From assembly GCA_001724265.1 (NCBI GenBank), contig MEDY01000019.1, positions 1 to 64,000 on the forward strand: DNA of 64,000 nucleotides, read 5' to 3'. Under the pieces are notes generated by a model. That model saw only the letters and a program-made list of their open reading frames with translations. It was not told the origin of the DNA and searched no databases. The stretch comes from Rhizaria sp. SCN 62-66. Its lineage: Eukaryota. Both the position numbers and the translations under genes were made by a program. Of the stretch, positions 1 through 64,000 are shown one piece after another (position 1 is the stretch's first letter; every line of letters starts with the position of its first letter).

Positions 1-1886
1 TTTTATTTGACGGAAGTTTGACAAAGTTGTATGGCTATTTCAAACTGCCCCTTCCAGGCGCGTTTTTGCGTTTTTCATAAACCTCTACATCAGGGGTACG
101 TACATACATAGGCACACGCGCGCACTCAAACAAAAACAACAGTAAGCAGGAAAAACACGTGTTCGACCAAAAAACTGGTAGAAAGTGCGTTATTCGTAAA
201 AACTGTTTCTTTGCTCGTAAACGTGAGCGCGCACGCGCGCAGGCGAAAATGCTGTGAAGCAAGCAAAGGCAATTCAACAGGGAAGTATTCTGGGCAGTGA
301 CAGCAGTATGAAAAAGAACGTAAGAGAGCGGACTTCAAGTGAACCTCAAAGTGCAAACTTATTGGAGTGATTTTACGCTGAAAAAGAAACGCACGAAAGT
401 GTAAGTTGACAACACGTGTGAAACCGGTGTTGCGGAACTCGTGTGTGTGCGTGTGAAAAGAAGAGGAAGGCGTAAAAAAGAACATGTAGAACAAAGTACA
501 AGTGTACACACAGGCTGAAGAACTACAAAGACAAATATACAAGAAAATATAACTTACATTACAAAGAAGGTACAGTGGGGAGCATAAGATCACAGAGCAA
601 TAATGATAAACAAAACAAACAAAACACAAACTAAACTACAAAACACAAATACAATACACAGATAAGGACAGATAAGGATACAGATACGGATATCTTGTTT
701 TTCATCTTGGAAATGAAGCACATAGAGCGAATCCACAATGATAAATATCATTGAAGCAACAGCTTTGTTATTTGCGCATCAACTTACGTCGTCGTCGTCG
801 TCGTTAATCTCGAGTGTAGAGATATAAATGAGACACCGCTGACAAAGTTGGTGGGACAGTGCTGCAAATGCGGCGGGCGTAACGCTTGCACAGAAGGCAT
901 AACACACACGCAGATGCAAGAACATAGTCAACCAAGCAACAACAACAAAAAACAAAGAGCGATGACGACTGAGATCAATGCGGATGCCGACTGAGATGGA
1001 TGTGAATATCGAACGCGATGAAAAACAATCACTGGTGAAATAAAAACTACACACCAGAAATACATGTTTACTTTAAACTTTGACACAAAACAAACAATCT
1101 ACCGAAACGAAACGAAACAATTAATACTTTTTTTAAAACATCGAACAGCAACACAACATACTGCAGCTGAGAAAGGCTGCCGTTGATACTTGACTGAACG
1201 TTGTAACTAAAATATAAAAGATATAAACTGTTGAGAGAGGCTTTTGTGTGTACGGAACAGTATGACTAGCAACATGAACACAATCTATAAGTTGTGTGGT
1301 CTGTTTGAAAATGTAACCATACAGGAAGATATTCCACTTTGCTGCACATACACAAACCCTATGTGAACGTTTTTGTCCTAAAACAATCTAACAACATAAC
1401 ACAACAGAAACATTCTATGAAATATGACATCTTGAAATATTATAATCTAAAAATCTAATCAAATCGAACTTAGTCTAAAAAAAAGTTTTCGCTGAAGACA
1501 AAACCATTGTGACGATGCAATGACATGAATGCGCTGTGGAACTTTACACAAACACACAGCAAGCAACAAGAGTAAATACAACTCCTATATTATAGTCAAC
1601 ACAGCTGCAACCACACTCAAGATTCGCCTTGTAAGCATGGAAACACGAAGAGCTGCACTGGAACTTTGCTACCACATCACATGTCACCATCATATTTCAC
1701 AACTAGAATAACCAAACACTGGACGCAAAGATCATCGAGTCACGTTATGAAATAACAAGTCGACCTTGGCGTTGTGTTGACAGTACTCAAACAAAACAAA
1801 AACTCAACTTGCGACTTCAAAACTCAACGGCGACCTACAAACACGACATCCCACACAAAGCTAAGCCGCAATGAATAAATGGCGAC
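1..1886 (-). other. Long A-rich (T-rich on minus) non-coding tract, probable 3' UTR/intergenic region of the giant gene
   Basis: AAAC/ACA-rich + strand downstream of the TAA at 1887. The ORFs here are compositional artefacts. Confidence 0.45.
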
Positions 1887-4800
1887 TTAGTTGAGGCGCA
1901 GGCCATTCTTACCAGTCATGATAGAATTGCGCATGCTGTTACTGATGTTGCTCTTGTTGCCGTTAGTTTCCTTATCCTCATCGTCATCATCGAGCATGAT
2001 ATTCGGAACAAGAACGTCAGTGTTCCCATCGTTCTCATCGTCAGAGTCACCCGCGTTCAAATTAATGTTGAAGTCCTTATCCTGTCCGGCCATCGCGCGC
2101 GCGGACTGCAAGTAGCTGGTCATGGCATCGCTACCGACGTCGACACCGCTATTGACCATGTTGGCCACAGTATGCGTGTACGCCGCGACAGCAGTAGCGC
2201 GGTCAAGCGCGTTGGCGTTGTCCTCCGAAAGCCCGTTCTGCACATCCACAGGCCCATCGAGACCGACGGGCTGCGCCTGCGCCTGATTGACTTCGCCGAA
2301 CATGCGCGCGAACGCGGTGCGGTTGTCCTTCGTCTCGTCGACGGTGACGACGCGCACGGTGTTGGCGTCGCCGGCAAACTGACGGCGCGCAGCGCGCTTT
2401 TCCTGCTTGGCCTGCTCCTTGAGGTCGGCCTCGCCTGACTTCTCGCGGCGGCGCTGCAGGCGCGCGATGCGCCACTGACGAATGACGACCTGAACGTCGT
2501 TGCCGGCCGCGTGCGCCTCGTAGATACGGCGGCGCAGCGGGCCCATCTCGAGCTCCTCGCGCGCCAGTAGAATGAAGGCGATGACGACCGCAAGGATGAA
2601 AAAGACGAGGATGAGCACGATGACCCACTTAATGGTGTCCTTGACGACTTGCTTAACGGACTCGATGAAGAGGAAATTGGCCAGGAAGAAGATCATGAAC
2701 GAGCTGAAGAGTGAGAAGTACTCGACGAACTCGGTGATCTTGTTCTCAAAGGGGCGCGCAGAGACCTGGGCTGCGATGAAGAGGAACACAATGAGCGCGG
2801 CGAGGATGAGCTGGGTGTGCACCGCGCCGGGAAACAAGATGGGAATCGCCACGAGCACGACCTTGCGGAAGAGCTCAGCCAAGAACCAGTAGTAGCGCGT
2901 GGTGCGGTAGCCGCGGTACAGGAAGGCCATGCGGGACTCGAACGCGAGCTTGCGTTTGCGCAAAACCGACGACACGCCGGAGTGGTGCATCTGGATCAGC
3001 CCGCGGTTGCTGTACAGGTACCAGCACGCGAATATCGGCAGGCCGAAAACCCAGACCAGGCCCATTGGCAGACCGAGCGCGAGGAAGAACATCGTGTGGT
3101 CACTACTCCAGCATGGCACTGTCATGTCGCCCAGGAAGTAGCTGGCGCCGACCCAGTCCGCGCCGCCAATCTCGTGGCACGACACGAAGGTGAAGAACTG
3201 CTTGGCGATGTTGGGGTGCATAACGAACATGACGACAGTGATCGACGTGACGATGAAGCCGATCAGCTCTGCAGGCGCGAAGAGGTAGCGCGACTCTGTC
3301 ACGTCGACGTTGTGGCGCAACTCGGCTGCGGTGGGGCGCTTGCCGTCCTCGTTGATCTCCATCTCACGGAGCATCTTACGGCCGGCAACTTCGCCGTATG
3401 TCTTGATGTACCAGTCGCGTTTAGCACGTGCGCGGACGCGGGCGATCGCGCGCTCCTTGCGCACTGCGCGCACGCGGTAAAGCTCGGACTCGTACAGCAG
3501 CTCAAACTCGGCCGTAGTGAGATAGTTGATGTTGGCAGCGTCTTCGTCGTCGACAGCGTCAGAGCTAATTGTGTCGAGAAGCGACGGCTTCTTGTCGACA
3601 TCGCCCGTGATAGAAGCTCCGCTAGCAGCGGCAGCAGCGGCATCAGCGGCGGCGTCCTTGCGGAAAGGCATGTAACGCGCCATCATAGCGGCAAACTGCT
3701 CATGCGTGGCATGTTCGTCGGCGGCGACAGGCGCGACGTCAAGCATCATCGCCGCGTGCTGGTTGTGCATGTTCTCGACGTTGTTGTAGCTGTCTTCGCG
3801 CAAGAAGCTCACGTCAAAATCGAGGTCCTTGTTAAAGCCCTCCTTGTGCGTATCATACTCACCGCGCAGGTCATACTCGTTGCCGTCTTCATCGATGTAT
3901 ACATCGTTGAACACGTCAGCGTTGACAACCGCGGCAGTTGATGCGAGCGCGTTAAGGTCTTCCACATCAACGGGAGCAAGCATGTCATCGCCAACGTTGA
4001 AGCCGATAGGCGATTCACCACTCTTGTGCTCTTCGCCGTCGAAATGCAAGTCAAGCATGTCATCGCGCTTCCCCACAGCAGCACCAGCAGCCGAAGACGA
4101 GGTGGGAAGCACGAACGGCGAGTCCACCGCAGTGGCGCGGCCACTGCGCAGCGCGGCAGTCTCAGCGGCGGACGCAGCGGCCTCATGCTCGAGCTTCTCC
4201 TGCATAGCGCGGTACTTGGCCAGCGGGTCGTTCTGGCGATGCTCGGGGCGCGACTGGCGGGCGACCGCGGCGGCGTGCGCGTGGGCGTTGGGTAGCACGG
4301 CGACAGGGACGAAGTCGAGCTCGTCATCGCGAAGGAAGAGGTTTTCGGCATTGTCCTCATCGTACTGCGTGTCTGCGGACGGCGCGACGGCGGAAGGAAG
4401 CATGTGCAGAGTGATGTGCTGCGGCGTGTCCTCGTCAGCATGGTCGGCGTGCGTAGTTGGAATGGCGGGCGGGGCCGCGCTGGCAGCACCGCCGCCAGCA
4501 GCAGACAGACCAAGCATCTGGCCCTTGAGAGACGCCCGCGCAGCAGCAGCCGCAGCAGAGTCAGCGCCCTCCGCAGTTGCGCTCTGCGCATCGACAGAAG
4601 GCTGGCCGATGCCGTCGCTACTTACGCTGGACACAAGCGTGCGCTTAATGCGGCGACGCACCAGCCGGCTCCGGGGCTGCGCCGCCGTCGGCACGCGCGA
4701 GGTCGACGACAGCGAGTTGCGCGGCTCGGCGGGCGCGTCGGGCGCGCCGGGCGGGGCGAGCGGGCCTCCGCGCTTGGCGGTAGCGGCGGTGGCTGTGCGC

Positions 4801-7800
4801 GCAGCGTGCTCAGCCTCCTCGTCAGAGTCGCTGCGCAGACGCGTGCGGCGGTCTTCGCGCTCGTGGACACGGATGTCCGCGAAAATCTTGCGGCCGCCGG
4901 CAATCGTCGCCGTCTCGCGCATCGTCTCAAGCGCGGCGCGCTGAGAAGCGTTGTGGCCAGCGATACCGAGCTCGCCCGACTCGTCGACCGAGTCCCAGAT
5001 AGGCTTGACGTGGCCCAGATGGTTGTCAGGCTTGTCGACATTGTTCTCCGTCTGTAGCGCAGACTCTGCGGCACGGCGGCGGCGCATTGTCTGCAGGTAC
5101 TCGAGGTACTCCTCGGCCATGATCACCAAGTGTCTGCGCTGATTCTTGAGTACGAGCTTGACCTGTTCGTGGTAGTTGCGGCGGTTCAGGAGGTAGCTCA
5201 GCAGCAGCACGGCCAGCGGCAGAAGAATGCCGACCAGGGGAAGCAGCATGATGGCGATGGACGAGACCCAAAACGGGCGGATCGACGAATTGTACGGCAG
5301 GAAACAGTCGAGCGTGGCGATCGTGGTGCCGAGGCCGCCGATGACATCCATGGCGTCGAAGAACGAACGCAGAATTCCGGGCCAGTAGACGTCGTAGCGC
5401 GCAGCGATGGCGAAGATCTGGATGCCAGAGACGGCGATCTTGAACAGCAGCGGCACGGCGGGCGCAGGCAACTCGTTAGTCGACTTGCGGCCGTCGACGA
5501 TCTGCTTCCACGCCAGCACGGCACAGATCAGGATTGCAGCCAGGATTGAGGCCGTGAGGTATAGGGCCTGGACAGGCGCGCTGAAGCACTGGCGGCACGT
5601 GAAGGTCGACTGATGGCCGTAGCCGGGCTCGCAGACCGTGCAGAGGTTGCCGCCGTGGCCCGCCAAGCAGGTGCTTCCCGAGAGACAGGCTTCGTGGAAG
5701 CACTCCTGGAACGACGACACGGGGCGGCGCGCAAAGGCCTCGTCAAGTATCGGCTCTGCTACGTACGCGTCACCGAGAGTCGTCTCCGCGGCGGAGAGCG
5801 TGACGTTGCCGCTGATGTCGGACTGCGTCGGGCGCGTGAAAAGGCCCATAATGATGTTGAGCAGCGTGGCGACTTCGTCGGACACGGCTGCGTTGCGCAC
5901 AACCCAGGTCGACGTGAACTTCATCGCAGACGCCGTCGCCACACGTCCATGCGAAACAACCTTGGAGCCTGAGTCAGCGCCACCAGAGACAGCAGTCGTC
6001 GACGTGGAGTTGTACGCGATAAGGCCGTTCTGCGAGTACGCAGGTGTAATGAGCAGCACAACGCGCGCGCCGTAGAACCCATCAGCGTCTAACAACTGCG
6101 GCGAAATAGACGAGATCACAACACGCTCTTGTGGCAACACAGTGTTGTCAAACAGAACCTTAACGATGATTGCGCGCACCGCAGCCTGCTCGGCAGTGGT
6201 GACAGCGGACATGCGCAAATCGATCGACATGCGCACGGCCTTCACGACGTCGTCCTGGATCGCGGACGGCGAGTACGACTCGAGCGACACAATGCTGTAC
6301 GCCGTGGTGCCGCCCAGACTGCAATCGCCGCCGCTTATGCAGGCCGTGCACACGCCCGTGAGCGCCTGGTAGTAGCCCGACTTGCACTGGCAGTACGCGT
6401 AGTCGATCGTCTGCTCCGCGTTCTCGCCGCACTTAGCGCAGGCCGTGCTGCCCTCGTGCGACGCGTACGTGCCCGGCACGCACTGCGCGCAGCGGTCCGC
6501 CTTGGCGCCCGAGAACATGCCGCGTGGGCAGAGAATGCACGTTGCGGAACCGAGGGGCGAGTAGGTGCCCGCGGGACAGGACTCGCATTGCGTGGAGCCG
6601 TACGACGCCGCGTGCGTGCCGGACGGGCACTGCGTGCATTGCGCCTGAGAGCCCGTGCGGTTGTTGTACTCACCGGGGAAGCACGCCTGGCACGAGTAGC
6701 CGCGCTCAAACGTGCCCGCCGTGCATTGCACGTAGGATAGAAAGAAGTCCTGCGTGGACGCCGCGCCGTAGCGCTGCGAGAGCACAATGCGCTGATCAAG
6801 CCCGGTGCCCGGTGGCACGTGGCAGCGCACGACACGGTGCGGCAGCGACGCATTCAGCGCGTTACTCCTGTCGTGCTCGACGTAGAGACACGAAATACCA
6901 CCGATGGTGACTGTGGCGCCATCGTAGCCAAAGTTATGGCCACGAATCACAAGCACGTTGCCACCCTGGCGCGCGCAGTTAACGACGGTGGCGGTGCCCG
7001 CCTGTGGCATCGTGCAGCCCTCGATCGAGTCAATGGTGGGCGCACCGTAGCTGAGCATGTTGTCGACCTGCACGGTCTGCGTCGAGGCCTTGACGATGAA
7101 GGTTAGATTCGAGCCGGTGCCGACAGGGACGCGGCAGTAAAAGTTGGTCGAGTCGATGTACTGCTCAATCACACAACGGCGACCGTGGACAAACGCCGTG
7201 AGGGGCTCGATGAACGCATTGCCGACCACGTGCAAGTAGTCAGAGCCTTCTGTCGAGCAGCCAGTGGTTGAGATAACGCCGGTCTCCTCGTTGTTGATGG
7301 AGGTGGTGCAACCAGTGACGGAATCAACGCGCGGAATCTGCGGATACGACAGCTGGTCCGTGGAGTATGCAAAATGGCCGGCGAGCGAAAGTTTGAAGCG
7401 CAGGTTGGCCTTGTTGACCATGTCCGGCACAAGGCATACGATGGTACGGTTGACTGTGGAGATATCCAGCGACGCCTTAATGTCGACCACGCACTCCTCC
7501 GGGTAGTCATCATCCGTGGTGGCCTCACCCATGTACATGGCCAGCAGTCCAGGCCGGTCAAAGTACAGATTCGAGACGTCGAAGCCGATAAGCTCGCCCA
7601 TGACGCTGGGCATGACGTAGTCGTCGGTACGGCCGGAGTCGTACGTTACGGAGAAAAGCGACGACGCGACGAACGCAGGCGCCGGGTAGCGCAGCTTGTA
7701 GTTGCTGTTGACGGCCATGTCCGGGTGGTTCACCGTCGCGCCGTCCCAGTTCCAGTTCCAGCGGGTGCAGTTGATCTTGGCGTCGACCTTAATGCTCTCC

Positions 7801-10800
7801 GCGTAGCAGAACTGGACGCGCAGATACAGCTCCATGCCCTGTCCGGGCGTGAGCAGACACTGCACGCGCAGCATCGTGGTGGGGTACGTGGGGTGGTCCG
7901 TCACGGTCACGCTACGGCAGTCGTAGTCAAGCAGACCGGGGAAGGCGTTCGAGCTGGGGTTGGAGAACATCACCGCGTTGACGTAGGGCGCAGCGAGGTT
8001 GCGGCCGCGGATGACAGAGAAAGCGATGGGTTGGGTACCAGACGCGTCGGACGGGTTAATGGTGCGCGACAAACTGTCGACCGTGGCCGGCAGCGGGTAC
8101 AATTCGGGGTTGAGCATGTATGATGTGTACTGCTGGTCCGTCACGACAGCCTCGAGCGCGGGCGAGCTCGTCACATAGGGCGTGCAGACAAACGAGCCGA
8201 ATGTGTTGATGCAGCGTGAGCTCGAGCCGTACGTAGCAGCACAATCAAAGTAGTAGGCCCCGTTGGCGTCGCACTCGTCGACGTCAATGCACTCAGGAGC
8301 AGCAGGGCTCCAGCCGAGTTCAGCGCCAAGACACTGGCGAGTGGCGGTGGCCGTACCGGACTTCATCACAAATCCGCTGGCGCATGTGTAGATGGCCTTA
8401 GAAAGGTAGCTTGTCGCAGTAGGCGTCACAGTGGGATCGTAGTCGTATGTGATCGAGCCCAAATACAATATCTCGTCGGCGGGACCGCAGTTGTACGGGA
8501 TACAGACAGGCTCGGTGTTGTCCCATCCGACGTCGATGTTACGGCACGTGCGGGTCGCGTTGTGTGTCAGCGACGTGTTGAGCATGTTGCGCGGCTCATA
8601 ACCCGTCACGCAGCGGTACAGCGCCGTACTGTTATATATACGGTGTGCGTCAGACGTCGGGCTCGTCGTACTCAAGCCCGACGGCTGGGTATACAGAACC
8701 TCCTTGACGTTAGCAGGCAAGGTGATTGCGCTACATACGTGTATTGCGCATGAAGGCGTTCCTGAAGGAGTCCAGCCGTCGGGTAAGCACATCCGTGTCG
8801 CGCGCAACTGCAGCGAGTTCGAGCGGTACGCCAGGACGCCCGTGCCATCGGTGACGCTGTAGCCGGCATACTTAAGATCATAGCCTTCGGAGCAGCTGTA
8901 GACTGCAGTAGAGGAGTTGTAGTTCTCGCCGAAGTTAAACTCACCGTTCGCAACCTCAACTGTGAGGAATGAGTCCTTAGATGGAGCACCGCAGTTCTTG
9001 GGCTCACACGTGGTGAGGTTAGCGCTCCACTTACCACTCTCGTTGCACCAAATTGAGGTCAGATTCGACGCGTAAGGCAGCGTGCCGTACGCGCAAGTCA
9101 TCGTCAGATTTACGGAGAACTTGTTCGCCAGCGAGGCGGGATCCTGCACAATCGTGCCATATTTACGCGTCAGCGTCTCGCACGTCTTGTATGTACAGAC
9201 TGGGACGTAAATCGGCATCCATGTGCTATCGGTGCACGTACGTACCGCTGTGTGCGAAATTGATGTGATCTGGAACTCGTAACCAGGCTTGCACTCGTAC
9301 GTTGCAGTCGTGTTTGGGTCGTACGGATTACGTGCCGGCAGTGTAACGCCGGCCGTGTTGCGGTACGTCACCGGCACCATGCGTTCCGTGTCGTATAAAA
9401 GCGGCGAGCACGAGCTGGTTGTGCAAACACCGTCCTCGCCATCCCACGTGCCATCCGAAAGACAGCGGCGGGTGTTGTTGGACACAGCGCGGTAGCCACT
9501 GGGGCAGACGTATGTCGCCACGGTAGTAAATCGCGGCGGGTCTGAGGTGTAAGTCACTGACTCCACGTCAACGCCATTACGCGCCTCAAGATACTCGCAC
9601 TGAACACCAAGACACTGCGGTACGGCCGCGCTCCAGCCGCCACGCGTGCAAGTGATGTTAGTTGCGCCCTCGACCTGGTAACCAACAGAGCACGAAAATG
9701 CGGCAGTAGCACTGTAACTGGACTCACCAGATGAAAGGCCGACCGTCCGCGTAATAGAACCGTTAGAGGGGGCTTGGATCACAGGGCAGACGTGCAACGA
9801 GCATATGGGCATATTTGTAGCATCCCATCCATTCCACGCGCAGGTCACGCGCTGCTGGCAGGTCTTCTCAGAGAGACCGTACGAGTTGGTCGAAGTCGAG
9901 CAGTCCGAAGCGAGTTTAGCACTGGACAGCGTTGTGTTGAGGTTGTAGCCAGTGTTACAGGAGTATGTGATAACAGTGCCATAGCCAAGCACGCCAAACT
10001 CGCTTGCAGTTGTCGTGATGACACCATTGGTCAAATCGCTGTACTGCGTGCATACCGTGTAGTAGGTCTCAAAGGACGCCGTGGTGAGAGGCCAGAAGAG
10101 CTCGCCGCTCTCGCGCGCGACCGTCAACACAGGCAGCTTGTCGGCGTCAATACTGCGGTTACGCGTGTAGTCGTTGCAGCGGATCCAGAAGTATACCTCG
10201 CGCGAAGTCGCTAGCGCAGTGAAAAGACGCGTTGAGGTCCACTCAGTGTCGGGCGCCGCAGGGACCACGCCAGAGGCCTCAGACGCGATCAAGCACTCGC
10301 CGGCAACGGTCGAAGGAACACTTACGCGGATTTGCGTGGCCTTCGGCAGCCCTGTGGTCGGCTCAAAGTAGAGCCGCAAGCGGTTGGCCTCGCGAATGTG
10401 GATCGACGTGATGGCGTCGCCCGACGGCAGACCAAGCCCGAAGGTGCTGTACACGGGGAACAACGCCGAAGTGTAGGTGATGTAGTAAGTGGTCGCCGCG
10501 GTGGGGCGCAGAGTCAGCGAGACACCGGTCTGCTCGGAAACTGTGGCGGAGCAGATAACATAGGCGTCAAGTGTCTCGGTGTTGGCCGGCAGATTGAACG
10601 TCAATGAATATGTCGTTGCAGAGGTCGTCAGAGAAACTAGACACGTGACAACCGGTGAGCTCAACGTGAACGATGTCTGGGCAGATAACGCGGGGCGGAA
10701 GCGCATACGAATACGGTGTGGCTTGGTCGTGCGTACAGTACTTAGAGCAATCGGCGTTACCGGCGCAACCGTCAAGACCTCGTTCGCGATATAGTCTTCA

Positions 10801-13800
10801 ATCCAAATCGCGCCGCGCATCGCAAACGAGGCAGTAGTGGTGGGCAAATAAATGTCGTTGAGCGCGGTGATTGTGAATGCAGTTGTCAGGGCCGTGTCAA
10901 CGCGACGGCAATAGAAAGCAACATCTTGTGTTGTCATGGTCGATACATACGTGAAGTTGAACGGAGAAGGCACATAATCGGTCGTCGCGCCATAAAGGCG
11001 GAACACGCAGTCGTTGGTCGCAGATGCGGCGCTGCCATCGGTGATCATAATCGTCGTTTCTTCGGTCGGCAGCGGCACAGGGTTGAGCGCAAACGAGATC
11101 GTGGTATATGACGTAATCGGCGACGTGAGCAGGCTCACACTGCTAAACTCCAGGTATCCGCGCACGCGCATCGGTTTGGTCAGTGCGGTGATGTAACGCT
11201 CGCCGGCAATAGCCTCAGCAATGAGATAGGGGAACTCTGACGTGGCTTCGCGGCATGCGACAGCAAAGCCGACTCGCGAATCACCGAGATAGAAGAGCAC
11301 CTGGAAAGTTGTCGACAGATCCATGGTGCTGTTGGTGGTCCCCGTGGAGCCAGAATCGGTGGCCACAAAGCCGCATGAGCCGCGGATGGTGGACAGAGAA
11401 ACACGCACAATAGTCTGCGCCGAGAGCGCGGGCGCCATCTGCAGCACGAAGTAGCGCAGATCCGTCTTGGGCGCGCGCAGGAAGTACGGGTCCTCCATCA
11501 CAGTCACGGTGTCGCCAGGAAGCATCTCCGTGCCGTCGTCGTTGAGGTGCGCGGCCGTGTCAGTGATGTTCGCCGCCACCTGCGTGGTGGGGTTGGTGAA
11601 AGAGATGGACATGCGGCCCTTGACTTGGTACGGGCCGAAGGTCTCCGTGACATAACTTCCTGTTGGAGAGATGATACGAATCATCGGGCCCTTGACGTGC
11701 GTACGGCGGCAGTAGATGGCAAACTTAATCGGACCCATGCGCGTACTGGTGTTGTTAAACTGCGCCTCCGTCTGCGTCACCACAGTTGTCGTTGAGTAGC
11801 TCGATGTGTCGTCGATCTTGTCAGCCGACGTGAAACGGCAGTCGGCGGACGAATCGGAGCGCTCAATACGGATCTGCTGCGGCACGTTGGGGTTGATCGA
11901 CAGCGTGATCGAACCAAGCTGTGGAGTGGCAGTGACAAACGTGGTCGTGTCAGGCAAGTCGTCCAGATAGAATGAGCCCTGGGGCTGCAGACTGGTCGAG
12001 TCAAAAGCAGGGTAAGACGTGTCATGCGTGTCGCCAGTTACAGTAAAGCGGATCGAGATAGGCCTCGACGTCGGTGACTCGCACCAAAGGTAAATGTTGA
12101 ACATCGCGAAAGATGCCGTAAACTGCTGGACTTGAATAATGTTATCCTTAATCTCGCTGTACGACAGGTGACATGCGTTTGCGTCATCATTCTGCAGACT
12201 AATCGTGACGTTAAGTCCTTTACCAGACTGTGGCAACGGGCGCATAAAGACTTCAATGCGAATGCGCGCCTCGGAGTACACTTGCCCGGCCGGGATGGGG
12301 ATCGTGTCTGCAGCTGAGTTTGTGACGTCTACGGCCACTGTGGTGTTATCAGTAGTTGCGCGTTGCCATGTAAGCTCGTAGAAGCCGTTGATGTTGAAGG
12401 TACGTGACACGTAAGGAGTGTAGGTCGCACGCAGCGTCGCGTCACTTGCGCTCTCGGATGAAGCAGGTGTAGGAGCCACCATCGTGAAGGTAATCTTACC
12501 ACCAATACTTGTTGTGGGGCAATACATGCGAATGGCAATGGTGCCGACGCCAGGTGCAAATGTTGTCGTATAGGGAGCGGAAAAGGCAATTTTACTCAGG
12601 TCAACGGCGGTCGGGATCGTGTTGACTAAATCAGAACCGGAAGCAAACTCGCACGATGAGGGACCTGTAACGATCACATTGACTGGCGCGGTTCCGGCCC
12701 ACGGCAACGAGAGGGTCAGCGTGAGAGGGTGCAGAATCAGCGACTGCAGCGCGCTGTAAATGTAGTTGTTGTGATGGCCCGTGGCCGTCGTGCGCACAAG
12801 CATCTCGTTGCGAATCTTAATCGTCGGCAGCACGGTCCACTTGATGTTATCACCCGACAGAATGTCGCGCTCAATTTGAATCGGTACCGTCGAGTTCGTG
12901 CACGCCACGTAGAACCTGTCACTTAAGGTGCCGGAGTCGAGAGTGTAGTAGATACCAGAGGCAGCCGTGACACCATCAGACATGGTGGAAAAGCCTGTCA
13001 CAGAGGTTGTACGCATCTCACTGTACACAATCTTTGTGTCCTCAGAAAAGCGGCAACCTGCAGTGACCGGCGCCAGCACAACCATGATCGTCGAACGACT
13101 GATGGCGTATTGGAAAATGCTCTCAATCTCAATCGCAGTTTCAGGAGAAGTCTTATACGAGCCGCCTGAGAGCGTCATGGCGGTGCCGTCAAGCAGATAA
13201 AAGTTGCTCACCGTGTTGGGATCGTATGCAAGAACGTTGGACGTCGGCACAATTTCAAAGCCGCTACTGTTCGTGCCTGTGCCATACGCGAGGTAAACAT
13301 CGATCGAATCACGCAGGAAAAATGACTGAGTACAGATGATGTACGCGGTCGCGAGCGTCTCACTTGCTGCAATAGTGACGGAAATCTCGACAGACTCAGT
13401 ACCGTTGGCGGCAGTGCGAAGGCGGCAGGGGGAGTTGGTCATCGCAATACTGTTGCGCAGCAACTGAACACTCATAACCGATTTTGACTGCGCGCGGGGG
13501 CGGATATTGACTGTGAATGGCCGGACAACGTTGATCGGCAAGTTGAATCCGTCGACCTCTTCGAGGAATGCAGAGCCATACACTGTACGCAAGCGAGTCG
13601 CGGCAGAAATCAAGTTCACTTTCGGCGGTGACGCGGCGTGTGTGACAGTGATGGAGATACCTGCTGCGTTAATCTGCGAGCACGCCATCAAAATAGAGTC
13701 ATATTTAAGCGAGCTTGAGTTCACATTCGCATTGCTGGTACCGATGTTTAGCACGAGCGATGCGGCGGCGGCGGCGGCACTGTTGGAATCGCGGAACATA

Positions 13801-16800
13801 CACTCAGAGGTCGCGGTAGAGGTGATAGTGACGGTGACAGTAGCGTCGTAGATGGGAGCATTCCAGGTCAGCACAATGTTAACGTCGGACGCGGCCGGGA
13901 AGCTCGAAGGATCCTTGTGCACAACCGCGCTCGCGGACGTCTCGCGGTACTCGACCGCGGGCGTGACTGAGGGCATCACGAAGAAAGTACCGGTGAAAAA
14001 GTCGCCGATGACCGCGGTGGCCGTGGAGGTGGACAAGAGTCGAAGCGTGACGCCGCTTGAGCCTTCTGTCGTGGACGTTGATGACAAGCAGTACATGTAG
14101 AACACTGATGAGTCTGCGCTCACTGCAATGGTGACAGAAATGCTGGACGAGAATGCCGCAGCGCTATACTCATCATCAGTTGCTGAGAGCACGCACTTGG
14201 TCGGGTCCACCGACTCGATCGTCATCGTAATCGGGTCAGAAGTAGGCGTTGACAAGGCAACCTGCAACTTATACGGTTCAGCACCCACAATGTAGTGCTT
14301 CAGCGACTCAACCGCGGTGCCGTCCGCCTCGCGTTGGAGCTTCGCAGTCAGAAGCATGCCCGAGAGTGTGCCGGTAGTCGCGCGCGCGATCTCGAAGCCG
14401 TTCACAAAACGCACAAGTGGGTCTGTGCTTGTGTCTGACGGGTTAGGCGTGCGGCACACCAGAGTCATGTCGTTGAGGTTGTCGTACAGTTGAGACGGGT
14501 TCGTCACGTTATCGATCTTTAAAGACAGCTGAGTCGCCACGTTGACCGGGGAAATAAATCCGCTGAACTTGAACTGCAGCTGCGAACGCGCAGTCGTTGT
14601 CGGTGGCGGCACGGTTGTTAGTTGGTCTGCTGACGCACCTCCCCAACTTGTAGACATAGCAGTACTGCTGCCGAAGCTTGTGGTAGGCGGGAAATCAAGC
14701 CTGCAGAGCAGGATGAGTCCAGAGTAGTCAATCAACGGCATCGTCATCTTGACGGTCCAAGTAGCGTTCGTGTTGAGCGCGTTGTCCGACACTGTGTAAG
14801 TGAGATCGTAAATCGGCTGCGAGAAGTGATACGCAGCAACAGACCAAGTGCCGGTGGTGCCGGCCGGGTTGGAGCCCAGTACCATAACGTGCGCGCCGTT
14901 AGGGTGGAACGCGACGTCGTTCACAGTCGTCCACGGCGTGCGCAGTGCGAATGCGTCGGTGTACGTGTTGTCGAAGAACGTCTGATCCTGGCTGCCAACG
15001 CGAGTAGAATCCATCCAAATGGTCTCGTACGATTGCAGGAACGGAGGAATGGAACTCAGCCACTTCTTCGTCGGGTCGCGCGGGATGAACGCGAGCTGGA
15101 CTGTGACAGGCGCGGCGAGCGTGCCCGAAGATGAGTCGAGAGTGACGCGCAGCGAGTATAGGAAGCCCGAGGAGCAGCCCGCAACGAGGACAGTGGCGGC
15201 GGGGTTCAGCGCGAGACTCGTCACACTGCAAGGTACACTCACCCCAGTCACGCGGGTGAGCGAGATGTCGCCCGAAACCAAGAGCGCGCTACTGTTGCGC
15301 GGGAAAAACCCATAGAAAAGAATGCCTGAGTCGCCAGCAGTGAAGAACATGCCCCACTCGTGAACGACGGCAATCGCGCGAAGAGCGGCAATGCCCGCCG
15401 GCTTGCGCAAAGACCGCTGCGTGAGCGGCAGCTTGAGTTCGGTGGCCTTGGGGCTGGAGGTGCCGGAGGACGAGGTGGTGAGACTGAGCACAGGGGCCGC
15501 GTAGTGCACCAGCGCGCCGGACTCAAAGGCGACGAGCACGCTGGTGAGAACGCCCGCGTTGTGGTGCGCCAGATCCGTCCAGTCAACCATGGCCGTGATA
15601 GCGTAGCCCGTGGCCGCGGAGCCGATCTGGGTCTTGTACACGTCCCACACGCCCGTGCCGGAAGACAGCGGTGACCAGCCCGTCGTGCCGGCCTTGGCCG
15701 TTAGCAGCGAGAAGCCGTTGCCGCGTGGGTCGATGCGCAGCAGGATCGTCTCGCCGGTCTGGTCCACCGCGAGCACGAACGCGCCGCGCGCAGGGTGCGT
15801 AGAGCGGATGACGTGTAGGCGCTGGATGAGCCCGCCCTCAGAAAACATCGGCGCCGGCTGCGTGATCTCGCGCGCCTTAAGCGCAGAACGCACGGCCTCA
15901 TTACCAGTCAATGGATTGAAAGTACACTCTGCACTGTAACGCCAGAAGTACAGTTTGTGCTCGGCCTGGCTCCAGCCGAACGTGTCGCCAGATGGCAGGA
16001 ACACGCGCTGCACGTCCGCGGGCGGTGTGGGCAGGTCTAGCGTGAGGCTCACAGGCGACATAAGATTGACACCGCTATTAGAACCAAAAGTCGCCTTCAT
16101 ACAACGTGTGGAATTGCCACCCCACACAGAAGCGCAGAGCGCGCCCTCACGCCAATCAGCGGTGACGCCGGCAAAGCGAAGAGTGCGCGTAGTCTGGGTG
16201 GAGACTGCAGCGTCACCGATAATATAGTAACCGCTGACAATACCCGTGACGTTGACAGTAGAGACTGTTGTCACAGCAGTAGTACGCATGTACTGAACAG
16301 ATCCACTGATTTGAGCGTACGGCAGTGTTCCACCAATGAACGTCGGGAGAACGTTCTGAACGAGCGCATATGTGCCCAAAGGAATCCACACCGTGGAGCC
16401 CGACTTACGGCTCGAAAGGAAGTTGCATGAGAGTTCGGTCGATGTTGTCGAGCATGACACGGTATCGGAGTCGCCGCTCTCGGTGTAGTAAGTCAGCGTA
16501 GGGGATGAACCAGACGTAAATTTAACCGAACTAAACAACATCTTAACATTTGCGGCACCAGTAGACGCGGGCATCGTGATTATCGCGGTCACATCGCACG
16601 TGGCGCCGGTCAGCGGCACGCAGTTGCGGTACGTATACGCGACAAGAGTGGACGGCATCGGCTCCATCTGCACGTGGCGCTCGATCGCGCGCTCAAAGTA
16701 CTTGATCGTGCTGTTGGACTTGTTTGCGATGAAATAAGACGGATAAGAGTGCAGCTTAGCGCGAACGTCATAACAAGTCGCTGCAACGGAGACAGAACAC

Positions 16801-19800
16801 TGACGTGTATACGCGGGAATGCTAGACGGAGTGTCTACTGAAAAATCCGACGATGTTGCATTACTCGAAGTAGCAATCAAGCTCCAAGTATTACCGTTCG
16901 TTGTCGGATCGCAAACAGACGACCCCGTAGCGCTAACAGAGTTCAACCACACCGCGTAGTCAGTCGCAAGATGCTCCCTCGTAGCCCCCGCAGCAACGAA
17001 CGTGCGCGGGTGCTGCACGGTGAGCGACATCTTACTTGACACAGTGAGCGTCTTCTGCATGTACATCGTCGTGTCAGTGAACAGGCCCGACGTCGCAATG
17101 CTTCCAAGACGAATACTGTAAATCCGCGTTAGTGGGCCCGTGTAAGACATGGACGGAGTCGCCAGCGGCTGCTGGGGGCGAATCGTGGTGTAAATGCGGC
17201 CGTCCTGCGACACGCGCGGGCGCAGCGCGTCCCACTGGTACTGCGTCTGCGGCACAGGGATATCACTGAGCATTTTGCGGTCAGCAATGGAAACTAACGG
17301 GAGATCAGTGTTATCGGTCGAGTACTTGTTGTCCGCGAATGTGAAAAACAGCCGGTGCAAGTCACCAACAAGGTTGGTCTCGCTCCACGTGTCAGACTTG
17401 GTCATGACATCAACGACCGCAGAGCCGTCGCCGGTGGGGACCACGCCCGCCACGCCCAAGACTTCGGTCGTTGTGCCCAACAGAGCGACCACGTCGACGT
17501 ACGCGATGCGGCGACTGGCACTCAGCGTGGTTAAGCTGCGCAATCCACTGATGCGCGAAATGGCGACCCGCTGCTTGCCCAAGACGTACACGTAGTAAAG
17601 ATCGTCGTCCGCAGCGTAGTCGGTGCTAAGCCACGCGTGCGGGATAATCCACGGCAGCGCGCGGCCCACAGCGACCATACCAGGGCGCAGCGCCGCAGAC
17701 GACGTGGCGTGCGATAGCGTGAACTCTTGACGCATCGTGATAGCATAGGTCGAGGTGGAGGCCGTAGCATCGCGATCGTAAAGTCTGCACAATGCACGCT
17801 GGCAAAGCACAAAAGAGTTCGTGTTGCGCGCCTGAATCACCGCTGGCTGCTCTTGACGCAGGGCGATAGAAACATCGGACTGGTTCGAGTGCGTAAACGC
17901 GACTTGCTCGGACAGCGCCCAGAGCGCAAGAGCGCCGTAAATTACACGGAACGAGAGGAAACGAGTGCCAACAACGACGCTGACATAGAAACGCAGGCCA
18001 TATGACGAGGTGTAATCGTGGAACACAAATGGCGCCACGGCATGAGACGCAGAGCGCGCCTCGGCGCTACTCAGCGATGACAACGTGGGCTCGAGATAGG
18101 AGCTGAGATCAAATGTCTCTGTGGAGACCAAGTCGCGCAGGAACAGTCCCGTGACGGGGTCGCGGCGGATCGCTACGAGCACACGGTTGTTAAAGTTAAC
18201 AAAAAGCAGAGTCTCGTCGGGTGAAAGTGCGATAGAGCCGCGCAGCCCCTCGTGTGCCTTGCCAACTGCTGCGACAGTGTATAGGCGAGCGTAGCTGAGG
18301 AGGTCAAGCACACTAGTACAGGAGTTCTCGGCGTACGACGGTAGCAGTGTGATAGTGCTCTCGCTAATAGTGACGACACACGAAGTGACCGCGCCGTTCT
18401 GATGCAAACGGTAAATTAGCTTACTCGAAGCAGTGCGCACGGTGTCAATCACGGGTGATGTGCCTGCAGAAGCCACGGTCACGGTCGCAGTGAGGTCGCG
18501 CAGCATAGGCTGAATCGGGTGCGAATTGACCCATGTTGTCGACGTCAGAGGCCGAATATACGCGGTTGTCGTACTGTTGAAAATACCAACCATAAAATAC
18601 GATCCATCACGGGGCGGGGCGTTCGACGCCAGAGGAAGTGTGTAGAGTGTGACTTCGGCTTCACCGCCACTTGAAAGTGCAGTGATAAATACATCCGGCG
18701 TAACACGGAAGCACGTGGTGAAACTCGCCTGCGTCTCAAGGCCGTATGTCGCGACTGCTGCATCATTGGATGTAGTTTCGAGCGAGCTACGCCGCCTAGT
18801 AAAAGTTAACATCTCCGGAATTGTGCCTGAACAGTCAGCAGCTCCAGTTGTTGTGTAGACTGATGACGCGTTATTAAGAACTTGAATTTGAATAGCACGA
18901 GTTCCTGTGAAAATGTTGTGTGGCACAAAGAATCCAATACGATCACCACTGCCTTTAGTCGCATTCACTGAGAGCGCAAAACGCATTGTGATAGCGCTAG
19001 TGCTCGCATTTGTAGTGCTGCCGAAGGCGTACGAGACAGATTGCCAGCCAATAAAGCCTGTGAGAGGATGGGGCCGCAAGGTGACCGGAGACAGATTGGT
19101 GGATTGCTCGAGCAGTGAGGGGGCATCAGTGTTGATTTGAATCGGAAATGAAAAAGCGGCTGACTGGGTTGCGCTGGGCTGTCCGGAACCCGAAGTAAAG
19201 ATGTTCAGTGTTGCTGAAAGCTCACCCCCTGAAGCGTACTTCAACATTGTTTGGAGATCTTGTGATGTTTTCAGCTGGAATAAACATGCTTTGATCTCGA
19301 ACGTCTTCGATGTCTCCATATCATTAATGATCGAATAACGAATCTGTGTCGATGATCCGCTGGATACAACTGTATAAGTCTTATACATTCCAATAGACGT
19401 GGTGCCGCTTTTAATGGTAAAAAACTGAGTGAAGTCGTTCGGGGCATTATTAGCTGAGAATACCATTGGGGTAAACATGGGCATTGATGACGGGAAATCG
19501 AGAACAACCCACGCCCTGTACGAGTTTAACTTGGAGCTAGGTTTGTACGCAGGGATTGTCAAGCATGCCATCCCGTAAGGGTAATTAAGCAATGATGTTG
19601 CTTTGATCGAATCCAAATTGAGCCATGAAAAAGCAAGATCAAGATTTTGATCGACAACAGCGTTTGTCGATTCAACCTCAGTGTTCTGCAGCGCAAAAGA
19701 GCTGTGGAATGAGCCAAACGCGTAAGTCGACGTGCTGTCCAAGTCGGGCGCCGTCACGCTGTAGTACCACACAATGATCCGGCGCTCTGGGGGAATCGTC

Positions 19801-22800
19801 ACAGTCGTGGACCACGTGAAGGCTGCCGAATCAGCGGCCGCAGTCGCACCATCCACGTCAATATTGCGCGAAACAGGATTGCTCCAGCCGCGGCCAATAG
19901 GCATGTACAGCAGCTGACCAGCTCTCCAGGTGCGCGGTAGGAGGAAAGTGCAGTACACGTCGTACCTAAGTCCTGCGGTCACCTTTGCGGGCCGCATCTC
20001 GGTCGGCAGCGTCGTTCCGCGCGGGGTAGTCGCCGAGGCGGTGAAGACGTGGCACATCGGGCGCGGAGCGTCTGCCGTATTGGTGTCCGTGGTAGTCGGC
20101 AGCGCAGCAACCGCAAACGTGGTCGCGGCGATCTCATTGCTCATGCGTACGTGCGTGATCGAGTCAACGAGCGAGACCTTCAACCCGCCGGAAGTGCTCG
20201 CCTTGCACAGCAGACCGCGCAGGGTATGTTGAATCTTGAGTGACTTGGGATTCGAATCGCTTGCGCGCATGCGGAGATACACGGTCGACGTCGACGTCGA
20301 GCTCGTCAGCACCTCGACTGAGGGCGCCGTGGTGACTTTATTGGTTGAAGGGCGACGTGCGACAAGCGCGGCATCGAACGTGCAGATGGAACTGTCGGCG
20401 GAATCAACGCGCACGTCAACGAGCGGAAGCCACAGCGAGGTGGGAGCGATGCTGGCGATATCCACGGTGAGGTCGATAGAACTGTAACCCGCAGACTGTA
20501 CGAAGTTAGTCATCGTGACCATGCTCGAAGTGAGTAAGCCTACCGTGGTGGGTAACGCAGCCCAGCCAAAGACAACGTTCGTAAAAGTAATATCAGCCTC
20601 GAAAGCACTCGTTATGGGGTCATACGAGCCAAACTGCATCGTGTATACGCTGCTTGTCGAGCGCAGAGGGTGGTAAAAGACGCCATTGAAGGAAACTGTC
20701 GCCGTTGTCGCGGTGGCTGCGCACTCATCGGTAGTCGAGGAGCCAGTCACCAGGTAGCCCAAATTCATAGGATCGCGGATAAACGTCTTTCCGGCGCTCT
20801 CACCGGTCGGCAGCACGTCGAGGACGTACTTGGTGCGTGCCTCCTCAGGGATAATAAGACGAATCGCGCCGTTGACCGGCATCGAGTACGGACAAAGCAC
20901 TGAAGCCACGGCGCTCTGGATGTTCACGACCAGATTGTACGTTTGCATCGCAACAGCTGTCGTCGCGGTCGCAGTACCCGTGATAGCCGAAGTAATCACA
21001 GCGGGCGCCACGCGAGGGAGCACAAAGAACGTTTGAGCCAGCGGCGTCGTGCTACGGAGATTATACACAAGCGGCGCACTAGTGGCGGAGACAAGGAGCT
21101 TAATGTCGCCGGAGAACGTCACCAATGATGTGTGCTGCGTCTTTACGCAACTATCGAGCACGAAAAACAGGGTTGACGACGAAGAACGCGCCACGAGCGA
21201 GCTCATGCCAGTCAGCGGGCACGTAAGCACGCTACTGCTGACGGTGCAGCCAGCGAGCGCATCGTAGTTGGCGGCGGTGATATTGCTCAGAGCGACGTCC
21301 TGCTTGAGCAGCAAGACGCTGGATGCTCCAATGCAGCTCGTGAGGGAGGCACCGCGCAGCGTGAACGCGATAGTGAAGTAGGACAGGGTCGACGACTTAG
21401 TGATGAATTCAAACGGCGGCGAAGCGATGATCAGCGATGCGCCAGCAGTGTTCCGAGTCCAGCTTGTCGCAGGTGCCGTGAGGCGCGCGACGGCGTAGCC
21501 CTCCTGGGGCGCCTGTGCGCCCGATGGCGTGACGCGGAGCACGGCTTCCTCGAGCCGGCCCATCGTGCCTTTGGCGGGCACTAGACGAACAAACGCGATT
21601 AGAGGGGTGAGTAGCAGTGTCGTCGTGCTGTACTCGATCTCAACGACAAGTGTGTCAGTCGAAACAAAGTCGTCTGTGAAGCCACTTGAAGGGGTAATGC
21701 TAGTAGTCCACAGCCGCGTGTTAAGACTGTCCAGCTGCTCCAGTGACAAAACAATGCTATCCGGGAAAGATGTGAACTTAAACGTCACAGACTCAACCAC
21801 AAATCCCAGGATTGCACTTACAGAGTCATTCGTAAACTCCAGAGCGAAGACGCCCCCCGCCGCAGTCGAGATGTCGCCAGAAACAACTGTCACGAAAGAC
21901 GCGAATCCAGAGTAACTTGTTCCGTCGGCAGCGAGCTCTTCCTTGCGCTCCCGCAGCAGCCAGTAAGCCTCTACCACAGGCGTGGGCGCAAATAGCACGG
22001 GAGTCTTTGTGTACGCAACAACGGTGCCGAGCTGCACAGTGCGGCTGGTGGAGAGAAGCGCGTCGGACTCAGCGGCGTTGCTGACAACAGTGACGGTGAA
22101 GCTTGGCGAAGCGCAGACGCCAGCTTTGGCAAAGGCTGTCTGCGTGGTGACGCAGTGCACGTCGCCGTACACGAGCCCGGAGATGTTAACGCGCGTCGCT
22201 GTGCTCGGGAGTGCGAACGTGATGGACTGCTCGGAAAACGAGATATATGTCACTGCGGGCGACGCCGCAATATTTGACGCACCAAAGCCGTCAACAAAGA
22301 AAACAGAATCGCTAAATGTGACCACCGCAGCCAAGGGCGAGTACGTGCTCACCGTGATGGCGGGCAAGTCGAACTGGAGGTCGAAGCCGTCGACATACAC
22401 ATCGCCGGCCTCGGTGTCGACCTGGGCCGCAGAAGCGGCGATGTTGCTGATGGCGATGGTCGGCACTGAGGCGCGGTCACGGCGGTCCGCCATCGGCAGC
22501 TCCAGCACTGTGCGCATGTGCGTCGCGCCGGAAGGCTTGTGGCGCACGCCGAAGATCCACTCGGTGAGCCGCGGCAGGGTTGTGGCGACAGACGTGAGCG
22601 GCATGTACAAGTAGCACGGCGACGCAGGAGTGCAGCTGATATCACTACCGCTGGTGATTGTAAAGGTGGGCGCTGTCGTAGAGCATATGCTCGCGCACAT
22701 GAAAGTGACAGTGCTGAGAGAACCTGAATTGTTATAGAACGTGAGTGTGAGTGCGCTGCTCACAAATGCTGAGGACGAAATTGTCAAGTCAGTGGGAATA

Positions 22801-25800
22801 GTGATCATAAGCCTATCCGTGTTCGCAAGATAAAGCCGTGTGAATGTGAAAGCAGCGTAGTGGCCCGCAGTGACAGGCGCAGCCATCGAAGTGCTCGGAG
22901 AGAGCGAGGTGGACGACTGAACCATGTGTTGCACCGAGCCAGCGGCCGGGAGCGCAAGCTGGCTAAACGCAGGGCGCTTGTAAATAATGCCGTCTACAGT
23001 TGCCTGAACCTCCACGCAGCGGCCCGGAATAGCGGCCATATTGCGGGCGCCGGTGGCCGAGAGGTCTAGCACCACGCCGTGAATGCGGAAACGGAGAAAC
23101 TTGTTCGGAGTGAGGCACGGATTGGTAGCGCACCTGAACTGGATCGAGGTCGTGAGTGGAGTTTTAACCGTCCACTGAGCGATTAGCGCATCCTCATCGT
23201 CCTCCAAGGCGGCGATCGAAACAAGCGAAGGGGAAGGATTCGTGGAGAATGTCACTGCGCTTTGGCAATAGTCAGTGAGCTGAATAAGGAAATTGGCGAC
23301 ACTAGTCGAATAATCATAGCGAGGAATGACCAGCACATCCATGGTGCTGTTGAACTGTTTCGAGCTCGTCATCTCATGGCCCAGCAGATCTACGGAGACG
23401 TCGAAGATGTCGTCTTGCACGGTAGCGGCAGCATTATCGCCGTTCATATTCACAGGATCCGTCGTTCCAGTCCAGGCCGCAACCTTCGTGTTCGAAGTCG
23501 TGGTGAACGAAAAACACGACGCCGCGATGTCGCGCGAGTCGCTGGGGCCGAACGAGGCCGTGGCAAGCGCGGGCACGGTGAACTCGAGGTACGGCGTCAC
23601 AGGCACCGTGGCGGTATCACTGTACATCACCGCAGTCGGGTCCGGCGACGGGAACATAAAGCTGGTAACAGCCATAACCCACGTCGTCGAAGTGCCTGTA
23701 GGAATGACATTGTTGCCCGTGATGGTGTTGGTGCCGGCCAGCGAAGACAAGGTGTTAAACCGCAGCGCGCACGTCTTGCTGAGAGTGACTGTAAGCCCGG
23801 TGAAGGCGTAGGGCGCGTGGTAGTACATGCGCCAGCGCAAGTCCGCGCTCGAGGTCACACCGTCCCATGAGCTCTGCATCACAGTGTTAACAGCGACGGC
23901 AAGGATGTCCATCTTGTTCACAGAATGCGTGGCGAGAATACCGGTCGTGCGCGGCGACGGCAAGCTGTCAAGTAGGATAAACCCGTTGGCAAAGCGCGGC
24001 CACACGGAGCCGTACGGCGTGGCAGGGCCGGAGAAGCGGACGCGCATCGGTGTGTTCGCCTGGGAGCCTGTCGGCAGCACGGGCTGCGGGCACACGAGGC
24101 TGATCATTGCCTCGTCAGTCGTCGAATTGGTGCACGTCCAGTCTGTGGAAAGCGGCAGCAGCGTGAGCGACTCAAGAAAGTACCCAGGTACGTTCATCGT
24201 GTCAAACGAGACTAGGGGTCGCACTTCAACATTGCTGAGATACGATGTAGTTAAAGCAAAGATCTGCAGCTCAAACGTATGAATCTCTGTGAATTGATCA
24301 GGGGTAGAGCTCGTCGGCAATGCGGAAAGAAGCGTCTTGGAAATGTGGAGCGGCAGGAACTGGTAGTCAATGTGCGAACTCGCCAAGTAGGTGAATTGAG
24401 AAAGCGGTTCCTTCAGTGTCGAAGTGTCCCCGCCACCATCGACTGTAAAGCACTCCTGAGGGATTGTGGGGTAGAACGACGGAATTCCGTATAAGACACG
24501 GAATACATTCAGCATCGTCAGGATATGCGTCGAACTAGCACTGAGCGCAGCAGAAGCAGTGCATGTGACGCTCATCTGTGATGCTGTCACTACCGGTGCA
24601 GATGTCGTGCAGTCAAGTGAACTCCCGTTCGTCGAATTGCTCGAAATGGTCTCATTCGCCGACCCCACCGACAGAGAAGACAAGAACTCGACCGCCCCAG
24701 CCGGACACAGTGTGGTGTTAGTGCTGTTGTACGTTATCAAAAACGTCGTATTTCCGCTAATGTCCACTTTTGTGTGTGTTGATATGGCCATGTCAGCGCG
24801 CTTAACCGTCACCCAGGGACTGGCGGCCTCCGTGTCGGTGCCGTCCCAGCTGCCGTCAATAGCCTTGGACTTAATGCGCATCAGCAGGTCGTTGCCGCCA
24901 GTAATTAGCACATTTTTGAGCGGATTGTTCGAGAGCAAGTTGTAGTTGGACAATGTCGTCACAAAACATTTCGGGAGAATAGAGGGCGCAAACTTGATCA
25001 TCCGAAACATGGTCGGAATATTGATCCAGAACACCTTGTGGTTCAGTCCGGAGCCGGGGTGCGGGCACTTGATCACGCGACGCCCGTCAGCGGTGAAATC
25101 GACGTCGACGCAGCTGCTGGCCCCTGTCGAGCCCCAGCTCGAAGTCATCGGCCGCGTCGCAGTCGCAAGCAAGCCGTCCGTGAGATAAATATTACAAGGC
25201 GATTCCGTGCTGACCTTAATCGTAAAGTACACGTCTTCGCCGGCGGGGATCTCCTGCAGCAAGTATACCGTCATCTTGACGTTGTAGTAGAACTTAGGGT
25301 CGGAGCTGTAGAGATCGTCCATGGTCATAACGCGTTCGAGTGCAGTCAAGTCATATTCCATCGCGTTGCGCGTCTGTGCAAAGGTGAGCCGTGCAACCTC
25401 CGTGCTCAGGTACTACGTAGAGTCCTCTTGACTTGTGACATTAAGGCAAGCCGATGTCGCGGTCTTGGAGTTAAGAACAACACTGTTGCTGACAGTCACA
25501 TAGCGCTGCGGGATCTGGCCGAACTCAGACAGCGTGGGCATCGTATCAACTTCACAGCTGTTGATCGATATTTGCGAGCCATCGTAACCTGCAGGGACTG
25601 ACGCTAATGTACAAAGACTTGTGTTAGATAGCGCCGGCAATGTGAAAAGTGTGATTGCCGTCTCATTAGGGCAAAGGGATACTATGATCGTGCGTTTTTT
25701 CGTCGAAGACCCAGAACGATAGGCTGACAAGGTAAACTGCACTGTATACTTGATCGAGAACGTCTCCGTGGCCGTGGTCACTGTGTCCACGGAGGCGCTG

Positions 25801-28800
25801 TAAGCAGTTGGCAACACGTAGTACCGCATCGGCGTCAAGAGCTTGCCCGACGAAGGCGAATACACTTCCATCGGCACAACGTTCTCTGAAATAAAGATGA
25901 TTGAGCTGCCCGACTTAACATTAGCATATGCAGTGATGCACGATGCAGAAAGCAGACTCTGCACATTAAGCACCGAGTAATAAAGCTCAATAGCTGCGTC
26001 GTAAATTGGATACGGCCTGGTAGCGGATGTGAATAATGTGCTCGGACATGTGACCGTGGCGGTGTATCCGTCAGTCGAGATCACCGCCGAGCATGAAGTG
26101 GTCGGAGTATCGGTCGCGTTCGCGTTCCAGACGCCAACTCCTCTAAGGCCGCCGCAGCCGGGGACAATGGACCAAAGGAAGTCGACAGAGCTCGAGGCCG
26201 GGACTTTGCGGTAGATCTGGAACCTGATCAGGCCGCGCACAATAGTGCTTCCAGTCTCGTCGGTGTACGCGTACGTCATCAGCAGGGCGTGGTCAAACGT
26301 TCTCGATGTGGTCTCGGGAAGCGCAAGAGCCTCTAGAGTGTACGCTGTTGAGCCTAAAACAGAAACATTAAACATCGTCGTCGGCAGTGTAGAAGATGAA
26401 AAATTAGATACAGGCACGCGGAGCGAGTTGAACACAACGCCCGTAGGTGGAGGAAGGGTGTTAGTGCCCATTGTAAGCTTGATATTAATGACGGGAGATG
26501 ATGTTGAGGCGTTCTTGATTGTGTAAGCGGTGAGGCCACTCACCCAGTGGGCAACGTTGGCGACGGCGAGCGTGATATTAGAGCTGTCTGCGTTTTGCCA
26601 GACGGAAGAATTTGTTGGGAGCGTGATATTAGTGTCAACATCAACAGTTGTAAAGGTAACAAGACCGATTTGCAGCTGCATCTCGGCCGCTGATGTGTCA
26701 AAAGTGCGAAGTTTGTAGTCTACCACGGCAAACTTGAGTGTCGGCTTTACCGTTGAAGTCTGCGCCGTCATTGTGCGAGACGCGGTGGATGCGTTTGAGG
26801 TACCCCGGCTATAAAGGATGTAAAAACAACTCGCAATAGGTGGGTATGTCACACTGTAGGGATTTGCAAGAACATACGAGGTACTATTAAGGTAGGTCGT
26901 GCTTGTTATAGTGCTAGTAGAAGTGAATGCAATTTTTGTTGAGTCTGAAGAGCTAAAAGTCAACGCGGGGTTAGTCGTGTGCGTTGTAGACAATGTGGCC
27001 CATTGACTGCACTCATCATCGACGTATTGAGCAAAGCTCCGAGTGCCGCTACTACCCGCCGTGGCGAAGCCGACTTGAGAGACGTAACTTGTGATCTTAC
27101 TTTTCGTGGGATCACTATAGCTGAGAGATGTTGAGTCAAACGAAACAAGCTTCAAATTGACTTGTGATGTCGTCGTCTGTTCACGGCCATAAGCAAAATC
27201 TGCCGGAAACTGAATATACTCAGGTGGTATCGTAGTACCAGAAACAAATATAGTCTGAATACACATCGCTGACGCAGCGTTAATATAGCCGGACGTAAAA
27301 CTCGAAATAGACATGTTAAAATAAGGAGCTGTGGATGTTGCGGTGCTAGTGAGAGCAAATATACGTGCCGCTTTCTTGCCTACCGCTGATGTGAAACCAC
27401 TGACTGCAGCAGGAGTCATCGAAGAACCAAAGGGATCGCCGGGGGCACAGTGTGGCAAGGGCAAAAAGTGAATTTGTACGCTCGAAAGAGTGTTTGCGCT
27501 ACCCTTAGCGAAGGAAAATTTATATAATGTCGGTGCCGCCGTTGGAAGTGCCTCTTGTGTCAACGCGAACGAAGAATACTTGGTCGGCGTCCAGTCTGAC
27601 GCCATCGGCACAACATACGGAGCGTACGTGGTCAGCGAACTCGACTCCTCGAGCGTCCAGCACGACGCGGGGATTGACGCCGCCTCCGTCATGACATCTG
27701 TGATGCGCAGACGAGCCCAGCGGCCTGTGATTGCGTTTGTACATTTAATCAGAAAACGGACAGGCGTGAATGTGGACGAACTAAACCCGTCAGTGCGACT
27801 CCCGCCATCGTACGTGATCGAGCAAGAAAAAGTAGACACGTCGCTCGTCGTGTCATTTTTCACATATAGAAGATGTGCTGCATAGGGAACGGTCGAGCCA
27901 GTCGCATTAAGCGACTGCAAACATGTCGTTGAATCTGATTTAATCGTGAGAACACGGTTGAAGGAAGCTGAAGGACAGTAAATGTAGGCATCGACCCAGT
28001 ACGTGGAGCCGTAGAACTGCGTGTATGAAGTCGTCATGCGGAGCTCGGTGCTGGTGGGGGCAACATACGGGATTGTGCTCGCCGCGGGGACATTCGTGGA
28101 AGACAAAAGCACAGAGCTGCTTGCGCCAGTGAAGCTAATGGTGAAACACTGCTTAATATAGTTGCTTGATTGCGCATTTGCTTTGCTCAGGGCGATGTTG
28201 TCAAGAACAAGCACGGCGCCGCCGAGCGTCGGCTGCACCGCCGAGTCCACCAGCTCGAAGTTGATTTTAGTGCTTGTTCGAGTGCCACTAAGTTGCAGTC
28301 CAAATGTGGACAAGCTGGTGTCGATTGTCACGTCGGTGAGAACACTGCCGCTGCACGCAGTATTGACCTCGAGGGAGCCGCCAGTCACGGGGTACGGGTG
28401 CGTGAAGGTAAACTTGAGCGACATGGAAAACGTCAACGAACTGGAAATGATCGACTGGCGCGCGGTCGAGTCAAGCACGCGGTCGGTGGTGACCGAGGGC
28501 GCGGGGTTGTCCCAGGCGGGGACAGAGGAGAACGGCGTCGCGGGGGAGTTGACGATATCGCGCTCGTTGGCGAAGTTGGTGTAGGTGCTCACGCAAAGAC
28601 CGGCGGGGAGAGTGAACCCGCTGGCGAGGTCGGAGTAAATTGGGGACACGGCGAACATGTTCAGAACAAGGTTGATAACGAGTGAGCCAGTTAAAATAGT
28701 CGAACTGCTGGAGGACACGCCGAACTTGACTCCGGTGATCAAAGTGCCAGTGGGAGTCCCGGAGGCGACTGTGAGTGAAACGATCGCCGAGTGGTCGCAG

Positions 28801-29030
28801 ACGAGCGAGAATGACGATGTGTGAGAAGCGTCGGCGGTGGGAATCGTAAAAGCAGCGCGATCAAACTGAGCCTTAACTGACACCGTCTTCGCCGAGAGAC
28901 TGCGCGTTGGCGTGCCGGAGAACGAGACTGTGAAGGCTGTGTGATTGGTCGCGAAAACAACGCACGCCAGCGTCGCCAAGATCAGCAGCAGGGCGCTGAT
29001 CTTGGCGCGGAGGCGCAAAAAGAGTTGCAT
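1887..29030 (-). CDS. Giant (~9,047 aa) multi-pass cell-surface receptor/adhesion-like protein. Order: signal peptide, two arrays of Cys-containing beta-rich repeats, two beta-propeller-like regions, 8 sushi/CCP, Ca-binding EGF, IPT/TIG-like, CxxC Cys-rich repeats, ~9-TM C-terminal module. One in-frame TAG at 25413-25415
   Basis: ORFs 25413..29108 and 1887..25361 are in the same frame, separated by one TAG plus 17 sense codons (…GAC TCT ACG TAG TAC CTG AGC…). ATG at 29030 begins a signal peptide (MQLFLRLRAKISALLLILATLACVVFA); the downstream ORF has none. Ends TAA at 1887-1889. No introns are needed. Confidence 0.85.
2570..5575 (-). other. Multi-pass (~9 TM) C-terminal module, split by a ~640-aa hydrophilic insertion
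   Basis: Three hydrophobic helices at ~5575-5195 and six at ~3270-2570. The motif AFLYRGY…YYW…RK…RPF is typical of a widespread protist multi-TM family resembling the fungal Flc/Pkd2 'TRP' domain (by-eye recognition). Confidence 0.65.
5590..8160 (-). other. IPT/TIG-like repeats followed by CxxCxxG Cys-rich (ephrin-receptor/GCC2-GCC3-like) repeats
   Basis: TIG-like text (PTIDSIEGC…GGNVLVIRGHNFG…ATVTIGGISC…VRCHVPPGTG) is followed by CQACFPGEY, CTQCPSGTH, CESCPAGTYS, CILCPRGMFS, CAQCVPGTYA and a juxtamembrane LCTVCEPGY. Confidence 0.75.
8180..8292 (-). other. Calcium-binding EGF-like domain within the giant protein
   Basis: CIDVDEC…C…CINTFGSFVC matches the cbEGF pattern, although the final Cys pair is incomplete. 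Confidence 0.75.
8290..10055 (-). other. Eight tandem sushi/CCP domains within the giant protein
   Basis: Eight C…(Y/F/T)xCxxG(Y/F/T)…xC…W…C units, e.g. TYSCNTGY…CAWNGW…PIC and TYVCPSGY…RRCLSDGTW…VC. Boundaries approximate. Confidence 0.85.
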
Positions 29031-29826
29031 GCGCGCTGTGTGAGAGCGGCCGGGAAGCCGATGTGATGCGAGCAGCAGAAGAGCAGGCAGGGGGAGGCGC
29101 GCGCGCACCTGTTCGTCTTTGGCTATTTGCTCTTGTCAGAGGAAGGCCAAAATGCGTGTTTCAAAAGGCGATGGATACGAGAGAGGGGGGAGATCGCGCG
29201 ACTACTAGATAGAGTCCAGCAAGTTGATCTTTTTTTCCAATCAAAGTCCACTAGCGACAGGTTCTGTCACTACAAAAGGGCGTTAAACAAAGGGGGCAGG
29301 CATCGAAAAAGCAGTTTGAGTGTGCACTCTGGACGGAATTGCAGGGATGCTATATCAATATCAATGCACTTTTGAAATAAAAAGAATAAAATATTATGCA
29401 TGTTCTTTGCGTTTCATTCATCATACGCCGATGCTCCGACGATTCGCCCCAGAAAAGTGACTTTTAAGTTGTGTCTCTGGCTAGGGCTGAGGGGTGACGA
29501 ACGGCCGTCAGACTGGCGGCAGTGAGACAAGTTGTGAAACCTAAGAGAATCCGCGGTTCAGGCTTCAAATCGCGACACGTCGTCTGAGAGACAAAACTCT
29601 GTGCGAACAAAATCCCGACCTTCGCGTATAGTAACTTAATTTGTATTTTATGAATCAGGAAAGTGGCTGGCCCACTCTCGTCTAGATATATCCCGCAAAT
29701 CCCCATTCTTAAATGCAGAAGCACAAATGAACGTATGTCGCACTCGCTCCACATCGCACAACAGAGCTCTAAGTTGTCACATCGTCACACAACAACACGA
29801 CAATATAGCTACTTCTATCACTGCAT

Positions 29827-31680
29827 TCACTTCGCTGCGCTCTGTGCTGCTCCAGGGTGACTCCCAGCCGTCGCCGTCGCAGTGGCTGCTGCAGCTGTTG
29901 CCGTCGCGGGGGCATGCTGCGGCGCCGCCGCGTGCCTCCCGGCGTGCCCGGCGACGACCTGTGCGTCAATGAACGCGTCAAGCATGAGCTTCGCGGCGAC
30001 ACGCGAGGTGAGCCTGTTCTCGACCAAGTCCTTTTCCACGGACGTAATCACGCCCTCGACCTGGGCGAACTTGCGCATGCGGCCCAAGAGCTCGTCGTTG
30101 AGCTGCGACCACATCCACTGCCGCCGCTGCATCGCGCGCTTGGCGTGCAAGATGCTCAGCTTGCCCGCAACCTTCGCGCTCTCAGCGCTCGTCCACCCGG
30201 TGAAGGCGTCGTGGCCGAATGAGCGCGAGTTGCGCGTGAACTCGTGCGCGGGCTTCATCATCGCGTGCTCGAACTCGAGCACGCGACCCCAGATCCCGTC
30301 CAGATAGGCCTCCGTGCCCTCGGTGGCCGAGCAAAGCACCGCGATGGGGCTCCACCCGTACGACAGACTGGCCGCGTGGTAGAACGACAGCCCGCGCTCG
30401 TAGTCGGCGCGCGTGCGCTGCGCGGTGCCCAGCAGCGCGCCGTCGGCCTTGGTGACAACGATCATGTCCGCGACCTCCATGATGCCCTTCTTGATGCCCT
30501 GGAGCTCGTCGCCGCCGCCGGGCCCCATGAGCACGATCACCATGTCCACGGTCTGAGCGACGGTGACCTCGCTCTGCCCCACGCCGACCGTCTCGACCAG
30601 CACGACGTCGTAGCCGGCCGCCTCGCACAGCTGCACGGCCTCGGCCGTGTTCTGCGCCACGCCGCCCAGCGTGCCGCGCGACGGCGACGGGCGCACGTAC
30701 GCCGTCGTCTCCATCGATAGTTGCTGCATGCGCGTTTTGTCACCCAGTATGCTGCCACCGGTGATCTGCGACGACGGGTCGATGCTCAGCACCGAGACCT
30801 TGATGCCGTACTTCTGCGTCAGGTACATGCCAAACGCCTCGATGAAGGTCGACTTGCCGACGCCGGGCGTGCCCGAGATGCCGATGCGCAGCTTCGACCG
30901 CGGACGCCCGCGCTGCTGCTTCAGGATCGTCTCCGCAAGCTCGCTGGCGGGCACGCCCGCGTAGATGTCCACGGCGTCACCCGTGACGCCGGAGGACACG
31001 GCGCTGGAGAGCTGCGCGCGCACGCCCAGAGAGGATGAGATCGACGAGGACACCGCACGGCTACGGATCTGCGAGAGTCACAGCAGCAAAGATGACGAGA
31101 TAACATGTTAGAAAAGCTGAAATATGAAATCACATCAATGCAATTTCAATATATAAATACTATTTTGCACTTCAAAAACAGTATAACTTAGCTTGGTCAC
31201 AGTATGAAAACATCTAGATCGTCAAATCTGGAAATCTCCTGTTTGTGAAAAAGAGCGTGTGTGGCGTACCTGCGAGGTCTCGGCCATGTGGGCGAGAATT
31301 GAGACGAGAAGCGAGTTGGCAAGCTCCCGATGCGCCGGATTCGTCGACTCAACCAGCGTAATGCCGCGGGAGAGACTGCGGCGGCACCCAGAGAGGATGC
31401 CGTCGCGAATCTTAGCGATATCAGCAGGCAACACGACAGTCACAGGAGTCGAGTAGGCAGAAGCAGGCGCAGCCGCGGCAGCCGCGCTCGTGGAAAAGCA
31501 AGACGCTGCAGAAAGACTGCGCAGAAATGTAGTGGATGCAGAGGTCGACGAGCGAGGTCCAAAAACGGTGGAGGAAGGGGCAGTCGATTGTGCGGAGGTT
31601 GGGAAGGGCGAAGGCATGCCACTCTTAGGCAGCCGCGCCAAAGCGCGGGATACCGAAGCGGAGACACGCCGTGACAGCAT
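29827..31680 (-). CDS. MMAA: Methylmalonic aciduria type A / MeaB GTPase, mitochondrial (550 aa). Exons 31680-31270 and 31068-29827
   Basis: RRSLSRGITLVES; P-loop IGISGTPGVGKSTFIE; LSIDPSS…GGSILGDKTRM; YVRPSPSRGTLGGV; VETVGVGQSE; GGGDELQGIKKGIMEVAD; TKAD. Arg/Ser-rich N-terminal presequence. Phase-0 intron 31069-31269 (GTACGC…CAG). Stop TGA. Confidence 0.95.
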
Positions 31681-32249
31681 GCTGCAACGAAATAAATATT
31701 GTTTTATGTGAGATAAAATTGCGAGCGTCAGTTTCACAAGAAAGCATTGAATATTAAGCTCAATCATGCAGCTTGTCGGGGCTTGCGTCATCGTCAAATC
31801 TCCCGGTCGAGGGGGAAGGGCCTACCACTCGTCCTGTTTTCAATGTCCAGATATCTCAAGTCTCATCGTCAACAGTCCTGCTGTGGTGCTAAGTTGCGTT
31901 TTTTCTGTTATCAATTCTATTTTTTATAATTAAATGCTTCGTGCTCACTGATCCCTTGCTATGGCCCTCTCGCCTTCAATTCCTGCTCACCGCTCCTCTT
32001 GCTGCTCCTTTGGTCTCTCTCTTTCCAGGCCTCGCGGCTTCCCCTTGGATCCTTTAACAACAACGAGGGGTTCATAATAAATTGCTTGCGTTAAAGCTGA
32101 CTTGAGTCACTGGGCCTTTGTTAAGTCGCCTTTTCTCTTTTGCAAGAGCGTCAGTTTCCCCGCCGCGCTTCCTCCCCTTTCCATCCTTCTCTCGCGCCCT
32201 CACTGCGCACGCACGCTCTAAGGCGTTCATTCACCTTTGCCGTTGTGCC
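31681..32249. promoter_or_regulatory. Divergent intergenic region between MMAA and the SOD-like gene
   Basis: Head-to-head genes 569 nt apart, with a central AT-rich tract near 31920. Inferred from layout only. Confidence 0.4.
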
Positions 32250-32954
32250 ATGAGCAGCTTCCGCGCTCGCCGCAGCGGCTACGATGACCAGACGGACGAT
32301 GATGCGAACCCGGCGATCCTGCAGACGTCGATCTCGTCGCCCAAAACGACGCTGACCAAGAAGCTCGCCGTCGTCGTGTTCCTCGTCTCGGCCATTTGCA
32401 TCGGCCTCATCACCGCGCTCGTCGTGCTCATGACCTCACACGTGTCGGGCAACATTGGCTACGCCGTGTGCGACTTCTACTCCGAGTTCGCGCTGAACAA
32501 ACTCAATAAAGTCACCGGCCGCATCACTCTGGTCGACGGAACAGACGGCGTGACGTTTAAGTACAACATCACGGGACTCAAGCCGAACCAGAAGCACGCG
32601 GTGTTCCTGCACACGTACGCCGGGAACCCCGCGCACGGGGCGACGCAGCTGCTGGCGTCCACGGGCAGCGTCTTCAACCCCGGGAACTCGCCGCACGGCT
32701 GCCCGACCTCGATGCGGCGCCGCGCGGGCGACATCCCCGACCTCTCGGCCGACGCCGACGGCAACTCCAAGACGCGCGAGTCAACCTCGGCTTCGCAGCT
32801 TATCCGCATGGAGGGCGACTGGGGCGTGGTGGGGCGCTCGATTGTCATTTACGACAAGGACAACGCCGACTGCCAGAACAACCCGCAGGGCCTCAACATG
32901 GGCAACCCCTACGGTCTGTGCCAGATTGTCGTCAGGGAAACGCCCAACGCGTAA
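32250..32954 (+). CDS. Type II membrane protein with a degenerate Cu/Zn superoxide dismutase fold (234 aa)
   Basis: One TM (LAVVVFLVSAICIGLITALVVLM), then SOD1-like motifs: ITGLKP..KHAVFLH, STGSVFNP, HGCP, AGDI, VVGRSIVI, C-terminal CQI. Stop TAA. Confidence 0.8.
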   Translation: MSSFRARRSGYDDQTDDDANPAILQTSISSPKTTLTKKLAVVVFLVSAICIGLITALVVLMTSHVSGNIGYAVCDFYSEFALNKLNKVTGRITLVDGTDGVTFKYNITGLKPNQKHAVFLHTYAGNPAHGATQLLASTGSVFNPGNSPHGCPTSMRRRAGDIPDLSADADGNSKTRESTSASQLIRMEGDWGVVGRSIVIYDKDNADCQNNPQGLNMGNPYGLCQIVVRETPNA

Positions 32955-33771
32955 TTTTCCGCGGCGTATTAAGGTACCGTTGATTGTGGCGCTGTATATA
33001 GTTGAAGGAAATTGTGTGGTTGATGCTACACGTTGCTGTATGCTGCTGAGTGTGTGTTTTAGCACAGCAGCGAGGATTACAAAGGAGACCATTCTAAGAA
33101 ATAAACGAGCTAAAATGAACTTCCGCGTTTTAAAAATAAAACCGTGATATAAATCACGTTTGTTTATATCTTGACATTGTAGTTTTCAACTCGTAATTAT
33201 TTCTTCGTCATGCTTTGCACGTTGAAATAGCGCAAAAATCAGTTGCCCACAGTCGCGTGCTTCGAGTCGATCGGCTTCACTGGGGCAGGCATGCGGTCTT
33301 GGAAGGGAGTAATTCGAGAAACAAGCCGTTCGAGCAGTGGCTTTCGAAGCGCATATATGGTTTCTATACTCCGTATATTGTTTGTTTTATTTGCTTGTAG
33401 TCCGTAGAAAAACGTTGAAACTTCATGACAGACGATTTGCTTCCGACTTAAGGGGGAGCAAGCAGGCTACATTCCCCTCGCCTTAGAACCTGTCATAGCC
33501 GCTTTCTTCCGCCTTATCATGCGATATAACCAAATCATTTAGTTTATAAGTCCTGTTTTCTATTTTTATTCACCTGTATCACTCCATAATCTCCGCGTAC
33601 TGCTGTTTAAATCGATTCACCGCCCTCCTCATCCTGTCTGCCCCTCGCGCCTCCCTCCACAGTATCTTCCCTTCGTTTCCCCAACCCCCGTCCGCTTTCC
33701 CGTTCGCACTTGCGTCCTTTTCTTTCGTTTGTCTCTTTTTTTTCGGCGCGATTGTTCGTGTCGCCCTCCCG

Positions 33772-36457
33772 ATGGCCTCCAACACGCCCACCATCCGGGC
33801 GCCGCAGCACTCCGCGCCACTGCGGCCCCCGCCCAGCGCGGCCCTGCCGCAGCCGCAGGCCCCGCTGCCGCCCGCCCCGACAAACCGGCCGCCGCCGAAG
33901 CCGCTGTCGAACGACGCGTCGCCGCACTTTGCCAGTAGTGACCCCCACGCCGCAGCCCCGGCTCTGCCCGCTCTCTCTCTGCAAGCGCACCAGCAGTATC
34001 AGCAACAACAGCAACAGCAGCAGCTGCAGCAGCGCGTGACCGTCTCGCCCACCCCCGCCGCCGCCGCCGCCGCGCCCCCGTCGTCCTCGTCTTTTGCGGT
34101 CTATGCCCCGCATCAGCGCCAGCAGCCACAGCACAGCCCCACCGCATCCTCCTCGTCGTCGTCGACGTCATCCGCGGTGACCGTGGAGGAGCTGCGCGCC
34201 CGGTGCGACGACCTGGCCCGCAAGTTGGCCGAGAGCGAGCGCGAAAACCTCGCGCTGAAGCAGGAGGTGGAGACGCTGCGCGTTGAGCGCCGCATTGCCG
34301 ACGCCCTGTCGTCCAACAACGCGGGCAATACCATCCGCACGCCCTCGCGCAACGCGCCCACACTCAGAGGCACGCAGCGCCGCGCCAACATCGTCACCAG
34401 CCCGTCCGCCGCCGCCGCCGCTGCCGCTGCCGCCGCCGCCGCCGCCGCTGCCGCGGGCAACAGCGTGTACGCTGCGACCACCATCCGCGCCCCCGCGTCC
34501 GCTGCGCCCGGACTGCCTCCGGCGAGCGCGACCACGTTTGCGTTCGGCGGCAACACGATCCGCAAGCCCGCGCCCACGATCCCAGCCGGCGCCGGCAGCG
34601 CGGGCGCCGCGGCGACGGGGCCGGCGCACGCTGCCAAGAGCGCCTACTGCGGCGGCGGCGACGGCCCTGACCAGGACGACTGTCCGCCGCCGCCGCCGCC
34701 CGACGACGGCGTCCGCCACCACGGCGCGCCCAACAGCAACAACAGCAACGACGGCGCGACGATTCGCGGCGGGCTGGTGCCGCCGCCGCCCTCCGGGCCT
34801 GCGCCGCCAGTGCCGCCCGCGCCCATCGCCACACTGCCCCGCGGCAACAGCGCAAGCAGCGCCGGCGGCCCTGGCTACGGCACCGGCTCCACGGCGCACG
34901 CGCCGCAGTCGCTGCCGTTCGTATCGGCCGCGTCGCCCACGGCCGCGTCGGGCGCCACGGGGGCGGGGACGCCCCTGGGCACCCCGGCGTCGCCTGTCGC
35001 GCTGCCCGCGAGCTACGACTGGGACGACGCCGGAAGTGGCAACGGCTACGGCAGCGGCGGCAACATCTCCTCGGCGGCGCGCGCACGGCTGATCCAGACG
35101 ACCTTTGACCACTGGGCCGCGCAGGCGTGGATGCGCATCAACCGCAACTACGCCGCCGTGTCGCCCGACGTCTCGGACTTTTACCTGCTCGAAATCGCCG
35201 AAATCATCGACGTCGCGCGCGACGAAGAAGAGGCGCGCGCGCGGCTCGACGTCGCGCTCAGGGGCTTCACCACGAGCGCGTGGCGCCTCCTCCGCAAGAT
35301 CGGCAGCGGCGGCTTTGGCGCCGTCTACCTGGTACGCCATTTAAAGAATTTAGTATCGCTTTGTTGACTGCATTTACATTCATAATTGGTTTCACTAGTT
35401 GGATAGTGTCACCTATTATTGTACATGTATATATGTTATATTTGCTTTAAATCTAACTCACCTTGCAAAATATCAATCATTCTTCTTTGTTTTTCTCAAA
35501 ACTACAGGGTCTTTCTCGTGAGAACCCTAACCTGAACGTTGCGATCAAGGTTGTCTCGCTGGAGGACGCCGAGGACGACGTGGCGGTGATCCACCGCGAG
35601 ATCCAGGCGATGTCGATCAACGGCGTGGGCGGTGACCGCGGTCCGCAGCAGCTCATCAAGTACTACGGGTCCGAGATGCACGGCGCTAAGTTGTGGATCG
35701 TGATGGAGTATATCGACGGCGGGTCCTTCCTCGACGTGCTTAAATCGCTGCCCAACGGCCGGCTGCAGGAGCAGCACGCGGCGATCGTGGCTCGCGAGGT
35801 GCTGCTCGGTCTGCAGCACCTGAACCGCGAGGGACAGATCCACCGCGACATTAAGGCCGCCAACGTGCTCATCAAGACCGACGGCACGGTCAAGCTGGCC
35901 GACTTCGGCGCCTCGCGTACGCTGACCAACACCATGACCAAGTGCAACACCTTCGTCGGCTCGCCGTACTGGATGGCGCCCGAGGTGATGCTACAGAAGG
36001 ACTACGATCACCAGGTCGACGTATGGTCGCTCGGCATCACCGTCTACGAGCTGGTCGTGGGTAAGCCCCCGCTGGCTAACGTCAACCCCATGAGCGCGCT
36101 CACAGTACGTTCTCCTCCACTTATTGATGTTATATAGCGCCATATATCGCTGGAAATATTTGTTCTTGTTAAATTATTGAATTTGTATTCTCATATTCTC
36201 ATATTTCTTCTTTTGTCAACATCTTTTTTTTCCTCCTCTGCGCACAGTGCATTATCCGCGATCCGGCGCCGACGCTGTCGGGCCTGTCGGCGACTCACAG
36301 CCCGTACTCGCGCGACATCAACGACTTCATGTCGCGCTGTCTTGTCAAAGACCCCGCGGCGCGTGCCACCATCGCTGAGCTGCTTGACTCCAAGTTCATC
36401 CGGTCTGCGCGCAAATGCAGCGACCTCGCCGTGCTCGCCAAGAACCTCACCGTCTAA
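33772..36457 (+). CDS. STE20/GCK-type (MST3/STK24/25-like catalytic domain) Ser/Thr kinase with a long N-terminal Pro/Ala-rich extension (788 aa). Exons 33772-35331, 35508-36104, 36248-36457
   Basis: IGSGGFGAVY, VAIK, LWIVMEYIDGGS, IHRDIKAANVL, VKLADFG, NTFVGSPYWMAPEV, DVWSLGIT. Exon 3 (CIIRDPAPTL…DFMSRCLVKDPAARATIAELL…KFI) completes subdomain XI. Both introns are GTACG…CAG, phase 0. Stop TAA. Confidence 0.9.
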
Positions 36458-37800
36458 GGGGCCAAGTGCGGATCTAAACGCTCTTCGGCGGCGTCAAAGT
36501 ATCTGTTTTCGGGAATGAGTCTCTCTCTTTTTCTCTTCTTCTAACTAAAGTTAATGTAAGTGTCCATCAATGAATAACACACTGATGTTGTTGCTGTTTG
36601 TTGCTCCGTTTCACGACTTGGCGTTCTGAATGAAACCCTTGGTTGGTGGAGCTTTTGGCTGCTGTTCACTGCTCTATAAGTCGTTGAAGTCGTCTTTTTT
36701 GTGTTCTGTATCACCTGCTGTTGCATCCTTGCTCATTTGTCGTGTTTGTCTTCTAAACACAGTCATGGTGTAAGTCGACAGCAAAGCAGAGTTTCTACAC
36801 AAGCAGGCAACACCCGTAGTTGTCAAGACCAACCTCTCTGTAATGGATATCATTCACAGCCAAAACGCTCCACGATCAGTGCGTCTTGAGGCCTCAGTGC
36901 TGCTGTGCAGTGGCAGGTGTTATTGTCGCTCTTTTTTTTTTTCGGCTGTATGGTAGATTGAGTATGACTACTCCGTTTGACGTATTCTATTTGTGTTTGT
37001 GTTGTCTGGGTTATTTTACTTTTTTGTTTCTCCAGTGAATCATATCTTGTTTCACTCGCTTATCCTTCTTTTCTTGGCTTTTTGGATGTTTCGTAAGCTT
37101 ATGTTAATACTCGTTTTAGTCGCTGTAGTATTATGTGTTTCTTTTGTTCTTTTACTTGTGTCTTGCTCTCTTTGTTTTGAACTTGCCCTGTGATCGCTTT
37201 GATATCCATCACCACTCTTGTTATAATTGTTACTTTGCTTCAAGTCTACAGTGTTTTAGCAGCGTAACTCTCATATCATGTGATGTTGTATGACCGACAC
37301 ATCGTGCTGTCCTTTTGTCGCGTATTCTTGTTGTTTTGTCTCTCATTATATTGGCGGTATCTCAGCTTAATACAACCATATTACGCCGAGTTATTGTTCG
37401 GTTTTGTCTCAGTTGCTTGTCTTATTTTCTTAATCACAACGACACACCTCATGTTTCTTTCAACTGTTGACGTTCTGATCAACGATCGTTACGTGCATTT
37501 ATGCGTACATTCCATAATTTGTTTCAGCTCCTTTGTGGAATCCATTTTGCGTCACACTTACTTCGTACAAGTATCTCTTTGCTTTCACTCTCAGAGCTAT
37601 AGCTCAGTTTACTTTGCTCTTGCTTCCTTTTATTCCTTCTGGTTTTAATAATAAGATCATTCCGTCACCAGTATCTTCGTTTTGTGTGTGTGTGCGTGCG
37701 TGTTTTGTAGGTGCAATTGTTATAGTACGTACGTTAAGTTTGTTATGTAACTTCGTCCAATAAATTTTAAAAAAATGTTAAACGAAACTCTTTCAGTCAA
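36458..37800 (+). other. Long T-rich non-coding tract, probable 3' UTR of the kinase
   Basis: Strong T>A skew on the + strand after the kinase stop, and no GC-rich exon-like sequence. Confidence 0.45.
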
Positions 37801-37918
37801 TGTGTTTTTGTATTGCATGGAATTAAAAAATTGTTCGATTGACATTCGCAGAGTCTCTTACGTTAATTACATTCTTCAAGACTCAGCGCACGTCTCGGCA
37901 GACCGTACTTGCATTTAG

Positions 37919-39451
37919 TTAATGAGTGTGCGCGTTGACAAAGCGCTCAAACTCGGGGCGCCACTCAGGCATTGTATGCAGGCCGAGATCGTTGAGGCGG
38001 GCGTTAATCACGCTCGCTGGTGCGGACGAGAGCAGCAGACGCGCGCGCTCACGGTCCACCTCGTTGAAGCGGGTGTGTGCCTCATCCTCATCGTCGTCGT
38101 CATCGTCGTCGTCCTCAGCGTCAGTCTCGTCACTGTCGTCATCATCGTCGTCGTCGTCCATCGAGATCGTCACTCCGTTGTCGGCAACGCGGGTGCTCGA
38201 GCGAGTCGCCGCGGGGGGCGCAGACGGTGTGACGATGCCGCCAGTCACGGCGGCGGCAACCGAGTCCGCGGCGCTGCGCGGGGCCGGCTCGGCGGTGATC
38301 GCGGGCACGCCGGCGGGGGCAGAGGCAGTGGGGTGAATGCGGGGCGGCGCCGGCACTGACGCGGGGGCATTGTTGCTGCTTTCATTACCCTCAGCCGCAG
38401 TAGCAGCAGTCTCGGATGCGGCGGCGAGTGTAGGCGGCTCAGGCTTGTTGCTGTCGCTGTCGGTGCTTGTGTGAGTTGTTGCGGTCTCAGCTTCTGACTC
38501 AGTCTCGACCGCGAACGCGCGCACAGAGCGGCCGCGAGCGTTGCCGTTACCGCTACTGCGAGCAGCAGCGGGGGGCGGCGCGTTGCCGCGGGGGCCAGAG
38601 TACTCAGTCCACTGAATAAACCCGTCGCGGTTGGCGTCATCCTGCTCAAGCAGCTGCTGCGCGACGCGCGCCAGCTCGTTCGCAGGCACGCCCTTGTTGC
38701 GCAGCCACACGGTCAGCTCCTGCTTGGACAGCTTGGCGTCGCGGTTCGTGTCGATCTCGGCGAACAAGTTCGGCGGAGTTGCGGTGCTGACAAGGTCGAG
38801 CGTAATCTCGAGGGTGGCGCCGGGGGGAATGCCAAGGTTGTTTGTGTTGGCGTTGTTATTGTTGGTCGCCTCACCGAACCCCCACTCAGGAGGAACTGTC
38901 AGCCGGCGCTGCTCGCCAACGCACATGCCGATGACGCCGTAAGACCAGCCGGGAATAGTGTCATCGCTGCCGGCAATAAGGCGCATGGGCGAATCACGGG
39001 CCGAGGAGTCGACAACACGGCCGCGCTGACCAGCGGCGGATGTCGGAGCAATGCGGACTCTGTATGAGACAGTGGCCAGGTCGCCTAGAGCCACCTTGCC
39101 AGAGCTAAGTACAGGTTCAATAGAACAAATCAATAAAAGATTGCCAAGCAGTTCGCTAAACGATACGTTTTTTTAAGTTGATTAGAGGATGCCAACGCGG
39201 TACTTCAAAGATATTGCAATTATAAAGAGAGTGGAAGCAAGCGCTCACGCTAGATTGCATAGAGCAGACAATTATCGCCTGAGTACGTACCCGCAGTTAC
39301 CCTGACGAAGAGTCTCGCTCTTAAAGCCGCTAGGAGGGCGGATGTCCTCAAAGGGCACAGGAGCAGAATGATGCGTAGAGGTTGCAGAGATGGCGAGAAC
39401 GCAGAAGGCGCAGACGCAAATCGTCGCCAATAGTAGCTTCCCGAAAAGCAT
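37919..39451 (-). CDS. Secretory FKBP-type PPIase-like protein with EF-hand pair (FKBP7/14-like) and a long acidic/low-complexity tail (448 aa). Exons 39451-39291 and 39104-37919
   Basis: Signal peptide; IPGWSYGVIGMCVGEQRRLTVPPEWGFG; EF-hands NLFAEIDTNRDAKLSKQEL and DDANRDGFIQWTEY. Phase-2 intron GTACGT…TAG. Stop TAA. Confidence 0.88.
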
Positions 39452-40038
39452 CTTTGAGGGAATGAAGGGAGCAGCGTCGTAACATTGTTTCAGCAAGAGT
39501 TGATAAAGGATGTTGATTAAAAACATCAAATATAGTATTTGATTGTTGTTTAATGTTCTCACGATTTGGATTTATGTTCAGGTTGACGTTAAGAAACGCG
39601 CGATCAGTCTTCAAGTGGAAGCGCACCCACGGTCGAGCCTGACTGTGAGCAGCCTTCACGCATCACCTCAAAGCAAGATCCAGCTGCTCGTAACAATCGT
39701 TTTGCATATTGTCAAACTAGTTTTGTTTGGTGATTGCTTCTTGTACTCTTGTTTTAAGTCTCGCTGAGTTCACACAACCGTGACAAATTCCACGTTCTTA
39801 TCTTTTCAAGTTGCGCGACAAGAAATACATTGATAAATACATTGTATTATGTAAACACGAAGTGAGCGTTTTCAATAAAGTTATTATTTAAAGGATACTG
39901 ATTGAAACATCTTTATTATTTGCGCAAACTCTGAAAAAGCTGATCTAAAAGTCCACAGTTAGGTCAAGAAACAATATTGCATAAACTTGAGCAAACTGCA
40001 GCGTGATAGGCAGGTGATGAATGCTTACCACCCCATGG

Positions 40039-40808
40039 TTACCGGGGGCCTGTGTACTCGCTTTCGGAAATAACTCCATCCTTGTTTTTGTCGTCCTGCT
40101 CCATCAACTTCTTGGCAGCGTCAGCCACCTCCGACTTCGGCACACCCTTCTTGAGTAACCACTGCTTGAGCTCAGCCATGGTGACCTTCTTGTCTTTGTT
40201 TGTGTCCATCTCGACAAAGAGGTTCGGCGGCGGCTTTACGGACAAAAGCTCCATTGTGATTTCTACAGCTGCGTTGCCGGGCACTGAAGTGGAAGAGCGA
40301 GGGCCCGCGCGCGTGCCGCGCGAACCAAATGCCCACTCTGGCGGAATCGTCAACCTGCGCTGCTCGTTCATACACATTCCGACAGCGCCGTAAGACCAGC
40401 CGGGAATGATTTCATCGCTGCCTGCAATGAAAATAATTGGCTTAGACGCGGTTGTAGAATCGAATATTGCGCCGCGCTTGCCAGTGGCAGACTTTGATGA
40501 AATGCGTCCAGTAAATGACATCTCGACAAGCTGGCCGGGCTTGACCTTACCACTGAAGAGGCAAAAATAAATGGCATAGCAAGTTGTTTGAGAACTTGGG
40601 GTCGAGTAGCATAGCACTTGCTCACTTGAATAATGCGTTTATTCTTGACGTACCCTTGGCAGTTGCCCTTCTTGAGAGTCTCGCTTGAGTAGCCGCGCGG
40701 AGGAACAATATCATTGAAGTTACTGTTGCCCTCAGAAATTGCCGCAACGACAATGCTGTAGCACAACGCTGCCAGTGAGAGCGCAATGATTGCAAAGAAT
40801 GACTTCAT
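40039..40808 (-). CDS. Secretory FKBP-type PPIase-like protein with EF-hand pair (222 aa), tandem paralogue. Exons 40808-40654 and 40552-40039
   Basis: Signal peptide MKSFFAIIALSLAALCYSIVVAA; IIPGWSYGAVGMCMNEQRRLTIPPEWAFG; EF-hands DTNKDKKVTMAEL and DDKNKDGVISESEY. Phase-2 intron at the equivalent site to its neighbour. Stop TAA. Confidence 0.9.
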
Positions 40809-41063
40809 GACGTTCAGTAGCTCTGATCCAAAACTCAACAAAAGGTTACAAGTGTCATCCTCAAGTCGCTTCCTTCTTTGAGCGATGCAAGCGGTTCTCG
40901 AAAATGCAACTTAAAGAAAGACTGTGAGTGCCCAAAAATTAGAAAAGAGAAAAATATAAGTCAATGTATTTATTACAAAAAGTACTATTTATCGGTAAAA
41001 TCAAGAAGAGAATGTTACAACCTTGAAAGTTACAACCTTCCTTCAAGTGAGCGCGCATCAGTA

Positions 41064-44000
41064 TTACGCGTCTGCAGGCGGGGGAATCGGTAGCGCAGAC
41101 CCAGTGGCCGTCGCCGCAGCTGAGAACGACACCGAGCCACTCTTCCTCACACTGGGGGTCCCGAGACTTCCAGTCGCACCGGCAGTCGCGCCCATGCGCG
41201 CGCCTGCACCTGTAGCAGAAGTCGCAGCGGCGTCGCCGTGTTCGAGCTCGCTGAGGCCGAGAGCGCGGAGCGAGTGGAAGTCGTCCTCCCTGAAGTGCGC
41301 AATCCGCACAAGTGCAGAGAGCTGCTCTGCGTCGTAGCCAACCGCGCCGACGCGCAGCTCCAGCGGCATCTTGACCTTGCCGCGGGACTTGCCCTTCCCG
41401 ACCTTGCGCAGCACCAGCAGCGGCAGCGCTGCGTCGGCCTTGGCGGCCATCATGAGCGTCAACACGTCGGCCTTGCGCTTGACGTTGCGCTCGCAGATGT
41501 TCAGGATGCGGTCGCCCTTGACAAGCCCGCACTCAGCCGCGGGGGAGTTCTCCGCCACTGCGCGCACCACTGCGTTCTTCTTGGCCTTGGTAAACTCGAC
41601 GCCAATCACGGGGTCCAGCTCGGCCACCTTGGCGCGCGCGCGCTCGGCGACGGCGAAGCGCCGCGCGTGGCCCACCAGCTCCTGCGAACGCCACTGCATG
41701 AGCTCCTCGAGCCGCACCTGGAACGCGGCGATTTCGCGCTCTGCGCGCACGGCGCGGTCCTGCACGCGCCCGTTGGCCTCCTCCGCGGCGGCCAGCTGCC
41801 ACTGGAGCTGCGCGACGAGCTGCGACGCGTGCTTGTTCTCATCGTCGAGTCGCTGCACCGTCGTCTCGCGCGCCGCGTGCTGCGCCGCAACCTCGCCGCA
41901 CGACGCGTGCGCGGCCACGGCGGTCGAAAGCTCCTGCCGCACGCGGCCCAGCTCGCTCTCGGCGGCCTCGGCACGCGCCCGCGCCTCGCCGCTGGCGCGC
42001 TTCTCGGCCGCAAGCTCGGCCTTAAGCAGCTCCACCAGCTGCAGCGCGCCCGCGGCCTCGTTCGCGGTGGGCGCCAGCGTCTCATTTTCGCCCGCGAGCA
42101 TCTTGTGTTCGCGCCAGAGCCCTTCCAGGTCGCCGCGCGTCGCGACGGCCTTCTCACGCCACTCCCAGGCCTCCTTCTCCGCGCGCGCGCACTCGGCCCG
42201 CGCGCCATCCGCGGCGGCCTCCGCGCGCGCCGCGGCCTCGCGCTCGCGGTCCACGTCCCCGCGCAGCGCCACAGCCACGCGCTCGAGCCGCTCGCACTCG
42301 GCCTCGAGCGCCGAGACCGTCTGCGCCGTCGCGGCCAGCTCGCCCCCCGCCGCCGTGAGCGCGGAATGGTGCAGGAGCTCCAGCCGCGCCAGGCGCGCCG
42401 CGCTGGCCGCCACGGCCGTCTTGGTGTTGAGCGGGCAGTTGATGCCAACGGGCGCGCCCGTGGCGGCCGCCAGCGCGCTCAGGCGCGCGGGCCCCGCGGA
42501 GGTGCGCGAGAGTGCCGTCGCCGCCGCCACGGGGTCCGTGGTCTCGGTCAAACTGACCGCCAGCACCTTCTTAGCGCTCGCGCCGTTGCTGTTGTCGGCG
42601 ACGGCTGCAAGCACAGTGCTTGTGGTAGCGTTCGCGTTGGCGTAGGCGGCAGTGTTGGCGAACGCGTTGTTGTGAGCCTTGGCAGCCTGCTCAGCGCGCG
42701 TGATGGCTTCGTCGAGCTCGCGGACGGCGGCCTGCGTGGCCTCGATGCCGTCAATGCCGCGCAGCTGCTGCTGCAGCAAGAGAGCCGACAGCGACCGCTG
42801 CGTGTGGCCCAGGCGGCGGCCCAGCGCGGCGTGCTCCTCGAGCGAGCGCTGGTAGCGCAGCTTGAACGTCTCCAACTCGTCGACGCGCTGCGACAGCGCG
42901 CGCCGCTCGGCGTCGCTAGCGTGCAGCCGCTGCAGCAGCACCGAGTGCGCCGCGGCGTCAACGTCGACGAAGGAGCCGCCGTCCAGGCGCACCGTCTGCG
43001 AGCCCGCGCCGCCGGCCCCAGCGGCCGCGGAGATGGCCGTCATCGTGTGGCTGCGGCTACTGCCGACGCCGGTGCCGGTGCCGGCGCTCGTGCCAGGGCG
43101 GCGCAGCGACGCGAGCAGGCCCGCGTTGGGGCCGCTGAGCGCCGTGGCCGTCGTCGCGGGAAGCGCGGGAGCCGGCAGGAACACGCCTCCGGTCTCGCTG
43201 GCGGCCGCGAAAGAGGAAAACCCTCCCGTGGCCGTCGCGTTGCGCGCGGACAGCGCCCCGTGCGCGCCGCCGTTGTAGGGCGCGGCGGCGGCGACTGCAG
43301 CGCGCGCCGACGAGGCCAGGCCCTCGGTAAAGCTGGCGTCAAAGCGGCGGCCATGTCCGAGCGTCAGCTGCAGCTGCTGCTGCTGCTCGCGGTCGCCCTT
43401 GATCAGCCGCGCAGATGCCTGGCGGTACACCCCGGAGGTCATCAGCGGGGCAGGGCCGAAGCCGCCGCTCGCGCCCGCGCCAGCGCCAGCGCCCGCCCCC
43501 GGCACGTAGCTGTTACCGCTGCCGTTGTTGTTCGCGCCAGAGCCGGCGAGCGTGACGGGATGCGCGGCGGTGGAGCGACCAAGTCCAGCGCCCGCGGCCG
43601 CGGCCGTCGCGGCGGCGGCGGCGGCGACGCGCGCCGAGGTCGGCACAATCACGCGGCCCGCGGACAAGCCCGCGGCGACCGACGCCGCGGCAGACGGGTT
43701 GCTCAGGTGCGGCGGCACGCCGGTAGCGACGAAACCGGCGTTGTTGTTGTTATTGTTATTCGCGGCGGCGGCGGCGGCGGCGGCGGCCTTGGCGATGCCG
43801 GCGGCGGAGGGCGCGATGAGGTAGCCGCCACGCTTGCCGGCGTTGCCGTTCACGCCCAAGCTCACTGCGCCCGCGTCCCCCCCGTCTCTGCTCGGAGCGC
43901 TGGCGCTGGCCGTGTTACTGACGCGCGCCGAGAGCGTGGCCGGATGGGGGTCGGTGACCGAGGGCGGCAGCGCGTGGGTCAGCGACAACGGCCGCGGGTG

Positions 44001-45629
44001 CGTCGAGTGCACCACCAACGCCTCCGTTGCAACCGCGGCGGGACCCACGTGTGTACCCCCATGTGTTCCGGCATGAGTGCCGGGGCGGGAGGGCGACAGG
44101 GGCGTGGCGCGGCCGTATCCAGCCGCCGTCGCGCTGCCGCTGCCGCTGTTATTGTTGTTGTTGCTGTTGTTGTTGCCGGTAGGGTTGAAGCGGTTCGCAA
44201 GCAGCGCGCGCGCCGAGGCCGGTAGCTGTCCCGTCGCCGTCGCCGCTGCAGTCGCCGCCGCAGCATCGTCGCCGCCCTGAGCGGGGTTTTCATACGTGAT
44301 CACAGTACCCTGACCGTGTCCCTGACCGTGGCCGTGGCCAGCGGAGTAACCGCGGGCACTCACGCCTGACGGCGCCTGCGACTGGGACTGCGCCGACTGC
44401 GGCGGCGGTGTCCCGTTGCCGCCAGCGCCGCCGCCGAGCAGCGTGGGCGGCCGGTAGGGCTGCGAATGCACGCCCCGCGTCCGCGGGTCCTCGTACGGCG
44501 ACGCGTACGGACGGAACCCGGCGTGGCCGTGGCCGTGGCCGTGGCCTTGCTGCTGCTGCTGCTGCTGCTGCTGGGGGTGACCGTCACTCGCACTGCCGTT
44601 GGCGTTGTTGCTGTTGTTGCTGTTGTTGTTGTGAGCGTAGAGCTGCAAGAGCTCGCCACCAGTCGCACTCACGCTGAACCCACTCCCACTCCCAGCAGCA
44701 GCAGCAGCAGCAGCAACGCTACTGTCGCTGAAGCTCCCGGTGCCGTTCACCCCGTCAGCGCCGTAAGCGGCAGCAGCGTTGGGGTGCACGGTAGGGACCT
44801 TGCATGCGGCCGCGCGCGACGAGGCCGTGGGTTGCGCGTACGAGGGCGGGGGGCCGCTCGACACCGGCAGCGGCGGCCGCGGGGACGGCTTGATCGCAAA
44901 CGGCACGCTCGACGCCGCGCCAGAGCCGCTAGCGCCGCTGCTGACGCCGCTGCTGTTGTTCGTGTTGCCGTGAGATGCGGAGTCGCGCGACGTCGGCCCC
45001 TCGCCAGGGGGCTGTGCCGACGAGGGCTGCGGCTGTGGATGTGGCTTGCGGGCGCGCGCGCCGGTCGCGGGCGAGCCGTTGCGCGACGACGAAGAAGAAG
45101 GCTTGGAGCTCGCCGTCGCCGTCGCCGTCGTCACCGCGTGTGCGTCGCCGACGCCCGCAGTGGCGGTCACTGCGGCGGCGGCCGAGTCAGAGAGCGAGTC
45201 GGCGGTCGTCACAGCGGCAGACGCGGACGCGGGGGCGGGCAAGGCGCTGTTGTGCTTGCGCGTGGCGCGGCGCGCGCTGCCAACGCCAGTCCCGCCCTGC
45301 GCGTGCGAATTAGCGCCGGAGCCGGGATGGGTATCGGGCGACGAGGGGCGCTTGTCGCCCTCGGCCGCGGCGGCCGAGGGCGCAGCGTGGGGCCCGCGGG
45401 AAATGGACGTGGGGTGGTTGAGTCCACCGCTAGTCCGGCGGGCCTTTTTGCGTTCTTTGGCAGCCGTGGTGAGCTGCTGGTTCATGCTTTCGCGGCCCTG
45501 GGCGAGCATTTGCTTATACAGCAGCTCCATCTTCTCCTTCGTCATCGGGGCAGAGGCCGCGGGGGCCGCGGCCGCGGCTGGCTCCGCGGACAAGGAAGGG
45601 TCCGGGAGGGCTGCGGTGGCGTCGGCCAT
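41064..45629 (-). CDS. Large low-complexity/coiled-coil protein with a C-terminal PDZ domain (1,521 aa)
   Basis: Uninterrupted ORF from ATG 45629. Ala/Ser/Gly/Asn/Gln-rich N-terminus, heptad-rich E/A/R/L region (~42950-41620), and PDZ-like VIGVEF…VVRAVAENSPAAECGLVKGDRILNI. Stop TAA. Confidence 0.8.
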   Translation of the reverse strand: MADATAALPDPSLSAEPAAAAAPAASAPMTKEKMELLYKQMLAQGRESMNQQLTTAAKERKKARRTSGGLNHPTSISRGPHAAPSAAAAEGDKRPSSPDTHPGSGANSHAQGGTGVGSARRATRKHNSALPAPASASAAVTTADSLSDSAAAAVTATAGVGDAHAVTTATATASSKPSSSSSRNGSPATGARARKPHPQPQPSSAQPPGEGPTSRDSASHGNTNNSSGVSSGASGSGAASSVPFAIKPSPRPPLPVSSGPPPSYAQPTASSRAAACKVPTVHPNAAAAYGADGVNGTGSFSDSSVAAAAAAAGSGSGFSVSATGGELLQLYAHNNNSNNSNNANGSASDGHPQQQQQQQQQGHGHGHGHAGFRPYASPYEDPRTRGVHSQPYRPPTLLGGGAGGNGTPPPQSAQSQSQAPSGVSARGYSAGHGHGQGHGQGTVITYENPAQGGDDAAAATAAATATGQLPASARALLANRFNPTGNNNSNNNNNSGSGSATAAGYGRATPLSPSRPGTHAGTHGGTHVGPAAVATEALVVHSTHPRPLSLTHALPPSVTDPHPATLSARVSNTASASAPSRDGGDAGAVSLGVNGNAGKRGGYLIAPSAAGIAKAAAAAAAAANNNNNNNAGFVATGVPPHLSNPSAAASVAAGLSAGRVIVPTSARVAAAAAATAAAAGAGLGRSTAAHPVTLAGSGANNNGSGNSYVPGAGAGAGAGASGGFGPAPLMTSGVYRQASARLIKGDREQQQQLQLTLGHGRRFDASFTEGLASSARAAVAAAAPYNGGAHGALSARNATATGGFSSFAAASETGGVFLPAPALPATTATALSGPNAGLLASLRRPGTSAGTGTGVGSSRSHTMTAISAAAGAGGAGSQTVRLDGGSFVDVDAAAHSVLLQRLHASDAERRALSQRVDELETFKLRYQRSLEEHAALGRRLGHTQRSLSALLLQQQLRGIDGIEATQAAVRELDEAITRAEQAAKAHNNAFANTAAYANANATTSTVLAAVADNSNGASAKKVLAVSLTETTDPVAAATALSRTSAGPARLSALAAATGAPVGINCPLNTKTAVAASAARLARLELLHHSALTAAGGELAATAQTVSALEAECERLERVAVALRGDVDREREAAARAEAAADGARAECARAEKEAWEWREKAVATRGDLEGLWREHKMLAGENETLAPTANEAAGALQLVELLKAELAAEKRASGEARARAEAAESELGRVRQELSTAVAAHASCGEVAAQHAARETTVQRLDDENKHASQLVAQLQWQLAAAEEANGRVQDRAVRAEREIAAFQVRLEELMQWRSQELVGHARRFAVAERARAKVAELDPVIGVEFTKAKKNAVVRAVAENSPAAECGLVKGDRILNICERNVKRKADVLTLMMAAKADAALPLLVLRKVGKGKSRGKVKMPLELRVGAVGYDAEQLSALVRIAHFREDDFHSLRALGLSELEHGDAAATSATGAGARMGATAGATGSLGTPSVRKSGSVSFSAAATATGSALPIPPPADA

Positions 45630-45981
45630 GGGGAGCGCAGCAGAGGCTGGCGAGGGGAGAGCCGCGCGGGGAAAGAGGGGACGGCTGAAGTGGGTCGGGA
45701 CAGACGGAGAGTGGAAAAGCGTTTCTAAAGAAAAGAAAGGGCTGTGTGAAAATGGCAGAGCTTGCAAAATATGAGCAGAATAATTATGGTGTTGTAAATT
45801 GAGGCAAATTGGTTTTGTGTCTGTTAACGGATGTCTGACGTCAATATACCTATAAATAAGACTAGCCGTTACAGCCTCCTGAGGGTCGCCGAGCGGAAGC
45901 ACTGGGGCGGGAAGAGCAGCGCACTAATCCAGATATGTCGACGGCAAAACGTTTGTCAAACAAAGTTGTTTCACGGCCGCC
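45630..45981. promoter_or_regulatory. Short divergent intergenic region (putative bidirectional promoter) between the PDZ gene and the TRIC-like gene
   Basis: Head-to-head start codons only 352 nt apart, with an AT-rich core. Inferred from layout only. Confidence 0.45.
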
Positions 45982-47412
45982 ATGTTTGACGCAGCTGTTA
46001 ACACATTTTATTCTTTTTTTGAGCTCCACGGCGACACCCTGGAGCACATCTGCGGCCTGGTGAACTGGGTGAACATCGTCAACACCGTGCTCCTGGTGCT
46101 TACCGACCTGCGCCTCTTCCGCCTCGCGCACCCTTCCCGCGCACACTCGGCCATCGAGGCTCTTATTGCGTACCTTTTCTGCGGCTGGGGCGGCGGTATC
46201 GTTGTCGGCGCCATCCTGGGCGAGCCTCCCGTGTTCCTCGGCGTCGGCAACTGGACCGGCTTCATCGCCGGCGCTCTCCTCACCCTCCTCCTCCGCCGCG
46301 GCGTCCCGGACCGCGCCCTCACCGCGCTCGTTGCCCTCCGCGCGGCGCCCGCGCTTGCGCCCGCGCTGGACACTGCGGCGGCGTTCATCGACGCGCTGTG
46401 CCTTGTCGGCGGAGTCGAGCGCGCGCTTGACGCGGCAGCGCATGACTACGCGCGGTCGCTGCCCAACGCGCTCGTCTGCGGCGTCATGGCCGCCAAGGGC
46501 GGCGGCATGGTTGCGGCCGCACTCAACCTCAAGGGCGAGTGGCGCTTCCAGCGGATCCCCATGTTTGCCGCATGGGCGACCGTGAGCAAGCAAAGCGACA
46601 TCTGTGACAGCAGAGACAGCTATGACGGCGACAGTATCGGTGACGTCGGTGCAAACAACTCGAAGTCAGCCGCCAGCGCTGCTCGCGCGGCCCGTCTGCC
46701 CGCCGCCGCGGTGGATTGGGCGCTCTTCCACTTCACGGTTGCCCTCTCCGCGCTGTACAGCGTGCTCCTTGCGGCCCACGGCGCGCAGACCGGCGCCGTG
46801 CCTGTCTTGAGTGCGTTTGGCATCAGTGTCAGCGTGGGGGTGTCGACGGCGCAGATCTGCGTTATTCGTGCCGCTATCATCGCCGTCTTTACGCTGACGC
46901 ACGTGCTGGCAACGCCCGTTGCGACCGCGATCTACAACAGCAAGTGCAACGGCTACATCACTAGCAGTATCATCAGCAGCAGCAGCAACGTCAGTGTTGA
47001 AACCACGAAGCAGGCGACTGTTGGCAAGTCTGCTGCTGCTGAGACCGATGTTGCCACGGATGCTGAGATCGTGACTGTGAGCGACAGCTCGAGCTCCGAC
47101 TCCAGCGCAGCCAAGAGCCGCAGCCGCGCACGCAGTAACAGCCGTGCACGCAGCAACAGCCGCGCACGCAACAGCAGCGTCGGCCGCGCGCGCAAAGGCG
47201 CTGCCGAGGCGCCCGAGGGGCTGCGGGCGCGCGCCGCCGCCGGCAAGAGCAACGGCAAGGCTGCTGCGCGCAGGGGCAAGGGCGATGTGAGCGACGACGA
47301 CGACGATGACGATAACGATAACGACACCGCTGCCGCTGCCGCTGCCGTTGCCGTTGCCGCTGCTGTTCAGAGTAAGCGTGCCGCTAAGGGCATGACTTCT
47401 CGCGTGCGATAA
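45982..47412 (+). CDS. TRIC/TMEM38-like trimeric intracellular cation channel family membrane protein (476 aa)
   Basis: About 7 hydrophobic helices with two repeat Gly motifs, CGWGGGIVVGAILGEPP and GVMAAKGGGMV, resembling TRIC (LLGEP and KG(S/A)G motifs). Basic/acidic C-tail. Stop TAA. Confidence 0.65.
   Translation: MFDAAVNTFYSFFELHGDTLEHICGLVNWVNIVNTVLLVLTDLRLFRLAHPSRAHSAIEALIAYLFCGWGGGIVVGAILGEPPVFLGVGNWTGFIAGALLTLLLRRGVPDRALTALVALRAAPALAPALDTAAAFIDALCLVGGVERALDAAAHDYARSLPNALVCGVMAAKGGGMVAAALNLKGEWRFQRIPMFAAWATVSKQSDICDSRDSYDGDSIGDVGANNSKSAASAARAARLPAAAVDWALFHFTVALSALYSVLLAAHGAQTGAVPVLSAFGISVSVGVSTAQICVIRAAIIAVFTLTHVLATPVATAIYNSKCNGYITSSIISSSSNVSVETTKQATVGKSAAAETDVATDAEIVTVSDSSSSDSSAAKSRSRARSNSRARSNSRARNSSVGRARKGAAEAPEGLRARAAAGKSNGKAAARRGKGDVSDDDDDDDNDNDTAAAAAAVAVAAAVQSKRAAKGMTSRVR
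47122..47172 (+). repeat. 18-bp tandem repeat encoding (SRARSN)x~3 in the TRIC-like tail
   Basis: agccgcgcacgcagtaac agccgtgcacgcagcaac agccgcgcacgcaac. Confidence 0.8.
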
Positions 47413-48043
47413 GATTTTGTTATTCGGCGTTTTGTTTATGGAAGAGTACGTGGCGACGGGAGCGATTCGCGCGTGAAATACATAGTTTGGCTTGATTAAT
47501 GTGCGCTTATGAGCGACATAACCGTGACTGCGTTTTCTCGTGCTCTCTGATGACTTTTGATCAAGAATGAAAAGGATATGGAACGCTGAAACGAAAACGC
47601 CTTGTTTGTTTTTTTTAAAAATATATTGGAATCCGTTTTAAGCAAGGAAAAAAATGTGGCATAAATATTTCTTTGAGTTTGGAGTCAATTTTTTTTCAGA
47701 GTCTATATTTAAAATTTCTCCCTCGGTACTCATTTTTTCAAGATATTTCCTGCGTTTTCTCATGTTATACACAACCAAAGGGAATAATACAAACAATACC
47801 AACATTTAAAGTTTTTTTTGTAGCTGATTATAGCAATTTTATTCCAGAAAATTCATACGAGATGCGTCAAACCCGAGAATAGTGGTTTGCCACGAAGAAG
47901 GCAAGCTGAGGGCGCCTCTGAGCGTGATCATTTCAGTTGTCGGAATCTCTTTCTATTGACCGTCTTTGCTTCTATCTGTCAGACACAAGACTAAACTCAT
48001 TTATTTTTGTACTCAATTTAAATTATAGACTTCAAATAGTACA

Positions 48044-51000
48044 ATGGAGGCTTCTGCCGCGCCTACAAGGCGCGGGGGCAGCCACTAGTCTGCGTCGGTC
48101 CTCTACTCCCACCCTGGCTCTAGCATAGTCGCTCTCTTACGCGAGCTTGAGCTATCTCTTGGCCTTAACCGCCCACAACACGCTGTATCCCACCAGCGCA
48201 CCGCGCCCACACCTGCGTCCACGCTGATCGGCCCTCTCCCAGCGCCGGTGCAAGTCTCGCGCCCTCTCCTGTCAGTCGCCACATCCGCTGCTTCCGCTGC
48301 TGCTGCTACCTCAACTGGCGCTGCCCCGTCCTCCGCGAGCATCAACGCACCCGTCCGCAGCTACGCGCGCCGCCCGCGCCGCACTGCAGCGGCCCTCAGC
48401 GCTGGTTCCGGCTCAAACACTGCAAGCCTGTCGCAGTCGCAGTCTCACCAGTCTCACCGGTCTCACCAGTCTCATCACTCTCATCACTCTCATCACTCTC
48501 ATCAGTCGCTCCTGTCACAGTCGCAGTCTCTGTCTATGATGGACACGTCTCGCGTGCGCTTCCTTCTTGCCCCGCGCCGCCTACCGACGCACGTGTTTGA
48601 GCTCTTGCTGAACTCGCTGCCCCGCTGGCACGCGCGCGCGCCGCCGGACTCCCCGTCCGTGTTGCGGTCACGGCTCGCCGCGCTGTGCTTCGCGCTGCGC
48701 CGCGTGGGTCACGGCGCGCGCGCGGACGCCGTGGAACACGTGGTGCACATGCTCCTCGGCCAGCAGCGGCAGCAGCAGCTGGCGCAGCAGCGTGCTCCTT
48801 TTGGCGCAGCAGAGGGGAAAACAGGGCTGTATGCGATCGTCCCAGTCGCAGGTGCTTCTGCAGCCTCTGCTTCAGCTTTAGCCTCAGGTGCAAGTGTACT
48901 TCCAGCATTACCGGTGTACATTGCGCCTTTGCAGTTGTACAACACCGATATCAATGCCAACTACGCGCACTCTGCTTCTGCTGTTACTGCAACTCGAAGT
49001 ATTAACGGAAGCAGCACCAGTCGTGTGCAGGCTCTCGGCGTCCGCGTCTCGCACCCTTACACAGCCAATCCCCTTACATCGTTGCAGTACATTAATAATA
49101 ACATTAACAACAACTCTGACAACAGCAGTCATCACAGTCGCTCAGCCTCAGCCTCAGCCTCAGCCTCAGCCTCAGCCTCAGCCTCGGCCTCTTCGAATGC
49201 CCCGCCCGCAGCGTTCGTGTGCTCTCTCACCAAGGTCTCGTCCGTACTTGCTCTGCTGCTCGAGCTCGCCGGCTCCGGCTCCGACACTGCGTCGCCCGCG
49301 GCCCTTGCCACGCCCGCACTCGGTAGCAACGACGTCAACGGCGCAAACGTCATCTCTCATGCTAGCGTTGCGAGTACTGCGCTGCTGGGGCCATTAGACT
49401 CGCGCTTAGCCGCGCTGGGCGGCGGCGTCGACAGCTGCGGCGTCGTGACTGTGCCCCGGTCAACGTACCGCGTCAACGCCGGTGTTGGCGATGTCAATGG
49501 CGCGGGCGCTGTGGTTAGCGCTGGCGTCATGAGTGCGAGTGCGGGGTTGAGCGAGCGACTGGCGACGTTTCCGCAGCATCTCGTCATTTCGCGTGCGCTG
49601 CTCACCGCTGCAGCCTCGAGCTACGCGTATAGCAGTCGCTGCAACACGGACAGTCGCAGCGACGAAAGCCGCTACGCACACATTGAAGCGTCTTTTGCTG
49701 CAAACAAAAATGCAAACTCGTTCTCTGCTGCTCACAGCTCCATTATCGCATCTGTTGACGCATACGCTGGCTTTGATGACAACATGAGTCCTCGTAGCTC
49801 CGATGACTGTGCGGCGGTGCCACCATTGCACCCCGCCTTTGGAGTGCTTACACTCGACGGCCTACTTGACGACTACGATTCAAGCACTGCTAGTGGTAGA
49901 AACAACTACGCCGCGACATCGCGGCTTAACTTACACGATCACACGCGGCCTAACTTAGCGCCCCCAATCGCGCCCCTGACGGCCCTGCCCCTGCTGCCCG
50001 CCGCGCTGGACGACAGCGACATCCGTGCAATCATGGCGCAACAAGACGCCACTGCTGCTACTGGAGCAGCTGCTGCTGCTGCTGCTGCTCGAGGTTACTC
50101 CGCTGATAGCGCTCGTAGCCCCCACAGTACTGGCGGCGGAGGCGGGCTGAAGCAATTTGACTGGGGATCCTTGGACACACCCATTGATGTGGACGTTGAC
50201 GTTGGTATTGACTTTGCTGGCGCTAAAATCAACACACAGGCGCAGTCGCATTTCCAGCCGCACTCGCAATCCCAGCTCCACCCAGAGCCTCAATACCAGT
50301 CACGGCGTGCTGGCGCGCCCATCTGCACTCTGTCGTTCACCGAGTGCGTCCGGCAGTCCGCCACACAGTGCGCCACGCAGTCCGCTAGACCGTGCGTTAC
50401 GCAGTGCGCTGCACAGTGCGTTGCACAGTGCGCTCAGCACCCGTGGCGCGGCGCGGTCGAGGGCCGCCGCGATCGCTGCGCCGTCGCGGCCGCAGTGGCG
50501 GCGCTGATGCCCGCGTGGGAGCGCGCGTACGGTGCCGGCGCAGTTATCACTGGTGACGTTGGCGATAGCGATGAGGAGACAGCGCTGTTGCGCGCTGATG
50601 ATACCGCGCCCCGTGCTATCACTCAAGAAAGCAGCTGTAACGGCAACGGTCGCAGCAACGACGTTCTTGCGCTCACATTTGATGACCCACAGGCTCGCGC
50701 GCGTCGAGTCGGAGTGACTGTGGGCAATGAAGTGATCGTGGGCAGCGCAGCGCCCGTGGGCGTGCGCGGTGGCTGCCCGTGGGGCTGGGCCCTCGCCGCG
50801 GCGCTCGCTGGCGCGCCGACGCCCGGGTTTGTCACCACTGCGCCGTGCTCGATCCACTCACAATCGCAGTTGCCATCGCCGTTGCAGCAGCAGCCACAGT
50901 GCGCGTGCTCTTTGTTCCGCATCGCGCCCGCATTCACTACCACAACCTCTCTCTGGGGCCTCTCACACACTGACTCTGGCGTCAGCTCCGGCGCTGCTGT

Positions 51001-54000
51001 GCCGCCGCAAGTCACCACCGTGCTCGCTGCGGCCACGGTCCTTGCGGCCGTTGCCAAGTGGGCAGACGCCGTCGCGACTGCTGACGTCACGTTCTTACTC
51101 TCCCAGCCGCAATCGCGATCACAGTCGCCAACAAATGCGTTGGCGGGCGGCGGCTTCACTTTCGACCGCGCGGCCCCCACCGGCCCGGTCTCCCGCGCCT
51201 TCGCCACCGAGCTGCTGTCTCTCATCTCGGACCTGCGTCTGCGCGCGCGGTTCGTCGCCGCCGCGCTCTCGCCCGCGGCGTCGGTTGTCGTCGCCGCACG
51301 CGCCTTTGCCCCGCTCGTGGCGCAGGTGCAGGGCATAGCGCGGCTATGCTCGAGGACGCCGCACTCTCTGGCTCACGCGCTGTTGTTTGCAGACACGACG
51401 GCTGCTGCCGACCCCGTGTTCGTCATTACCGTTCCGTCTTACAGTGTGGATAGCAGTGCAATGGGCGGCGCGTTGACCGTGGTGCGGACGTGCGCCGGCC
51501 CGGTCGCGTTCCCCTCGGGCCCCGCGCTGTTGTCGCTGCTCTACACCGCGACGGCGACGAGCACGGCTCCTGGGGGCGGCGCCGGCGGCGGCGTGACCAT
51601 TAGCGCGGGGATACAGGCCGCAGCCGCTGCGACCGAGGACGAGAATAACAACGAGGAGAGTGCTTTTGGCGCTGTGGTTGCTGGTGTTACTGCCGATACT
51701 ACAATTGGCGGGCTAAGTGACTCGCCTCTGAGGCCGACGCGGGCGCAGGCGTTGTCGAGCGTGGCTGTGAGTCAGCTTCTCTTTGCTACAAAGGGCAGTC
51801 GTGATGACACTGTTGGCAATGCGAACGACGATGGTGTTGCGAATGAGAACAATGCTTCCATGTTGTTGCCTTTTTCATCACAGCAAAGCTCTAGTTCTCT
51901 GAGTAACAGCACTGACACTGGCGCGAGTGTTGGCACCGATAATGCGCTTTCGTCTGTTTCGCCGCTGCGGCGTCTCTTTGCGGCCGCCGCCGCTCCCTAT
52001 TTTGAGTCTCTTACAGCCCGCGTTAGTACACCGGACTTCAGCTTTTATCATATCAGCGCCAACAACAAGAGTAACGGCACGAGTAGTAAAGCCAAACGCA
52101 AGAGCAAGAACACGAAGCTTTCGCAGCCGCAGTCAGAGCTGCAGTTGCACTCTGAGTCGCTGGGCTCTCTGCCGTGCTTTCTCTCTCGTTCCGACGCGAC
52201 GCTGATCGCCACGGCGGGCGCCACGCTCGCCATGCTGCGGGCCGTGTCGCCCGCTCACGCCGCGCTCTGCGCTGCGCCGGCATTAGCTCACAAGATTAAC
52301 GACAACAACGAAATTCAGAGCAATGCTCTGACTTATCTGCGCTCAGGCGGCGCCTTATCTTCCCCGCATCCAGGCGGATTAACTTCCGCATGGGCGGCCC
52401 TTGCAGCGCTCTCGGAGGCCTCCGCCGCCCGCCGCGCGCGCGCCCTCGCTGTCATCTCGCACTGGCGGCTTCGCGAAGCCACGCGACGCCTGCACGCGCA
52501 CCACGCCGCGTCCGCGCTTGCCGCGTCCGCGCGCGCCTCGGCCGGCGTCGCGCGGCGCGAGACCGCGCGCGCTGCCGCGGTGGAGCTCGGCCGCGAGCGC
52601 GCGGCGCGCGCGGCGGCGGCGGCGGCGGCGCGGGCTGCTGAGGCGGCCGAGACCGAGGCGCGGGTGGGCGAGCAGCGGCGCGCGGCGGCGGCGGCGGCGG
52701 CGGCGCTGCTGCTGGAGCACGCGCGCGTGATGGGGCAGGAGCAGCGGCGGCAGGAGCGGCTGCTGTGGCGGCTGCGGCGCGCGCAGGCCGCCAAGGAGCG
52801 GGAGCTGCTCTGGCGCGGCGTGGCGCAGCTCGAGGCGCGAGAGCTGGCTGAGTACAGTGCTAATAACGTGAACACCAATGCCAGCCCTAAGAACAACAAC
52901 TCTATCAGTTTCAGTCGTAACGTTGCAGTCTCTGGCGCTGTCTTGACTCCCACTGTCGCTACTGCTTCTGCTGATTCTGTTGCTGTTGACATTGACGCCA
53001 AGACTGATGATGATGAGGCCAAGGCTGATGTTGCTGAGCCTGAGGCTGTTGTTGATGCGCCATCTATCGACACGAGCAGCAGCCACTCTGTTTCTCCGAC
53101 TAGCAGCAGTAGCAGCAGCGTAGCCGTGTTGCTCGCGAGTAGTCAAAGTGACGCGAGCGAACACAAGTCTGACTCTGAAAACGACAAAAACGCACCTGAG
53201 ACCAAGGACAACGATGATACAAGTGTGTCTGCTGACGACGTTGACAAGACTGAAACGAGTCAGTCTGCTGTCGCAGCATTGCCATCAACATCAGAATTCA
53301 CAGTTATTCCGACTGGCGACGCGGTTACAGTCACGGATGCGTCAATCGTCACGCCTGCGTTTGTGGCGCCTGGCGAAGAAATCGATTATCAACACTACTT
53401 GGCGCTAAAGGCCGCAGAGGCGTCAACAGGAACAACAGCGTCTGATAACGCCGCGCCAAGCTCTGGTCTTGCCCCGGGGTCGCGGTGGGCTGCTGGCGTT
53501 TCTCACGGTCGCTAGGATGCAGCCAACGATGCCGAGGTTGACGCGGATGTTGACACTGACACTGCCGTGACTTTGGCCACCGGCACTAGTTCGAACTCCA
53601 ATGTTGACGGCGTTGCTGTCGTCTCCACCCCGAGCGATGAGGACGAGTTCCGTGCGTACTTAGCCCTCAAAGCTCGCGAACACGAACTTACGAACGCTGT
53701 TCGAGACGTCAATGATTGCGCTTATCGTGTTGTTGCTAATAGCACGTACACCGTCGTCTCTGCGCCCACAGCGGCGCGCGCGCTGTGCGCCGCCGCCCCC
53801 GCGCGCGCCGCCCTCGTCTCCGCGCTGCTGCCGCCGCTGCTGTCCCGCGCGACCCTGGTCCACGCCGCGGCGGCCGACGCGCTGCGCACGCGGCTGCGCG
53901 TGCAGGACCACCTGGCGCTTCTGCAGCGCACGTTCCTGCTGCTCGACCCCTGCTTCGCCGACTCGCTGCTGCCACCGCTGGTGCATACGCTGCTCACTGC

Positions 54001-57000
54001 CGCCGACGCCGCCGCTGCCACTGCCACATCGTCGTCGCCATCGGCGGCGGCAACCGCAGTGGGTGACGGCAACGCTGCGGACAACGCCAAGCCTCGGGCG
54101 AAAGCCAAGGCAAGCGTGGTTGCAACTGTGCACCGCCCCTCCGCCGCACTCGGGTCGCCCACGCGCATCAGCTACAACAACAGCGAAGCGAGCTCGAGCA
54201 CTAACACTGGCGTCAAGAGCAAAGACACTGTCGCCCCTATGAGCGCCAATGCGAGTGCGAGTGCGCAGGCGTGTGCTTTGTGGAGCCCGCAGGCTCTGAC
54301 TGGGCTGCTCACGACGGCTCTGCGAGACGCCGCCGCCGCGACAGTGCCGCCTCTGCCCGCCGTGCCCACGCTCACGGTCACCCCGACGAACGCTCCCAAT
54401 CGCAGCGGCTCTGGTGTTTCGATTTCTGGCACAGACAGTGTTACCGATGTTGCGAGTGACGCTGCTGTGGTGACCGAGGCCGTCGTTGCCGCCGCCACGG
54501 CAGCACACGCCGCGCTGCCCGAGGTCGAACCTATCCTTGCCTTCGGGGACCGGTTCTCTCTCACCACAGTCGCTAGTAGTAACAATAGCGTGAAAAACGC
54601 CGTCAGCGGCGCTCATTTTGCGCCCGCGCTGGACTGGCTGCGCTTATCTTACGCGCGTCCCTGGCCGCTGCCGCTGGTTATCCCCGACGCCGCTATCGAG
54701 CACACGTACGCGCCCGCCTTCGCTTTCCTCTGCCGGCTCCGCGTCGTCGCCGCCGCGGCCGCGCGCGCGCGCACCGCCGCTGCCACGGCCACGCTCGCAG
54801 TGGAGACGCGCATCGCGCACGCGCGCCGCGCTCTGCTCGCGCCCGCAGTGGCGGCTAGCGCCGCGGCCGCGAGCGGGGGCCGCCGCGCGACGGCGCAGCC
54901 CGCGAGCTCTAAGGGGGCCGCGCGGGGTGTAAGTGCGCTCAAGGGGCCGCGGTGGGGCGAGGAAGAGCTGGCGCTACCGCCGACGCTGGCCGCGCTGGCC
55001 GGCAAGGGCAAGGGCCGCAGCAAGAGTAAGCACAGCGACGATGACGACGATGCTGATGAAAGCGAGAGTGACAAGGACGTGTTTGGCGTTGTCGACGACG
55101 GCAAAGACATCTTCGGTGCTCTTGAAGCCTCTAGTAAGCGCAATCGCTCTTGTTCATCTCGCCGTCACAACAACGATGACGACGACAACGAAGAAGACAT
55201 CTATGATGAGAATGACGACGAGCACGAACAAGATCACGATGATGAGAGCATTATTAGCGCGATTAGCGACGATGAGGATGAGAGTGGTCGCACGATCCAC
55301 CTCCGTCTTACGTCGCACGCGCACTCGGACGCCTTCGTGCCTGAAGCCTACTTGTTCTGGCTTGCCCCGCGGCTGACCAAGTGGCTGCACGCCGTGCGCT
55401 CAGAGGCCACGCACATCGCCGCGACCTTCTCCCACTTTGTCTCCGTCGCCATCGCCGCGGCCGCGCCCGCGCTCGCGACGGCCGTGGCGCGCTCGCAATC
55501 ACTGCCGGCCATGCGCCGCGCGCACGCCCGCTTCCTGCGCTCCGTGCGCGGCGCGACCTTTGCCGCGGGCCCCGCGCGCGCGCTACTGCCGGCTGTGCTG
55601 GCCACGCTCGCGCACGCGCAGGCCTTCTGCGCCATCGCCACCGCGCTCTCGGCGGCTGTGGCGGCGGCGGTGGCGGCGCCCGTGACTGTGCGCGCGCTCC
55701 CGCCGCGGCGCAACGCGGCGGCCGTGCTACGGGGCGCGCCGGAGCTGATGCAGCTGCCCGCCGACACGCTGCCGCGCGGGCGCGAGGCCGCAGCGCTCGC
55801 CGCGCTGGTCCGCGCGGAGGAGTCCGTCCTCTACTTCCCTTCCGATGACAGCCATATTAACGACAGCAGCAGAGTGCGCAATGGTGACGGCTTGAGTGGC
55901 GGGCGTCGGGGTGACCGTGAACAGCAGTCACGGGCCGCGCGTGCGCTGCACCGTGCCTTTGGCGCCAACCTGGGCTCCGTCCTCGCGCGCGCGTCTCTGA
56001 TCCCCAACGCGGGCTCTGCGCGCGGCCGCCCGACGGCTGATCGTGAGCAGCAGGGGTACGCAGGTGACCGTGAGCAGGCTGAGAGCGACGAAACTGCCGC
56101 GCTGTCGGGTCTGCGCGCCGCCGTCTTCGGCCGCCGCTCTGCCTCTGCCTCCACGACAACATCAGAGTCATCCTCAAGCTTTAGCAATATTACTCGTGGT
56201 AAAGTCAGTGGCAGCGGACTTGCATTTGCGACTGCGCCCGTTGCCCGCGCCGTGCGTGTCGCACTGCAGCTCAGCTTCGGCCTTGACCAACGCGCGATTG
56301 ACCTGAGCAGCGGCAGCGGTGCCCCTATCCCCACCGCTGCTGGTGCTCACGGTCACAGTCGCGATCACGATCACGGTGAATACCTGCGTGCGATGCGTGT
56401 GTGCGTGTTCAGCGAGGGCAAGCTCGCGCGCCTGAAGCGGCTTGTGAGCGACGCCGTGCGCAGCGCGGCCGAGATGCGGGCCGGCGCAGTCCGCGTCGAG
56501 CTCATGGCGCAGGAGATCGCGGCGGGCGGCGCTGTCAACACCAGCGGCACTAGCGCTAACGGCAACGGCAACAGCGGCAACGGCGGCAATAGCGGCGCTG
56601 GAGTTAATGATGATGGCTATAGCGACTCTGAGTGGTGCGACGAGTGTGGTCAGCGCAAAAACACCCACAAAGACTTTGCTGACTCAGACTCAGACTCCGA
56701 GCCAGAGCCAGAGTCTTGCGACTGCGATTGTGGTATTGACGATAACGCGAACGACCCATTCAGCTCGATCTTCGACTCCGACTCCCCTGCTGGTGCCGGC
56801 TCCGGCGCTGCGGCGGCTGTCGTGGGCAACGGCGGCGTGTCCCGAGACCGCGAGCGCGCGCGCGCCGGCGAGGTCATGGCGCTTATGTCTGCGCTTGCCA
56901 CCGCGCTCGACGGCGACGGCTTCTACTCGCGCGCGGCCGAGACGCGCGCCGCGGCCGCCGCGGGCGCTGCGGCGGCCAGGGCGGCGGCTGCGCGGCAGCA

Positions 57001-57049
57001 GGAGCTGCTGGCGCAGTGGCAGCGCGGCGGGAGCGCGGGCGCAATGTGA
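48044..57049 (+). CDS. TUBGCP6: Gamma-tubulin complex component 6 (GCP6)-like, ~3,001 aa, with in-frame TAG codons at 48086-48088 and 53513-53515
   Basis: GRIP1 end LPCFLS…IATAGATLAMLR; GCP6-type coiled coil RRQERLLWRLRR; GRIP2 motifs PLLSRATLVHAAA…HLALLQRTFLLLDPCFADSL, LRLSYARPWPLPLVI…YAPAFAFLCRLR, AMRRAHARFL. ORFs 48248..53515 and 53567..57049 are in frame across one TAG, and ATG 48044 is in frame across another. Stop TGA. Confidence 0.85.
48442..48507 (+). repeat. 9-bp (TCTCAYCRS)n repeat encoding SHQ/SHR/SHH in the GCP6 N-terminus
   Basis: tctcaccag tctcaccgg tctcaccag tctcatcac tctcatcac tctcatcac tctcatcag. Confidence 0.85.
49142..49190 (+). repeat. (TCAGCC)n coding microsatellite, Ser-Ala repeat in GCP6
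   Basis: About 8 tandem TCAGCC units. Confidence 0.9.
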
Positions 57050-57446
57050 CTCGAGCGCAGAGTGTCTGACAGCAGAGCAATATGTGTGATGGGGATGTGT
57101 AACAAGGGAGGAGAACAAGTTTAAGTTGATTTTTGAGGTTATTTTAGATTATATTTTCGCTTCATACATAGTTTTAGATTTCCCACACTTGCTCACAGCT
57201 TTTAGAAGTTTGTCATTGCAAAGCGCAATTGTATTGGTGGTGGTAAATACTCCTATTTCCACCGAGATAAGACATACAATATAAAGTACAAAGGTAAACA
57301 GTTCAACACATACAATATTACACATTACTAAAACTATATCTGAATCTAGTCGAATCCACTCAAATGGTATTGATCCAACAACAGTCACTCGTTCCAAGCG
57401 CTGACAAACAGCCGGAGACGAGACGGACAAAAGCTGTTTTGGCTGC

Positions 57447-58814
57447 TTACGTAAGCGAGTTCCAGCGGTAGGTGCCGTTGTAGTCGATGCAGTCAGCCTG
57501 GACGTTGACGGTGACGACGTAGGTCACCGACTCGGCGCGGCCCGGCTGCCCCATGCTGTTGGACGACACGATCTTCGCGTCCGCGCGGTTCGTCAGCGCG
57601 TCCAGCACAATCGCCTGAGACGAAGCGGGATACGCGGTGTGATGCAGATGTGTGCACAGGAGTTGGAGAGAAGAAAGACAGAGCAAGAAGACAGTGAGTA
57701 AATGTGTTCACATTAACAAATCGGGTTATGACGATAATTCATGCGTAGAGCTGCGTGTGTGCTGTAGACATCGCGTACCTGAATGACGTAGGGGTCGAGG
57801 GCTCCGTCGACCTCACGCTGGCTCACGGAGTACTGGAAGCGGTTCCAATTGGCGCCGGTCTAAACAGCAAAAAAAAGCAAGGTAGAGCAGCAAGGATAAA
57901 GAGCAAGAGTGTAAGCATAGAAGCAAACAAATTCATGTCAAGAAAAAGAGCGTTGACATCACTTTTGAACCGAAATGAGGTCTGACGAAGATATGCTACA
58001 TTGATATGTTGGCGAGCTTGACACACCTGGATGAACTCGGGCGTGGGGAGGCGGTGACTCTTGAACGAGAGGCCGTCGGGGCGGTCCTTAAGCGCGTCCG
58101 TCAGTGAGGCCACGATGATCGACATCACCGACGCAGGGGTCGTCTCGGGCAGGCTGCATTGCGCCAAACACCCACACACAAACGAAGCAAAGCAATCACG
58201 AGCGAACATATAAGAAAACAAAAGTGAGCTTATTCGTTAATAACCACATTTAGAAGCTCAATATAGAGAGATACAGATTATAATGAATGTTTGAGTCACG
58301 CGTATCCCGCGTATCGTACGCACCTGATGGAGATGGAGTTGTCGAAGACGCCCTGGCGCACATCGAAGCGGATGAAGATGTGCGCCACGGTCTGGCGGGG
58401 CGGGACCACGGGCACGGCGACAATGCCCGTCTCCTGCACCAGAGCGTCGACCTGCGCCTGCACGTTAGCGTGCGCCTCGGCCACCGTCGTCAGGATCGTG
58501 GGGTCGATCGGCACGGTGCTGGTCGCTGTCGCGGCAGAGGGTGCCTCAGAGCCCACAACGTTGGCGCCGGAGCTCGAGGGGGAGGCGGTGGCGGAGGAGG
58601 AGAAAAAGGCGGCGAGCGGGCCGCGGCGGCCAGCTGTCGCGGGCTTCAGTGCGCTGCTGCTGCTGCTGCATCTGTCGCTGCTGCTGTTGTTGCTGTTCTT
58701 GGGGGCAGAGACAGAGGAGAACGAGGCGGAGACGGCGGGGGCGGCAAAGAGACCGAGAGAGCGCTTCGCGACAGCGGCGGCGGAGGGAACACCGCGGGTC
58801 AGACGGCCAAGCAT
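57447..58814 (-). CDS. Uncharacterised, probably mitochondrion-targeted protein (288 aa). Exons 58814-58324, 58153-58027, 57859-57779, 57614-57447
   Basis: N-terminus MLGRLTRGVPSAAAVAKRSLGLF… is Arg/Ser/Ala-rich and almost lacks acidic residues. Three GT-AG introns (170, 167, 164 nt) join the GC-rich exons in frame. Stop TAA. Confidence 0.75.
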
Positions 58815-59720
58815 GTGAGCGGCGGGGGCAGACACAGCAACAAAGAGGCCTTGTCGGTGTGGAGGAGCGCGAGCAAGCACCAGAAGACTCTGATGCAGCA
58901 GGCGAGCGAGGGGTGAGCCGAGTTTTGCAAAGCGAAAACTCAACTTACTGCAAAAACTAAAGCAGCACAAACAGAAAATTGCAATGTAAAACATGATGTG
59001 TGAATGGTCAAGTGCGTGAGTGCGTGTTCGCCGAGATAGAGCGCGTTAAGGGAGAGAATGCAGAATGCGCTTGAATGGGCGGCGACGTGGCACCACGTTA
59101 CGAGGGTCGCCGAAAGGCAGTACAAATCGCTAACGCGGAGCAAACACGCAGCACAGAGAACGAAAGTAAAGGGTGGATGCGGATCACAGTATCCGAGGTG
59201 ACGCTGAAAAGGAACGGGCAGGCATCTGCATCGTTTTAGGACGGAGCCAGATTCGTCAAGCAGGAAGCGAAACCGAGAATTTGCGTCCGGCCTGAAACAT
59301 TGATTTTGCGGGCCTAAGTCAGGAGTTTCGTCGGTACAAAGAGTATAACAGTATCTCAATCAAGAATCAGATACGATATCAACAGTGTAGTACAAATGAC
59401 GGTGGTTACACCCCAAAACTGCGTTTGCGAAGTGGGCCCACTCCACCTGCGTGCCGACGTGGCCACTCTGAAGTGACGCGATCAGTCTTTACGACAGCAG
59501 CCATATCTCCACCCACCGTCGTCACCCGCGACTGTTGCATAATGTCTAACGAGATAACACCTGTTACTACACAATAACTTATTTAAACCTTCTACTTTTG
59601 CTTTTTTGCTTCAGAACACAGCATCTCTCGCTGCCGAGTCAACTTCCCTAAGCACAGTCTCTTCGCTTCCCTTATACTGGCGGGTTCTGCCACTTTACGC
59701 AGCGCACCTTCAGCGTTACA

Positions 59721-61418
59721 ATGTCACTCGAAACGATCATTTCGCGGAGTCACAACTCCGATCCTGCGTCTATTTTTACGCTGGACCTCTCGTCTCTCAA
59801 TGTACGCCCACTTTTATGTGTTGCAACCACGAACGCTTTCTCATAGCCGTTACAGCCATGGCTATCCTATTTTGACTCTAGCTCCTGACCATCTTTGCTC
59901 TTAGCTTCAGGAGCCAACCACCCAACAAATTTGCTCATATTTTATACATTGTTTTGCTTTTGTTTGTAGATGACGCGTCTTGACCCCGCAATCAACGCGT
60001 GCGTGAACCTTCAGACGCTGGTTCTCGACCGCAACCCTCTCGTCGATTTCACTGCGGTTGACGCCAGTGTACGTTGTCCCACTTATATCACATGGCAGAG
60101 TTGTTTACTTTCTCAGCTCAAATGTAGTTTACGCTGTATTTGCTTGTATATCTGAAACATAAGGTGTTTTCCCCCTCAATTTCACAACTATTTGGTGCGG
60201 CGTCAGTCACGAACTGACGTACATCAGTGCAACTAAACATATCAGGAGACTTAGACTTGTTGATATATGAATGAGGACTGAGATTACACTCATTTATTAT
60301 AATAATGTTGTTTTCTTGCGTTTTATTCCTCATCTTAGAAGCTATCAAAGCTGACGTCCCTCTCAGTGCGTCATTGCGGCCTGGCTTCCCTCGACTCCTT
60401 AGCCCGCTTCCAGGCCCTTACATCCCTCAACGCTGCCGGAAATAAGCTCTCATCGGTTGAAAACGACGTTGCCGACTTTGCCATGCGCGCCCCGCTGGTG
60501 ACGCGGCTTGATTTGCAGACGCCGGACGGGAAAGACGCGAACCCGGTGTGCCAGAAGAAGGACTATACTGCGATGGTACGGCTCATTTATCGCTTCATAT
60601 ATCTGATGTGTACCAGCAAAAACATTTCCTTTTTGCATGATATATGCTACACAGATTAGAGTAATACGATTTTATTTGGATTGTGCTATCAACCAGCGCG
60701 TGTTCATGTCGTAACTGCGGCTGTTTGCGCCGACGTTCCCTCTGCTGATCTGGCGATCAATCATTTCTTGCTTCTAATTTCTCTTCAGATTCAGCGTGTG
60801 TTTCCTGCGCTGCGCATCCTCGACGGTCACCGTCTCATCTCGCAACAGCAGGTACGTGCACTCAATCTGTTATGCAACATCCCTTCAATTGTTCCCCTTC
60901 AACTTCACATGTTGTCTTTCATTCCTAGAACTCTGTTCACATTCTTGCCTCAGAGTGCCTTTAGTCTGCAAATTTATATCACACCGTTCTCTTTGCATTT
61001 CTTAAACGAACTCTATGCTTACAAACGCACCATGCACGTGGGTACATTGCGTTCACGTCCGCTGTTCTTATAGACTGTGGCCGCCGGAGTCGAGAGCTTA
61101 CTGTCTGATTTCCCGGCCCTGCCGCCCGCCGCTGCCGCCGCAGAGGCCGCTGCCGAGGCCCGTGCCACGCTGGCCGCGCTGGCCGCCGCCCCGCCCGCAC
61201 AGTCGTGGGGCGCCGCTTCAAATGGCGGCAACGGCGCTTCAGATTCATCTTCAAGTGGTTCCGGCGAGAAGCTGGCCAAGATCACGCCCGAGGAGGCCGA
61301 CGAGCGGATGGAGAAGGCGACTGCGCCGGTATACGACGCGTTGGCGCTCTGTGTCAAGGCAGATCAAGACGCGGCCGCGCTTGAGGCGAAGCTGACTCTC
61401 AAGGCAGACAAAAAGTGA
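59721..61418 (+). CDS. LRRC61: Leucine-rich repeat protein, LRRC61-like (274 aa). Exons 59721-59801, 59970-60068, 60339-60575, 60789-60851, 61074-61418
   Basis: LRRs IFTLDLSSLN, LQTLVLDRNPL, LTSLSVRHCGL, LTSLNAAGNKL, then LRRcap LDLQ…ANPVC…Y…VFPALRILDGHR, recalling LRRC61 (LNAAGN…NPLC…LPGLKVIDGER). Four phase-0 GTACG…AG introns. Stop TGA. Confidence 0.75.
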
Positions 61419-62074
61419 GCTATATAGTCGGATTTGGCACGGTATATCTTCATCTATCGAGGATTTAGTCATGTATGACATGTATCCTACGCGTTTATAC
61501 GTATTATTATTTGGCATAACTTGGATTCCAGTATTTGTGTTGTTATATAGTTCTAAAAGTGTTCCGAATGTGATTTGTGGCCAGAAACAAATTGTCCGAT
61601 TAGCGTCTTTCATCTTGCAGCCTTATCAAAATATCGGTATTGATAAAATAAAAACCAGTTTTTAGAATATGAAAGTGACATTTTTAATCGAATTAGTTAT
61701 CGTTAGATTAGCGTAGTCGCATGAGAAACAGCGAAAATGTGGGCCTGAACCGAGATGGGTGACCGTGAGCACGAAAAAGTCAGGCCGCTTTAGACTGACA
61801 GAGAGAGGAGAAGGAGAATCGTGTGGCCAACTCTGACCGGGGTTTTGAAGACATTACGTCTGTCTGAGGACGCTAAGTGTGCGTGTGCTGCGTTGTAGAG
61901 TTGGCGATTTATTTATCCTACGCTATCCGAGTCTCGACGGAGGAATTTTATGTGCTCTATCCGACCCTACAAGCTCGCCTCGAGTTGGGCTGTGTGTTGT
62001 GATGCTTGAGCTCATTTTCCCTTTATCTTTGTGCCTATTTGTGTCGCTTTTTGTAGGTGAAGACCAGCGTAACT

Positions 62075-62995
62075 ATGCGTACCTGGACTATTCTGGCGCT
62101 CCTTGCGCTTTTTGTGTGCGCGTTCGCGTTCGCGACCGAGGTCGACCTCCCCCCGGCTAACTTTGCTAGCCCCGTCACTAAGGTCTTCACGAGCTCGGAG
62201 CAGATGCAGTCCGCTCTCAAGGGCCACCGCGCTCTTGTGTGCTTCTTCAACGCTCGTTGCCCCCACTGCAAGAGCTTTGTGACTGACTTCATCAACGCCG
62301 CCCGCAAGTCGCACTCTGACGGCCCCAAGGACGTCGGTTTCTACGCCATGGACGCCGAGCTCAACCCCCACATCCCCCCCGGGTTCGTCTTCTCCCACTT
62401 CCCCGGCATCTTCTACGTCGATGCCTCGGGCAACAAGATCCCCTACACCGACAGCCGCGACTCGTTCACGATCCACAACTTCGTCAAGCAGGCCGCGGCC
62501 GGCAAGCCGTCGCTGCTCGAGACCAGTGTTGAGGACACCATCAACCACTACAAGTCGCTCATGACCGTCCAGGCTCAGGCCGAGAACGTCCCCGCCGAGT
62601 GCCGCCGCCAGGAGCCTTTCTCCATGATTGAGTCCGAGGCCGAGTCCGAGGCCGACGCCGAGGTTGATGCCGAGGCCGACGCTGAGGCCGAGGAGGAGGG
62701 TGAGGCTGACGAGGAGGCTGAGGAGGAGGGTGAGGCTGATGCCGAGGCCGAGACCGAGTCCGAGCAGGAGCAGGAGCAGAAGACCGAGGTTGACGCCGAG
62801 GCCGAGGCTTCCCTGCTCGAGGTCGAGGCTGAGACCGAGGTTGACGCTGAGGCCGAGGCCGAGGTTGACGCCGAGGCCGAGCTCGAGGCCGAGCTCGACG
62901 CCGAGGTCGAGATGGAGGAGGAGGGCGATGCTGACGCCGACGCTGACGCTGATGCCGACGTCGAGGCCGAGGCCGAGACCGAGGAGGACGCGTAA
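62075..62995 (+). CDS. Secreted thioredoxin/PDI-like protein (CPHC) with a ~120-aa Glu/Ala/Asp tail (306 aa)
   Basis: Signal peptide MRTWTILALLALFVCAFAFA; LVCFFNARCPHCKSF; cis-Pro loop SHFPGIFYV; acidic tail. Stop TAA. Confidence 0.85.
   Translation: MRTWTILALLALFVCAFAFATEVDLPPANFASPVTKVFTSSEQMQSALKGHRALVCFFNARCPHCKSFVTDFINAARKSHSDGPKDVGFYAMDAELNPHIPPGFVFSHFPGIFYVDASGNKIPYTDSRDSFTIHNFVKQAAAGKPSLLETSVEDTINHYKSLMTVQAQAENVPAECRRQEPFSMIESEAESEADAEVDAEADAEAEEEGEADEEAEEEGEADAEAETESEQEQEQKTEVDAEAEASLLEVEAETEVDAEAEAEVDAEAELEAELDAEVEMEEEGDADADADADADVEAEAETEEDA
62629..62992 (+). repeat. Degenerate GAG-GCC/GAC-GCC coding repeat (E/A/D dipeptides)
   Basis: Recurrent gaggccgag, gaggttgacgcc and gaggaggagggtgaggct units. 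Confidence 0.85.
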
Positions 62996-63667
62996 GCAAA
63001 TGGCTTCGCGTGCGCTTCGTTTAAGTAGCTTTAACAATAGTTGTAGTTATCTAGGCAATGGGAGCCATCTTTAATTGTCGCGTGATTAATAATACACATG
63101 TACACTTTTGTGAACACATTCAAGTTGTATATCTCCATTTTATTCGTTTCTTGTTTTGCTTTCAGCTTGTTTTGCGACATCGTTCTTCCGAATGTAACTA
63201 AACATATCTGGCCAATTCAAGCATAAAACAACTTAAAGAATGCTACTTAATGACTAAAATCGACAAGGAACACAAGATAGAGCTGCAGAAAGAGCATTTC
63301 CATTAATGGTAAGTGACTGTGCGCATATTTTTTGGTGCTGAGCTGATAACGGCAACTTGAAGCGTAGCGCTGACCTCCAGACCACTTGAAAAGCTCGCAA
63401 CAACAAAACCACACCGAGATGACCTGTGACATCAGAACACTACATCAGCCAATAATAAGCTTGTAGATAGCTTAATCTTACCTGATCACATTCTATTATA
63501 CCTCAACATTTCTCTAACATAAAAGCAATGATGCGCAATCATTACTTTCTTGCTCATCCTCGCGCAACCCCTATCTTGACTCTCTCTCTCTCGCCTTCGC
63601 TCATTCGCCTCTTGCCCTGCCTGTGCTTCTTCGCACCTCGAACGTTAACCCAGCTTCTTTCTTCGCG

Positions 63668-64000
63668 ATGCGTTTCTCCAGCGCCCTCCTGGTTTTCTTC
63701 CTCGCCTTCGTCGCGCTCTCCACCGTTGCGGCCGACGACTCCGTGACTTCGACCGCGGTAGCCGCGCCCGCCACGCCCCCAGTCAACCCCGCGATCGAGG
63801 CCTTCGCGCGCGTGGACCCCGAGCGCGACCCCGCGCCCGCAGGCTTTGCTGTTTTCCGCACCTGGACGCCCGCGTCGTGCGGCGCGCAGGTCAAGTCCGG
63901 CGATGAGATCCACCTCATGTACACGGCCCGCTTCGCTCCCGACACACCTGCCGGCACCCCCAACGCCGTGTTCGACCAGACGACAACGCCCGTGGTGCTG
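63668..64000 (+). CDS. Third secretory FKBP-like protein (5' part; runs off the window)
   Basis: MRFSSALLVFFLAFVALSTVAA…PAGFAVFRTWTPASCGAQVKSGDEIHLMYTARFAP…AVFDQT, i.e. signal peptide plus an FKBP N-terminal half that parallels the 40 kb paralogue (VKPGQLVEMSFTGR…AIFDST). Absent from the ORF track because there is no stop in the window. Confidence 0.75.
   Translation, partial: MRFSSALLVFFLAFVALSTVAADDSVTSTAVAAPATPPVNPAIEAFARVDPERDPAPAGFAVFRTWTPASCGAQVKSGDEIHLMYTARFAPDTPAGTPNAVFDQTTTPVVL

Follow-up and report, generated by a model that had tools for sequence, protein, structure and literature searches.

In-frame UAG codons within two long genes of an uncultured eukaryote may be read as sense at very low usage

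Do the lone in-frame TAG codons of two very long genes in an uncultured eukaryote end translation, or are they read as an amino acid? The question arises from the window (the whole 64-kb stretch of DNA that was analysed), which is part of a contig 220,695 bases long and derives from a eukaryote that recurs in wastewater and bioreactor metagenomes. All of the three in-frame TAGs listed in the initial annotation were found again at the same positions, of which sites 1 and 3 proved solid and site 2 weaker (Table 1). Besides the two long genes, which together account for about 75% of the confident codons, the window contains genes for a MeaB-type (methylmalonyl-CoA mutase-associated) GTPase and a Cu/Zn superoxide dismutase (SOD), and metazoan-type domains, namely Sushi, TIG, Ephrin_rec_like and FKBP with EF-hand, are present. 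The nearest Atlas clusters are those of Ctenophora (0.85), Cnidaria (0.78) and Porifera (0.76), which serve as leads only; together with the metazoan-type domains they give a hint of a relationship to opisthokonts or holozoans. The GC-rich coding sequence, introns of 142–186 nt and the length of the source contig are features that we take to be not ciliate-like.

Table 1. Positions of the features discussed, numbered from the first letter of the window.
Feature	Position	Strand	Details
Giant gene, intronless	1887..29030	-	9047 codons with the TAG read through; TAA end
TAG site 1, ACG-TAG-TAC	25413..25415	-	codon 1206 of the 9047-codon ORF
Control intron of the FKBP-EF-hand gene, GT..AG	39105..39290	-	186 nt; GC 0.39
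Gamma-tubulin complex component-like gene (GCP6-like, rich in low complexity)	48044..57049	+	3001 aa with both TAGs (sites 2 and 3) read through; TGA end
TAG site 2, CAC-TAG-TCT	48086..48088	+	15th codon of the long ORF or end of a 14-codon uORF
TAG site 3, CGC-TAG-GAT	53513..53515	+	codon 1824 of the 3001-codon ORF
Pfam GCP_C_terminal, best stretch	53903..54769	+	E-value 2e-12; 47.6 bits; residues 130-418 after the TAG; profile 2-136

When the TAG of site 1 is taken as sense, the minus-strand ORFs 1887..25361 and 25413..29030 merge into a single 9047-aa ORF, with 1240 open codons upstream of the TAG and 7841 downstream of it in the same frame. The product of this ORF has a signal-peptide-like N-terminal segment, four Sushi domains, TIG, Ephrin_rec_like and DUF7630 domains, and a TRP-like membrane region. 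Only a protein begun at 29030 has a hydrophobic N-terminus (maximum 12-residue Kyte-Doolittle mean of 3.1, versus 0.7 for the ATG at 25361), and the extracellular Sushi, TIG and Ephrin_rec_like domains are all encoded downstream of the TAG; thus, the part behind the TAG is not self-standing. The codon-usage score of the 150 codons before and after site 1 is 39.4 and 57.0 bits, respectively, in the same frame, and over the whole gene the coding score is 0.413 bits per codon after the TAG versus 0.325 before it.

At site 3, 1808 open codons precede the TAG and 1177 follow it. The flanking 150 codons score 17.2 bits before and 44.8 bits after the site in the same frame, and the gene as a whole yields 0.248 bits per codon after the TAG versus 0.157 before it. 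The first ATG after this TAG (54239) lies 242 codons further on, and the match to GCP_C_terminal starts 112 codons ahead of it; an ORF begun at 54239 matches the profile only from position 42, with 42.4 bits. Since both the coding signal and the start of the domain match come before the first available ATG, the part downstream of site 3 is likewise not self-standing. Site 2 is a different case. Its TAG is found 14 codons past an ATG; the following 149 open codons, which extend to the ATG at 48536, lack GC3 periodicity and have a score of no more than 9.1 bits. In the ORF that begins at 48536, residues 43-82 weakly match GCP6_N over profile positions 39-69 (E-value 0.039, below the cut-off). 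Thus, the TAG of site 2 is ambiguous and may simply end a uORF.

In a six-frame analysis, no stops other than those of sites 1 and 3 had 300 or more open codons on both sides. The two other frames around these sites have negative scores and contain 2–13 stops. As the initial annotation had stated, the two genes are otherwise intact: no frame breaks or further stops were detected in them beyond the TAGs, and among 16,058 confident codons of the window neither TAA nor TGA occurs in frame. In-frame TAGs are present in two of the 12 genes (two solid sites and one ambiguous), all of them in poorly conserved linkers of very long genes. Searches for relatives spanning the TAG sites returned self matches only or none, and one 1316-bp contig lying off the site. 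It is well supported that the large ORFs of sites 1 and 3 are each a single gene, in which translation must pass the TAG.

An alteration of the transcript ahead of translation, either by RNA editing (e.g., A-to-I, giving UGG) or by removal of very short in-frame introns, would also allow such passage, and is very unlikely. The three introns that were measured are 142–186 nt long with a GC content of 0.29–0.39, and all of the identified intron donors start with GTACG. In a contig from run X7, the control intron has been removed by splicing (joint 39104/39291; depth 61.5; side 163). Among the joints listed none spans either site, and among the RNA contigs listed none covers the sites. The GC content around the TAG sites is 0.52–0.71 (0.52 at site 1) versus 0.29–0.39 in the introns, and no GTACG donor was seen there, so that an intronic position of these sites was rejected. 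The only GT..AG pair found by eye around site 1 is 43 nt long and would break the frame. Four further TAGs, at 36135, 59844, 60657 and 61071, were rejected as coding interruptions, as they are found within AT-rich GTACG..AG introns.

The possibility of an artefact, through misassembly, wrongly called bases or a chimeric contig, has to be weighed for a metagenome assembly of low depth (about 5–7x in the compared runs), and such an origin is extremely improbable. The contigs of other studies are near-identical to the window, with 0–1 other letters over 0.6–2.7 kb. One of them (run X3; 47330-49127) carries the TAG of site 2 unchanged and another, from a third study (run X4; 53102-53746), that of site 3, both with no other letters over their length. 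For site 1, proteins ending exactly at the TAG (...QEDST; P0002 and P0131) are predicted on three contig records each, from ENA and Logan assemblies. These matches largely exclude the base errors that the initial annotation had kept among its alternatives. The TAGs are real, they stand in frame in continuous coding sequence, and they are reproducible across assemblies.

Agreement between assemblies bears less directly on genuine nonsense mutations, i.e., alleles that are null or give a truncated product, or recent pseudogenes, either fixed in a clonal population or heterozygous in a diploid with the other allele lost in assembly. The contigs of other studies may come from the same clone as the window, one that is widespread, and would then have any mutation in common with it; in addition, rare variants are lost from assembled contigs. 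Under the codon usage of the window, 60–64% of the one-step nonsense substitutions give TAG. The TAG-only pattern therefore discriminates poorly, with a probability of 0.22–0.26 that three of three random nonsense changes are TAG, and the chance argument built on it in the initial annotation was overstated. On the other hand, three independent hits would be needed without a single frameshift, TAA or TGA in the 16,058 codons, the coding signal after the TAG equals or exceeds that before it in both genes, no alternative letter is listed at site 2 or 3 in any of the four runs compared, and the identical end at site 1 recurs on the six contig records. Taken together, these observations make nonsense mutations rather improbable.

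The same low usage could be produced under the standard code by leaky TAGs, that is, by basal or programmed readthrough with near-cognate tRNAs, or by tolerated, slightly deleterious premature stops; some of the ribosomes would then yield full-length protein, and UAG would still terminate translation elsewhere in the genome. This explanation, which we regard as unlikely, agrees with the very small number of TAGs and their restriction to linkers that are not conserved within very long genes, as well as with the size of the two genes, which makes them the largest mutational targets. Moreover, the 123 nt from the TAG of site 2 fold better than shuffled sequences (z of -2.37; 4 of 200 as good). 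However, such structure is not common to the sites, the z values at the two solid sites being 0.28 and -0.06, and CARYYA, the leaky-stop motif after UAG, is absent from all of the three sites (+4 bases T, T and G), as the initial annotation had noted. Efficient readthrough would also be needed for extensions of 7841 and 1177 codons that hold functional domains. The gene ends speak against both leaky TAGs and nonsense mutations: the 12 ends re-derived from the gene models comprise nine TAA, three TGA and no TAG, which is a small sample and reproduces the earlier tally. The probability of finding no TAG among 12 ends ranges from 0.28 to 0.014 at an assumed TAG share of 10–30%. As support for the reassignment of UAG the tally is weak to moderate, and it is weak should a genome that prefers TAA seldom end genes with TAG anyway.

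Somewhat more probably than otherwise, UAG is read as sense at very low usage in this organism, with UAA and UGA retained as stops. By this explanation, UAG would be translated as an amino acid, most likely by a cognate tRNA with the anticodon CUA, eRF1 would no longer, or only poorly, recognise UAG, and genes would end with UAA (9 of 12) or UGA (3 of 12). We infer that decoding would be genome-wide and by a dedicated tRNA. Global decoding had been proposed in the initial annotation; what stands firmly of it is that each large ORF is one gene in which ribosomes have to get past the TAG, while reassignment throughout the genome is the preferred but tentative reading. In the 64-kb window, ARAGORN predicted no tRNA genes, Rfam gave no matches, and eRF1 is absent among the genes. 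None of the TAG sites is found at a conserved, alignable position, an observation that counts against reassignment. Precedent suggests that the amino acid may be Gln or Leu. The earlier preference for Gln finds support in the resemblance of the SH-UAG-S stretch to SHQS units and in nothing beyond it, and this resemblance is seen at site 2, which is possibly noncoding.

The usage of UAG is about 0.2 per 1000 codons (2–3 in about 16,000), approximately one tenth of that of the least used ordinary codons in the count (TTA, 34, and CTA, 47, of 16,058). This scarcity, like the restriction of the TAGs to two of 12 genes, counts against reassignment when set beside the frequent UAG of exLh and its widespread use in phyllopharyngean ciliates. 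Rare UAGs in poorly conserved linkers of very long genes would fit an early phase of stop-codon capture. We tentatively consider that UAG, which is gone from the gene ends and yet about 10-fold less frequent than any ordinary codon, may just have been captured, in a lineage outside exLh, Iotanema spirale and the phyllopharyngean ciliates, so that the window would show stop-codon reassignment as it begins in nature; we hold this possible but doubtful. According to the accounts given in PMC5304391 and PMC11687900, few eukaryotic lineages are known to have reassigned UAG alone, independently of UAA. If true, the present case would be a further independent one and a data point on stop-codon capture, and very low usage combined with absence from gene ends would be especially informative as what looks like an intermediate stage that is predicted by theory and seldom seen. 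In practice, gene callers that apply the standard code break the genes of this organism at TAG, and in a public protein collection the giant gene is stored as separate proteins of 1205/1231 aa and 7824 aa.

Programmed readthrough, for example of the UAG-CARYYA type, involves a single in-frame UAG between two coding parts of one gene. The genes described here are likewise divided by one in-frame UAG each, but they lack a leaky context or a common structure, and the extensions of 1177–7841 codons hold the main functional domains. In the ambiguous codes described for Condylostoma, Parduczia and Blastocrithidia nonstop, a stop codon also serves as sense within genes, and the same codon terminates translation as well (10.1101/2022.04.12.488043, PMC12153298); here, by contrast, TAG is found at none of the 12 gene ends. 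The precedents named in the initial annotation, a rhizarian with Leu, Iotanema spirale with Gln and some ciliates, agree with the descriptions in PMC5304391 and PMC11687900. As described by McGowan et al. 2024 (PMC11687900), phyllopharyngean ciliates read UAG as Leu or Gln after three independent events, with suppressor tRNAs, widespread sense usage of UAG and UAA as the preferred stop. The present case is similar in that the change concerns UAG only, UAA is preferred, and the taxa are uncultivated and known from metagenome data; it differs in the rarity of UAG and in that no suppressor tRNA was seen in the 64-kb window. In Iotanema spirale (Fornicata), UAG is reported to encode Gln and UAA is the main stop (PMC5304391). 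The decoupling of UAG from UAA and the role of UAA as the primary terminator are shared with our organism, but Iotanema spirale is an anaerobic metamonad, whereas the window has a MeaB-type GTPase, a Cu/Zn SOD and GC-rich genes. In the rhizarian exLh (Sainouroidea), according to the report of Panek et al. 2017 (PMC5304391), UAG encodes Leu and UAA and UGA are stops; 384 in-frame UAGs were counted in 71 genes, with Leu at 82 of 86 hyperconserved positions, and the gene ends comprised 56 UAA, 15 UGA and no UAG. In contrast to this frequent, Leu-aligned usage, the window has 2–3 UAGs among some 16,000 codons, all of them away from conserved positions that could be aligned. As in exLh, UAG is the only stop codon found in frame, genes end with UAA or UGA with UAA dominant (56/15 in exLh and 9/3 here), and the organism is a non-ciliate protist known through contaminating or environmental sequence.

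Re-reading of the sequence confirmed that the three TAG triplets described in the initial annotation, at 25413–25415 (minus strand, site 1), 48086–48088 (plus strand, site 2) and 53513–53515 (plus strand, site 3), are in frame. When TAG is read as sense, segments 25413–29030 and 1887–25361 join into a single 9047-aa ORF, and 48044–57049 becomes a single 3001-aa ORF for a gamma-tubulin complex component-like (GCP6-like) protein. Scoring of codon usage, with part of the giant ORF as the training set, gave an unbroken, single-frame signal through sites 1 and 3, and a search in all six frames for stops with at least 300 open codons on both sides returned exactly two, the TAGs of these two sites. 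The proposal that all three TAGs lie inside coding sequence held for sites 1 and 3, and site 2 is ambiguous. Our own gene models gave the same 12 gene ends (nine TAA, three TGA and no TAG) and, as had been claimed, no internal TAA or TGA, here among 16,058 confident codons.

The window, part of a contig of 220,695 bases, is eukaryotic. Its coding sequence is GC-rich (GC3 of 0.71 in the largest ORF), spacers and introns are AT-rich, and several genes (MeaB, STE20-like kinase, LRR and FKBP+EF-hand) require GT..AG introns that start with GTACG. The introns are 142–186 nt long and AT-rich; every identified donor starts with GTACG(T/C), an extended 5' splice site of unusual rigidity. Introns are missing from the three longest genes (27, 9 and 4.6 kb), and the short genes contain one to three. 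In the kinase gene, a long low-complexity N-terminal region is followed by the STE20-like kinase, the glycine loop and the VAIK motif lysine of which are placed on separate exons by an intron; the TGA at 35365 was rejected as a gene end, since it sits inside an intron of this gene. The TAGs at 36135, 59844, 60657 and 61071 were likewise rejected as in-frame sense candidates, all being intronic, as was that at 45924, which belongs to an AT-rich upstream region. The spliced contig of the FKBP+EF-hand paralogue at 37919–39453 reaches a depth of 61.5 in sequencing run X7, far exceeding the adjoining genes there. The long antisense ORFs are most likely by-products of composition.

Coordinates of genes, introns and antisense ORFs in the window
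Feature	Position	Strand	Remarks
Giant intronless gene	1887–29030	−	27 kb, 9047-aa surface-type protein
STE20-like kinase gene	ORF 33772–35367; exons 35511–36105, 36248–36457	+	One gene, 33772–36457
Tandem FKBP + EF-hand paralogues	37919–39453; 40039–40638	−	FKBP domain, then EF-hands
FKBP + EF-hand intron	39105–39290		Removed in a spliced contig of run X7
Intron donors GTACG(T/C)	35337, 36106, 39290 (−), 59802, 60069, 60852		All identified donors
Antisense ORFs, 390–435 codons	41338–42645 (+); 44466–45728 (+); 34168–35340 (−)		Opposite GC-rich genes; low coding scores

The giant protein has a signal-peptide-like start, four Sushi domains, TIG, Ephrin_rec_like and DUF7630 domains, and a TRP-like multi-pass C-terminus. 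Its hydrophobic N-terminus is found only in the ORF upstream of site 1. The membrane region and every domain of extracellular type (four Sushi, TIG, Ephrin_rec_like) come after the TAG, and these domains would be expected to need the upstream signal peptide. The nearest following ATG is 17 codons past the TAG, and the coding signal amounts to 0.413 bits per codon after the TAG versus 0.325 before it. The sole match in a search for relatives around site 1 was the 7824-aa protein of the window itself, and an all-against-all HMMER comparison of 1001 aa around the site with 1.84 billion representatives returned only the 1205-aa piece from the window. Scanning of metagenome contigs yielded one contig of 1316 bp, which ends short of the TAG; overall, the searches turned up no relative that extends over any of the three sites. 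Internal repeats of the protein were too weak for an alignment at the TAG (best non-self E-value, 0.029), and an AlphaFold2 model of 321 aa around the site, made without an alignment, had a mean pLDDT of 32.7, too low for use.

At site 3, the first ATG after the TAG (54239) lies 242 codons on. The coding signal directly past the TAG is strong (44.8 bits over 150 codons), and the Pfam GCP_C_terminal match extends from residue 130 after the TAG, i.e., from before this ATG; if the protein began at 54239, the match would lack its initial 40 profile positions and score 5 bits lower. Across the gene, the signal is 0.248 bits per codon after the TAG versus 0.157 before it. At the start of the ORF at 48536, a weak, sub-threshold GCP6_N match (E-value, 0.039) would fit a single GCP6-like gene across the TAG. 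GCP_N_terminal (GRIP1) had no Pfam match before site 3, even at E-values up to 10, the search for relatives around the site with a low-complexity query was empty, and a PDB sequence search with the 3001-aa protein gave no matches. Site 2 is codon 15 of the long ORF, and the next 149 codons are open, with only 9.1 bits and flat GC3. The placement of the GCP6_N match suggests that the protein may start near 48536; thus, the TAG of site 2 may terminate a uORF of 14 codons. Two cases of strain variation appeared in other studies: run X4 has an in-frame GCG insertion behind 52743, and position 48517, which is the third of its codon in the long frame, shows an A>G difference in DNA run X4 and RNA run X5, both from one study.

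The TAGs were reproduced in further assemblies. A contig of run X3, from another study, spans 47330–49127 and thereby site 2, and a contig of run X4, from a third study, spans site 3 (53102–53746), both without differences from the window. At these two sites, no other base occurred among the letters listed for the four runs compared; the comparison covered one 20-kb stretch, without site 1, and left out runs X6, X8 and X9, which hold small shares. At site 1, the gene calls of the public protein records P0002 and P0131 end exactly at ...QEDST, with 3 + 3 contig records (ENA and Logan assemblies). Based on these matches, a base error at the TAGs is unlikely, and an artefact is the least credible explanation of the pattern. 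Removal of the TAGs from the message, by editing or as micro-introns, is very improbable. The sites do not resemble introns: GC content around them is 0.52–0.71 versus 0.29–0.39 in the measured introns, and no GTACG donor was seen there. Among the RNA contigs listed for runs X5 and X7, not one extends over a TAG, the closest being 48244–48557 and 53217–53487; this gap in cover weighs neither for nor against any reading.

All four runs contain long pieces differing from the window by 0–1 letters. Such near-identical contigs may all derive from one clone, and a fixed mutation is therefore compatible with them. Nonsense alleles, fixed or heterozygous, would fit contig data but are considered an unlikely explanation. 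The chance argument of the initial annotation is weaker than claimed: under the codon usage of this organism, 60–64% of one-step nonsense substitutions give TAG, and the probability of three TAGs out of three under random nonsense mutation is thus 0.22–0.26. With TAG assumed to close 10–30% of genes normally, the probability of finding none among 12 gene ends lies between 0.28 and 0.014. The main weight of the case is biological, namely that ORFs of 9047 and 3001 codons are flawless apart from two to three nonsense codons, with recognisable domains and undecayed coding signal in the parts past the TAGs.

Runs with at least half of the words of 47900–57100 are labelled as bioreactor or wastewater metagenomes or, in the case of X4, have no organism label; three studies (P1, P2 and P3) contributed them. 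Of these words, 31% occur in an activated-sludge polyA metatranscriptome. The closest MeaB relatives (82–84% and 57–61% identity) are all metagenome proteins, and the nearest named eukaryotic sequences reach at most 49%. The relatives P0004, P0005, P0125, P0007, P0009 and P0128 are found on metagenome contigs, indicating that an uncultured clade around this organism is present in public data, through which the code could be tested by comparison. P0005 and P0125 (contig of 24,896 bases) belong to the 82–84% group, and P0128 (337,423 bases, the longest contig), P0007 and P0009 (about 36 kb) to the 57–61% group. All 80 loci from a genome-contig scan with P0005 (the 82%-identical MeaB) were bacterial, with identities no higher than 59%, and a viral-contig scan with P0125 gave no match. 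Atlas searches returned coarse or sub-threshold neighbours only; the sub-threshold neighbours, together with the Sushi, TIG, Ephrin_rec_like and FKBP+EF-hand domains, are no more than leads towards an opisthokont-like protist.

Taken together, the TAG feature is real and unusual, and gene anatomy and reproducibility across assemblies support it as a new candidate for a type of code variant that is known but rare. Decoding of UAG as sense genome-wide, at very low usage and with UAA and UGA as the terminators, is somewhat probable. Readthrough of the TAGs under the standard code appears doubtful, because neither a leaky context nor a downstream structure common to the sites was found. The earlier choice of Gln rests on the ambiguous site 2, and the 64-kb window contains no tRNA gene and no eRF1 gene. 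A literature search for published wastewater eukaryotes that use a changed genetic code found nothing relevant. According to section 6 of PMC5304391, the gene ends of exLh, a rhizarian (Sainouroidea) with UAG-only reassignment, comprise 56 UAA, 15 UGA and no UAG, a pattern matched by the stop codons here, and PMC11687900 describes the same preference for UAA in UAG-reassigned phyllopharyngean ciliates. However, as far as these sources go, both exLh and the ciliates use UAG abundantly, whereas it is very rare here; thus, if UAG is reassigned in this organism, its usage would correspond to an early or minimal stage.

Follow-up and report, generated by a model that had tools for sequence, protein, structure and literature searches.

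Changes of the nuclear genetic code that affect UAG and no other stop codon are, in the parts of the literature cited here, known from few eukaryotic lineages, namely the rhizarian exLh, Iotanema and some ciliates. In exLh (Sainouroidea), nuclear UAG specifies leucine and UAA and UGA act as stops; the relevant sections of the paper list gene ends comprising 56 UAA and 15 UGA and never UAG, 384 in-frame UAGs in 71 genes, and leucine at 82 of the 86 hyperconserved sites (PMC5304391). The same sections give UAG as a glutamine codon in Iotanema spirale (Fornicata), in which UAA is still a stop (PMC5304391), and UAG-only reassignments are described, in the portion of the source cited, for phyllopharyngean ciliates (PMC11687900). 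Human GCP6 carries an insertion (residues 675-1501) between grip1 and grip2, according to the pertinent part of the preprint (bioRxiv 10.1101/2020.01.21.914036).

Here we analyzed a window (the whole stretch of DNA under study, 64 kb in length) that has a GC content of 58% and holds about a dozen genes. The original prediction proposed that an in-frame TAG divides a GCP6 gene of this window between its GRIP1 and GRIP2 domains, that termination at this codon would yield a non-functional protein, and that UAG is decoded in this organism. The present analysis supports the UAG-decoding interpretation; coordinates of the features on which it draws are collected in Table 1.

Table 1. Positions of the TAG codons, genes, domains and motifs considered within the window
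Feature	Coordinates	Strand	Details
Giant secreted Ser/Thr-rich protein gene	1887..29030	-	9047 codons, one frame, one in-frame TAG
Second in-frame TAG, in giant gene	25413..25415	-	ACG TAG TAC; frames of 1240 + 7841 codons abut
Proposed single GCP6-like gene	48044..57049	+	ATG 48044 to TGA; 3001 codons; in-frame TAGs 48086 + 53513
Candidate third in-frame TAG	48086..48088	+	14 codons after ATG 48044
Weak GRIP1-end match	51965..52247	+	PF17681, profile 160-249 of 297; 13-14.2 bits; E 0.032-0.065
Motif copy 1, YQHYLALKA	53387..53413	+	42 residues before TAG; P0004 counterpart YLAYLALRA
In-frame TAG	53513..53515	+	in GRIP1-GRIP2 linker
Motif copy 2, FRAYLALKA	53648..53674	+	45 residues after TAG
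GRIP2, best PF04130 stretch	53903..54769	+	downstream-ORF residues 130-418; profile 2-136 of 309; 47.6 bits; E 2e-12
First in-frame ATG 3' of TAG	54239..54241	+	within GRIP2
Terminal TGA of GCP6-like gene	57047..57049	+	followed by AT-rich sequence

An in-frame TAG between the GRIP domains of a GCP6-like gene

The TAG at 53513, in the context CGC TAG GAT, is the sole stop separating two open frames of the same phase, a stop-free stretch of 1808 codons upstream (48089-53512) and another of 1177 codons downstream (53516-57046). Both long frames abut at this one codon, in surroundings with a GC content of 0.59, and an AT-rich spacer is present at every other gene boundary of the window, with the GCP6-like gene itself flanked by such spacers on either side (47521-48070 and 57071-57390). 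Codon-usage log-odds favor one and the same frame before and after the TAG and are positive right up to it. Residues A/D/T/V/S/G together make up a share of 0.68 over the last 100 residues ahead of the codon and of 0.66 over the first 100 that follow it. An in-frame TAG between two long coding frames is thereby confirmed as real, and the original prediction was correct in its position, in the frame shared across it, in the unchanged composition of the linker and in the placing of the first downstream ATG at 54239, after GRIP2 has begun. The start of the gene is putatively ATG 48044, with ATG 48536 as the alternative.

Matches to the Pfam family GCP_C_terminal (PF04130) were obtained solely 3' of the TAG, in two stretches and at 44-47.6 bits (E 2.5e-11 to 2e-12) against a cut-off (gathering score) of 25.8 bits. 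Furthermore, a profile built from the downstream part of the window protein and its relative was searched against the PDB with E-values of up to 10 accepted, and all five of the distinct sequences matched were GCP6/TUBGCP6 (best E 1.3e-6; one of the five bears the name 'Gamma tubulin ring protein'). The profile match begins at ~53770, slightly 5' of the Pfam stretch, and the matches include human GCP6 residues 1441-1530, which comprise the end of the central insertion and the start of GRIP2. Judged by these similarities, the window protein appears closest to GCP6 rather than to GCP2-5. The GRIP2 motifs, previously placed from ~53830 onwards, accordingly do all lie after the TAG, whether their start is taken from PF04130 or from the PDB profile.

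GRIP1 is weakly supported. The corresponding Pfam family, GCP_N_terminal (PF17681), was the top family for 51950-52300, and its score of 14.2 bits (E 0.032) lies below the cut-off of 29.4 bits; of the two GCP models, then, the C-terminal one exceeds its threshold downstream and the N-terminal one falls short of its threshold upstream. In a feature search of the ESM Atlas with 50876-52288, the named clusters were all PF17681 (best score 0.90, rated as a lead by the tool). A phmmer search of the upstream ORF and its parts against the PDB gave no GCP match, and an AlphaFold model of the GRIP1 region from a single sequence reached a pLDDT of 37, unusable for our purposes. The earlier placement of GRIP1-end motifs before the TAG is therefore only weakly confirmed, with a score under the Pfam threshold. 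If the weak match is placed correctly, ~550 residues would separate the end of GRIP1 (P0001 residue ~1386) from the Pfam start of GRIP2 (residue 1939), and >900 residues would lie N-terminal to the GRIP1 region. Searches for homologous proteins with residues 1-2986 of the read-through protein and with residues 850-1659 and 860-1260 of the upstream ORF gave no scoring match among the 2960-8000 candidates listed, a set probably dominated by low-complexity words.

A search of protein representatives with the downstream ORF returned three matches, which were the protein itself, a relative of 1063 amino acids with 44% identity (P0004) and a weak match (P0005). The downstream part is conserved in the relative, and the open frame of the relative reaches 47 residues past the TAG-equivalent point; this stretch includes a copy of a motif whose window counterpart is upstream of the TAG. 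Both copies of this YLAL[KR]A motif stand in one open frame in the relative, and their window counterparts are separated by the TAG. Within the YLALKA core, copies 1 and 2 of the window differ only synonymously, at 5 of 6 codons. The spacer between the motifs spans 78 residues in the window versus 45 in the relative (33 longer), and the TAG, the only in-frame TAG that can be aligned, falls in this variable spacer. Scans of metagenome, genome and viral contigs for the DNA of the relative did not recover it. A metagenome match (L001) was a 3-kb fragment that is identical to the window and ends short of the TAG, and a 40-residue match at 40% identity among viral contigs (L002) was taken as chance. 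Taken together, the location of GRIP2 wholly downstream, the lack of an ATG between the TAG and GRIP2, and the conservation of the downstream part in a relative uphold the functional argument of the original prediction that a stop here would cut off GRIP2.

TAG codons elsewhere in the window and the ends of its genes

A second in-frame TAG is found on the opposite strand in a giant gene, within sequence of GC 0.52 that lacks an AT-rich spacer. The first 1205 residues of the giant protein match no Pfam family, and its repeats are too degenerate to align the TAG with an amino acid. A candidate third TAG lies close to the putative start of the GCP6-like gene, ahead of a segment (48089-48535) in which only one of the six frames is stop-free, with a codon log-odds of +10.7; the codon is covered without differences by a contig spanning 48000-49127, and it was seen only in this contig set (X2/X3), which is possibly the source data of the window. 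Three further TAGs, at 36135, 60657 and 61071, looked in-frame and were rejected as lying within AT-rich introns. A scan of all 164 stops flanked by 50 open codons on each side was not discriminating, as antisense frames of GC-rich genes score well too.

Putative gene ends in the window comprised seven TAA, four TGA and no TAG (n=11, a small sample with two uncertain members, namely the last exon seen of a kinase gene and an ORF at 58296). Comparing in-frame with terminal TAG (3/0 versus 0/11), a Fisher test gave p = 0.0027, and p = 0.013 when just the two secure TAGs were counted. Across the ~12,000 codons of the two TAG-bearing genes there was neither a frameshift nor an in-frame TAA or TGA. 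In-frame TAG was found 3 times in ~16,500 codons (2-3 depending on the candidate) compared to 85 times in 24,524 codons off-frame, i.e., it is ~20-fold rarer in frame, and all in-frame TAGs fall in poorly conserved regions, with none at a conserved residue. The bases 3' of the three codons (GAT, TAC and TCT) share no common motif of the kind that might mark a readthrough context. The window contains no tRNA gene of any kind and no Rfam match, and no eRF1 gene was seen in it.

Explanations that retain the standard code

Under a standard code, both long genes could have acquired recent premature TAGs, as nonsense alleles or young pseudogenes tolerated via other copies or alleles. The great rarity of in-frame TAG and the position of every site in a non-conserved linker would be expected in that case, long genes are the largest targets, and TAG would be the likeliest nonsense product of the GC-rich codons CAG, GAG, AAG, TCG and TAC. 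We nevertheless regard this account as improbable, since it would need a TAG to have disrupted each of two genes among the dozen or so on these 64 kb, within the same ~12,000 codons free of frameshifts, TAA and TGA and in a window where none of the 11 gene ends is TAG. The sequence downstream of the TAG retains both its coding signature and its identity to the relative. Moreover, the TAG is bridged with 0 differences by a contig that was assembled in a different study and a different year (X4 record 21; 53102-53746, 645 nt; library kind not on record), and X4 carries 2 SNPs elsewhere in the GCP6-like gene.

Removal or alteration of the TAG in the mRNA would likewise leave the code unchanged, whether an in-frame intron of short or unusual form is spliced out or the RNA is edited (e.g., U-to-C). 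Spliceosomal introns do exist in this genome, a TAG could act as a YAG acceptor, and an in-frame intron of ~99 nt would erase the 33-residue excess of the inter-motif spacer. PolyA RNA contigs (X5) flank the site at 48244-48557, 50201-50723, 53801-54034 and further positions, and the depth is 0 in the bin 53389-53705, so that no RNA contig crosses the TAG; candidate joints from the alignment of these contigs were rejected as spurious, their sides being 20-25 letters long and located in GC-rich repeats. The introns of the window, however, are of another kind. Three were confirmed via domain continuity (one in MeaB and two in a kinase), three further AT-rich segments (one upstream of an FKBP exon and two in an LRR gene) are taken to be introns, and the six together measure 130-220 nt with a GC content of 0.34-0.42. 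By comparison, the 62 in-frame GT..AG pairs that span the TAG at 53513 all have a GC content of at least 0.56 and none starts with a GTAAG-, GTACG- or GTGAG-type site, such that no intron-like sequence was found across the codon, and the codon log-odds stay positive ahead of it. The same process would also be needed independently at 25413, where the only short GT..AG reading (19 nt) would break the frame, and at 48086. We therefore consider an mRNA-level removal quite unlikely.

A genuine stop in a split gene is more doubtful still. In this scenario, an N-terminal protein with GRIP1 and a coiled coil would be followed by a separate GRIP2 protein, translated after reinitiation or from a start site within the gene. 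Separate proteins are indeed predicted when genes are called with the standard or the bacterial code, with one public entry (P0003) beginning just after the TAG and the relative beginning in the linker. The 'M' of the former entry, however, corresponds to a GTG codon in the window, which suggests a non-ATG start called by the gene finder. Neither a spacer nor an AT-rich, promoter-like region separates the two halves, no ATG is available until one inside GRIP2, the motif pair straddles the TAG, and the frame of the relative crosses the equivalent point. A TAG created by assembly or sequencing error would be in keeping with a metagenome assembly of modest depth (about 5-7 in the contigs aligned to it), but is scarcely credible given that the independent X4 assembly is identical over its 645 nt, that a contig of X2/X3 (53503-54363) includes the TAG as well, and that three errors all yielding an in-frame TAG, and none a TAA, TGA or frameshift, would be improbable.

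Probable UAG decoding in comparison with known systems

We consider it probable that UAG is decoded in this eukaryote, by reassignment or by efficient readthrough. The window would then represent DNA from the nucleus of an uncultured eukaryote, GC-rich and with introns, that is found in wastewater and bioreactor metagenomes. In this organism UAA and UGA would terminate translation. Ribosomes would insert an amino acid at UAG, either through a suppressor or reassigned tRNA or through readthrough of very high efficiency, and we infer that the rule of UAG as sense holds genome-wide. The GCP6-like gene would form one frame of ~3000 codons (48044-57049) with a layout like that of animal GCP6, in which GRIP1 follows an N-terminal extension, and a helical stretch and then a disordered, TAG-bearing linker lead on to GRIP2. 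Because in-frame TAG is rare, at 2-3 in ~16,500 codons, the data suggest that UAG became a sense codon recently or is decoded inefficiently. More tentatively, this could be an early stop-codon capture in an undescribed lineage, with UAG gone from gene ends and just reappearing as a rare sense codon, a possibility to which we give less weight than to decoding as such. UAG would in that event occur at about 1-2 per 10,000 codons, for the most part where very long genes encode disordered linkers, and the lineage would be abundant enough in activated sludge to have been assembled in several studies. If true, early capture would provide a natural snapshot of an intermediate step that is postulated by models of code evolution and seldom seen in nuclear genomes.

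Another case, in which an uncultured, GC-rich eukaryote from wastewater uses UAG this sparingly, would constitute an independent data point on stop-codon capture. If UAG is sense, standard gene callers split the longest genes of the organism in two, and products truncated in this way are already present in public protein sets (P0003, perhaps also P0004). Annotation of the genome bins of this organism should treat TAG as sense or, at minimum, not as a stop. The animal-like GCP6 layout, with its long insertion, would moreover be conserved in a distant protist, GRIP1 being weakly detected.

Compared to exLh, as portrayed in the cited sections, the window is similar in that only UAG is affected, with gene ends confined to TAA and TGA (7 and 4), and in that a non-ciliate eukaryote was first noticed in mixed-organism sequence data. 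It differs in usage: UAG is common in exLh, whereas here 2-3 codons occur in ~16,500 and none at a conserved site. As in the published account of Iotanema, UAG appears to be sense and its meaning uncoupled from that of UAA; that case, as far as the account goes, draws on evidence from across the transcriptome and on a candidate tRNA, compared to one 64-kb window without a tRNA gene here. With the phyllopharyngean ciliates, as described in the portion cited, the window shares a change in UAG that is independent of the other stops. Ciliate macronuclear DNA is in general AT-rich, has tiny introns and often consists of gene-sized chromosomes, unlike the present GC-rich window (58%) with its ~200-nt introns and about a dozen genes on 64 kb.

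At the protein level, the window protein resembles human and vertebrate GCP6 (TUBGCP6, a gamma-tubulin ring complex subunit) in its GRIP2 and in the preceding stretch, which matches human residues 1441-1530. It also resembles human GCP6, as far as the cited part of the preprint describes it, in a long N-terminal extension and in a long, non-conserved GRIP1-GRIP2 insertion that begins as helical or coiled-coil sequence. Unlike human GCP6, its GRIP1 scores under the Pfam threshold and its frame is interrupted by TAG. It is also much longer (~3000 versus 1819 residues) and contains many runs of low complexity, and its insertion contains the two-copy YLAL[KR]A motif where human GCP6 has nine 27-residue repeats.

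Coding character on both sides of the TAG at 53513

The original prediction held that the TAG at 53513-15 interrupts a single frame, that no in-frame ATG precedes GRIP2, and that frame and linker composition continue unchanged across it, and all three points were confirmed. The codon (53513-53515; CGC TAG GAT) is the sole stop between same-frame open stretches of 1808 and 1177 codons, and the first in-frame ATG past it, at 54239, already lies within GRIP2. Log-odds of codon usage, with the remaining genes of the window as training set and computed in 40-codon windows from 52700 to 54440, favored the same frame in all windows bar one (from 53420, log-odds -1.2), which is among those spanning the TAG codon; the share of A/D/T/V/S/G residues was 0.68 before versus 0.66 after it.

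Furthermore, a nine-residue motif occurs in exactly two copies in the protein, 42 residues before (YQHYLALKA) and 45 residues after (FRAYLALKA) the TAG. The YLALKA core is identical in both copies, whereas five of its six codons differ, every change being synonymous; judged from these codons, such divergence is a hallmark of selection for the peptide in this frame, upstream and downstream of the TAG alike. The sole relative found, P0004 (a predicted protein of 1063 aa from a public collection), is 44% identical over the downstream part and starts within the linker, where a stop, an intron or the gene caller may have set its beginning. Another such protein, P0003 (337 residues), begins shortly past the TAG and matches the window without a difference except in its last six residues, its initial M being a GTG codon in the window; it seems to be a gene prediction of bacterial type, made on a short contig from this organism. 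A viral-collection contig (L002, 3359-3499) gave a match of 40% identity over 40 residues of the GRIP2 region (E 6e-4, calculated among candidates only), probably by chance. Codon-level microsatellites at 48440-48500 and 49070-49150 (+), within GC-rich coding sequence, encode runs of SHQSHRSHQSHHSHHSHHSHQS, NNNINNNSDNSS and (AS)n, and aligned contigs break at such repeats (e.g. 49132-49198).

A GCP6-like protein

Searching with both Pfam GCP models bore out the prediction that all GRIP2 motifs follow the TAG, GCP_C_terminal matching downstream only (best stretch 53903-54769, scoring 47.6 bits; cut-off 25.8), but supported the placement of GRIP1 ahead of it only in part: GCP_N_terminal was the top family for 51950-52300, at a sub-threshold 14.2 bits (cut-off 29.4; E 0.032). 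All clusters listed by an ESM Atlas feature search of 50876-52288 were GCP_N_terminal (best 0.90; a lead by the tool's own rating), while phmmer of the GRIP1 side against PDB found nothing and its single-sequence AlphaFold model gave nothing usable. An upstream GRIP1 is, from these profiles, likely but not established. With a profile combining the downstream part and P0004, all five distinct PDB sequences with E up to 10 were GCP6 (best E 1.3e-6), the alignment covering human GCP6 residues 1441-1530 and 1590-1629.

In the translation, a long N-terminal extension is followed by a GRIP1 region that ends near residue 1386, then by a helical stretch rich in Ala, Arg and Glu and by a low-complexity linker that contains the TAG (residue 1809), with GRIP2 beginning at ~1900-1939. 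A study of human GCP6 (bioRxiv 10.1101/2020.01.21.914036) describes the same layout: grip1 and grip2 are separated by a central insertion (675-1501), first a helix and possible coiled coil and afterwards unstructured, the last 100 residues of which matter for assembly. Given GRIP2, a GCP6-specific stretch before it and this architecture, with GRIP1 sub-threshold, the predicted protein is best called GCP6-like.

Other in-frame TAGs, gene ends and neighboring genes

The 64-kb window (GC ~58%, with AT-rich islands) encodes ~12 proteins, with genes in both orientations and AT-rich spacers (GC 0.33-0.42) between them. Since several of these genes carry AT-rich GT..AG introns between GC-rich exons, the DNA is nuclear and eukaryotic; no tRNA genes or Rfam matches were found within the window. 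A run search matched its sequence in metagenomes of bioreactors, wastewater and activated sludge, produced by several studies, and in a polyA metatranscriptome.

Features of the window
Feature	Position	Strand	Description
Giant gene	1887-29030	-	single intron-free 9047-codon frame (29030-1890), one in-frame TAG
Second in-frame TAG	25413-25415	-	in giant gene; surroundings of ordinary exon composition
MeaB gene	29827-31680	-	domain split 31270-31680 / 29827-31068 around intron
MeaB intron	31069-31269	-	GT..AG, 201 nt, GC ~0.35
Protein kinase gene	33772-36457	+	catalytic domain over three exons, two AT-rich introns
Kinase introns (AT-rich segments)	~35321-35540 and ~36101-36260	+	interrupt kinase domain
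Pfam-identified neighbor products			MeaB; Cu/Zn superoxide dismutase; protein kinase; FKBP with EF-hands; PDZ protein; thioredoxin-like protein; LRR protein

The giant-gene product is a secreted protein with a signal peptide, is Ser/Thr-rich with degenerate Cys-containing repeats, matched no Pfam family in its first 1205 residues and probably serves as a giant surface or adhesion protein. MeaB, the methylmalonyl-CoA mutase chaperone GTPase and here a eukaryotic gene, has a long N-terminus rich in Ser and Ala, possibly a mitochondrial presequence; the N-terminal ~500 residues of the kinase are low-complexity. An open frame leaving the window end (63518-64000, +) starts with a signal-peptide-like stretch and by eye resembles an FKBP domain start, in which case it would represent another FKBP gene, the second of the window; Pfam gave no match for this fragment.

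The GCP6-like frame has 149 open, coding-like codons ahead of its first internal ATG (48536), limited upstream by TAG 48086-48088. An in-frame ATG at 48044 lies 14 codons before this TAG, exactly where the AT-rich spacer turns GC-rich. This TAG is a candidate third in-frame case, and the arrangement suggests that translation passes through one more TAG within an N-terminal extension. Three others (36135, 60657, 61071), in-frame at first look, were rejected as lying within introns, that at 36135 being in the second kinase intron and not the kinase gene end. Neither long gene has an in-frame TAA, TGA or frameshift. The 11 putative gene ends, two of them uncertain, comprise seven TAA, four TGA and no TAG (in-frame versus terminal stop use, Fisher test, P = 0.0027 if three TAGs are counted, 0.013 if two).

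Probable sense decoding of UAG and competing explanations

TAG occurring in-frame only, absent from gene ends and in frames otherwise intact, is the classical signature of UAG read as sense. We consider it probable that UAG is so decoded in this organism, with reassignment favored over readthrough. In-frame TAG is sparse, two or three in ~16,500 codons and all in non-conserved regions, off-frame TAG being ~20 times commoner; this is compatible with recent or inefficient reassignment or with efficient readthrough. This rarity is the weakest point of sense decoding, because rare nonsense alleles under the standard code would look similar. We nevertheless judge premature stops unlikely: every one of the two or three lesions is TAG, 12,000 codons hold no further lesion, TAG is missing at gene ends, and the TAG persists in another population.

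Removal or editing of the TAG at the RNA level is comparably unlikely. PolyA RNA contigs (run X5) cover both of its sides (48244-48557, 50201-50723, 53801-54034 and further), though not the site itself. An intron there would accord with a spacer between motif copies 33 residues longer than in P0004. However, three introns that domain continuity confirms and three further intron-like AT-rich segments all measure 130-220 nt with GC 0.34-0.42, whereas 60-nt windows around the TAG never fall below 0.50; not one of the 62 GT..AG pairs that span it in frame had GC <0.56 or a GTAAG/GTACG/GTGAG-type start.

A gene split at the TAG is more improbable still; P0004 holds both motif copies (YLAYLALRA, YREYLALKA) in a single uninterrupted predicted protein, so the frame is open across the equivalent point in its species. 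Assembly or sequencing error is very unlikely, the least probable explanation of all, because among contigs of four runs aligned to 48000-57500 the TAG is contained, with no alternative letter reported (contigs can hide rare variants), in one from X4 (53102-53746, 645 nt, no differences from the window; another study and year, with two SNPs elsewhere in the gene) and one from X2 and X3 (53503-54363; identical sets, counted once, that may be near the source data).

Among the papers of the library searched, on UAG reassignment in Rhizaria, metagenomic eukaryotes and activated-sludge protists, none was found to report such an organism, weak evidence that it is unpublished. UAG-only reassignment in nuclear genomes is itself already known, being reported for the rhizarian exLh and Iotanema (PMC5304391) and for phyllopharyngean ciliates (PMC11687900). 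If UAG is indeed decoded here, this would be an additional UAG-only case, in a eukaryote of high GC content that uses UAG unusually sparsely. According to PMC5304391, exLh shares the pattern of in-frame UAG with genes ending only in UAA (56) or UGA (15), but its UAGs are frequent (384 in 71 genes), in contrast to the few TAGs of the window.
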